Assembly: GCA_008636045.1 (NCBI GenBank)
Contig: SNRW01000002.1
Span: 1-63,388 of the forward strand
DNA from: Streblomastix strix
Taxonomy: Eukaryota
Length of the DNA stretch: 63,388 nt
Direction: 5' to 3'
Part shown: piece by piece, positions 1-63,388 of the stretch
Numbering within the stretch: the first letter of the stretch is position 1
How the letters are laid out: every line of letters begins with the position of its first letter
The notes under the pieces: model-generated
Told to the model about the DNA's origin: nothing
Databases searched by the model: none
What the model saw: only the letters and a program-made list of their open reading frames with translations
Position numbers and translations under genes: made by a program

Positions 1-279
1 AACCATGTATCATTATTCCCATAAATTTGTTACCATTATGACATAACTCAAAATATGCAAATTCATTTAGATTATGAACTATTGATTCAATCTGTTAATT
101 ATTCAATTAAACTTTTATTTAATTTTTAATAATTTCATTACAATATAATAAATATGAAGTGAAATTAAACTATTTTATACCAAATAATTCTTTGCTTATA
201 AATATAGATTTTATAAATCTATTGAATTTCATCATTTTACCATGATTCCAATATACTTGATTTAACTCTAATGCAATTT

Positions 280-3200
280 TCACTCGGCACTTTTGTTTGG
301 AACAAAAAGAGAACAAACAGTTTCTGTTACATCCTCTTTTTATACAAAATGCGATATTTACTTCAATCGATTCTCTCTTGCTTGCTGTGGAAGCATGAAA
401 CCAGATTAGCTCAATCTTACATTTAAATTAGCGCGTATTGCTGTTTGTCTGACAAGTTCTGGTAATGCATCTGGAGTGACTAGGCTCCAATCTTGCAGAG
501 GACCAAATGGACGAAATTAAACAGTATTCTGTCTTGTATCTTACTGGGTATGAACACGGATACGGAACAGTTTTTAGTTTGGAACTGGTGATACTATTAT
601 GTTTACATGGTTAAATGATGAAGTAATTGTATTTGGTCTATACTCATTATAATGTTCAGTCCATACTATCCGAACCCAATCATTTCCCACGTGTTTCTTC
701 TTGTGGATCTGAATTATATTCATATATAAGTAATAATAAAATATTAATTAATTTTTTAATTAATTATTAATAAATACTTGTTGTTCATCTCTATTTACTG
801 GATTAGAAGGCCAATATGACGGAATGTGAAATACAACTTCATTTGAATAATCAGCATAATATGGTAAGTATTCACCGAAGTTATAATTCTGATCAATTCC
901 ACCCTTAAATCCAGAATGATTCTTTATTTCTACCATCCATGCTAATGATGAAACAAACGAATTAAATAATGGTGATGCAGTTTCATTCGACAATATTTTA
1001 TTCTGTTCAACTTATCCTGGACCAACATATATTATCCCAATCTTATGACTTAATCTTTCACGTAATAAAGAAAGCTAATCAAGTTATCCCATCATACTAA
1101 TATTTCTTTTTATTGGTAAGAATCGAGGTTTAATTGTGCCTGTGGATGATGATAATTTTTTCAATGTTTTCAAACTCATATTCTTTGGAGGATTAGTTTG
1201 AATGCGTAATGGCGGATGATTTGATATTTAAGGTGGGATTTGATCATTTTTCATCACAGCTTTAAGTTATTAACCACGAAGTTATGCAATAATAGATGCT
1301 GGTGATACTTGTTATGGTGAAGGTGACAATATTGAACCTACATTTGAATGTTGGAGTTCCATCTATGCGGCAGCCAATACTGCAGCAGCCTCAGCTGCAG
1401 TCCCAGAAGAAAGATTATTAGCCCTATTTTGCCCTAAATTTAATGAATTTGAATTAATCTTTGATTTAAAAGAAGAAGAAACAATGCTCACTCTCTCTTT
1501 CTATGTTCGAAACACAGGGCCATCATATTAAATATTTCCTACACTTGCACATGTTGAAACACCTAAGTGCGCAAGTAAGGAGCGGTTTTATGTAAAGAAA
1601 GAAAAACTTTATGGGAAAGCAATAATATTTTGAGGAAAAGAATGATGAAAGTTCTTTTTCATTTGTGATTCATCAAAATACTATCTCCATAATAAATTAT
1701 TGGAATCTAACTCATTTTCATCTTAATCTTCGCATTTATCATAATAGTTTTGATTTTTAAGTTATTCTTTCATTTACTCATTTTCACCTTTCTATCCATA
1801 AGATTGTTTATGACTATAAGAATTAATTTGTTTCATGGCAATGGGTGGAGACTAAGATAATGATAAAGAAGAAGGAATCTTATGATATGAAGATGACTGC
1901 AACAAAGGTAGTGATGACGAAATTACATCTTATTTCTATAAAATTGTTTTTTATTAATCATTAATTTTACGTATATGATAACAAGTTGAAAATGTAGCAT
2001 ATTTCCTTCTTATCAGATGGTCTTATTTTATCAATTTCTTTGTTGTTATATCATTATTTACTATAACTGAATCTATAAGTTTCAAATCCATTCCTTTACC
2101 AATCTTCAATTAATTTTATAATAGTACTCGAAATGGATCAAAATTTACATTAAATAATTAAGAATGAGCTGAATAATTAAAATCTTTTTTTCTTTTTTCA
2201 TTTCCATTAAATAAATCGTTATATTTTATATGTAATTATTAATATCCACTGAATTCAAATAAAGATCTTGGTATGGAGTTGTGGCTATTATTAATATTAT
2301 CATTACTTTCTTATTTATTTATATTTGCGATGAATACAGATAGATATGTAAGATATGGGTCAGCATAACTCCAAGCATAATTTGGTAAAATTTAAGAAAT
2401 ATCATCTTATGAAATTTAAGAAAGTGGAGAAAAAAACGACAGAAATTAATTATTCATATTTTAATTAAAATCTTAATTATGTGTTTGAGTTTGTAGAGTT
2501 GAAAGTATCTTTGATGAGTTTTGATTTGAATTAATATTATTTGTCTCTGTTTTCTCAATTTCTTCATCTACTTATTCAACCCATTCAATTATATTTTCAC
2601 TTTCTGACCATATTTCGTCATCTTCATTATTTTTAATATCATCTTCATAAATTTCCTTATCAATTTTTTCTTTTCTCGAAGTATAAGGCTTTAAGTGAAT
2701 TGGTTCAAAAATATTATTATAAAAATTAGATTTATTTTTCAAACTTTATTTTCTTTATTTTTAATTTTATTCACAATTTAATAATTTGGGTACATCTTCT
2801 TCCTATTTTTTATTAATATTAGTAATATTCTATTCAGATTCATTCTAATTTTGCTTTAACTTTATCATTTAAGTATTTTATTTAAATGGTAAATCAATAA
2901 TTTCCTTAACACTCTAACAATCCCAAGCATAGTCTCCAAATTTTCCATTAATAATAATAGTAGATAATGAGCCTTCATAATATTATACATTAAAAGATGC
3001 ATCATAGAAAGGATGGGGAAATAATTATGAAGGTGAATGTGAATAAGATAATTATTTTGATCCTTATAATTCTTCATTTTAACCTTAATAATCATTATCA
3101 TTTATCTTTTTCATTTTATTATTCTAAATTTTAACTGGCTATTCAATAAATGAAACAAGGTTATTTTCATTTGTAATAAACATTCGAGAAACATTTTCTG

Positions 3201-6200
3201 GTTAAATATGAAAATTATTTATTAATTATTATTAATTTTTATTTAAATTCAATTACTAAAATTTTAATGATTGTTTTAAATTAATTAATTCTGCATTTTC
3301 TATCGTTGAATTGTGAGACAATTCTTATTTAATAATTGAATCGTTTTATATTGGAATATTAGATGAATTCGGCTATTTAATGTTTTTCCAATCTAAAGTA
3401 AGAGCTGAGCTCAATCTCGATTTTGCCATCGAGTTTAAATTTTATTAAGAATTCAAAGACTGATTTTATTATTTCAATTAATTTTACTATAAAGTATTTA
3501 TTGTTTCTGTTTATGTAAAGAATGGATTTTAGTCCCTGGCACCCAAACAGAATGGGAAATTTAGAGCATCTTTTTGTGTTATTGAGAATGAATGTGTATT
3601 TGATTTAGTATGGGTTAAAGTAGTTGAAGAATCTTTTTGATTATTATTTAATGTATGAGGTGGTATTTCATTATCAACATTTCCTTCATTTCCATCAATT
3701 TCATTCCACCTATCAGGAGACTAGGAATGATTTTATTTTATTGAATGTAATAGTTATTAATTTCTGGGAGAAAATTTGGTGTTTTAAGATTAAAATTGAT
3801 CATTTTAATCATTAACACTCTCTTTACTTTATTCTTATTCTAATTCTTTCTTTTTAATTTCATTTTTCTCTTTATTTTAACTTTCTTCTTTATCCTTCTA
3901 TTTTATTCTATTCATAAATTTTATTTATTTATGAGGATTAATAAACGAAAGATTGAATGATTCCTAAGAAATGACTGGTTATTATATGGCTGAAGTTATT
4001 CCAATTGTCGCTAATGAAACTGGATTAAATTCTAAAGAATTAATAAATAATATAAAGAGAAATTGGTAAATAATATAAAGAGAAATTGGTAAATAAAAAC
4101 AAATATATGAATATAGAAAATATATATATTTTATACCATCACGCATATCTGATGTAGTTCTTTTCTTCACTCTTAATACATCTGAACTTATTTTTTACTG
4201 ATATTATTGTTGTATTTATTATTGGGATTTTAATTCTTGTATTTACTGTTATTGTAATTATTACTCAGGTGTGGAATATAGAGTAAATGCTACATGAGTA
4301 ATTCCCTCTTATTTTACTGGCTTTAATTGTGGCGAATGAGCAGATGATTATTATTGTTAATATTACTAAACATATTAATCAGAATTATTTCGTTTCTTTT
4401 TATCTTCCAAATTATCCCAAGGTGTGAAAGAGAAAAATTATGAGAAGAATTAATCTTTTAGTGAATGTTATTACTAAGTTTGATATTACTAACGAAGAGA
4501 ATTTAAGAAAGGAGGTTATGATGGAGGTTATACGAAGAGTGGTAATGATTGTTGTTGTCCATTCTTTTCTATCTCTTATTATTGTAATGTTATTTCAGTT
4601 TCACGATTATTGACTAATTATAAGGATTATTATTGCTATGATATAGATCGTTATTATTGTATAGAATTAGAAGAAGGTGAAAGTTAATTTGAAGTAACTG
4701 GTGACAGCTATATATTTGTTAATGATTAAATTGGTTGCTGTTGAGTTATTTATTATTATTTTGGTAAATTTGAGATATATTTAGGTTATCTGAACTTTGG
4801 TTAATTTAGTAATTATGGAGGAGAAGAAGGAGAAGGTGATAATGAAGATGAAACTTAATTTGATTATGAAGATTGAGAAAGTGGGTGATTTTTATCCACA
4901 TTCTGTAAAACTACACCAAGTTTCTTTTCATTTACATTAATGCTTTATTATAATGACTAATTCAAAGATACCAATTTCCGTCCTGGAGGAAGTGTTGAAG
5001 GAAGAGAAGGAGGCTGACTTTATGGAATTGATGGAGGAGGTTTTGGTTTTGCTTTATTGATATCTTTATCTTTATCTGAATCTTTCTCAATTTCTTTATC
5101 AATATCCTTTAATAATGAAGGTGAGCTCCTTCCATCTGAAGTTATACTCAATCATGAAAGTTGTTGAAATGGTTATTACTAATTTATTAATTCCTGTTTA
5201 TCTCCAATTGCCTGCTAATATTACATATTACTTTTAGGTTAATTAGGAGAAAGAAATTATTATTATTATGCTTAATTACGAGATAATGAAGCAAAAGACA
5301 TTGATTGATTCTAATAGTGAATAAAAATAAAAATTATTAAGAATAATATTTGTAAATAAATTCCATAATTATTACAAATCCAAATAAAATATATCAATTA
5401 TTAATTCAAATTTAATACCTCCAGCAATTTCTATTTTCTTTCATTGTCTTAAGTTTGTTTCTAATGTTATTTCTGAAGTAATTTTTTATCTTATTAATTT
5501 GTATATTCTAATATAATATCTAAAATTTAATTAAAATTTGAAGCTGACGTTTGAGATTCGTCCACTGAATATGCAAAAAATTAAAAATAATAATTAAAAA
5601 ATAATTAATTTACTATTCAATGTCAATAATATTTACTTTTTCATTTGTATAATTACAATTAATTCATTATTATTCTCATACAAATATTAATTTAAGTTGA
5701 AACAGATGAATGCGGAGGTAATGGAAAACAGCCAAATCTCTGCAATAACATAGAAAATAAGAAATATGCTCCGTGAATTGGTGAATCTGTCATTGAAATT
5801 TGTTGTGAAGCCTAAGAATTGGATGTTGAAGATGAAGTAGAAACAGTTGAAGGTGTTTATTACTGTTACTGCTAAGTATTGGTATTAGAACTAAATTAAG
5901 GCCCCAACAATTCAATTGTGTCTTAAATAAGATCAAAAACCTGAGAAATAAGTTTTGCACCTTGTTATGATTTTAATATGGTGGAAGGAGAAATCATAAA
6001 CCAATCAGATAATGTATAAAAACACTTAGATATTAACATTCCATATATCTGATGAATAATAAGTGATAAAAATATTAAATTAAAGTAAAAGAAATAATAT
6101 TTAAATTATGATTATTAAATAATTTCATACATCTATTATAGAGGCTGGTTCTTTCTCCTATAAATTTACATTAATCTAAGAATTTGAATTTAAAGATGAA

Positions 6201-9200
6201 GGTGAAGAAGATGAAAGTAATTTTGATTAAGATGATGGTGAAGATATATATTATACCAGAAATAATAATAGTTCTTGTGTAAATCGAATAAGTTCAAAAG
6301 TGGTATTTATTATGCAATCCTAAAAATTAAATAATTGAATTAATATAAATAATTTGAAATATTATAAAATAATTTAAAGCATCAAATCATCATATTTTTA
6401 TCATACCTTATTCTCTAATTCATCTTCATTATATTTCTTATTTTCCTTTAATAATTTATTATTACTAATTATCTTTGCTGAAGATGCAAGGGATGAAAGA
6501 CAATCAAGAATATCAATTATGTTCTCTGACTGTTCCAAAGACAAATAAATTTGTGAAGAAGAAGAAGATGATGATGATGAAGATGATGATGATGAAGAAG
6601 ATGATGATGATGAAGAAGATGATGATGAAGATGAAGAAGATGATGATGATGAAGATAGTTAAGAAGATTTTGGAATAAATTTTTTATTTTCAACTTTTTT
6701 CTAATTTAATTATTCACTTTCTTATTCCTGTTTAAATGGAAGGTGAAGCAACTAACAAAATTTCTAAATAATCATTTTTGTTATTTAATATTCATTTTTC
6801 ACTTCTTGAAAAGCTATTGTCACTAATTGCCATTGTATACGACGTGAAAGATTATTCAATATTGGTTTTATATGCAATGATTCTATTAGAGTATTTAATA
6901 CTTATTAACTCAACTATTTATATGTCTGTGGGCGAGAGGATGCACGATACAATTTAGCGATCTTATATTCATTACGAGTAAGATGATGATTAATGGAATA
7001 AGATAAAGAAGAAGCACTTGAAGAAGAGGATAATTTATTTTATTATGAAAATTTAGATTAAAACTTTGTTTAAGGAGAGTTTTATTGAATTTGTGATTTT
7101 TCAAATGTTTTCTTAGGAACAAATGAAGTTGATGTTGTTTTAACAGTAGATTACTAATTTTCGGTCTTTTCACCTTTCTCAATATTCTTTTATAATTCTT
7201 TCTTACCTTTGTCTTCTTCATCCAACATCATATGATATAATATCGGAGGTAATTTAATTAGATTTGGTTTTTCAGATTATTTTAATTGTTTTATTCTTGA
7301 TGGATCCGATGGATTTAATCTTTAAGGAATTGTAGATTTAAAGAACATATAAGGCTTAATAAAATATAATATAAAATACAATAAATAAAAATTATAAGAA
7401 AAAATTTAATATAAAAAAAAGTTCGTTTTCAATCTCTATATATTTTTATCATATAAAAACCTTTTCAGTTTACTTTAACTCTGGTATTTATTTGTCACCA
7501 TAATATTATCCTAATATGTATAATTATCCTAATATTATTGTACTATTATAACGAATTGAAACATTTGCATGTGGCTAAATAAATAAATTAATAAAAAAAT
7601 ATTGGTAAATTAAAATAAATAATAAACACTATAATCAAACTTAATATTTCCTATTTATATTTTATTATATATTATAAAATTATTAATATTATTAATCTTA
7701 CTCAAACTTTTAGAAGATTTCGTCTCAAAAATGGGAAAATAAGTCCAGCAACTGTTGATCCAAGTTCAAAATTGTTTGTTAATAATGGAAATAGAGATTA
7801 ATAAAGTTATTCTTGTATTTATTCATAAAATATTTATTTATTAATATCGTTGTTTTAAATTAAATTATTGGATTGTTCTATTTAACTATCTTTCTTATCT
7901 TCAACTTCAACTTTAATTTATTAATTTGCATCAAATTAAATTTCAGTTTATATAGCCCTATTTTTCTAATCAATATTAACAGATTGATCTTTTTCTAATT
8001 AAACTTTTTCTAATTAAGTGAATTTTTCTTTCCTATCATCTTCTCCGTAACTATCTTCTCCATCATCCTCCATTTATCTTCCATATTCTTTTTCATCTTC
8101 AGCATTCATTATACTCAATGCAGCAGCTAAAGTACTAATAAAAGCTCCTCTATAAGCAGAATTGAATTTCTATACTCCCAATGAAGTGAATATTTCAAAG
8201 AAACATCCAGTTGCTTCTGCTCTGCCAATATAAAAATCCTTTTTATCTTCAATGATAGCTTGAATAAGCCACGATCCTGCAAAGTCTAAGATAATGTTTG
8301 CATTGACTGGAGGAGGAAATATAACAATATTTTTCCATTATTCATTTGTTTATATTGATATATCTATTTTTAAAAACATTTTACAAACTTATATCAGTGT
8401 TTGAATACAAGAGCGGAATGTATCAGACATTTTGGAAAGTGTGAATGATTATTAATTATTATTTTAATTAAACCCAGAATCTATAATTGCAAAAGTGTCA
8501 TTTTAATCTATTTATTCAATTTCTCTTTTCACTTCTCGTTTGGATACTCCTTTTATAGCTAAATTTTCATCATTATCTTTAATAATAACGTCATCATTAG
8601 AGTTTTTATTTCTAGAATCTATCTTTAATTGTTCTTTCTCTATCTCTTTTTATTCTTCTATTTAATTTATCTTATTATTTATCATATTTGGATTTCCTAA
8701 GATGCGAAGGAATTTGGCAAAGAGAAATGAAGCTCTTTCAATTGTCATGGTGATAGACTTTAATGGTTAATCTTTACTATTAATAAATAATAGGATGTAT
8801 ATTATTCACAATAGTAAACAAATAATGTTTGATATTATTATTGTTGGTAATTAAATCTATTAAATAAAAAAACCTTCTGTTCAATTGTATTAATGCAAAT
8901 GGAGATCCAAATGGAGATCCATACATTAAATTCAGAAGAAAAGCAACAAGCATTTCCTAATATTAAATATATTAAAGAAAAACATATCATTAATAATTAT
9001 TCAAATATTTCACATCTATGAACAAACTAAAGTTGATCGCCAATGAGTGATCACAATATTATGCTGAGTCCATTGATGAGCAATAAGCATAAAAACATCC
9101 CAAATATCAATGTCTTCAATTTCACTACAAATAAACATGTTGAATAATGTCTAAATATAACCATTAATAAATATATATATATTTAAAGAAAGAAGAAAAT

Positions 9201-9990
9201 GAATAAATATCTACAAACTTGGATATATCTTTCTCCCAAAATTTCCAATAAACTCTCCGCTGATTTACAATTAAATAAGTAATCACCCACCCCAAGAAAA
9301 GTTTTAAATATATTACCCCATGTCTTATTCTCAACTTCTGAGTGGAATTTGTATACAAAATTATTCATTATTTCCAATATACGCATACAGAGATCCGTTT
9401 GTTTAACAATTGAAGTGGAGTCAGAAGATTATCAAGTTTCAAATAATAGCGAGAAGTGATGGATGATACTCTTGAAAAAATATTTATAAATAAATGTATA
9501 TAAAATATTGAAAAAAATAAAGATCAAACCACAAAAAACTCCTATTTGTTATCTTCAAACACTGCATTTCTGGGTAAATCAAAAATCCATTGTTGATATA
9601 TATTTGTGGCCCCATTAATGAGCTTTTCCGATGAAACTGGTAATGAAAAAGCAGTCCCTATTAGCTCCATGTTAAGGCGGAATTAGTTTACATTCCGAAG
9701 TTCATTAAGTGCGTCTTTATGCCCATCAAAGAATATAATTGGCACAGAAATAAGATTTTCTTTGTACGTTAATGGCATCCCACTTAAAATGTTTTAATTT
9801 TCTTTCACATCTTAAAGTCCTAGTTCTGCAATGTGAGAGAGAAACATTTATCTTTTAATAATAAAAAATATTAAATAAGTAAAATGATACTAAAAAATTA
9901 AAACTTAAATTTATGTAGCAAGCGAAATCATGAAAATAAAATAAAAATGTAAAACTTATCATTGCTGAATGTGTTTTTTTAATATAACAT
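280..9990 (-). CDS. RalGAP-family (Rap/Ran-GAP, tuberin-like) GTPase-activating protein, multi-exon; 5' end approximate
   Basis: With TAR=Gln the C-terminal Rap-GAP domain reads RERLSHKIGIIYVGPGQ...EVVFHIP...KKHVGNDWVRIVWTEH...FGPLQD...LVRQTAIRA, with stop TGA at 280-282. The N-terminal half has RalGAP motifs MELIGTAFSLP, IYQQWI, TDLCMRIL, KTWGNIF, FLRILGNP, ILDFAGSWL, GRAEATG and GKFGDYAW. In-frame TGA at 9432-9434 and 5152-5154. Confidence 0.85.
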
Positions 9991-10607
9991 CAAAAATGAA
10001 CCTGGTATAATTATTGTGTTTATTAAAAAAACCACACAGAACTTATACAATTCTAATATTTATCAATCTAAATCAAAGCTCATAAACCAAAATAGATTTT
10101 AAGAACTGAATTAACTTTTTATCCCTTCAACTATATACGCTATTTTCTTATTTTCTACATCACATATCACACATTAACCAAAAATAATATAAAAAATCAT
10201 CATTTTCATAAGTTTCCGATGAGATATTTCTTCAGAAATATTCTAAGCATGATTTCTCGCTATTCATTATATTAGCATATAATTATGTTAATTATTTACT
10301 CTTAATTTTCATGTAATTTGTTCAATTTATACACTTTATTATAAATATTTGTTATATACAACCATCATTTGTTCAACAAAATTACCAAATAAAATCTTCA
10401 TTTTTCTCCATTAGTAGGCAGAAATTTGTATTTTTAAATACTACAAATCATAATTTTTCATGTTTTTAATTCAATTTATTCAAAATTGCGTATTTTATTC
10501 ATTCGGACAACGATTAATAAACGATCAAAGAAATTCAAAAATTCTTTCTTTTTTTTTTTATTTTTTAAATTTTCATTACTTTTTTATTTACCTCTTGCAG
10601 AAGAATA

Positions 10608-13600
10608 ATGGAGCTAGAAACGCCATAATACTAAGATTGTTTGCCCCGTTATTAACCATCATTCTCACATAAATTTGTAATTTTTATACTCTACATCATT
10701 CCAGTCGAAATAGTGAAGAAATTGTTTGGTGGAGCGATGGGTAAGACATTCTTAGTGAGGCTAAAAGCAACAGGAGTATTGTATGTGATGAAGAGAGTTG
10801 ATTACCTGGATGAGAATGATAAAAGGATGGCTGACGAAGAGGTCGAACAAACACGACAACTTTCTTCTCGTTATACAGTTTGCTCATTTTATTTTACATC
10901 ATCAAACATATGAACATAAAAACTTTATCTCTACTCTAGGTACATTTGGTTTGTTCATTTGTAGATCGCTGTGACTTGTATTAAATTACTGAGTACTGCT
11001 CGCATGGTGACCTTCGAAAATAGATTGCTGAACTCCAGAAACTTCCTGAAGAGGAACATCTGAACGTTTAAATTCTTTATTTATTTGTATCAATTTAATA
11101 TATATATTAAATAGCGCGTATATTAGTTGTTTGCATAGATAATCCTTGCATTAGACCATCTTCATTCTCATGAGGTTGTGCACCGGTTTGTGGATAATTT
11201 TAATTTATTTTGATAATTTAATACAATATTATTTCAGGGACATCAAACCAGAGAATATCTTTGTAATGGAAGATGGATCTGTAAGACTTGGTATATTTAT
11301 GATTTGGTTCAATATCTATATTTTTATATCTATCATTTTATTCTTCAGGTGATTTTGGACTCGCAAAGGATATGACTGAGAAAGATTATGCTACGATCGC
11401 TGGAACTAAGTTTAAGCAAAATTTTCATTTATTTTTGATAGTTACTCGTATTAATTAATTTCTGTACTTTGAACAGGATGTATATGGCAGCAGAAGTGTG
11501 GATGGTTAAGAGGTATGTAATGATAATTATTTTTATAAATTGATTCATAATATCATTTATTTAATCTTTTTAATTGTACTTAGAATGGACTACTGTTCAG
11601 ATATATATGCCACTGGAGTTGTAATATATGAATTATTAACTGGATCTCACCCATTTGCAGCAGATTCAGAATAAGAAATGATTGAAAAAATAAGAAAAGG
11701 TGATGTATAACAGATTCCATAATATGTACCACCTGTTCTAAAAAAGCTATTATTAAATATGCTTAGTCCAGTGTGATATTATTCAATATAAATATTTAAA
11801 TTTATCTATCTATTTATTTTTTTATTATTTGTTTAATAATCGAAATAGGATTACATCAAACGACCTTCAACAAAAGACATTATGAATTTTGAGGTTATAA
11901 AATCAAATATTCAATAGTTTCAAGAGAGATTAATCTAATAAGATACTTAGAGAGAGATAGATTAATAAAGTACAGTTTTATCATCAGTAAAGAAAATTAC
12001 GTTGTTAGAATTAAGAGAAATTTAAAAAGATATTTAATTATAATAAGAAAATATAATAATAACAAAAGATCAGATCAATTTTCGAACTTAAGTACTGAAA
12101 GCTGCTCGTTGTATTCATTCATAATGTTAAGAAGAAGCTAACGAAGAGATGTAAAACATTGAATTGGAATTAATTAACTTTGCTGCAAATTTGTAACATG
12201 TCTCATTAAGAGATCATGAAGATATTGAATCTTTATTTTCGAGTGGATTCATGATAGAGATGCTTGATTTAATTCGTCGAACTGATGTAGATTTGATTTC
12301 TAGTAATACATTAAGAACTGTATCTTATATTTCTGAAAATGGAACAGCAGAACAATCACATAAATTGTTCATGATGAACACAATATAGATTCTTACTCCA
12401 AAACTGAAAAGCAAGAATTTTTACATTCAGAGATGTATTTTATGGTCATTCTTTTAAATAGTTAGGAAAGGATGGATATAATCAAAATTGAATATTCAAC
12501 AGAATTAGAATATATCTTCTATTGATTAATAATCACTTAATTGTGGATTTTCATCATAATTAAATTAATAATAACCTCAAATTTTCTAATAATAATTAAA
12601 TTCTTCAAATTAATCACTCTTTCCTAATATATCATTTAAATTGTAGAATCATTTCCTTATTCAACATCCATATTTAATTACATTTGAAAAGTAAGGAGTT
12701 TATCGGAAAATTATTGAAGATATTCTGGCAAATAAAGAAGTTGAATTAAAGACAAAATTAATTTATGTTGGTCTTCTTGACATTATTTTTGTTCATGGAG
12801 TTATCCTTCCTGTAGATATTCGATCACAAATAATAAAAGATTTTTGTACTCAAGCAAAATCAAATAATGATTATATTAAAATTAATGCATTAAAATTAAT
12901 TGTGCATTTATCTGTAAATAAAGGTTTGAAAATAATATTGTTTTATTTTTTTAATTTGCAATTTTCATTTCATAAAGCATTAAAAACATATATGATATAT
13001 TACACTTTTGTTTTATTTTAAAATAACTTATTTAATATTTATATTTTAATTAATAGAGAATCATGAAGCAATTATAAATGAGGAATTTCTGGAATCAATA
13101 CTTGAATATTTTAGGTTTCTATATAGTAATAATTCTTCTAATTTTTTAATTTTTTTACCAATTTTTTTTGTTTAATTATATTCATTTATTGTAATTTATT
13201 AAACTTTTATTACAGAAAAATTGCAAATGGATAGAAAGTTATTCCAGAACAAATTAAATATTCAATAACTATCTTACAATAGATATTTATTTTTGGTTCA
13301 AATATAACAAAGCGATTAATAAGAAAAGAAATTTCAACAGAAATACTTAATAAACTTAAGGAGAATAATTATTATGAATAGGAAGCCACAATACTTGAAA
13401 GTATTTTTGCTGATCCAGAAACATTGGATATTTTAATGAAGGTTTTAAGATTTATTTCATATAAGATTGAAGAAAAGAGAATTGAAATGATTGAAGATGG
13501 ATTATTATCTTTATTAAAATAAGAGATGGAAAAAATGAAATTGGAAGAAGAAGGAAAAATTATCAAAATTAGTCAGTTAATATCTTAATTGAGTAATTTT

Positions 13601-14602
13601 GATTGCAAAATTAGTCAGATGATCATTGAAGAAAATGATTTCTTAGTTAAATATCTTTCCATTCTTAGTGCAATTCCAATGAATAAGATTAAAGAATGCT
13701 ACCTTGAACCTATAAATCGATTATCCTCTAAAATTGGGGTAGAATTTTATTAGAAGTTATATTAAATGGGAATAGTTCAATTAATGATGAAGATGTTAAA
13801 TTCATTGGATATCAAAATTTAAACGAATGCAATAAAAATAATTTCAAATATAATCAAAGGAAATTCAATTGGATTGAAAGATCAAGATCATCATCCATAT
13901 CTAATCTTATTAGCCAACCTTGGATATATTAACTAATTAATAATATTATTCAAAAATGATAATTTAAAATATATTCACGAAGAAATATCAATAATTTTAG
14001 CCAATATATTTAAAGCTCTTCCAGTTCCATCTGAAATACGAAAAATGGTCATAAATCAACTGAATAGTTTTGATTATTTTGATGAACTAGGACTTCTTGC
14101 AGAAAACTAATCAAATCATAACATTATTTTATAGAATATATTGAAAGAAAACTTCATAAAAAATGATAAAAATATGTTATCGAACCTTCACCTTAAATAT
14201 TAACTAATTCAATTTGGAACGAATGAAATGAAGAGAAATATTATTAATTAATTTAAAGATTAAATTGAATAATTGATTGATGATGAATAGTTGAATAAAT
14301 TGGTTAATTTAAATCATTGGGAAAAAGATATGAAAGAAAAGATTAAAATGAAAGCAAAAGATATTCATTTATTGATTGAAGCACAAAAAAATGAAGTAAA
14401 TTACAAAACTTAAGATTTGAATTATAACAAAATATAAAATCAGACAAATGATGAAGCTTCATAATAATAATCAAATATATTTTCATAAGTTTCTTCTTCG
14501 ATTTCATTAATATCATTACCTCCATTATCATAATCTCAGTCATAAACAAAGTTAAATTTCAAAAGACACAAAGCAAGAGATGAAAATGAAGAATATATTT
14601 GA
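10608..14602 (+). CDS. NEK-like Ser/Thr protein kinase with long C-terminal helical (ARM-like) region, multi-exon
   Basis: Spliced translation MELETPQYQDFEIVKKLFGGAMGKTFLV...YVMKRV...EYCSHGDL...HRDIKPENIF...GDFGLAK...GTKMYMAAEV...DIYATGV...GSHPF. First TGA at 14600-14602; a second in-frame TGA at 14615-14617 is an alternative end. Confidence 0.85.
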
Positions 14603-15189
14603 TAAATGATAATTTGAAAATTATTCAATGAAGCTGATAGTTTATCATATCTTCAAAGCAAGATTGAGCTCTTGTGTTAAATTCAATTAGATGTTATAGT
14701 GGCATAGAGAATATTTATATTCATTTAGTTATTTTTATTTCTTCTTAATTTTAACCTTCTCAATTAACTTATATTTTAATTTGGATTTCATACATTCATC
14801 CTATTCCTGTCTATTAGGCAGAAGATAATCTTGATTTTATATGATTTCATCTCATCTCTTTAAATCCATACCATTTTTTTCATTCGTTATATTTATTGTT
14901 CAGTTGATTCAATAAACGAAAAGCACTGTGGCATATTTATTAGAATTAAATAATTTTTTATTGATTAATTCAATATTATTATATTTTATATACTATTTTT
15001 TAATAATAATTCAACGAATAATACATTCTAAAACAAAATAATGCACAATTCCTCAGAAAATTAACAAATTGTTAATTTGTTAATAACATTACATTTTCTT
15101 TCAAAATTACTAACATTATATCCTACAAAACACACATTTCTCCGATCTCTTTAATTGTTAAAACATTATTCATTTTTCTAGAAATTTTC

Positions 15190-15990
15190 AGGATGCTAAG
15201 GCCGTGGTTGCTTCTATTTATTTCTATAAGTCTAAAAATCATTTGCGTACTATTGTCATCCCCAGTAGGATGTGTAATTGGGTACTTGTCATGCGCACCG
15301 TTCTTAGTTTAAGTATCTTGCATATTTTAGTCTTTTTTTTATAGACTAACTTTTTTTCAATAGTTCTTTTTCAGATCTTAAAAGCAGAAAGTCCATGTAA
15401 AGTATTACTTTTTTTTTCTTGTTGAATTTATTATTTTATTATATTTAATAAGTTCATTCTTCCTCATTGGTTCACTCGCAAATGCAATACTTTTTGCATT
15501 TTTAGTACTATTCCATATATTATTGATAACAGTACCATAAGCATACTCACTTCAGTTATTTTTGTCCTTCATTCTATTTTTTATCGTATCTTCTGTGATT
15601 GGAACTGAAATACTCCACGCATTTACATCACAGAGAGTAGATGAATCCACGATTCCAGTATTTATTTATATAATTATTTTCCTAATTATCTCTATATAAT
15701 TATTTTCCTAATTATCTCTATATAATTGCAAACTAGATAAAAAGGAGATAGAATACATTAGTTTCCGATGGTAAAATTACTTTACTTATATAACAATCCC
15801 AGGCAAGAGAGACTTAATAAATTGAAAATGATGAAAACGAGGAAACTGGATCGGAGGGTTTAGCAGACATTATTATGGTTGGTGTATCCCAAGTCTAAGA
15901 TAATATCTATCCAAATGCACAGGATAATCGAATTCCAGAAACATTATTTTCAATAAATGGTTCAACAAATTGAATAACAAACAATGCTTG
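15190..15990 (-). pseudogene. Possible gene fragment of unknown function
   Basis: Protein-like stretches (FVEPFIENNVSGIRLSCAFG...WDTPTIIM...; TGIVDSSTLCDVNAWSISVP...) are separated by AT-rich intron-like segments. No clear start and one internal TGA. Confidence 0.3.
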
Positions 15991-16021
15991 TAAATAAATA
16001 TATAATTTATTAAATAAAATT

Positions 16022-19000
16022 TCATGAATCCCTCTCAGACTTTTTCAAGTCGTTAATGATAGATTAATCGCCATTAGAACTAAATATTGCTATAAGTGGT
16101 TATCCAGGTTGTATTCTATCACGGTTTTTCTTGGAAATTGATGGAAATTTATCTAAAGAGTTTGGGAAGTGTGAATTCTGGTGAAGAACAAACACTTTAA
16201 ATTCGCTGATGTAATCTTTGATTGGGTCTTTCCTTCTCAAATTATTATTCTTTTATTAATTTTCTAATTTGTCGGATCCTTGTCTTAATCTTTGTTCTTC
16301 AGGTCTGTTAGTATAATATGAATTATTCTTTAAGTTTTCTCTAGCAAGAGAGGCAATGATATGATTATTATCGCGAAGCATTCGCCCTTCAAGCTTATGT
16401 TTCATTGATTTTTTTGCTTCAAAAGCCTTTTTCCCAATTTTCTTAGCTTATTCTTTCTTCTCTTTCACAAACTACATTGCTTCATTTTTTTCTTATTTTG
16501 ATATCTTTGAGTTCTTCTAAATAAGCTTCTCTTATACAGCTTTCTCAAAACTTCCTTCTCCATAACCAGTCAATCCAGCTGTTTAATTTGGAGTAGAGTA
16601 ATTATCAATCCATAAACCTTATTAATAATTCGTGTTATATCCACTGAATCCAAATTGTATTCTTTAAAGATTGTTAAATGTTCCGATTCCAGGAATTGCA
16701 GGAGTTATTATTGCGATTTAAGGAGTATTTAAACCCATCAAGTTAAATCCGCTGCTAAAGTTAGGTGTTAAAATTGATCCACCAAATTAATTGTAATTAG
16801 GATTTAGCGCAATCTGAAAGTTTGAATAGTTTGCAACACCTTATAAATTCATTCCACTATAAATATTATTATTCAAATTTATTCCATGATCGTTCATCTA
16901 AATATCAGACATTCCTGGCCCTGTATATTCTTCATTTCCACTCCATTATTAAGCCATTATCTCAAGTAACTCTAACTAAGCAAATGAATATCCGTTAGCC
17001 ACAACAATTACGCACACATCACACTGTATCATAGGATCGTATCTCTCAGTGCGTGGAGGGAGTATATCTGCTTCATCTGTTGGAATTTAGGGTGTTGATG
17101 AAAGATATGACGAATCTGTTTGTGTAATAACAGAGGAAGAATCATATTAATTAAATTAAGACGAATATTGAGATGAAATGTCTTTGTTTGAGTTCAAACG
17201 GATTTTATCTGCTTCTGTTTGACGTTTTCTTCGACGCTTTGTTATAAGATTCATTTTCCCTTTGAGTGTTTTTCTGACAAGATCAATAGTTTCCACAAGA
17301 AATGCATTAACTTTTAATAACTTTTCATCAACAATTCCTTATAGAGGCCATATAGCTAGTTTTCTCATTGAATCTCGTAGATGAAGGATATTATAATAAA
17401 TATGCTCACTCCAATGTGGGCAGATAGGTGAAAGCAATGCTATGATTACATATGCATATCTTCTTAAAAGACCCATTTCAGGATTTGACTTATTAATAAC
17501 TTCTCTAAAGTTTTACTCAATATTTTATTATTATTACTAAAGTTCAAGAATTTCCTTGACTGATTCTTCATCTTATTCATTGGTTTTTAAATCTTCAATT
17601 TATGATTCAATATTATGCATCTATTATTCATACAAATGTCTTAAGTGAGTTCGAGTAATCTCAAGATTTTTTTCATAGTTATTTCTTGCTTATCGAAGTT
17701 CATTGAATATAAGTTAAACAATCTCACCATATTCTCCATTCAAATATAATTTATCTGCCCTTAATATTGCTAAATTAATCTATGAACGGAATATGGCAGC
17801 ATAAAGGAGCATAACTGTGACATTTGAGCTTGAAATAGAAAAAGGTGAAGAACCATAAGAAGAAGGACTACTTATTGGATTAATTTCATCGTATGAACTT
17901 TAGATTGAACCTAAATTTTCTGGAGTTGATGAATTTGGTATATAATCATTCATTATGCCTTATTTTTCAATGCCAAGAAAAGACCCACTTTTATCATCTT
18001 CGTCATCATCTACTAGATATGACTCATATCCAACAACAAAACAATAATCACATTCACAATCATTATCTGTTTCTTGTTAATCTTCTTAGTTATTCCTATT
18101 AACAGATTAATTTGGACTTTGAATTTAATTATCTCCTTTTAATTCATTTGATTATGGAGTTGCATTTGAATACATGGAAGCGGAAAATGCTGAAATAACA
18201 GATTTTCCTTCAAATTAACGATCAATTTAGGAATAATATTGTGGTAGTTTCTCTAAGAATAAATCTGGATCATAAGTTCCTTTTCTTTTCTATTTCTTTC
18301 TCTTTTCTTCTATTTTAATTTCAATGGCTTTCTCAAATTTCCAGTGTTCTTCTTCTTCAATTTCTTTTTGTCTCTCAGTTTTTTATTCTTCTTTTCTTTT
18401 CTTTCTCTTCTCTTTATTTTCTTCTTTTTGTTTCTTTATATCTTCAGCATTTGCAATAATTTCTTTATTTTCATCTCCAGTATATTAATAGTGCGAAAAG
18501 GATGATGATGAATAATCTTCAGACTATTCTGAGAAATAGAAAGATAGATCTTATTCTTTATTATCATCTTCTGAATCAGTTATCCGATCTTCAAAATACT
18601 AATCATTATTTAATTCTTATTCATCTTCATCTTCATCTTTTTAATTTTATTATTAATTTTTAATTATATCTTCTTTATTGTCTTTAATTTCATCAGCATT
18701 ATCTTATTATGACATAGATTAATCTTCATCTAATTAAGATGAATATTCATCAGAATATTCATCATCACTTTCATCATCATCTTTCTAGTTTTTAACTTTT
18801 CCAATATTCAGATTCTCTTATGATTTGATGGTATGAATTGAGATTCTATCATTTCTATCAAATTCATCATCTACAACTGAGATTATATTCATTACTTGGT
18901 TTTATGTTACTATCTAAATTGGCGATCCTTGAATATTCAAATTATTTGACCTATAGTTATCATCATCTTCATTTATAGATTTTTGTTTCTTTTGTTTTTT

Positions 19001-22000
19001 CTTATTCTTCTTCTTTTCTTTATACAACATTTATTTATCCCTCTTTCTTTTTAATTCCTATTCTTAATCATATTCTTCAATTTAGGAAGATTGTTCACTA
19101 AATATGTCAGTATTTCCATCTCTTGAAACTATTTTAACTTCCTAGCCTTTATCAAAATAGTCAACGTTTTCTAATATTTTATTAATAAAAATATTTTCCA
19201 TCCATTAAAGTTCTCTATTTAAAACACCAATAATATCTGTTGCATATGAATCTATATAAGATATATTATTTGTTTAGAATCTCCACCGAGAACAAACAAA
19301 CGCAATTCTTAAAGCATCACTTGGATGTTTCATAAGTAATACATGAAATTTGGAGTCAATCTCTTTTAGAAGTGGACTGTTGGAATATTCTTAATTTTGC
19401 TTCTTTTACTTTTCTTATTCTTCATCTATGATCATTTCACCCAAAACTCGTAATCCCTTTGGCTGTTAATCTGCTTTAACAAAGAATTGAGCATGATGAA
19501 ACACATGAGACAACATTTGTTAGCTCAGTTAATGCCTACTAATAACTCGGATGTCTGATGGATACCAATACAAGAATTCTGATCTCAATTCTTCAAGTAC
19601 AAAATGAGGAAGCGGTTCAGGTTGTGATTTGACGTTCAATTCATATTCCTCACTGTTCTAACTAATACTATTAATTGATGTTGATTTAGTGAATTTATCA
19701 TTTAAACTTCCACTTAGATTTTGTGTTATACTGATTCCTAATTTTTCTCTCTCTTTCATTCTCTATAAACGAAGTTCTCTATTTTGTTCAAGTTGCTTCT
19801 TTGCTTCTAAATGATCATCACTACAACAAAATATATAATCCCAAACATCACTTGTCATTTATTATGCTTATATTTTATAAATGGTATTATTTGTATCCTT
19901 GGATTATATTCCATTGTTTAGAATATGTGCAATAGGGAATAGTAACATACTCATGGCTTGATATAATTATGGATCAATTGTATATTCAGAATAATCATCA
20001 TTTGAAAGGAATAATTCTTCTGGATCAAGTCCCAATGCTTTTTCTTCTTATTCATTTCCATCATCGGCTAAATTTAATTTACATCCAAGTCCATTATTAT
20101 GAGTAAGAACTTTATCTTTTGCATTTGCTAAAAAGTTGAAGAGTTATAATCGTGTTTCATCTTACTATACTATATTTCCTCCAGTAACTTGCTATTATGC
20201 TTGTGGCTATTAAACATTCCCTTATTATTACTCATTTGTCTAATTTGCATTTGTATTTGTTTCATTTTGACTATTTAATGGAATTGATCCACCAACTGCT
20301 GCTGAAATTTATTTTCCAAATTAAGCAAGTAACATAATTTAACTGCTTGGTTTTATGTCTTATATATTCATCTGAAGTAAGCAAACTGTTGATTTATCTC
20401 TCCAATCTTACTAACTATATTAAAGAGTCCATTATCTTGTTAATCTGACCACACACTCATCTCCATATACTGACTATGTTGGTTTAGAAGGTTCAAAATA
20501 AATAAATCCCAATTGATTCCCATATTAAATTCTGTCATTCTTTGTCTATTCAGGAATTTATTTCCCTCCTCCATAATTGATAATATTCTATTTGAGAACA
20601 TCCCTCGCTTGTGTCAAAGCCATTCCTTTACAGGGACCATCAGCAATTGTTCCTAAAGTAAATGCCTATTGGAGTAATGCTGCTTTTGCTCTTTGTATTG
20701 CAGCAGCTTCAAGTGGATCTTCATGATGAATTGGAAGCCTAAGGAGTTTCGTTTTCCCACTTCGACGCTCTTTAAAGAATTCATTATTATTAGACTCTTT
20801 TATTGGATTGAATATTTTAAACTTTTAACTAAGAGATTACTACTCTTTTTCTTCTTTCTTTTAATTATATTTCTAATTATTCTTCTTTTCTTTTAATTTT
20901 TTATTTTCTTTTTCGCTTCTTTCAATATCTTATACCCTTTCTCTTTCTTTTTATTTCAATTTCTCATCTTATTTTACTTTTATTCTCTTATTCTTCTAAT
21001 CTTTTTCTTCTTTTTCTTTTCTGATCAACTCTTTATATGCAGCTAATGTTGTCTCTGCTGTCATAAACCCCTTTTCATTATATCCAGGAACATTGACTGG
21101 ACATTTCATATTAAATGAAGAATTCCATTCAAAATCTGTTGAATAATCTTCATGACTGATTTATTCATTTACTAACTCTTCATATCCTTCATGTCCTTGA
21201 TCACCATTCCCACCAAATAATTATATATTCTCTTCCATTTAGCTCAAATCCATTTCTAAAACTTCTCCATCTTAATGAACAAGCGCTCGCATCCAAACTC
21301 TAAGACCTATTGTATGAGTAACTTTTGTATATGATATCTTCTCTTTTGGTTATTTACTTTATTTAATCATTTCTTTATATACAAAAAGTTATTCAGGATT
21401 GTACGACACACAGGCTTCAACAAATCCAGTTCCTCTTTCAGTAACAACAAAATCACCAGGAAGCACAAAATATTGCATTCCACGATCTTCATAATATGAG
21501 TAATTATATTCACCCAATTCTTCAGCTGATATGCACAACACTGTATCATCATTATCATCTTCTGTTTAACTTTAATCGTCTTCTCCATCAGATGTGCTTC
21601 CATCTGAAATGAGAGATGATCTTTAGCTACTTTAAATTGAATCTAAACTTCCTGATGGATATGAAGGAGAATCTGTAAATAGATTTGATTGAAATTACTC
21701 TTTTTATTATAATTACATAATTGGAGTTATTTGTTATGATGAAGGCGAAGTTGTAGATTAATCTTCTTCATCTTATTATTTTTATTGCTAGTAAATTGCT
21801 TGTTATGAACTATGAGATCCTTATGAGTGATGACTAAGTGAATTAGAATGCGGAATAGATAAGGATGAAGCTTTCATATAAGAACAAGATAAAGTTACTC
21901 TTCCGTGAATGGCTGCTGATGCTGATGATGATGTTATGTCTGAAATTGAGGAAAAGTTCGATATTTCATTTGAAATATTATTGATCTGTTGATTTTCTTG

Positions 22001-23770
22001 ATAATTGTTTGTATCAATTAAATTTAAAGCAGATATTTCAGTTTATGAAGGAAGTTAAGTTGAAGGTGTGGATATTGAAATGAAATCTTTTTGTTAAGAT
22101 GTATTTTTTTCTCCTTTTACGCTTTTAACTATTTATTCTTATTCAATATTATTTCTATTGATCTTAGCTTCCCTTGCCTAATTTCTAAGATCCAGTTTAG
22201 TTTCAGAAATCTTTTCTTATAGTCTCAATTTGATCTCAGCCAACATCTTATCTCTATTTTCCTTCTTCAATGCTTTAATCTTCCTATCAGTATCTCTCTC
22301 TCATTCTTCTTCGCTCTGATCATTAATTATCTTTTATTATACAACTTCAGATATTTATCCAACATTCATCATTCTTCCTTTTCTACCTACTTTGAGGGGA
22401 TTAGCAAGAATACGGAGTCCAATGAGATCATTACTATGGATATCGAATACATGCAAATCTTCAAGTGTTAATCCCAAGCTTTCTAAATGAATGCATCTTT
22501 GATTATATAAATTATGAGCAGCACGATGTGTGCATATAATAATTTGAGTAAGCAACTTCATATGAGGACATTATTCTAAGTGATTCATTATTAATTAATC
22601 AGTGTTATATGATTCATTATTATCATTATTAATTGAATGGAAAACAGATGTCTGTGATTGTTCAGGTGAAGATGATGAGTAAAAAGTTGATATTGGAGAT
22701 TAATCATTTGGATATGGCATAAGATAACCTCCCAATTTAATATTTGGTTTAACCCACAAACCCATTTAATTTAATAACGATTCTGGTCTTAGAGTTGATG
22801 ATACACAATATATTGGAAAGTGAGATATAGATTAATAATTTCGAGGTTTCATGTACTTCAAGAAGAAATCATGGTGACTTAAATTTATAAGATTGGGATC
22901 TTTTTTGTTATCATCTGATGCTATAGTATCTGCAGGAATAATAAATTTATCAAAAGAAGGCATATCAATGAGTTTATGCTTAATTAATAGAAACTCCATT
23001 GGTACTGTATCAATTCCTATCTTCCTATCATGGCTTAAACACATTTATTTCATCTTCTCAGACCAAATTACTGGCTCAATCTTATTCCTCAAACGCTTAT
23101 AATCTCTTAAAGATTCCATCTACCAATCAATAAATGACTGAAAGAATTAATTACTCTGATGTAACATCATAGATCTTCTCCAATCTACTCTTAATCCCAA
23201 TTTATTTGCATCTTTCTATTTAATTAAGATTTAAAGTTATTATACATAATAATAATAAATTAATAAATAATAATCATACCTTTCCAACTTCTTTAAAAAA
23301 ATCTAGCCAACGGTTTGTGTCTTTAAATTAATATAAATTTTCGTCATTTATATCAAAATCATTTAGAAACTTTGAGATATAATTCTGACTTTTACCTGGA
23401 AAATCAATTTCTTCCTTCAATTGTTTAGATAAGGCCTAATTATAATATGAAACAAAAAACAAATATTTTCATTAAATGTAAAAGAAAAGCAAACATCTAT
23501 TAAAGCACTTGAAAATGGGAAATGCAATGAATATAGAACATTCTGTCCCTTTAGAGCATAATAATTCGCAATAACATCAGCAGTAACAGCTTCGTATGCA
23601 TCATTAACTGTAAGTGCAAATCCAGATGGTCCTCCAATAGTTACAAGAAGTTTAGTTTTATTTCTATCAATATTTGTCTCAAAATTATTATCTTTCATCC
23701 ATTTTTCTGAAGATTGCTTCTAAATCTCACGAAGAATTTTTATCTCATCTTCATTAATTGCAATATTCAT
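16022..23770 (-). CDS. Leucyl-tRNA synthetase (eukaryotic/archaeal type) paralogue with degenerate HIGH, KMSKS and editing motifs and large low-complexity insertions (~2500 aa)
   Basis: Colinear LeuRS motifs: LGLRVDWRRS, SFIDWQ, CLSHDRKIG, STLRPES, ICTHRAAHNL, VLPGDFVVTERGTGFV, GDECVVRLTRQW, QMTSDVWDYIF, LRSEFLYWYPSDIRV, SDALRIA, LLSPICPHWSEHI, IQPGQP. Two introns near the 5' end, then one ~7.2 kb exon with a single in-frame TGA at 22301-22303. Stop TGA at 16022-16024. Confidence 0.9.
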
Positions 23771-23941
23771 ATTAAGTCTATTTCTATTTACAGCAGAAGT
23801 TAAAACCAAAAATATTTATAAAATGTTAAAAATAATATTAAATGTGTTAAAAAAAGTCATATATGAATTTTTTATTAAATGAGATAAGTTTTGCAAACGA
23901 GTTTGAAGGAGATAAAATTAATTTTATAAATTATTGAATTC

Positions 23942-24500
23942 TAAGTTCAAGCATGGTTTCAATAAAGATGTTCAATAAAAATTGGAAATAAAAGGAAAAA
24001 TAATTTGATGTTCTTCGCGAGGAGATTCCAATTCTCTAAAGTGTTAATATTATGTGTGTTAACATGAAAATATGGAATAATATTTAAAAGTATATATTAT
24101 ATTTTGTTGTATTTATTAGAGCGTGCACCGCATGCGTTTTAGTGAATAAATAATCAGCATAGTTTTGTGGTGTTGAAGAGTTAAAATATCATTTAATATA
24201 TTCATAAATGCAAAGATATATATTTTATAAATGGATTAAATAATTATATAGCAAATAAAAAATTGAGTATAAAGCGGTGTAAACATGAATAATTTATTTC
24301 TTTAATCAGAGTCTGTGGATCATTATTCTGATCGTTGATGTTGTAATTTAAACATATAAATGTAATTCATAAAATAAATTATGTATTTTCAAACTTGAAA
24401 TTTCTTGTGACTTCTAAAACGTGAGCAAATTATTTTTTATTAAAAACACAGATTTTACGACAGTACAAAGATTATAATCTAAAATTGCATTACAATAATA
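23942..24500. repeat. Dispersed intergenic repeat, copy A (~560 bp)
   Basis: Shares long near-identical blocks (gagcgtgcaccgcatgcgttttagtgaataaa; ctttaatcagagtctgtggatcattat; gtattttcaaacttgaaatttcttgtg) with 27564-27902 and 45697-46250, all in the same orientation. Confidence 0.9.
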
Positions 24501-24585
24501 ATTAAATGCTGAAAATTACTAAATGTTAACAATAATAATAAATTGACGTTATTATTATTATTTTATCTATAAAAGGCTATTAAAC

Positions 24586-27405
24586 TCATTCAGTGTTTGG
24601 ATTTGAAGTATCATTGAATTCATAAATGATACTTCCACTTTTTTTATTTTTTGGTGGAGGTGGAATGGATGGAAATTAAATAGATGGGCGAGATTGAGTG
24701 TTATTCTAGGTTATATGTTTAGGTGATGGATATGGAGGAACTTTGGGAATATTTTAAGTTGCATGTACTGGTTACAAAGGAGATTAAGGAAATGGCAATC
24801 TGGGAATTCCATTTAGTACTGAATTAGATGAATGGGATTATTATTCTTAAATGTTAGATTGTACTGTCTATGAAATCATTGATTGGTGGAGTCTTGGAAG
24901 TTTAGGTGGTAATTGTGTCAATTTAGGAAATTGAGGTAATAATTAAGGTAATTAATTATTAATATCATTTAATATTCCCTTATTATTATTCTCATTTTAA
25001 TTTCTTTATTTTAATTATTAATGAGATACATCAAATTATTTCTATTTTTATTACATATTTTATTATTGGGATCTTTCTTTTTCAATTTTCTCTTATTATT
25101 TCACTTATAACTCTTTCTCTTATTATTTCATTTATAACTCTTTATCTTATTATTCCCTTATTAATTTCTCCTATTCTTTTTCTTTCTCTATTCTTTCACT
25201 TTCCTTCTACTTTTCCCTCAACAATTCTTCTTATTCTTATTTTGATCTATTTTCTCTTAATTAAATCTAAATTCTTCTTTTTTATCTTTCTTCTTCAATT
25301 TATTTTTATTTCTTAGCTTATTCTGCTTCTTTCAGCTTAATCTATTAAATATCTTCTTCAAAATTATTAAATTTTGGTACTTCAACAGTTCCTTCATCTG
25401 GATTAATACCATCTTAGAATTGTTGATTGAATAGTAATCTTCTATAATATGGGAATATATTAAGTCCTGTGGGATTGCTAGTATTAGTTTGTGTTGTGGG
25501 GTCCTGCGTATTTTTATTCGTTTTTACTTCTTCTTTGAAAGAATCTTCTATAAAATCATATGGTGATATTTTTAACTATTATGCTGTTGATTCAAATGCT
25601 GTATTTGCAATAATCTTCAATTATTCTCCAATATGTATTTGATTATTTTCATGCAATGACTCAGCAATTTATAATAAAACAAGTTTGCTTAATTATTGTG
25701 TTTCAACAAAAGCCAAAAGCCAATCTAATAAAGCAATACCTTGAATAAAATTATCAGAAAATGGAGAGAAAGGAGAATTTATTATTGATTATGGGCTAAT
25801 ACTATTGAGAGCATTTATGAGATTGGTTGGGATGCTTATTTTCTATTCAGATTCATTTGAATTGTTCGCTAATTGTGCTTATTATTCAATATTTTGACAT
25901 TATTATCTCAATTGGTTAAGCGCAAACTCAATTCGAAGAAGATCTAATTTATTTTCATTTTATTCATTATCTACTTATTAAATTGATTATTCTTATTAAA
26001 TTGATTATTCTTATTAAATTGATTATTCTTATTAAATTGATTATTCTTATTAAATTGATTATTCTTATTAAATTGATTATTCTTATTAAATTGGTTATTT
26101 TTCTTAAACTAATTATTCTTATTATATTAATGGAATTTTCTTCTTATTTTCTGCTTTGTTTTACTCCTGTTTTTATTCTTTTTCAATTATTTTATTCTTC
26201 TTCTTCTTCTTCTTCTCAATCATTGATTATTTATCATTCTTTTCTTTATTATTATTAATAATTTATTTGGTATCTATAATCCCCAATAATTCTTTATTAA
26301 TTGCTTCGAATTCATTTTCATCTCCAGCTGATGCCAATGTTATCTTTGATATTTATTACTTGGGTTTATTCTTTGTTTTTTTCAACATGTTTTCAATTGA
26401 TTCATTTAATAATTAATCTGATTAATCATCATCATCTTCATTGCTTATATCTATAACATTCTCATTATTTATTAAATTCATATTTTTTCTATTTAATTTC
26501 TTTGATTATCTAGTAATATATTCATTTTTAGAATGATCCTTGTTTTTATTACCATCTTCTTATTAATTTTCATTTATTTCATCTTTTTCCATTTATTTAT
26601 TCAACTCATTGTCATCATTTCTATTTTAACCATCAAATTCTTCAGTATTACTTTATTATTCATTCTAAGCATCATATTCTGATTCTGAATCTTTTATTAT
26701 TCTTCTTCTTTTCCTTCCTTTATTCTCAACACCATCCAAAGTTTTATTTTCTTATTCAATATTTTCTTAGTCAATATTTTCATCTCTTTTTCTTTTCACT
26801 TTCCTTGCTTTATTACTTTTTCTTCTATTTAATGATTTTCTTGATTTATTCTTATTTAATATTTCAATATTATTATCATCGCTTTCAACATCATCATCAC
26901 TTTCAATAACAATAAACATTTTATTCTAATTTTATCTATTTTCTTTTTTATCTCCCTAAGAATTCATGTCATTTTCCTTATCCATAATCATTTCTTTATT
27001 ATCTTATTATTATTGTGAATTTCTATTCTTTTAAATCTTTTAATTTTTTTGAGTCGTATAAAGTGAAGATTACTTTATAATTGATAATGTAGGAATTATA
27101 ATATTGTTGCTTTATGAAGATTATTATTGAAAATCTTTGTTTTGTTCATTTTCCCATTTCAATTTGATATTCTCTATTGTTTCATTTATATTTTCAGAAA
27201 TATTATCACTTACTCTTTCACCTCTCAGTACATTTGATACAAAATAAATCTTATTCTCTTTTAATTTAATTACTTTTAATTTGATCTTTTTTTGCTATTC
27301 TTCTAATTCCTGATCATTTGTGAGATCTATTGCAATACCCAATTATTTTCGTAAATGTTAATACTTATATCGGGATTTGTCTTCTTCCATCACAATCTAC
27401 TTCAT
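24586..27405 (-). CDS. Hypothetical single-exon protein (~940 aa); charged/low-complexity, Pro-rich C terminus
   Basis: One frame from ATG (27403-27405; MKQIVMEEDKSRYKY...) to TGA (24586-24588) with TAR=Gln. No domain recognised. Confidence 0.75.
25974..26099. repeat. 18-bp coding tandem repeat, ~7 copies (peptide QSIQQE on the - strand)
   Basis: Unit cttattaaattgattatt repeated in tandem; last copy diverged. Confidence 0.9.
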
Positions 27406-27563
27406 AAATTGGTGAAAACAGAAAAAAAATGAAAAATAATTGTATTCAAGCTAATAAGTTTTTATTTTTACTTAAATTAGCATGCTTGTCAAAAATAAAT
27501 CTGATAAATGATGTTAGTTTTCTGCATATTGCACTATTCTTGTATTATAATTAATAAAAATAA

Positions 27564-27902
27564 TTTGTTGTATTTATTAGAGCGTGTATCGCAAGTGTTT
27601 TAGTGAATAAATAATCAGCATAGTTTTGTGGTGTTGAAGAGTTAAAATATCATTTAATATATTCATAAATGCAAAGATATATATTTTATAAATGGATTAA
27701 ATTAGTATGTTGCTCATAAAAAATTGAGTATAAAGCGGTGTAAACATGAATAATTTATTTCTTTAATCAGAGTCTGTGGATCATTATTCTGATCGTTGAT
27801 GTTGTAATTTAAACATATAAATGTAATTCATAAAATAAATTATGTATTTTCAAACTTGAAATTTCTTGTGGCTTCTAAAACGTGAGCAAATTATTTTTTA
27901 TT
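27564..27902. repeat. Dispersed intergenic repeat, copy B (partial, ~340 bp)
   Basis: Nearly identical to 24103-24440. Confidence 0.9.
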
Positions 27903-28267
27903 TAAAGCGAAATAATTAAGTATTCAGACTTCAATTGAATTTTATTTATAATTAATTTAATAAAATTGATAATCAAGTTTTAAATTCTACTATAAATCTT
28001 AGTATTAGTTTCAGTGATTAGGCACGGGTCATAATTATTTATTTTATTTGAGAAAGCTATAACTGTATCTAAACAAATTTCTTGCCAAAAAATATAACTG
28101 TTTGCATTAATTTAATTATTTTTATCCATTAAAATAAAAAAATTCACATTTTAACTCAATTTCGGCTCCTAGAATAGCTTACAAAAAAATTTCAATAAAA
28201 ACCTAATTTTAGTTAGAAATAGATTATTAAACAACTTAAATTATTTGCCCTGTTTTTAATCAGTTTG

Positions 28268-30169
28268 ATGAGTAACAAACCATCAACATACAACGTTGAA
28301 GATTCAATTAACGGGCTGGGACTTGACATTTTATTGGAAGTTGTACGCGAAATGATGAATGTACGTGATATATAGAATGTATGAAATATTTTTATCTATT
28401 TTATTACTTATTTGTTCATTCAAATATTTTCTGCAGTTTGTCGTAATCTCCAAGAGTATTCTCAAAATTATAACTCATCCTCGTTTCTCTTGGTATGAGG
28501 ATAATACTTAAACGTTTCTATATTAAATATTTTATTATTATTTGACTAGGGCTATTGAGTAAGGTATTTTTAAAGTCTTAAATTGGTCTAATTAATAAAT
28601 TAATTTTTTGTGTTACAGTTACAAAAAGTCACATGGGCACTAAAGCATTGATTTTTGAACGGATGACATCTTTTGCTGAGATATTAAGACCTTCTAACTT
28701 AGCTAATCCAGAAATATAAGTGAATGCTGCATTATTTGAGATATGCCCATAATAAGAAGATTAAGACCCTGAAAATTTGGTTATTCGTTCGATGTGTGTT
28801 TTATAGAAGGAAATTTAAATTGATTAGTAGAATAACTTTACAGCATCATGTGTTATATGTATTGATGGTCATGGCCATCTTAAAGTGTACTTATTCAATT
28901 TATTTGTTAACAAGTTTATATTTATTATTAAATATTTAGAAACATCTATTTAATTTCGAAAATCATTTGCACTCTTCTATTGTAAATTCGTGCAAAGAGT
29001 GGTTTTCGAAGCTTGAATTACCAACAAACCAATAGAATGAAGATGTAATATTCCTTCGTGTTAAGAGTCAAGGTTAAATGTGCATGGCTTTGGCCCTTAG
29101 TGGAGAATTGTGGACTTTGGGAATAGGAGAATTTGGTTAAGCAAATAATGATCAAATGTTTAAGGTTCATCCGTCATTTGTATATAACAATGGACAGGTA
29201 GAATCATCTTTAGGACCATCTAGAATAAGACAATTCTGCTTTGATGATTTAAGAATTGTAGTCACTCTTGAAATTGGAGCAGTATTTATGCTTGGTAGTG
29301 TTGCTGATTTCTAAAGTTATGATGTAACATTGTCAGTCGATGGTTTTATTGAAATTACTGATAGATCCAAATTTAAACCAAGATTTATAACAGAAATTCG
29401 AGGGATTCTTCCAGATCAATCGGGTCCATATGGAATATTTGGAAAGCATAAACCCATTACATACTTCCGTAGGATGCACGCATTCCTTACTGATATTGGA
29501 GTAGTCATTGCAAGGTGCTATGCAATTGTAGAAGAAAAGAATTAATTCTTCTACACTCCAATTGATCCAAACTTTTTTAAATCAGATGTACAACATCCTT
29601 CAACCGTTACTTTTGAAGATGAAGATTCTTCAAATTAATTGGATTAATTATCCATTACTAATTAACATAAGAGTTCTCGTATGGAGACTATAGTTTCAAT
29701 GGACTCTCATGAACTTGATGCCTTTATCACTTCATAGGGTGTAGTTCATATTACAGATGGAGCTCGATCACTTCCCGAGTTCTATTTTTCGCTTCTTCAT
29801 CCATTACACAAGTTTCAGCTACCAATTCTATCGACTGCATTTAATAGACTCTTTCTAACTGAGTAAACTCACACCACAGTATTGTGCAGAGATGGGAGAT
29901 TCATTTCAATACTCTTTATTGGGAGTAAAAAGAATGATCCAAAAAGTAAGAAGAAAAAGAAAGGATCAGCACTTATATTTGATGGAAGTCATCTTGCTAA
30001 AGATCCTGTTGTTGAAGGTCCATTTACATACACAGCTTTGGATGTGAGCGAAAATCTATCAAGCTTGGTTTCAAACGCTAAGGTATAGAGTGTATTTCGT
30101 TCCAGCAAAGCCCTGTTTGCAAAGAACATTGGTCAGTGTGGAGTACCTTACACCGTTATTTATGAGTGA
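28268..30169 (+). CDS. Protein with F-box-like N-terminal motif and divergent RCC1/BLIP-II-like beta-propeller repeats, multi-exon
   Basis: N terminus LGLDILLEVVREMMNVRDIQN/FVVISKSILKIITHPRF. Repeats MCMALALSGELWTLGIGEFGQ, IVVTLEIGAVFMLG, HAFLTDIGVV, AFITSQGVV and HTTVLCRDGRF. Stop TGA at 30167-30169. Confidence 0.65.
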
Positions 30170-30647
30170 ATAATCATAAAATTAGGATTATTTTATATTC
30201 ACTTCTCTATATATAAACTAGCTATAAATTCATTAAATAAAATAAATGTTTTATGACTATCTAATAAGAAGTGTTTTTCCTTTGAAACATCGAACCTAAA
30301 TTAATTTGTGAAAATATGGAATAAGAACATAATAGATAGGACTATAATATGTTTATTTGTTAAATAAAAATAAAATAATATTTATTTATTTATTCACAAA
30401 ATTAACAATTTTTTATCTTGCAATCAATTTTTTTACTAAATCGATGAAATTCACATTTTTTTATATATTAATCGAGCAAGATTTTAAAGAAATTATTCTA
30501 AACATATAGCATACATTATATGAAACCAAATAAAATATAATTAATAGAACACTAAAAATCTTCTACACCAAAAAAATACATTCATAAATTCTTAAATTTT
30601 TGATTAAAAATTCATAGATTTCTTTACTTTTATAAAATAAACTAGAA

Positions 30648-33600
30648 ATGACGCAGCAGAAAATATTTTCACAAATAAGAGATAATAGCATTTTATCACC
30701 AAATGTACCACTTCAATCTCAAAACCATGCAAGCCAATCACAAGGCTTCTTTTAAAGATGGCGCTTTAGTAATTAAAACAGATTGGATCCATTGAATAAG
30801 CAACTTTCAAATCACTAATCATATGAATCTCATGATTCCTCATCGAAATAAACACCCAGAAACTCTTAATCTTCAGGACAACAACAATAATAATAGATTG
30901 TAGCTGCAGCATAAGCATTACAAAACTAAATAGCACCATAAAGAAAAAGACTTGGAATGGGTTTATTACGTCAGATACAACCCAAAGCTTTTGGCATTAT
31001 CACACCAAGAATAATTTCATCTTTGAATAACAAATCAACAACCAATGCACCACAACTTGATTTTTCTTAAATGGAATAGTCAACAGAATAAAATAAACCT
31101 GAATAATAATAACCTTCGAAACAACCTAAAAATTAATAAGTTCCTTATATAAATCAATACGTTTGATATCCTCCAATTAAACCAACTCCCCTTCCAAAGC
31201 CAAAATCTCTTTAACTACTTGCTCAATCTTCTAATGCATAATCTATTACTCCATAATCAGCTCCTTCTATCAACAAAAATAATTCTATTTAAAGATTTTA
31301 AAACCTCAGAGATAGGAAAATGTCTAATGCTGGAAATAAATAGCTTCCTTCTTCATCATCTTCAGCAGGATTATTACCCATTTAAATGCAAGGATAACAA
31401 TAATTGAATACATAATTAAACACTAAAACGTCATTGATATAGAATAATTTAATGAATAATATTGGGTAAGTATAATAATAGGTATAGATTTAGTAGTAAT
31501 TATCTAAACCACTCACTTTATCTCAGAATTCTATGCCTCCACCTTCAAAAACAATTTATGATAGAAATGAAGGTTAGAATAATATTTAATAAACAAATTA
31601 AATAACTACATCCAAATAGAACCATCAATATAATATTGAAACAAAGGGTGAAAATAAAACAATATTAGAACAGCTTGAATCTTCACGAATCCATTCTGAA
31701 AATTCAATATATTCATCAATGCCTAATGTCACTTCAAAATAACTTTAATATCAAACACTCACTTCAATTCCTGCAAGAATCCCTGTTCAATAATAATTAT
31801 CATCTCCTCCCTTATCTCAACATTCACTCACTCATTCATCATAGAATTCACCTCCATAATAGAGATCTCCATTTATTACTCATTCTCCATTCTCTTTATC
31901 TCCTTTTACTCCCCAAACTCCAAATATGAAGCATCCTCCCATTTCACCACTGCAGAGTCCTAGAACAATGCAGTAGTAATCACTGCAGAGATAACTTCAA
32001 ACTTCGTTGGAAGAGAAATCAATGTTATTGCGTCGCATGTTTGAACTTGAGGATGCAGAAAGAATTTGAATGCGTGAAAGAGAAAAAGAGAAGAATAATG
32101 AAATTGAAAAGATATTATAACTTGAGAGAGAGATTGAAAAATATAAGAAAATGGAAAAATAAAAAGAATTGAAGGATGAGAAATAAAGAATGATTGGTAA
32201 CAATTAACTTAATGATGATGAGCCTGTTTATGAATAAAAAATATTGGATACTTTACCAAAAAAGTAGAAAAAAGTCAGAATTGTGGAATAAATATAAGAC
32301 ATTTAATAAATATAAAATAAGGATGATGTGAATTATGAAGAACTTCATGAAGATTCTATTCTTGAAAAAGTTAATTTATTTAATACTCCTCTTGAAATAA
32401 AAGAAGAAGAAAATTCATTTTTGTTTAATAGTCTCATTTTTGGAGATGAAGATGAAGAACATGACATCATTGATGAATAGAGAAATTATATATTCTATTT
32501 TAATGATATTGAGAATTCAGATGAATCAAATGATGAAAGTGAAGATTATGATGAAAAAGATTAATAAGATTAGGAAAACGAAATTGATTAAGAATCTGAA
32601 GATGATAAAATAGAAGAATACAATGATTTGATTATGAATTTTAAATTTAATACTAAATAAGAAACAAATACATTTACATAATCTGAATATCAATAAGAAA
32701 TTAAAAATACAAATTAATTATTCAATTCAAATGAAATCGATAATTATAACTCATATATTGATATAATAAAAGATTAAATATAAGAATAATCATCACACTA
32801 AACTGAATTTGATGAATTAAAAGAGAATTAATTGGAGAAAAAGAAAATGAGAGAAATTAAAAAGAAAGAAAGAGATTCTGTAAGAGAATAAATACATAAC
32901 AAAGCAATTGATAATAAAAACAATTCAATTGACGAAATCCAACAAAATGATAATAATAGTTAATTTAGAGAAATTAAAAATAGAAAATATTTGTGGGGTT
33001 GGAGAAATGGTGGAGAATTTGAGAATGATAATGTTAATTTATCTCATTAAAATGACCAATGAAGATCACTCAATGGAATTGTCACTCCTTTTTCTGATGT
33101 AGATAATCTTTGCATTTCACATGAAGAGCTGGAAATATAGAAAAGTGAATAAAGAAACAGTAGTTAATAATTTTAAGATTAAATTTATAAAGATATATTA
33201 TTATAAAATAATGAAAACAAATCAAATTTTTATGACTTCAACAATTTCAAAACACAGAATCTTAATAAAACATTTTTATCATCCAAATCATCAATTTTAT
33301 CTTCTCCTTTAACTCTTCCAAATTCGCATTCAATTCAAAATAAATAATTAATTTAATAATAATCTTTAACTTCATCTAATAATATATAGTCAAATTAATT
33401 TAACTTAATTATGAATAACTATTTATCAAAAATGATATAGGAATCTTAAGGATTTAATAACCTTCTTTATTCTATATTTAATATGTATTAATTCTAGAAT
33501 AATTTCATAATAGAAGACGAAATAATATGTGAATCGGAAGATGAAGAAATATTGATGAATACAATGATAAATAAATAGATAGTAAAAAATGAGAATAATT

Positions 33601-36600
33601 AATATAAATATAGCAACCACAATGACAATTTACCCTTTTTTAATTCTCCTTATAATTAAATATAAATGCCTTAATTATCTATATTAACATCAATAATCAG
33701 CAAAGCTCTTACTTCAGATATAGAAGAACTATTAAGAACTGTCGCATCTTTTCCTTATTTTGCACATGTAACAACTTAACATCCATAAACACAAAATAAT
33801 TAATAGCATATGTCTTATTTCAATAATTTATTTATAGAATAATAACAATAAAAAGTTCTACTCCCAAATTTTTAATTAATTCCAAATATTTCTTATCTTC
33901 CAAATATGCAATTTATTCTTTCATCAATTTTATTATATTCTCCAATATCTCTAATTTCACTTTGTAAGATCATATAAATTATTCTTTAGTCTAATTATTC
34001 TTCAATTATAGCCGAAATGATTTGGAATTTACCTTATACACATTTCAGTTAAGAATCGGAAAGAGGTTTAAATCTGAAAAATATTGAATAAAACCTGAAT
34101 TAGAATATATTAAAGAAAGAAAACGAGGATAATAATAATAATTCCAGTTATGATCTAAATGGAAATGCAATTGTGTATAAAGGAGACAATCTACTTCCTC
34201 CTTTGATAGAAATGAAAGAATTGAATAAACTATTTTAATCTGATAGATGGCTTTGTGAAGCAAATGTTGATGAAAACGAAGATGAAGAAATGATCGATGA
34301 GGATGAAGAAATAAATGATAATATTGATATCAGTACTTAAAAATATTAAGAAGAGAATTAATATGGGAGAAATAAAAAAATGAAAAAAAGAAATTAAATT
34401 TAAGATGATAATTGGGGAGATGAATTAGATTATTCAGATGAGGATGAATTAAAAGACAATTAGATTGAATCTGTAAATATTAAGAATAAAGATAATTTAA
34501 ACAAGGAAATGGATATTAATATTTAAACAATAAAAGAAGATGAAATAAGTAATATTAATAATATAAATATAAATATAGAAGAATAATTAATGTCATGTTA
34601 ATGTAATCTGGAATTGTCTTGTGGATAAGCCTTTTTCTTGTTTTTCCCAAATAATTCTGATTCTAAAAACCAATTGAATAAAGAAATTGAAATTAATAAG
34701 CTTATCCATTATTTATCTACATTATTCCTCTCCATATCATTATTCTAACCAAATTATAACAGAAATTAGCGATACATTTAAAAAAATAGTAAATTTGAAT
34801 AATCATCAAAAATTATACAATTATTTAACATTTTTGATCCATATGATGATAATGATGAAAATTATTCTAATGAAGAATAATTATAAATATAAAGCAGTAT
34901 TTATTAGGAAGATGATGAAGATGATAAAGAAATAATTTATTTTGAAGATTTGAATTAAATTAAAGAAATTGATAATAATGATGAAAAGGAAAATATACAT
35001 AAAAATGAGAATGGAAATAAATTAATGGATAAAGACGTTGAATAAGTCAATGAAAATACACATGAGATAATGTAAAATGAAATTGAGTAATAAATTATAA
35101 AAGAAAAAGAAACAAATAAGCATATTAGACTTATAGATCCAATTCTTATAACATTGCAAATTGAATAAAATAATTAAAAAGAGGAATAGAAGATGAAAAA
35201 TAGAAATCAATATTTTAGTGGATAAGTAGAAGAATAAGAATCAAAATAGTTAATTAATAATGTAGATAATATAAAATAATAGAATAATATTGAACATTAA
35301 TAACCTTCACACATTATTAAGCTTTCTTCATCACAAAATATATCTTAGTAAAACTCGGTAAATATTTTCTTTATTGATAAAGATTCAATAAATTTCTGCC
35401 TTTTTTGCCGATAATAATTAGACTTTATAAGAGATAAAAGAAAAGAATAATCAATTTCAGATGAAAAAGGCCACATTTAAGTTGAAGAATAGGAGATAAA
35501 CAAAAAGAAGGGTTTAGAAAAATAAATTTAAATTTTTAGTGAAGACAAAGTTAAAAATATAAAGGGTCAAATTAATAGTAGTATTGATATTAATTAAAAC
35601 AAATAATACTTTAATATGATAAAAATAAATGAGGATATTAGTTTCAGTCCAATAAGTATTATTTTAGGAAGAGAAAACATAAATAATGATGTTTTAAATC
35701 AACACGAAATAATAATATAATCATACTTAGCACTCAATTCAGATTAATAACAATATTAATCTTAATAATAATTACTTGAATTGTTAAATGATTAAAGAAT
35801 AATTGATGTAATCAATGTTACTAAGGATAGAGTAGTTAATTTCTTAGTTGCCTTAAACTCTTAGTTTTAATATTAATTTAATAATTAAACTGATAAATTT
35901 GATTAAATATAAAGTTAAAGAAAAAAATAAAGAAATAAAGGAGCACTAAAAAGAAACTCAAGATTGAAAGCTATGATCAAAGAAAAGGAACATGATAATA
36001 ATTTATTTCCAGATTAATAAAAATAATAAAAATAAAATGGTGATAAAGATATGGATTATTTACAACATAAGGTAAAAAGAAAACGAAGCCAAAGCCCGTC
36101 TCCAAATTCATTGAGATTACAAAATAATAATTATATTTGTGAAAAAGAAAATCCTATTTAATTAATTGATAATATGAATAATTTAAATAATATCAATAAT
36201 TCAACATGGAATTCATACCACAATATTGCTATTGAAATGTGTCTCCATACATTATTCATTTAATAATCAATTTAATTTTTAACAAGATCTCCTATATATT
36301 AAATCAATAATAAATAATTAAAGAAATAATATGAAAATAAAAACAAATTAGATATTGAAAATCATAATAATACACAATCAAACGATTAATTAAATGAAGA
36401 TATTAAAACAAAGAATGAAAATAATTAAGATAATCATATTGTTATTGATTTGGATGATTCTGATGATAACGAAGGAAAAGATAATATTATAAATAAGATA
36501 GAAGAAAGAAAAAATAATATGAAAAATAGTTAAGATTTTCATACTGATTGTACAAATAACGAATAAGTATAGAACAATGATCTGGTTACCCTTCTTTAAT

Positions 36601-39311
36601 CAATACTTATCTATATTGAACCAACAAAAAATACGAGTTATATTACTGAATTAAATTTTAATTATTATCATTTTCAAACTCCGTAATAATAACTTGGTGA
36701 TATTGATGAAACTAGTGAAAAATGTTTAAATTCTTATGTATTTATACCAAGTCATTTAAATAGAATTTCCCTTCATCTATTATTTTCAATTGTTAACATA
36801 GATATATTTACTTATTGTTTGTTGGCTAATTATGCTTAATAATAAAGTCAACATGAAATTTAAAAGAATCAAACTTGTATAAACAATATTACATAATCAT
36901 AAACATAACTTTATGGTATAAGCTAATACAGTAAAAAATCAAACTAATTTCTCTCAGAATTTATTCGAAAGATTCTTCTTCTTCTCATTGGTGAATTAAT
37001 TAATATTTGTTTGATATTTGTAAACTATAACAATGTTTAAATGGTTAATAAAGATTTAAAAAATATTTAAAATTGTTTAATTTCTATTGCTCGAATAATC
37101 CAATTATTTAGAATTGTATTTGTTGATTGGCGACATAGATTAAATGAGAAGAGAAAGAAATAGAAGCAAATTGAAAGATATTTTGACTTTAATAATAATT
37201 TATTTGAATAAATGAAGACTGAAGAAGAAGAAGAAGAAGAATCAATATCAAAATAATATTCTTCAGGTGAAAGTTTTTTCCAATAAATATATAAAATGAT
37301 TTGCATTGTGCGTGCTGTTTAAAGTAGAGTACAATAAAAAAAAGACCAAAAGAAATTGATTAGGAAGAGACTTTAAAGACATAAATTATATTATATAGCA
37401 TAATTTAATTAACACCAGCTAATAAAAACAACTGATAGCACTGATGATAATAATATATAAATTACAGAAATGAAAGAAAATAATCCAGAATAATTACATA
37501 ATAAGAATGATAGTAAGAATGACAATATGCTTGAAGAATATCAATTAGATAAATAAAACAAAATAACATATGGATTCAATTAGTTTAGAGGAATGGATAT
37601 GTTTAGAGGATTGGAACAAACTATGGAAGGAGTCTATTTAAATATTTTTGATTCATTTTTGATAGGTATTATCTCATAATAAAAGCTTCATCAATTTGCT
37701 TAAAATTAACAGTAGTTTGGAATTTTGAAATTCAATGATAATCATGAAATTATCAAATCAAATAATCAAATTTCATCATCTTTGAATCATGATGATTATT
37801 CTTCGTTATCATAATCGCAAATGCCTGAGTATGTATTATAATTATAATCTCCTTTTCGTGCGAATCATATTTTAAGTAATAAGAGATATAATACATCATA
37901 AGATTCAAACAAGTCAAATATTCTATCAAACTCAACTACATCTTTCAATATTAACACTATTTCAGAAGAATAAAATATTGATTCATTACATTAAAGGAAA
38001 GATTAATTTCAAAATTAAGATGATGATAATATTTATTCTGATCCAACTCATTCTATAGCGAATTAAACATTTAAGAGATCTACAAATGAAATACTTCCTA
38101 ATCTCATAGCAGCATTTATGGTGATGATTAATGTAGAAGATATCTGTGGTGTTGATTTTACAGTCGTCTCTCTCTTACTTCATACATTATAAGCTGCACA
38201 AAGCATTCTTGAATTTATAATTACGAACTTATACTAATTTAAGATAATTAAAGATGATGAATTGAAGACAAAAAGTACTGATGTTAAATAATAAATTAAT
38301 CTTAGGGCTGCAGAACTGAATTCGCTTTTTGTGTTATAATCTTTGCAAGAACTCTTAACTATTGAAAATGCTGAGTTATTAAAGATATAGAAAAATATTT
38401 AAACTGATGATGATACTCTTACTCTACTTTGCGAGTATAATTAAAGATAATAAATAAGAAAACCTCTTTTAGTTTAATCGTTTTCTGAATAAATGAGATT
38501 ACTTAGATAATCAATAGGAATAATGTACTAAGATCTTGTAGATTTATCTTCAGAAAGTGATTATGACTCAAATGATAAATCCTCTCATAATAATTAGGAC
38601 TATTAATATAAAAGAGAAAAATAAGCTAATATAATACTTTCATAAGTTTTATATTTATCAAATTAATTCCTTTTTCTCATTAATGTTGTGTCTCGACCAT
38701 TTGTTCCAATCAATTCTCAAAAGATAATAAAATCTGTTTCATTCAATGTTTAGAATGATGGATAATTTAGATAAAATCATAATAATTCATATGAATTATT
38801 GGAATAAATAAATATTTTTACTGAATCAACGGCAAAATTAGATAATGTTCTACTAAAATGCGATGGAATTGAGTCATATAGAAGTGAATAATATAAATAT
38901 CGGATAAAATAGATGAAAAATGCACATAGAACATGGAAAGCTTGGGAAACTCTGTGTGATTATCAAATAAATTCCTAAACAAATAAGATATCGACATTAG
39001 AAGAACAAAGAGCGGAATCTGTTGATACTTAGTCATCTGAAGATAAAATTAACAATCATGGAAAAGAAATAGAATCAAATTATTAGGGAGATTTAGAAGA
39101 TGCAATTAATCGGAGATAATGGTATGAGTAGAAAAAAGAAATTGAAAGATTAAAAGAGACAGAATTGTCCAGAAATATCTTAATAGAAGATGGAGTCTAA
39201 CATTTGGTAGGGATTACTTCTTGGATTGCATCAGCATCAGCTGAACTATATGATGTAATTAAAAGGCGTTTTATACATAAAATTAATAACAGGAAAAAAA
39301 GAGTTTCATGA
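30648..39311 (+). CDS. Large single-frame hypothetical protein (2888 codons; Q/S/N/E-rich with helical segments) containing three in-frame TGA codons
   Basis: ATG 30648 and terminal TGA 39309-39311 are in the same frame, and the sequence reads as protein throughout with TAR=Gln. Internal TGA at 31164, 32067 and 33060. Confidence 0.7.
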
Positions 39312-39567
39312 AATTTTTATATTTCAATGTAGTAATAATATTTATTATACTCTCTTGCAATAATCAAATATAACATTAAAAAAAATAGTTAAATCAATTA
39401 ATTATTTCTAGAAAGTGCTAAAATAAAAATAATATTGTGAAAAATATATTAAAACATTTATTTATTAAATATGATTAAAAATATTTATACAATAAAAATG
39501 GTTGTTTTGATTGTTAATATCACCCAATTATGTGATTAGAAAGCTAAGATAATTTTTCAATGAAATT

Positions 39568-45579
<6,012 letters not shown>

Positions 45580-45696
45580 TTATTATAAAGTTATTCTTGG
45601 AAATAAACTAAAAAATAGAAATAAAATAAAAAAAATTATATCAAGAGAGTTTATTCAATTTTGATAATATAATCAAAGTTTAGTTAATGATGGATT

Positions 45697-46250
45697 TTAG
45701 TTCAAGTACAATTTCTATAAAGATATTCAATAAAAATTGGTGATAAAAGGAAAAGTAATTTAATGTCTTCTCAAATAGATTCCAATTCTCTAAAGTGTTA
45801 ATATTATGTGTGTTAACATGAAAATATGGAATATTTTCTAAATATATATATTATATTTTGTTGTACTTAATAGAGCGTGCACCGCATGCGTTTTAGTGAA
45901 TAAATTATCGACATAGTTTTGTGGTGTTAGAGAGTTAAAATATCATTTAATTTATTCATAAATACAAAAATATATATTTTATAAATGGAGCAAGTATATT
46001 GCATATAAAAGATTGAGTATAAAGCAGGGTAGACATGAATAATTCATTTCTTTAATCAGAGTCTGTGGATCATTATTATGATCATTTGTATTGAAATTCA
46101 AATAGTTCTATATAATTGATAAAGTGAATTATGTATTTTCAAACTTGAAATTTCTTGTGACTTCTATAATATTAGCAAATAATTTCTGATTTGGAACACA
46201 GATTTTACGACAGCACAAAGATTATGAACTAAAATTGCATTATTATAATA
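45697..46250. repeat. Dispersed intergenic repeat, copy C (~550 bp, more diverged)
   Basis: Colinear with 23942-24500 from ttcaataaaaattgg to gattttacgacag...aaaattgcatt. Confidence 0.9.
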
Positions 46251-46422
46251 ACTTTGCATATTAGTGTAAGAAATATTATTTTATTTTTTAAATAGAACTA
46301 TGAATAAAAAGTTAGGTAGATTAAGAAGTTGATCTGACATCAAATCCTTTACATGTTTGCATGCTGTTCATATTTTATGGCAATAAAAGATTTCAAATCA
46401 GTATTACATCATTCCCATTTAC

Positions 46423-49400
46423 TCATTTTTCATTCATCTTTCGTAGCTACATTTTTAGATAATTTATATCTTTTTCCAACTATTCAGTTCTACATGTAAT
46501 CTCCTCTTTTCTTTTTCTTACATGAGCAAAGAGTGTTCTACTTGAGCTATTGCTTGTCATACGACCTAGTTCACTCATTAATTAGCTTAAAAAAATATTG
46601 ATAAAGTAATGAATAAATAAAAATGAACAGCTCAAACCTTAATTCTACTTATTTATCTCGTAATGCAACACTTGTACTTTTTTATTATTAAATATCAATA
46701 GCTGTTGTATCATCAGTCCCAAAAGGTGTATGAATTGGAGTTTTTAATGGAGTTTATGGTTTAATTGGTTGAGTTTCGCTTAGAGCTTATTGAGATTCAG
46801 TAAAAAATGATTAAGATCTCCTGTGAAATTTGTTATAAGGCTGTGATTGCTGTTGATTGTTTGTGAATTAAGAATTAGTAGGAGAAGATGAAGAAGGGTT
46901 TGTTAGTGATTGAATATTAATTCTTGGAGGAGAAGAATAAGATCCATCAACGAATAATGAAGATGAACTCAGTTACTAATTATTATCTCTTCTACCTCTC
47001 CCATATCTTGGTTATTAACACTCTGTATGTAATCCAATTGAAAGTGGAGAACTTGGAGATTTTTCAATTGAATTGACTATATTTGTATTTGAAGATGAAG
47101 TGATTTATGGATTTTATATTTAATGTGGAAGTGGAGTCAATGAATTTGTCATTTCATTCACAATTAATGGTTTTTATTGGGAACGGTGTTATGAATTCGG
47201 TGAAAGATCTTATTATAGCTATGTTGATGTTTTTTACTATAGATTTTAATTCTAATTTAGAAATATATATTAAAAAGAATTGGATATAAAATCATTCAAA
47301 TTATATTAAAATAAAATAAATAATAATTACCTTTCCAAAAGAATTAAAATCATTGAACGATTTAGATTAAGAAATTGCTTTATTATCTTTTATTATATTG
47401 TAGCTATCTTAATTTGATGTACTTGGAAATTAGGAAAATGAAAATGTAGCAAAAGGAGGTTTATTATGAATCTAACTTTATGATTAAGCTCTTAATGGTC
47501 TTGATGGTGTTGAAGGAGTCTATTATTTTATTTATTATTAATAATATTAATCTTATTATTTATCTTCTTATATTTACTATATTTTATTCAATGATCTTGA
47601 ATATGGTTATAATTAAGATAGTTACTTATTTAACTATTCAAATTATTATTATTGTTATTATTATTTGGATAATACTTAAACTTACTTATTAATATAAATG
47701 TCATTATTTCTATTATTATCATTCTCTGTATTTTAAATATTTTCATCTTAAATTAGAGACTAGTTGCATTGTAATGAATCTTATTATTATCTTTATACTG
47801 TCTGACCATTTAGAATTTAATTTCTTTGTGCTTCTCTTAATTATAATTTTAATTATCTAATATCATTAGCTGATTAAGCTCCTCTTTCTCTTTCTTCTGA
47901 TAATGAAATTAGACTTTTACGCCATTCTGATTCAAGCTCACTATATGAAATACTAACTTATTCTTTTTCAATTTTCAACTATGCTACTTATTATTCTAAC
48001 ATATGAGTTTAATGAATAGATTATTATCCTTTCAATGCTTCATCTCTTGCTTAATCTCTTTCTCTTTTTAATTGATTATTTTCTTATTAATATTAATCTG
48101 CAACTTCAGCTGCTCTTCTTTAATCTCTTTATTCACGCTCTAACATCTATGCAATATCAAATGAAGCTGATTCAGATTCCCTTCTTCTTATTTCTGCATC
48201 ATTGGCTCTATGTTATATTTCTTAATCTAGTTAATATTTCATATCATCAAATCTTTTTTAAATTGATCTTGTTTATTCTTCAGATTAAATGAGAGATTAT
48301 TCAATATTTCTTTTCTTTTCTTCCATCTCTTTAATTTCTTCAGTTAATTTGATCTTCTGTTCAAATAATTATTATTTCTCGAATTATATACGCTTTTTCT
48401 CATTTTGATATTAATTAATTTTTTCTTCTAAATCTTATTATTTATGTTTATAATTACTCTCTGACTTCTTTAAAGATTCAATTTATAACTTCATTATCTC
48501 TTATTATTATGTTTATTCTATCGATTATCTCTTTTCTTCTTATAATAGCTTTTTTAATTCGGATGTTTCTCTTTATTAAATTGGATTCTTTACATTCTTT
48601 AATGCTTATTCTGCTTCTTATAATTATTTAGTTAATATTTCAATTGTTTCTTTATCCTCTTTTCCTTTTATTTACTAAATTAATTTTAATGAGTCAGGAG
48701 ATAAAGGAGTTTAACTTGTTAATTATTATGAAGATTAAAATGTTGAAATTGAGTGTAATTTAGAAGATTATGCTGAAAGAAGAGTATTTGTATGTCCATT
48801 CTCTATTTCTTATTCTTTCTCTTTGTTCTTATCATTTGCTTTTAACTTATCTTACCATTCTTTTATTTTTTCATCCATTTATTAATCTTTTTATTTAACT
48901 CTTTAATTAGCTTATTTCAATGATTCGGTCAACTCTTCAATTGATTACTACTAATTATTGCATTTATTCTACAATATTTTTATTTTATAAAGTAATTGTT
49001 GTTCTTTCTTTGAATATTATATATCATCTTCATCATCTTTAACAAAATTATCATTTTCATTACTATTATTTCTTAATTTTGTATTACTTAATGAATGAAT
49101 ATTTAAATTTGAATTGTTTTTAGTCATATTTAACTAATTTATATTAAATTTTTTATTATTAATATTATTTAGCTATTATTTAACAATCTCTGTTTAATCA
49201 TATTATTTCTTATCTGATTACTAATCTTAAGATAAAATTTTATTAACATGAATATTTTCATTTGAAATAGTTTATTATTTGTTTTCACATGATAATTTAT
49301 TCTAATCCTAAGTTTCATTGAAAGATTTTTCGTTACTATCATCATCTTCTTCTACTGCTTCTTCTTAAATATTATGCTTTTCATCATATTATTAATTGAC

Positions 49401-50283
49401 TTTATTATTTTAACAATTTTCATCTATTTACTCTTCATCATCTTCACTATCCAAAGAGATTTTCTTTTTAAATATTACTTTCTTATTTAATGATGTAAAT
49501 TAATTATCCATAATTTTATTTAACTAATCTATCTTTTTCATATTTTATTCTTCACTATTTTATATTTTATATCCTTAATTTTAATTTTAATTTTCATTCT
49601 TCACATTCATTTATAAATTTAATTCTTTATCTAATAAATCTTCTTTAATATCACTTTCTTCTTTATTCACTTTTTATTACCTTTCATTTATTATTTAATT
49701 CTTATAATTTCTTTTATATGAAATATTATTCAATTTTCTATATGATGATTCCTGCGGATATTCATTTATATTAATATGAATATTTTTCTGTTATTATGAA
49801 GTTTAAATTTGAGAACATTGGCTACTTTCTTATTCTTCTTATTGCTCAATCATGCTATTATCTTTATTATCTTCTTCTATTCTTTATAATTCTTATTCTT
49901 ATTCTTGTTCTTCTTCTTATTCTTATTCTTATTCTTATTCTTATTCTTATTCTTATTCTTATTCTTATTCTTCTTCTATTTCTTATCCTTCTTCCTCTTC
50001 TTATTCTTCATCATCATCTTCATCATCATTTTCATCATCATCTTATTCTTCTTCATCATCTTCATTAAAAGATTCATCTTGAGGAATAATAATCTATTCT
50101 TATTTTAATCTTTGTTAATGTAAAATGAGCATTTTTCTTTCTTCTTGTAATTTCTCTAATTGCATCAAACGCTCATTTTGTCGAATTTTCCCTAATTTTT
50201 AAGAGTATAAATAAATTTATTTTTAAATTAAATATTAACAAACGATCATTCAACTCGTTTTACATTAATATATCTTTAAATTC
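46423..50283 (-). CDS. Coiled-coil protein with acidic/EQ repeats and a C-terminal enkurin/MPHOSPH9-like helical hairpin; 5' end not resolved
   Basis: Long E/Q/K-rich exon at ~47330-50190. C terminus PFGTDD...LRDKQVELSQLMSELGRM...RKRKEEITCRTEQLEKDINYLKMQLRKMNEK*, stop TGA at 46423-46425. Confidence 0.65.
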
Positions 50284-50741
50284 TAAAAAAATAAAATAAA
50301 AAGATCAATAAATTGTATAATAAATGTAGTATTTAATTGAACTAAATTAATAATACAGTAATATATTTAAATTTTGAGTGTATAATTACTTAATGATGGA
50401 ATTTAGAGAGATAATTCAAATTAAAATAAAAAATTTTATATTTTCTGCAATTTGTTGTTATTTTGAATATAAAGATGAGTTTTAAACAGAATTAAATGTA
50501 AAAATAAATATTTAACAAAATAAAAATACAAAAATATTTGAAACTTAAGAGAAATTGTTGTATGATAGAATATTGTGAATATATTATCTCCGAACAGTTT
50601 CCATAACATATATGTTCAATATTTAAAGTTATTTATATTCATTTACGTCAAATGTATTGTTAATAATACTATTCACTTTCTATTTATCTCAAAATATATT
50701 ATTGGTATTTTTTGACCCCGCTTCATCATAAGTACATTAAC

Positions 50742-52827
50742 AATATCTGACATAATAGGTTAAAATTTGCTAATATATTTTACTTAAATTCTGAATCAAT
50801 AAAATTCCCATAAATAATTTTTGATCGATCTGACGTTCAAATTTAGAGTGGATATGTTATCCAATATATCAGTGTCGTAGTACTCCAATGCTTTCAAGTA
50901 CCATATGGCATATAATGGTTTTAACACCAATGTGGACTATAGTTTTGAGTGCACTGACAAATCAATTGAATTTATATAATGTTATTGGGGAGCTATAGTG
51001 GATAGCTATATTGAATAAGATAATAAGAAAAGTAGAGACTCAAACAATTATGTCTCAATTAATGATCATGGTTATTTTAAAAAAAATATTCAAAAATTAA
51101 CAATATTTTTTGTGTAATGCACGATTCACATGGAAAAATTGACTAACATTTGATTGAATAAATAATAAATTAGGCTATTCTAAAGATAATGTACTTCCAT
51201 GTTGTTTAAATTTTAACAAAAATAAAGCTAACTGTGATAAAAATAAACAAAATTATTGATATAATTAAGAAATATGCGTATTTTAAGCAATTACCAATGA
51301 CATTAACGAGTGATGAAGGGTATCAATTATTATGTAAGGGTATTACAGGAAGTATATCAAATAGAATGCATAGATACAATATAGCTGGTGAAACAAAAAT
51401 TAACCATTTTGAATATAATAAGGAGAACAAATATGTATATTCAATAGATTCTGATTACGTTTAAACACATGCAGTTCAACTAGAATTTCATAGATAATAT
51501 TTAGGTGTAATGAGTGGAGAAATAAATATATTAAATCCATGCACTAATCATATCAAATATATGTCTGCATAATTGATTGAAAGAATATCACTTTAAGATA
51601 AGTGCAAAGAATTAATGTATAACTATAATCGATTCTCCTGCGATACATTAGTAATTGATAAAATGTTAATAATTGAAGCTGAAGTTAGAGGTCACACTGA
51701 CGAAATATGTGTTAATGAAATTATCAGTAGGGGTCCAATGCTATATAAAATTTATAGAACAGCTAACAAAGAAACAACTGGATAATTTATGCATAATCAT
51801 CTAGAAGATCATTAATTTTCTCACGTTAAAGTTGAACAAAAATTAAAAAAAAATTATTAATATAAATAATTAAATAATGTCGATTAATAGTTTTTATTTA
51901 AGGAAACTAATGGATACATGTCATTACGTAATTAATGAGATAGTTAATGTAGCAATATTCATCAAACATTCAAATTTCAACTCATTTGTGAAGAAATTTA
52001 TGAATCTTTGATAACCAACAAAAGATGTTTAAAATGAAGGATTGGCATAACTCTGTAAGTTAATATTGAATTCGACATTTGGTCGAGATGCATTGAATAG
52101 TGAGAAATACTCTAATACAATGTTACTCTCAGCTAATAAGATATTCATTCAATATATGTTAGGTGGATTCATCAATTTTAAAGAATTAAATGATGAGTTT
52201 TATGCATAGCAAATTTATTAGGAAAACTGTCGACGTAATACATATTTATAAGTTACTTATTTTGTATTACATTCTGCGAAATTTTGGCATGTTAATTTCA
52301 CCCATAACTTCATTCATAAGGCGTATGATATGAAACATATACATTTTATTCAAGGTGATATTGATAGTTTGACATGGGCTATTAGCGATGATAAAAATCA
52401 AGGTCTTTATAAGTTATTCGTCGCAGAGATTAATGGTTAGTAGCATTTTGATTAATTCAAGGATAGTGCATATTGTGATAATAATAAAAAATAAATATTT
52501 CACGCTGGTATAGAAAATTACGGTAATAATTGTATAGCTCTTAGTCCAAAGAATTATATTAACAATAATGATATAGTCTTTAAAGGTGTTATATTGGACT
52601 AGAATCCATCTGTTAATAAGCAATCATCCATGTAATGTATTAAAAAGGTAAATTTATAACATCCATTAATACAATATTGAACAAGCATAAAAGCATTATA
52701 AGTAGGTTCAAAATGGAGAAAAATGAAATTAATGTTTGGCACTCCAAAATGTTAGTATTTTCGAATCAATTATGCTTACATTTTTATTTATGGAATTAAT
52801 GCAGATAAATATTTTGTGAGATAATGA
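50742..52827 (+). pseudogene. Protein-primed family B DNA polymerase with embedded HNH nuclease domain (5'-truncated, frameshifted)
   Basis: HNH-like LTFD*INNKLGYSKDNVLPCC; KGITGSISNRMHRYNIAGET; motif A-like QLEFHRQYLGVM; motif B KLILNSTFG; motif C IQGDIDSL; CIALSPKNY. Confidence 0.85.
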
Positions 52828-53173
52828 ATACATTGATTAATTTATTTTTGTTCAATCGAAATTAGAGAATGAGAAATAAAAATGTATAATTGGAAAACTC
52901 GACTAATGCTTATTATCAAAGAATGAAAATAGAGCACTATTTTAATTAATAATGCAATTATAAGATATAATAGATGGATTGAATTAATGTTAAGATGAAT
53001 TTGAAACAAAATCTAATACTTTAGATCATGACAAATCAATGAAAAAGTTATTAAAGTATACATGCAAAAAAATTACCATAAAAAAAAATAAAATGCCAAA
53101 ATTTTGGTTGTTTTGAGCCAGATCATAGATCACTATTTTATTAGTTCTATGATTCAATTTATTTATTATAAAC

Positions 53174-54946
53174 ATGGGACATAAACGAGTATCTAAGCGT
53201 TCACAGTTGTCAAGAAGTTCAATTAGGGGACAATCAACTCTCTAGGCTGCCGTTATCGCGCTGCTGTTGATATTTCCAGGTTAAATTACTTTGCCTGCGA
53301 GGGACTTCAACATCACAGCATAGTAGTGCTACAAAATGGTCAGATCATACTATCGTTAAACTGTGTATCTCAATGAATATCACAGAAACGCATCATATCT
53401 TGCATTAGAACGTCAACACAATCTTGCAGCTTCCTTGTTTTCAAGAATTGAGTAATATGAACCAATTACTTTGATAAATTTCAGGGATTTGCTCATTTAG
53501 CAACACAGATAAGAACGAGAGGCAGCTGTAAAACGTGCTCTTCAACTGGGATTTTCAACAATAGCGGACGAATTCAGGGTAAATCTTCCTGACCCTTCTC
53601 TTCAGTATGTAAGAAACTTTGCATAAAGGTTCAGAATTACTTTTACCATACAATCTGGTAAATTTGTAGGTAGAAAACAAGCTTCCTACGCTTCTAACAT
53701 TCTAAATTGGTTAAATAACGTACATTCCAAGGAATTAGTTGAGGGAGTGCTGCCCAGAGCTATCTATAATATGGATGAAGCTAACTGCAATTTTAATATA
53801 AGGGAGAGGACAGCAAAAAGAGTTGGATCTAAGAGAAGTACCACTCAAATCGTAGAAAATGTTCCTAATCATATATCTCTTGTATAGACAATTTCAGCAG
53901 GAGCTCGTTCGCCACCTTCTTATTTCATCATTGGAGAATTATAAAAAGTTCCTTAGTCTCTGGTTGATTTGCATGCTGCTGAGGAAGTACTTTTTTCGAC
54001 AAGTACTACGAGTTTCATGATATAAGACACATTTAGACAGTGGGTCAGAGTATTTTGCACATGGATACATAAATAAAAACAAATGAAATATCTGAATTAA
54101 AATGAGACAATATTATTTTTATTGGTCGAGTACAAGTCCAGGAACGATGAAACTGCAAAACAACTTCTTGAGGAAGAGGGAATCACTACCGACATACTAC
54201 CTGGATCACTGACGCACATTTTGCAACCTCTTGACAGTGTTGTCTTTCGTTAATTCCGAACGTATTACAGCTCCCGACTATTAAGATAGGGATAAAAATT
54301 ATATAATAATAATGAAATCAACTTGATAATGAATAAGAATAAAAATTAATCAAATTAACTAGTGAAGACAAGAGAATTGTGTGCGTGCAAGCTGCAATAA
54401 ATGCTATATAAATGGCATCTACGATAAACAACAGACTTTCTAGCTTTGAGACTTGTGGAATCTTTCCAAGATCTCTACTTAGTGCATCGACACTTGACGA
54501 AGTAGTACAGGATTAATTAGTTCCCAAGTTTCCAAAAGGCAGAATATTTAAATCTACCCCAATCTCTTCAACTGAAATGACAAAGATTAGAAGGAAAAGA
54601 TATAATGAAATTGAAGATAATTAAGAAAAAGATTCATATATTAGTTGTGAAAATATTTTATAAAAAGAAATAATTCAAGGCACAAATTCAAAAGGTGTAA
54701 AATGAATGCGTATTTCTAAATGTAAGAATGAATCTGAAACTATATAGCATCCAACTTAAAAAGTCTAAGAATTACATTCATAGCGTCCTTATGATATGAA
54801 CGACAAAAACAAAGACAAAAATCTAGTGCAGGTTGACATTCAACTACTAACAGAATAGCTCAGTGAACATGGAATGTTCATTCGGAACAATCGAGGTGAT
54901 GGTAACTGTTTGTTCCAGTTTGCATAAATAAATATAAATAATAATT

Positions 54947-54985
<39 letters not shown>

Positions 54986-55405
54986 CATTTAATATTATTT
55001 ATCAAATTTTCAATATATATGTATCAAACAAGTGCTCTTAATGACCAACTTGGAGGAATATTTCATGATGATTTATCCTTAAGTGAAATGATTGTCGACT
55101 ATCTCGTTGAGCATGAGGATCGTTATCAAGATTATTTCGATGACACCGAGTCATTGCAATAGTATGCTACTAAAATGCGAGTAAATGGAGAATATGGCGA
55201 AGGTTCCCTGTTTGGCGCAATTACAGATATGTTTGATGTATAGTTGGAGATTTTAATGCCATACGAGACAGTATTCGTAGAAGGTCAGCATCATCCTCGA
55301 ACTCTTCGTCTCGCATATATTGGCCACATTCACTACATGACTGTAAGACTAGGATTCAAATATGAGTTTAATGTAATTGTGTTAATAAACGCATATATAC
55401 TTTGA
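53174..55405 (+). pseudogene. pogo-like DDE transposase fused to a C-terminal OTU cysteine protease
   Basis: IYNMDE; LFLLVEYKSR (second Asp lost); LPGSLTHILQPLDSVVF. After a frameshift at ~54300-54360 it reads SSFETCGIFP and, in that same frame, RGDGNCLFH/intron 54918-55032/ALNDQL...YATKMRVNGEYGEG...LRLAYIGHIHY. One TGA at 54703. Confidence 0.8.
54952..54982. repeat. (TA)n microsatellite in the OTU-domain intron
   Basis: Pure TA run. Confidence 0.85.
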
Positions 55406-56629
55406 TTTTTAGATTATTTCATTTTTTTCTTTTTTTCCTGAAATTCCCAAAGACAGTGATTAAAATAATAGTATTTAACTTTATAAATAATTAAAGTATT
55501 TAAAAATAATTACTAAAATATTAAAAAAATCAATTTATTAAATCTCAAATAGTAATTATTATGAATTTTTAATTTTTTTTTAAAAAATATTTATTTCTCC
55601 ATGTATATGCATTATTGAATAATATTACATTAAATTCAATAATATTATGTATATATAATACCAGTTGACTAGCATATTAGTCATATATTATAACGGAAAT
55701 AACTTTAAAACACAATTAAAATCATGCGCGAAATATCTAAAATTTTGGCATTTTTTTTTATTAGTTAAGGTATTTTTTCTTGCCTGAAAATAATGAATGA
55801 GATAATAGGACATAATATTGAAAATGTTTAATAAAATAAATTATATAATGCATTAGATGAATATAATGATGTAAAAATAATTTTAAGGACGAATTGAAAG
55901 ATTTTGTAGAGAAGATAGATGAATGATGGATAACTAATAAATTTATTTTTAGCTAATAAAATGCCTGTCTTTAAACCATTTTCTGCAAATATAACCGTTG
56001 CTATTGACGCATTTGAATCTTTGAATATTAATTGGAAGGAGAATTAGAAAATTATATATGAAGCAGATATTAACTATGCATGCATGAGTACGATCTGCCG
56101 TTGATCATCACAAAATTTTTACTAAGAAATGAGTAGACTTCCTCAAACAATTATAGACTAAATTTATTAATCACTAATAGTAAGATTTACATAAAATGAT
56201 GAATAGATAGTATTTAAAGCATAAAATATGGAACAGTAACTCACACGAATTGCAAATTCAAATAACTAAATAAAATTTTTTGCAGAGTATGTATCTAATA
56301 TGCATATAGCACCTAGTAAAGCGGAATCAAATACATTAATTAAACACACTGATGAAATATGGACTGGTGGAAGGAGTCATATGCAATTATTCTAAGAATA
56401 TTAAACTAAAACATAAAAGTATGATGCATCATTGAAATGTGTTAAATCAATCTGAAGATAAGATACCAACAGATCATATGTTACTGATTAAATCAAGCGA
56501 ATCGACTAACCCTCAACACTGTTCTCAACATTTCCATTCAAATAAAAGATCATATAAATTGAAAATATTAATAATGAAAAGATAATAAATCTAACATAAA
56601 TCTAAACCATCAACATGAAGCCATTAAAT

Positions 56630-57240
56630 AAACTTTAACGTCCATATTTCTCTCCAAAATTAGGATCATGGGAAATGATCTTCTTTTCTGTACCAATCCC
56701 ATCATTCAAAAATGAAAACAATATTTTTTTGCTATCATCATTAAAACAAAATATTTTGGTAGTGATTCCATTAATTATGGATGAAATGAATGTAAGAAAT
56801 ATACTAAATATGTTTACGAAGCTCATAAAATAGGTATATGTTAATATTATAAGAGGAGATAGATAGATTGGATTTAAAGCAAATATCATTAAGAGGTTTC
56901 GCAAAGAAAAAAGTATAATATTTTATTTTACTGGTTCTCAATTAAAGTATTATATTAGAATTGCTGATAGTGTCATTCGTACAATCAGAAATGGATTTGG
57001 TTAAGATTTATTTGGGTTTGCGAAACCACGTTAAGTGCAATTAATGGTTGAGATTTATATTTAAACACCACTTCTAGCATTCTTGTACTAATTCACACTG
57101 AAGAAAGCGTAGAATAATTGAGAATTAGAACGTTTATTCATACGATCGAAATAAACTAAATTGGAATGGGTAATGTTAAGATAATTATAGGAGAATTTGT
57201 TATATTTCAAGAGAGGAAATATATTAATGGTTCACTCATG
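56630..57240 (+). pseudogene. Retroviral-type (rve) integrase remnant, Polinton-like
   Basis: RPYFSPKLGSWEM...IIRGDRQIGF...ADSVIRTIRNG...MVEIYIQTPLLAF...GNILMVH. Catalytic motifs eroded. Confidence 0.65.
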
Positions 57241-57321
57241 CTTTTTTTAGATTATTAAGTGAATTTTAAATGTAAAGAGGATAGTTCCGTTAGTTAGCAA
57301 CACTTATGAATTATAAAAATA

Positions 57322-57517
57322 CAGTAGAACTCGGTTAATTCGTACGCCGTTTAATTCGTACCTCAGCTTAATTCGTATGTTTTTTTTGAAAAAACATTAG
57401 AGAAAAAAAATATTTTTTAGAAAAATATTTCAAAATCAAATAGAAAATTCGAATTAAGTTTAATTCAGATTCACATTTTCAGAAAAAGTCACCCTACGAA
57501 TTAGCAGAATTCTACTA
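57322..57517. mobile_element. pogo/Tigger-type MITE (196 bp) with TA target-site duplication
   Basis: TA|cagtagaactcggttaattcgta ... tacgaattagcagaattctacta|TA forms an imperfect TIR pair. Three tandem ttaattcgta motifs at the left end. Confidence 0.8.
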
Positions 57518-58469
57518 TAATAATATAATACATAGACCTTTGATTCTAATCGGTAATATTAATATTAATGTATTCCCTATTAATGATTGAAAAAATTTTT
57601 TAGTGAAGACATAAATTCATTATCATTAAGCTATAAATGCGAATATAATATTACTGTTTGACTATTTTTTTAAAAAGTAAATACAAAAATTTAATCAACA
57701 AAAATAAAATCCGAAATAAAGCAATAGATCCGCTAAGTAAAAACTGAATCAAGAAGAGAAATCGATCGAATATGCTCTTTATGATTTTGTTGATTTTTCA
57801 GCAACTAATCCTGCAACTGATTTATCAAAATTTGCATAAAAAATCGAACGAGAACAAACTGAATTAAGAAGAAGACCTAAAAAAATGCACCTCGTAAGAA
57901 TTTGCAAAATGTATCACAGCTGAACAACGTTCACTTACTCAATAGCGATATAGAATACAATCCTAAAACTTCAGTGCTTAAGTAAAAACATATAATTACT
58001 CTTGATACGACGTTTATAGAAAACTGACATAACAAAAATGCAAGATCTACTACAAATAAATGTTATTTTAGAACAAAATGAAGTTATATAAGTGATTAAT
58101 TATAAATGATGATTTAGCTTTTTTTTCTGAGATAATGTATGACTTAATGTGTGAGTTGATATATTTATTTATTTTTTATTGAAATGAATTACATAATAGA
58201 AGAAGATAAATGACCAGTACTGGATAGATTAACAAAGAAATAAGATGAATTGGATAAAGATGAAAAACGTGACGATTAGTCAATCTTCATATTTGGGAAA
58301 GCAATGAATGATATTATCAATAATTTATTAATAAGCAATTAATATTCAAAAAAGAAATAGTACGATCTTAAATAATTTATTTCCGCACTAATTTTCATGC
58401 TAATAGTTACGTTAATCTTAACATATATATAAGAAATTTGTCCAAACTAAGTTAATTATCTATTTCGTT

Positions 58470-60670
58470 AGCTGCACAAGGTTGCGCAGGGTCTTTACGG
58501 TGTAATTTTTCTTTAAAATGTGCTATGGCGTGGATAATTGATAATTAATGTCCATATGTGCAGGGTGCGCACTATGCACAGGATAAATTGAAAGCAGTTG
58601 AAGTAGACGGACTGTTTTTCCATTTAAAAATTTAATTATATATTGGACATTTTATGTCTTTATCTCATAGCGCTAAACAATACATCGATTTCACATTGAT
58701 ACTGTCTTTAGCTGTCCATCAACTTAATTATAAAATCTCTGACCTTGTGTAGATAGGCATTTCCCAATAATTTTCTATAATTCATAAATTCGATACTTTC
58801 ATAATGAAAACATTTTCATTGCATAGAACTCAACACATTTCAGTCATTCAGGGTTATTGTTTTTTACTTGACTTCATACATATTTTAAATATAGAAATAA
58901 ATATGTAAACTCAATAAAAACTCCGTAAATAGTGTAAAATATTATTAATTTTTATTTATTTTAGCACTGTTTGAATACAAAATTGCATACTAGTATTAAT
59001 TAATACTATATAATCACTTCTTAGGAGTAGCGTTAAGTGGACCGAATTTGGATAAGCGCCTGCGTCTCTTTGGTTTCACCAATGAAACAGGCATTGCAAC
59101 AATGTCAGCTTGAATTTTTTTGATCATTGTATCTATAGATTCTTAAATGAACTATTCAACCAGCTTCCCATTTAGCACAACTGTGGTGACGGCTCGGGCT
59201 TGAAAAATATTCCCAATTGATAACAGCTTCGGTGACTTCTGTGTGGCATCGATTATGTGTGCTGCTGTTTATTCTATTGATAGTTTTGATATTTCAGCAT
59301 GCTCCTGCTAAAATGCCAGCTTTAATGAACCGAAAATTCTCAAATCGCAGTGTTGTAACAAATGAGTGCTATTAGGTGGTAGTTTCAACAAAAGTATATA
59401 GTTTGCATATAAAAAATCTCTAACTACTTATGTACAGAGCAATGATGCATTATCTGTCAGAAATGTGCAAGCAGCTGTTGCTGGCAAACTATTCTTTTTT
59501 TTACCATCTTTGAAATAAGGAATTAATATTTCCCGGACCTATCGTATCATCCATTGCGTGATCATCATGCAGGTATTTGATTGCACCAAAGTATCATTTT
59601 AATTTTATATGATATTATTTCTGAGAAGTTCTATTTCATCAAATTATTTCGATGTGATCAAAAATTGTCGTAGCTTTTCACTATTTAGTGTCACAACGAC
59701 TATCGCAGATACTCTAGGCTCACTTCTATCTACTGGAAATTGAATATCTGCATCTTTAGCTGAGATTAGGATAATAACACACTATGGTCAGGAATCAGTG
59801 AAGGCCTAAATTCCGATTTCATCCTCGTTTATAAGCATACAGGCGAGTTTACCTTGCATAAACTGGTTCAGATTATTAGCATACTGTTGAATTGCAGGTA
59901 TTTAAACTGACATTTTTTGAACATATCTTTACTATTCTTCTTTAATTATTTGGTACTTTAGATTTCTGTTAACAAAGTAATGATGAAAGTTTGTCGAAAC
60001 GATTAGCTTCCATCTTTTATAAATTTCCCCTATTAATTCTTTTGGTACAGTTGCTGTATAATCTTTGTTATATTTGTCTTTAATCCATTTCACTAGTTTT
60101 TTTCTTATGCATAAACCAACTTTTTATTTTTTTTTCTTTTTTCAGTAGTTTTGATTCAGCTTTCTTGAATTAATAAATTGTTTAATGCATCCAACTGGTC
60201 CCCCTAATTGAAAATCTGTGACTCATTTTATTTTATGAACCTTAATAAGAACAAGAACTCTATCTGCTCTTTGAAATTTTGGCGAATTTTCCATTCGCGC
60301 CATTTCTGCTCTCAGCAGAAGCTCATCGCTTAATAATATTCGAATTTCACCTGTCTTTCTCCTAACATGAACTTTCTTTGCTCTTACCATTAATTCGAAT
60401 AAAAATATGAAAAAGTTCTGGAAAAATTGTTATTTTATTTAGGGTTTTAAGCAAAAATAAAGTCCTATTGGTCAAATAAAAAGCATTAACTATGAATGAA
60501 TGTAATGCTCAAATTGAAAATTGTTCAAAATGTCCGATTGTCCGTCAACTTTAGGGAGAATTTTGTGATCCTGTGCACCAGGTGTACTCTGTATAGATAG
60601 AGATTTCAATCAATTTCTCTATGATTCCTGATCAAAAATAAAATTAATTGATCACCCTGCACACGGTCAT
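58470..60670 (-). mobile_element. Second pogo-type DNA transposon, degenerate TIRs; boundaries approximate
   Basis: Inverted similarity between ~58555-58655 (cagggtg..tgcacaggat..aagtagacggac..ggacatttt) and ~60527-60595, flanking a DDE transposase. Confidence 0.55.
59014..60390 (-). pseudogene. pogo-like DDE transposase, disrupted
   Basis: MVRAKKVHVRRK...; LINEDEIG; FPVDRSEPRVSAIV; FLTDNASL; LPPNSTHLLQHCDLRIFGSLK. Several internal TGA. Confidence 0.8.
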
Positions 60671-60699
60671 TACATGATAAATATTCGATTTCTTCTTTC

Positions 60700-63240
60700 T
60701 ATATATGTCTTAAACTTTCACTTATTCAGTTTCAAAAACATCATTATCTAACATATTTTCATAAACCGATATCACTTCTTCTCTTAACATATATAATTTT
60801 TAATATCATATCTGATGTTTTCCACTACTCAACCTAATCAATTCGTATATCTTCTTCTATCAATGATATATTTCTTGGATTAAATTATATTATATCTCTA
60901 GTCAAAAAGAATGTGAATAAAATATTGTAAAAATCATTGTAGAAGCCTTTGCACAAGTTAATGAAATAGGTTAAATATCAATGATGAACTGAATTACATT
61001 TGCATACAGCATAACGCCTATTGCTATTACCAATTTACAATGAAAAGATATTACTTGTAACAATTATTATGTTCACTACATTTTCAACTTCATGCTTGGA
61101 TACTGATTTCTAATTAATCACAAATGAACTTTAAGTATTTATTGATTTTGATGCATCCATATTTGACATTCTTGATTCATGAAAGTTTTTCATTTCATTT
61201 GCTATTGTTAGAATCTTATTCACTATAGCAATATTGAATTAACATACAATATCATCAATATTAGGAATATTTTTAGATAAATTTCCAGCTAATAATTCAC
61301 ATAAAACATTAGTAAAAACATTCTTACCGATGCATTATAATCTTTGAAGTATAGTTACTGTTTCAATCTTCTTTACAAAATTTTGTGTGACGAAAGCAAA
61401 CCAATTTATTAAATATTTATAAATCAGTTCATTATTTACCGAGATTGTATCTTTCATTAATGCAAGGAAATATTCTATTTTTATCTTATCCATTTCATCT
61501 AGTTGAACATATTTGAATCATTTGAATACATTTAATATTGCCTCATTGTTACTTGTGAGTTTTATACCTAATTTCTTGAATAATTGTTGAAATTTTTTTT
61601 ACGTATCAATAGCAATTATATGTTTCTTTCTATCTTAACACAGCCTAATTGAACGTAACTAATCATATAAAGCAGTCTTAGATTTATATTTTATAGTATT
61701 TTTTTTAGCGATGCAATCATATTCTTTAATAATGAAGCACCATCCATTTTAGCAAGGTACAACTTTAATTACTTTCAATAAATCTTAAGCAATTTACCCC
61801 CAATTTAATCAAATTTTTTTCATTCGATGCTTTGTTAGATACATCTATTAATGTGAATGGATCTTTCAAGTCAATCTCATGCTTATCAATTTATTACACT
61901 GTATCAGATATTTTTTATTATTTTTTCACTTCATAATTCTGTTTCAGTAATGGTTTAATTGTCCGTTCATAGTAATCTTTATTATGGTTTCTTAAGATTT
62001 TTGAAAGTATCCATGGATTAGGCTTACGTTCTCCATTAAATGCTGCTTATCCATAGTTCTTTTCTGCGTTTGCAGATAACTTATTAAATTTACGTATATT
62101 ATTTATCCCTTCAATTCTAATCTATTCATTAGAGATTCCATAAATTCCAGAGAATACACTTAGAAGTGATACTTCCATATTGATTGGTTAAGGATAGTTA
62201 TGAATTTCAAGATTCTTCAATCCATCAACACATGCTTATGCAATTTCATCATTCTTCTTATCGATTGTTCCTTTTTCTGTCATTTGCCAACCAAAATCTC
62301 TCATATTTACCTTGTCTATATATTCTTTGAACAGTATTTCAATATCGACATTCCAGCTATATAGGATCTCTCTTTCACTCGCTAAATGTGTCATATTTGC
62401 CCAATCATTAACAGCTTCATATTTAAGTGTCTCTCTTTTATTATTTTTTGTTTCTCGGAATGATGAGCTTGAACCAACAACTCTATTTTATACAAGTTCT
62501 TTTTATTCCATTTATCCATGTTCCTTATACTTAAACATCTATCCAAATATATCAATCTCAATATTTTCTAATACGACACATTTCACACATCGATTCGAAG
62601 GTAATGCATATGCATCTCTATTATAATAAGCATTCAATCCTCCATATACAGTCTTTACCGAGCTTACATTAGCAGGAAGCATATTATCAATAATATTTTA
62701 CCTTATTTTATCTGTCTCTTCAATTGATAGTTTCTTATTAATATCGAAATCAATAACGCATAAATCACCGTCTTCAACTAGAGTTAAATCAATTAATTTA
62801 CATGTTACTTATTTTTTTTCACTTTCTTTTTGGCCTATTTTAGTATAATTTACTGTGTTAATCATTGCATTCTTAACTCGATCCTTGATAGTTTTACTCA
62901 CTATTTTTTCTTTCATTTATCCAGCAATTAGTATAAGTTTTTCTAAAAACTAATCTATTTCTATCGATTATTCTTATTTTTTCTATTCGTTTAACTTTTC
63001 TTAAGCAATGTCTTCCATTATATGTCTCGTTAATTCTTATTCTTCAGCTTCTTTCTTTTGTGCATCAATTTCATCTTATTCACGTTTGATTCTCGCTAAT
63101 TCTTATTCCTCTATTAATTTATCCATTAATTCTTTGGCTTTATCTTCAGATTTTGATTTAAGAGTTGATTTACGATTATATTATCTTTTTGGACCTTTAT
63201 CTATCGTAAAATGTTTAATGTTTATGGATTGATTTGAGAT
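60700..63240 (-). pseudogene. Archaeo-eukaryotic primase/prim-pol fused to a D5-like SF3 helicase, frameshifted
   Basis: Primase motifs GDLCVIDFDI and VKTVYGGLNAY. Helicase region YLINWFAFVTQN...ILQRLQCIGKNVF (eroded Walker A)...TIANEM...IIVTSN...NRRYAV. Confidence 0.75.
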
Positions 63241-63388
63241 TGTTTCGACGATTGTGGATTCTTCTGATGTCTTTTTGCTTATGAATAAAAAGTTCAAATA
63301 GTTTCTTAAAATAAATTTTATTTAAATTATTGCATAATGTCAGATATTGCGGAAATCCGAGGTGTCAGTTTGTGATCCAATGTGCTAA

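Follow-up and report, generated by a model that had tools for sequence, protein, structure and literature searches.

In-frame TGA codons interrupt three long genes in a 63,388-nucleotide stretch of DNA (contig SNRW01000002.1 of assembly GCA_008636045.1; hereafter the window) from Streblomastix strix, a termite-gut protist of the metamonads. The explanation that we favor, tentatively and at somewhat short of an even chance, is rare, tolerated read-through of internal UGA in an organism in which UGA also ends genes. Arginine is the likeliest residue to be inserted, although unproven, and an Arg-specific reading of internal UGA is rather unlikely. An earlier note on this DNA had described six such codons and one further TGA at 51155, and the coordinates, strands, and flanking peptides are all as it gave them. 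The window was chosen for its internal-TGA pattern.

Terminal and internal TGA codons in the window

The S. strix code has been given as NCBI table 6, in which TAR encodes Gln, in a 2026 study whose available text infers codes from tubulins only and mentions neither UGA nor TGA (PMC13002328); the UAR = Gln assignment proposed earlier was thus already known and is borne out here. In the window, which comes from the same organism, Gln codons are mostly TAA or TAG (1131 of 1477 in the host codon count), open frames of 1600–2100 codons exist only if TAR is read as Gln, and the annotated Nek-type kinase P0010 threads onto the DNA under UAR = Gln at 100% identity (10608..11776, forward strand). Among related kinase models, six have unusual internal deletions. 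TGA followed by AT-rich noncoding DNA marks seven inferred gene ends, and the TGA at the end of the RalGAP gene coincides with the C terminus of the Monocercomonoides exilis ortholog, which together uphold the proposal that TGA serves as a stop at gene ends. The window contains no tRNA genes, and Streblomastix was not found in seven supplementary files of PMC8629427.

Within host frames, TGA accounts for 6 of 11,615 counted codons (0.00052, or about 1 per 1900 codons) versus 881 of 23,210 off-frame triplets (0.038), as expected of true coding frames with rare interruptions. The six sit in the three longest of the nine host genes of the window (P = 0.06 for a distribution set only by gene length), and 4.8 kb or more separates each from the terminal stop downstream. 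No frameshifts were found in these three genes, in agreement with the earlier note: the LeuRS-like gene and the gene starting at 30648 each keep a single frame, and the frame changes in the RalGAP gene are read as GT-AG introns. Two side observations serve as leads only, a clustering of the TGAs toward the 5′ end (Fisher p = 0.02, post hoc and with approximate gene lengths) and a TGA-AA context at four of seven terminal versus none of six internal sites (p = 0.07). Searches for S. strix DNA gave no matches in JGI metagenome contigs or GTDB contigs and none confirmed in IMG/VR, and ten inferred gene models, which are guesses, had no counterpart in the protein collection searched.

The three interrupted genes

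The multi-exon RalGAP/tuberin-type gene (280..9847, reverse strand; Pfam PF02145 and PF20412) has a RALGAPB_N region at its 5′ end, a Rap_GAP domain at its 3′ end, and a terminal TGA at 280–282, and its blocks, which switch frame at the putative introns, are collinear with the M. exilis ortholog P0181. The TGA at 9432..9434 (reverse strand), codon 13 of exon 2 (9219–9470), is the only alignable host site; the column holds Arg in four of six homologs, Lys in one, and Ile in one, Ile being the residue of the M. exilis ortholog, the closest relative. Its placement on the Arg of LFVPR, proposed earlier for animal RalGAP-beta, is supported for the human protein by an alignment via Naegleria. None of the candidates tested gives a frame-keeping intron over this site, and a PDB search with exon 2 returned nothing relevant. 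The second TGA of the gene, at 5152..5154 (reverse strand), lies in a stretch that does not align with the M. exilis ortholog. Among the seven matches listed from 275 candidates of 977–3112 aa there is no further RalGAP copy from S. strix, a weak negative, as the window's own model is also missing from those matches.

The long LeuRS-like gene (16022..23770, reverse strand), which keeps one frame over 16025–23230, is related to two Blattamonas proteins of 1760 and 2379 aa. Its TGA, at 22301..22303 (reverse strand), has Arg-like flanks and falls in an insertion missing in both Blattamonas homologs, neither of which aligns at the site; one search for relatives of the region returned only two self-fragments.

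The third gene (30648..39311, forward strand) comprises 2887 codons, in one frame across 30648–39308, and has no Pfam match; its 5′ 2 kb are transcribed. Transcription is judged from run X2, taken to be RNA since a GT-AG intron is missing from it, no listed run being recorded as such. The TGA at 31164..31166 (forward strand) lies outside the RNA cover, the contigs ending at 31162 and restarting at 31182, and that at 33060..33062 (forward strand), followed by a 2082-codon open frame, is bridged by none of the contigs listed. The TGA at 32067..32069 (forward strand) is the one site of the three in this gene that is bridged, by one RNA contig (31182–32318, depth 10.7) of another haplotype; nine of its letters differ from the window, all of them listed, and none is in the TGA codon. 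Two haplotypes differing by about 0.8% thus share this TGA, so an assembly error can be dismissed here, as can editing of the majority transcript, and the artefact and editing alternatives raised earlier are unlikely at this site; the check covers this one of the six TGAs and was made on contigs, which drop rare variants. A contig of run X3 also spans 32067 (eight letters differ, four among those listed), and run X1 has a word share of 0.99 with the window, a figure that is not site-specific and carries no weight here, nor do the stretches of this gene that RNA does not reach. Upstream of 32067, 8 of 15 differences are synonymous, versus 25% under neutrality (p = 0.017); downstream, two of the nine differences listed are, which is neutral-like (p = 0.70), six of the nine coming from one depth-5 contig. 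Among the indels listed for the RNA run, this gene has one, an in-frame 3-nt deletion.

Arginine and the competing explanations

Host codon counts give a TGA:CGA ratio of 6:36 (0.17); the corresponding ratio is 3.3 for TAA:CAA and spans 3.1–6.5 across four T/C first-position pairs apart from TGA:CGA (p = 2e-17). An Arg synonym would be expected about 20 times as often as TGA is found, and UGA is therefore not an ordinary Arg codon; codon usage does not fit a full reassignment of UGA to Arg, and the analogy that the earlier note drew between CAR to UAR and CGA to UGA fails in numbers. Its description of the sites as Arg-like is borne out only in part, by the 9432 column; the other five offer nothing to align, and a flank-context model finds two of six sites Arg-like. 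This weak model (AUC 0.61) fits the six contexts better with random residues (P = 0.59) than with Arg (P = 0.12). Arg as the residue at internal UGA is thus weakly suggested by the sequence. At codon junctions, CpG is depleted (0.49) and TpG/CpA is in excess, so CGA-to-TGA mutation is favored without any change of code.

A decayed element at approximately 50900..52650 (forward strand; phrog_3322 endonuclease, E 0.0011), presumably a pPolB/HNH element, pPolB being suggested by motifs, provides a control of dead DNA. Read by eye, its frame changes at least three times, and TGAs stand at 51140 and 51155, a ratio of frame changes to TGAs of about 1:1. The TGA at 51155 does fall on the Arg of the HNH motif, as had been claimed (Arg in 32 of 34 viral copies and Lys in 2, counted by a scan with the codon left free at the Arg position), but within a frameshifted dead element it shows mutation and is not evidence of decoding. 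At E 1e-4, tblastn matched none of the viral loci to the window.

A real possibility, ranking as a close rival behind read-through, is that the TGAs are nonsense mutations, either in genes that died recently or in dead alleles for which intact counterparts elsewhere compensate. This would suit a multi-copy or drifting genome in which CpG decay and drift toward AT often turn CGA and TGG into TGA. About 1.1–1.2% neutral divergence is enough for this number of TGAs, so the conserved downstream domains, which had been held to argue against pseudogenes, are not decisive. Arg codons would be the source of about 22% of neutral TGAs, and of more with CpG decay, next to about 40–48% from Gln and 13–19% from Trp codons; the scarcity of TGA relative to a synonym, the neutral-looking polymorphism 3′ of 32067, and the TGA on a conserved Arg in the plainly dead element all fit as well. 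However, neutral gene death predicts about seven frameshifts where none is seen (P = 0.02–0.03, with an indel rate of 2 per 70 substitutions in a duplicated noncoding stretch, two events only). It would also have killed all three of the longest genes, one of which has an intact ortholog in M. exilis; the RalGAP copy search speaks weakly against a covering copy, and CpG is not enriched in the listed transitions (4 of 23 versus a 14% background).

If the amplified DNA that was assembled instead carried most TGAs as private changes or as errors (C to T, G to A), frameshifts would not be expected, and the window indeed carries A/T in eight of nine transitions where two other runs agree against it, compared with three of eight for changes private to the other runs (Fisher p = 0.05). 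We nonetheless consider this improbable, as TGA 32067 is present in RNA of another sample, five of those eight window changes are synonymous, which fits real variation, and the rough rate of about 1% of G/C sites would yield about one TGA, not six. Removal of the TGAs from mRNA by U-to-C editing or splicing is very unlikely: a 96-nt frame-keeping GT-AG skip is possible around 5152 and GTTTGA at 31161 matches the donor motif of real introns, but RNA covers the interior of the 39-nt candidate at 31161 and the TGA at 32067 is unspliced and unedited in its contig, one site at contig level. The candidate-intron test found no intron-like splice that removes any of the six, the candidates having a T share of at most 0.36 (0.31 at 5152) versus 0.40–0.59 in ten inferred introns. 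Selenocysteine at the internal sites is scarcely credible; the pathway has been reported from M. exilis as well as from other Preaxostyla (PMC10703272), but none of the six homologs has Cys in the 9432 column, and the sites lie in low-complexity, non-redox regions.

For read-through, the explanation that we prefer, an eRF1 already relaxed for UAA and UAG might terminate poorly at a UGA distant from the mRNA end, where a near-cognate or suppressor tRNA would insert a residue. Selection would hold internal UGA to about one-twentieth of the frequency of a true Arg synonym, tolerating it where the residue is of little importance; five sites lie where homologs are missing or do not align, and the column of the sixth tolerates Arg, Lys, and Ile. 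A code without a dedicated stop, with UAA/UAG = Gln and UGA read as Arg within genes and as stop at mRNA ends, is doubtful for S. strix.

Comparison with known variant codes

The earlier claim that nuclear codes with UGA = Arg are unknown was mistaken: Chen et al. 2023 (PMC10089648) report a Q/Q/R nuclear code in seven ciliates, among the spirotrichs Uronychia, Sterkiella, Tetmemena, Stylonychia, Paraurostyla, and Uroleptopsis, and the text mentions Streblomastix once, one supplementary file not at all. To date this code has been reported only from ciliates, which, with UAR = Gln, offer a precedent for read-through. These ciliates and S. strix are alike in UAA/UAG = Gln, in terminal and low-frequency internal TGA, and, at the one alignable S. 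strix site, in Arg in most homologs; they differ in that hundreds of read-supported sites were tallied in ciliates (987 in U. setigera), whereas S. strix has six, one of them alignable.

Because S. strix is a metamonad, a Q/Q/R code there would have an independent origin. It would be the first outside ciliates and would represent a third reassignment caught early, while still at low frequency, and table 6 gene models would be split or truncated genome-wide; with about 1 TGA per 1900 codons, the models of many long S. strix genes would be wrong, which would bear on claims of gene loss. Were internal UGA read through, a metamonad would have independently attained a code with all three stops potentially sense, giving a second lineage for testing whether UGA is more readily captured by Arg once UAR means Gln, and a test of decoding versus mutation in low-frequency ciliate Q/Q/R calls. 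If the TGAs are nonsense alleles instead, such a load on long genes is unusual in itself.

Blastocrithidia reads UGA as Trp. The cited passages of PMC10089648 and PMC5304391 describe its code as context-dependent, as are those of Condylostoma and Parduczia, with UAR = Gln and UGA = Trp or stop. S. strix resembles these three in that stop or sense would be set by position in the mRNA, and would differ from them in the residue. UGA = Trp was rejected here on one gene, RalGAP, in which, as the earlier note had held for conserved Trp, every Trp-Trp pair of the alignment is TGG and the alignable 9432 column holds no Trp among six homologs.

Internal TGA codons and their reading frames

All six host TGAs, namely 9432 and 5152 in the RalGAP gene (− strand), 22301 in the LeuRS-like gene (− strand), and 31164, 32067 and 33060 in the 30648 gene (+ strand), together with the TGA at 51155, were confirmed on the sequence where the earlier note had placed them. 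With TAR read as Gln, as established for S. strix (passages of PMC13002328), the host frames around the six run on, apart from these interruptions, over thousands of codons. The LeuRS-like and 30648 genes each keep a single frame throughout; the RalGAP gene shifts frame at sites interpreted as introns, with its conserved blocks in the same order as those of the Monocercomonoides exilis ortholog. In-frame TGA occurs at 6 of 11,615 codons versus 0.038 per triplet off frame, and all six lie within three genes, the longest among the nine host genes. The evidence comprises the window, four contig sets over 28400–39400 and protein homologs; three contig collections, when scanned, yielded no other S. 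strix DNA.

Synonymous pairs differing by first-position T/C favor T by 3.1–6.5 to 1, whereas TGA:CGA is 6:36 (p = 2e-17); UGA is therefore not a normal Arg codon. Internal TGA is under negative selection. Terminal TGA is followed by AA at four of seven inferred gene ends (280, 16022, 39309 and 39568; three continue AATTT) versus none of the six internal TGAs, and this AA is possibly an extended stop signal.

Other genes and mobile elements of the window

The LeuRS-like gene (16022–23770, − strand) has a Pfam match limited to the anticodon-binding domain. Its protein and the Blattamonas homologs P0031 and P0034 carry long insertions, and none of the three has a recognizable HIGH motif at its expected N-terminal position. 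These proteins are possibly a conserved family of inactive LeuRS paralogs in oxymonads. A kinase exon of the window is 100% identical to an annotated S. strix protein. Among 20 S. strix kinase models that were aligned (P0010–P0030), nine end at the same Val, which in the window is an intron-donor-like GTG-TGA (11771–11776) followed by a kinase-like ‘DYIKRPS’ frame; this common end is likely an annotation error. Internal deletions in six of the 20 (P0015, P0016, P0019, P0028, P0029 and P0030) include Arg positions of paralogs, one spanning just ~4 residues, and P0013, P0014 and P0024 have deletions elsewhere. Such deletions may reflect introns that gene prediction placed across internal TGAs. 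Within 39568–45600 (− strand), an RRM gene (PF00076) lies upstream of a 1814-codon frame containing a 111-unit TAA/CAA polyglutamine run (43429–43761) and a 35-unit triplet run (44771–44874).

The region 50300–63388 is a cluster of decayed mobile elements, less depleted in CpG (0.83) than host DNA (0.50). It holds a remnant presumed from its motifs to be pPolB/HNH, a DDE-type transposase (53153–54577, PF03184), a frame resembling one (59017–59787, no Pfam match) and the remnant of a DUF5906 primase-helicase, in which TGAs and frame changes occur (60700–61900). The TGA at 51155 does fall on the Arg of the HNH motif, as proposed earlier (32 of the 34 viral copies have R); since the surrounding element shifts frame at least three times, read by eye, this site reports mutation only. 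A dispersed non-coding repeat (23944–24501, 27560–27906 and 45699–46251; 85–96% identical) sits 5′ of genes or between genes.

Transcripts, haplotypes and proposed read-through

Run X2, a contig set from another sample, skips the GT-AG intron 28885–28939 and thus represents spliced RNA. One X2 contig covers 31182–32318 and differs from the window at nine letters (all listed), none within 32067–32069, indicating that TGA 32067 is present in a second haplotype and unedited in the dominant transcript. Across the 1.95 kb covered, this haplotype diverges from the window by ~0.8%. Two X2 contigs leave 19 bases uncovered between them (31163–31181), including site 31164, and 33060 is bridged by none of the contig pieces listed. 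The breaks flanking 31164 are both third codon positions and could mark an allele bubble. The ten inferred introns are 49–71 nt with a T share of 0.40–0.59; the frame-keeping GT-AG skips tested around internal TGAs all have T shares no higher than 0.36, and among those tested there was no such skip at 9432. Removal of the TGAs from mRNA by editing or splicing is thus highly improbable.

Our preferred explanation, held tentatively, is rare, tolerated read-through of internal UGA. The main rival, that the TGAs are nonsense alleles, is a lesser but real possibility. Codon junctions show a CpG depletion (0.49; TpG 1.22, CpA 1.28), which favors CGA-to-TGA mutation, but present-day transitions are not enriched at CpG (4 of 23 among those listed). 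Five TGAs in 6,915 codons would require ~1.1–1.2% neutral divergence, or 229–257 substitutions with the observed spectrum; as a duplicated non-coding stretch has two frameshifting indels per 70 substitutions, neutral decay predicts ~7 frameshifts, with a probability of 0.02–0.03 of none. Counting only rows listed in the difference table (sixty further rows uncounted), haplotype differences are synonymous in 8 of 15 cases 5′ of TGA 32067 (p = 0.017), 11 of 15 in a control gene and 2 of 9 3′ of the TGA (p = 0.70), the last being consistent with a nonsense allele. That the TGAs are changes private to this assembly is improbable: of nine listed transitions at which two other runs share a base that differs from the window haplotype, eight have the A/T base in the window (28400–32200; 8:1, p = 0.05), but by rough estimate this excess accounts for about one TGA. 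Read-through would involve eRF1 and tRNA, with distance from the mRNA end governing the outcome, by analogy with a ciliate model (portions of PMC10089648).

The proposed residue and published codes

Only 9432 can be aligned with homologs. Its column has R in Naegleria, GEM-RC1, one further protein and human RalGAP-beta, in keeping with the earlier alignment to animal Arg; Gefionella has K, and M. exilis, the closest relative among the homologs, has I. Site 22301 falls in an insertion absent from both Blattamonas homologs, no residue of the M. exilis ortholog aligns at 5152, and Pfam gave no match to the 30648 gene. A weak flanking-residue model (AUC 0.6–0.7) finds 22301 and 32067 Arg-like and the other four sites not; summed over the six, its scores fit random residues (P = 0.59) no worse than Arg (P = 0.12). 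The proposal of Arg at internal TGAs gains from the four homologs and loses from the Ile of M. exilis and from only two of the six contexts being Arg-like, and Arg as the specific residue is overall rather unlikely. In the RalGAP alignment, conserved Trp positions do use TGG, as the earlier note stated, and selenocysteine is exceedingly improbable.

The literature searched, a scope outside which lie the 2003 code paper, one genome paper and bioRxiv supplements, yielded no description of internal UGA in any oxymonad, nor do the accessible portions of PMC13002328, PMC10703272 and PMC5304391 mention it. The internal UGA of S. strix is a real lead with one independent RNA support, for which read-through and residue are proposed but unproven. 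A code with UAA and UAG as Gln and UGA as Arg has been published for seven spirotrich ciliates (PMC10089648, in part); the code type is already known, and the lineage would be new.

Follow-up and report, generated by a model that had tools for sequence, protein, structure and literature searches.

A giant leucyl-tRNA synthetase paralog in Streblomastix strix, predicted to be catalytically dead and a possible binder of tRNA(Leu)

We analyzed a window of 63,388 nucleotides from Streblomastix strix (GenBank assembly GCA_008636045.1, contig SNRW01000002.1, positions 1 to 63,388) and characterized a long gene resembling leucyl-tRNA synthetase (LeuRS) on its minus strand, to which all coordinates below refer. 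The gene spans 16022..23770, from an ATG at 23770-23768 to a stop TGA at 16024-16022, and comprises 2541 codons once spliced. It was translated with TAA and TAG read as Gln (Table 6), under which the minus strand holds three contiguous ORFs in the same frame (16022..22300, 22301..23416, and 23417..23971); no ORFs were found in 15000-25000 under genetic code Tables 11 and 4. The N terminus of the protein aligns with Met1 of the Blattamonas paralogs described below and the C terminus with the end of canonical LeuRS.

Two introns with GT..AG ends were placed near the 5' end of the gene. Exon 1 (23495..23770, 92 codons) encodes the N-terminal half of the Rossmann fold and a degenerate HIGH region. 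It is followed by a putative T-rich intron of 59 nt (23436..23494, GTTTGC...TTAG), recognized because exon 2 is homologous to LeuRS in a different frame. Exon 2 (23280..23435, 52 codons, ALSKQLKEEIDFPGKS...NRWLDFFKEVGK) is the equivalent of the LeuRS segment ACADKLKRE...HWLDYFPP. The second intron (23216..23279, 64 nt, GTATGA...ATAG) is likewise T-rich, and P0062, a related fragment from ENA, apparently has an intron at the same place. Exon 3 (16025..23215, 2397 codons) encodes the CP core, CP1, the second Rossmann half, the SC-fold, the anticodon-binding helices, the C-terminal domain, and every large insert. It contains one in-frame TGA, at codon 449 (22301..22303, between DQSEEE and ERDTDRK), within an insert of 312 residues. 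An earlier note made from the letters of this DNA described a frame kept over 7 kb; the reading frame is not continuous over the full 7.7 kb, given the two introns, but the 2092 codons downstream of codon 449 hold no TGA, while about 43 are expected from the composition and 29-142 occur in the other five frames.

The protein is homologous to LeuRS along its whole length. Human LARS1 (6kie_A) matched it in six colinear stretches, four of which together gave an E-value of 1.9e-20 and the other two together 5.1e-17 (75 and 65 bits), and Pyrococcus horikoshii LeuRS (1wkb) gave a further match. The full-length alignment with canonical LeuRS is colinear, as the earlier note had described, and the domain order agrees with those of human LARS1 (PDB 6KID, 6LPF, and 6LR6) and P. 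horikoshii LeuRS (1WKB and 1WZ2): Rossmann halves, CP core, CP1, SC-fold, anticodon-binding helices, and C-terminal domain. Blocks kept from the canonical enzyme include DWRRS (23185-23171), a DHDR-like block, TLRPE, GTG, GDECVV, YWYP (FLYWYP at 19576-19559), and PICPHW (PICPHWSEHI at 17428-17399, in the anticodon-binding helices). The Pfam profiles did not detect the catalytic domain: none of the three protein pieces matched tRNA-synt_1 (PF00133) at E<=0.01, and Anticodon_1 (PF08264) scored 23 bits, below its gathering cut-off of 25.1. In a phylogenetic tree, the protein sits on a long branch away from all 22 canonical LeuRSs sampled. Judged by these alignments, the gene product belongs by descent to the LeuRS superfamily of archaeal/eukaryotic type and is a paralog of the eukaryotic cytoplasmic LeuRS.

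Unlike LARS1 and the archaeal enzymes, the protein has its HIGH and KMSKS motifs, leucine pocket, and editing Asp399 replaced. The loss of the HIGH, KMSKS, and editing motifs was already recognized in the earlier note, whose motif positions all match the recomputed coordinates. The HIGH region, canonically FPYPYMNGxLHLGH, has become IGGPSGFALTVND (23638-23600), and the residues corresponding to human 60-63, H-x-G-H in all seven canonical sequences compared, are T-V-N-D in S. strix and S-[FIL]-N-R in the Blattamonas copies. In the KMSKS region, LGEMIIDEEQEKQKKQ replaces NGHLLLNSEKMSKS (19444-19397), with K-Q-N-Q-E at human 716-720 and DPHMT or TSRMN in Blattamonas. The leucine pocket of human LeuRS is formed by Tyr52, Tyr54, His251, Leu594, and Ser597 (PMC7229842); the S. 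strix protein has, in the same order, G, a deletion, H, N, and Y, leaving His251 as the sole residue kept. Within CP1, GTGFVEACVSYNPEQ has replaced the editing motif GTGVVTSVPSDSPDD (21433-21389), and Asp399 is Gln in all four full-length members of the family introduced below. Substitution of this residue in human LeuRS (D399A) is reported to abolish post-transfer editing (PMC3017609). The T-rich region of CP1 (22795-22781) keeps TLRPE, with Thr293 retained and Thr298 replaced by Ser in the same four proteins. Across 217 columns invariant in seven canonical LeuRSs, the S. strix protein keeps 106 and changes 111; 66 are kept, and 71 lost, in all four family members, with many of the 71 changed to an identical residue. 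Since it lacks the HIGH, KMSKS, pocket, and editing residues, we predict that the protein can neither activate leucine nor charge tRNA and has no proofreading activity.

The second departure from LARS1 and archaeal LeuRS is size. We counted 12 inserts of at least 25 amino acids, totaling 1482 residues (the earlier estimate was about 1400) and leaving a core of 1059. The 312-residue insert, rich in Ser, Gln, and Glu (21467..22402), lies within CP1 after human residue ~364, at a site holding 21-29 residues in the Blattamonas copies; a 459-residue insert rich in acidic residues, Ser, and Lys (17813..19189) separates the SC-fold from the anticodon-binding helices. At this latter site, corresponding to human ~777-789, each of the four family proteins carries ~290-440 extra residues, and several insert sites are ancestral to the family. 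The sequences themselves are poorly conserved, with 15-20% identity between S. strix and Blattamonas. Neighboring genes in the window are equally rich in low-complexity runs, and the long, disordered inserts probably reflect a habit of the genome as a whole.

To place the protein among known sequences, we ran an exhaustive HMMER search of 1.84 billion representatives, which returned 319 matches at E<=1e-3. The background of canonical LeuRS begins at 5.8e-16. Above it stand only Blattamonas clusters (1.1e-39 and 6.7e-30), two fragments 100% identical to the S. strix gene, and P0062, a further family member with an E-value of 1.8e-20 and the family signature PMIWSE. The three paralogs in Blattamonas nauphoetae (KAK2953501.1, 1760 aa; KAK2956957.1, 1800 aa; and KAK2951337.1, 2379 aa) all lack the catalytic motifs; their NCBI entries are normal protein records, annotated as ordinary ligases ("putative Leucine--tRNA ligase"). 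The search for orthologs and the phylogeny that the earlier note had proposed thus turned up relatives: the tree, built from 26 rows and 1050 columns, unites the four full-length proteins in a single clade with an SH-aLRT support of 100. They share insert sites and derived residues at the catalytic sites, with G62N, T298S, D399Q, D676H, and N707L among the derived states common to S. strix and Blattamonas. The likeness has limits: core identity between the two species is 31-34%, the Blattamonas inserts are smaller and of other composition, and two of the Blattamonas proteins (P0001 and P0008) keep the pocket residues Tyr54, Leu594, and Ser597, all three of which are lost in S. strix. By their shared residues and clade, these proteins constitute a putatively dead LeuRS family that is present in at least two oxymonad lineages.

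A working enzyme appears to exist alongside. The supplementary tables of PMC10703272 list orthogroup q2001233 for S. strix, Blattamonas, Monocercomonoides, and Paratrimastix (Streblo_st9015, BLNAU_1756, MONOS_2389, and PAPYR_1880), each member having its best nr match to a canonical LeuRS with an E-value of 0.0. The present gene, with 75 and 65 bits against human LARS1, would fall short of such a value. From these published table entries we infer that a normal LeuRS probably coexists with the putatively dead paralog in the same genome; the table speaks against the gene under study being the only LeuRS, a possibility that the earlier note had kept in view.

Several lines of evidence bear on selection. 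The duplication that produced P0001 and P0008 came after the catalytic losses, which are present in both copies; their cores are 68.6% identical (6 gapped positions) and their inserts 34.9% (40 gapped), making the core about twice as conserved. The open frame, the Blattamonas relatives with the same losses, and the conservation of the core far above that of the inserts argue for a gene that is selected rather than decaying, in agreement with the earlier note. That the core has stayed conserved in two or more lineages of oxymonads despite the lost catalytic signatures makes a non-enzymatic job likely, with purifying selection for such a role as the probable cause.

To locate the remaining constraint, we compared identity by module. 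The anticodon-binding helices and the C-terminal domain (16025..17830) form the module best conserved relative to canonical LeuRS. The family in this comparison comes from oxymonads only and the canonical enzymes from across the eukaryotes, so the values are relative and uncalibrated. S. strix and Blattamonas share 36.5% identity in the anticodon-binding helices and 25.7% in the C-terminal domain, where canonical enzymes share 36.2% and 23.2% with one another; in the Rossmann-C/KMSKS part the figure is 22.2%, against 62.5% for the canonical set. Relative to the pan-eukaryotic set, conservation at the canonical level is thus confined to the putative tRNA-binding end. The medium-confidence model of the C-terminal module (AF2 pLDDT 65.3) matched human LARS1 residues 813-1061 with a VIA Z of 9.0 (rmsd 4.9, 232 aligned) and residues 746-967 of P. 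horikoshii LeuRS in its complex with tRNA with a Z of 8.3; among the 48,161 chains, no others reached Z>=8. The model of the segment from CP1 to KMSKS was poor (pLDDT 50.7), with all seven best Foldseek matches being LeuRS at a TM of ~0.28. The alignments behind both models contain real LeuRS, and the structural support for tRNA binding is therefore partly circular.

The reading that we favor, with a probability of about 0.5, is a catalytically dead LeuRS paralog of 2541 residues maintained by selection. Its likely job is to bind tRNA(Leu) without catalysis, through the anticodon-binding and C-terminal domains that it has kept, for example to sequester, sense, or chaperone it; the pointers to such binding are the relative conservation and the medium-confidence model. 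A bolder version, in which an expanding, oxymonad lineage-wide family has turned into tRNA(Leu)-reading regulators or scaffolds for non-translational signaling of nutrient or tRNA state, with the anticodon-binding and C-terminal module as the sensor and the inserts as the output hub, is a long shot. A leucine-sensing role of the TORC1 type, raised in the earlier note, is not supported because the leucine pocket has been lost (Tyr54 deleted, Leu594 to N, and Ser597 to Y). Relevance of the altered genetic code, which the same note had mentioned, is likewise not supported: the reassignment is of UAR to Gln and not to Leu, and the family, its catalysis already lost, is also found in Blattamonas, whose three copies are normal protein records in NCBI.

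The closest competitor, which we hold possible though clearly less probable, keeps the selected dead paralog but has it act through protein-protein contacts instead of tRNA, the LeuRS core providing a rigid platform and the long, disordered inserts, charged and rich in Ser, offering sites for docking or phospho-regulation. The insert sites common to all four family members, notably the one at human ~777-789, suit this idea, and the inserts have been kept open: they contain a single TGA in frame, where the other two frames contain 27 and 108. In the canonical enzyme, the VC domain is described as serving RagD as well as tRNA (PMC7229842). The poor conservation of the inserts tells against it, both between S. 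strix and Blattamonas and between the close paralogs P0001 and P0008, as do the low-complexity runs of neighboring genes, by which the inserts may simply reflect the genomic habit.

If the TGA at codon 449 were a real stop, the gene would be split or would have become a pseudogene in the recent past, leaving an N-terminal fragment of at most 448 residues, and the absence of a T-rich, intron-like tract around 22303-22301 fits that view. It is nonetheless improbable: the long TGA-free stretch downstream is hard to reconcile with decay, and both LeuRS and the Blattamonas proteins align colinearly on either side of the TGA. A neighboring long gene, moreover, has three similar in-frame TGAs, which suggests that the cause lies at the level of the genome (errors, unrecognized introns, or read-through) and not in a decay of the LeuRS-like gene. 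Least credible, and very improbable in our view, is a still-working leucyl-tRNA synthetase with unorthodox motifs, possibly the main one of the organism. The architecture, complete from the N terminus through the C-terminal domain, speaks in its favor, but the catalytic, pocket, and editing residues are replaced, about half of the canonical-invariant residues are changed, PF00133 is not matched, and a separate canonical orthogroup is listed for S. strix and its relatives (PMC10703272).

Under the favored reading of a selected, dead paralog, we have a eukaryotic cytoplasmic-type LeuRS without any catalytic signature, more than doubled in size and present in three copies in Blattamonas; databases give all members of its family the name of the functional enzyme. 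Inventories of metabolism or translation in Preaxostyla should accordingly not include these genes as LeuRS. The family also serves as a natural experiment that shows where a synthetase remains under constraint after catalysis is lost, here in the tRNA-binding end. Literature searches on oxymonad leucyl-tRNA synthetase and on LeuRS paralogs and pseudoenzymes gave, among the matches listed, no paper on a dead eukaryotic LeuRS paralog.

New regulators have arisen repeatedly from inactive paralogs of aminoacyl-tRNA synthetases, as with HisZ, the HisRS-like domain of GCN2, and SLIMP. Among LeuRSs, the nearest parallels are archaeal: LeuRS-I of Sulfolobaceae and LeuRS2 of haloarchaea are duplicated copies with lost or weak aminoacylation, and LeuRS-I is reported to bind tRNA(Leu) and to matter for growth (PMC9437257). 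Like the S. strix protein as it is read here, they are second copies that stand beside a working LeuRS and perform no normal charging; unlike it, LeuRS-I still makes leucyl-adenylate and LeuRS2 charges weakly (PMC9437257), while the S. strix protein lacks the adenylation motifs. The archaeal duplicates and the S. strix paralog represent independent events in different domains of life.

Pieces of the minus-strand gene at window positions 16022..23770 matched human cytoplasmic LeuRS (6kie_A) in colinear blocks with E values of 1.9e-20 and 5.1e-17, and P. horikoshii LeuRS more weakly. Against Pfam, the window protein scored 23 bits for Anticodon_1, below the threshold of 25.1, and gave no match to tRNA-synt_1. 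The earlier note had described a LeuRS stripped of its catalytic motifs; every motif that it quoted was found in place, and the loss was borne out by an alignment with seven canonical eukaryotic LeuRS, read in human numbering and with the roles of key residues taken from PMC7229842 and PMC3017609. The canonical H-x-G-H of HIGH (60-63) is T-V-N-D in the window protein, and K-M-S-K-(S/R/Q) of KMSKS (716-720) is K-Q-N-Q-E. In the leucine pocket, Tyr52 (F in one of the seven) is replaced by G, Leu594 by N and Ser597 by Y, while Tyr54 is deleted; at the editing site, Thr298 is S and Asp399 is Q. With these residues lost, the protein would be unable to adenylate, charge or edit. It nevertheless retains 106 of the 217 columns invariant across the seven canonical enzymes, and 12 inserts of at least 25 residues, totaling 1482 residues, interrupt a LeuRS-derived core of 1059.

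The reading frame depends on the genetic code. No ORFs were found around the gene with the bacterial code (table 11) or a TGA=Trp code (table 4), while table 6 (TAA/TAG=Gln) gave three adjoining minus-strand ORFs in the same frame: 16022..22300 (2092 codons), 22301..23416 and 23417..23971. A UAR=Gln code has been reported for S. strix, as has a G+C content of 26.6%; that of the window is 21-31%. Together with the closest relatives of the protein, code and base composition suggest an oxymonad near S. strix. From three-frame translation and the DNA itself, two short GT..AG introns, both T-rich, interrupt the 5' part. On the minus strand, the start ATG lies at 23770, exon 1 spans 23770-23495, intron 1 (59 nt) 23494-23436, exon 2 23435-23280, intron 2 (64 nt) 23279-23216 and exon 3 23215-16025, followed by the stop at 16024-16022. 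Exon 2, which starts with ALSKQLKEEIDFPGKS and ends with NRWLDFFKEVGK, is in a different frame and is the counterpart of the ACADKLKRE...HWLDYFPP segment in LeuRS. The spliced model comprises 2541 codons. The 2092-codon stretch contains no TGA, against about 43 predicted by composition and 29-142 in the other five frames; inside the inserts alone, one TGA occurs in frame, compared with 27 and 108 in other frames.

That single TGA is codon 449 (22303-22301, minus strand), within a charged insert. T-rich intron-like tracts in the gene region are confined to the 5' flank, introns 1 and 2 and two Ser-rich coding stretches, and none of the 81 in-frame GT..AG candidates of 30-300 nt over codon 449 falls in a T-rich tract like those of introns 1 and 2; one 59-nt candidate, with GATAG at its end, would disrupt the reading frame. 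We also rejected TGA=Trp as a general code, as the conserved Trp codons are TGG and the gene has a single TGA. On the plus strand at 30312-39311, contiguous ORFs of 284, 300, 330 and 2082 codons share one coding-looking frame, which crosses single TGAs at 31164, 32067 and 33060, none of them in a T-rich intron-like tract. Since this neighboring gene likewise crosses three TGAs, the one at codon 449 probably has a genome-wide cause, such as assembly errors, unrecognized introns or occasional read-through. A comparable TGA junction lies at 5154 (minus strand), upstream of a gene at 283-5151 (minus strand) whose Q/S-rich product of 1623 residues carries a Rap/Ran-GAP domain at its C-terminus (Pfam PF02145, E 1.2e-37). 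Elsewhere in the window, the ORF at 53153-54577 (plus strand) encodes a transposase-like DDE_1 superfamily endonuclease domain (PF03184, E 1.7e-11), and the 1814-codon frame at 39571-45012 (minus strand) contains an unbroken stretch of more than 100 Gln residues as well as a run of poly-Tyr and extended poly-Ser tracts. Together with other large low-complexity ORFs, this last frame shows giant inserts to be a feature of the genome at large.

The window protein is not alone. The initial database search returned seven matches, the top one being a 1760-residue B. nauphoetae "putative Leucine--tRNA ligase" (KAK2953501.1). Used as a query, that protein gave 52 matches, of which two were further long Blattamonas paralogues (KAK2956957.1, 1800 residues, and KAK2951337.1, 2379 residues) and the other 49 canonical LeuRS. 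All three paralogues lack HIGH, KMSKS and Asp399. They share the derived residues G62N, T298S, D399Q, D676H and N707L with the window protein, and 71 canonical-invariant columns are altered in all four. A motif census by simple pattern covered the 104 fetched proteins that are 950 residues or longer: both HIGH and KMSKS were present in 93, seven others were truncated or variant, and outright absence was seen only in the three Blattamonas proteins. One further protein, P0171 (1064 residues), is an otherwise canonical LeuRS with DLGH for HLGH and NMSK plus a short deletion for KMSKS; partial degeneration of the copy or a faulty gene model may account for this.

When the exon-3 piece was compared exhaustively with 1.84 billion representatives by HMMER, 319 matches reached E ≤ 1e-3, and the canonical background started at 5.8e-16. 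Above this background stood only the clusters from Blattamonas, a pair of short, 100%-identical fragments of the window gene itself, and P0062, a 250-residue fragment from an ENA contig. The latter carries the family signature and is a member of the degenerate family from a third source. Its similarity starts exactly at the end of the window's intron 2, and its first ~68 residues resemble a translated T-rich intron; the position of this intron may therefore be conserved. A metagenome scan with the exon-3 protein gave 73 pattern matches and none confirmed; one with a family-only alignment gave 18 loci, all 18 scoring three to five times higher with canonical LeuRS than with queries from the family, and hence no members.

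A canonical copy appears to be encoded separately. In supplement tables of PMC10703272, Streblo_st9015, BLNAU_1756, MONOS_2389 and PAPYR_1880 form one orthogroup, each with its best nr match (E 0.0) to a plant, animal or fungal LeuRS. The window protein reaches only 75 and 65 bits against human LARS1 and thus cannot be the gene of this orthogroup. Among the supplement entries listed, the 50 occurrences of "Leucine" concern the canonical orthogroup only and are uninformative about family membership in Monocercomonoides or Paratrimastix. The short HMMER matches include several AT-rich canonical-like LeuRS fragments that are not attributable to a source. One of these canonical-type fragments, P0077 (124 residues), breaks off directly in front of the conserved Gln in RPETMYGQTN, as would be expected were this Gln encoded by TAA or TAG in an organism with UAR=Gln. 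The fragment cannot be assigned to the window's organism.

We inferred a tree under LG+G4 by quick search from 26 rows of 1050 columns, in which 22 of 90 full-length canonical sequences, picked at random, represent the working enzymes. The four family proteins formed one clade on a long branch (SH-aLRT 100), with the window protein branching outside the Blattamonas trio (SH-aLRT 91); as the sample lacks oxymonad canonical LeuRS, the tree does not date the duplication. The losses are present in each of two Blattamonas paralogues, P0001 and P0008, which therefore duplicated after catalysis was lost. Between these two, the core is 68.6% identical with six gapped positions, and the inserts 34.9% identical with 40. 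We give a probability of about 0.85 to the window protein being a catalytically dead LeuRS derivative maintained by selection. A link to the altered genetic code was rejected: UAR is reassigned to Gln, not Leu, and the protein groups with the Blattamonas copies.

Identity between the window and Blattamonas proteins was 36.5% in the anticodon-binding helices and 25.7% in the C-terminal domain, against 36.2 and 23.2% among the seven canonical enzymes, while the Rossmann C-half with KMSKS (22.2 against 62.5%) and CP1 (33.8 against 52.7%) had diverged; the values are a relative comparison, the family covering fewer taxa than the canonical set. Judged from these alignments, constraint in the family is concentrated on the putative tRNA-binding end. 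Structural matches, partly circular because both folding alignments included real LeuRS, were obtained for two segments. For the AlphaFold model of the C-terminal module (pLDDT 65.3, pTM 0.60), the top two of 48,161 chains were human LARS1 813-1061 (Z 9.0, rmsd 4.9, 232 aligned) and the P. horikoshii LeuRS-tRNA(Leu) complex (Z 8.3); Foldseek matches all fell short of E ≤ 0.001, LARS1 coming closest at 7.6e-3. The CP1-KMSKS model had a low pLDDT of 50.7, and its seven best Foldseek matches were all LeuRS, with TM of about 0.28.

The window protein would most likely bind tRNA(Leu) noncatalytically, and we put tRNA binding as its way of working at slightly under even odds. The main rival is that it serves as a protein scaffold. 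A leucine-sensor role is unlikely because its leucine pocket is gone. Among the paralogues, P0001 and P0008 keep the pocket residues Tyr54, His251, Leu594 and Ser597 without HIGH and KMSKS, and these two could conceivably bind leucine without adenylating it.

The GenBank annotation presents the family as a normal ligase. As far as our searches show, the literature searched holds no description of a fully motif-less, insert-expanded family of cytoplasmic-type LeuRS in a eukaryote. The closest described cases are the archaeal LeuRS-I and LeuRS2, which, according to the review PMC9437257, differ in that they still adenylate or charge weakly.
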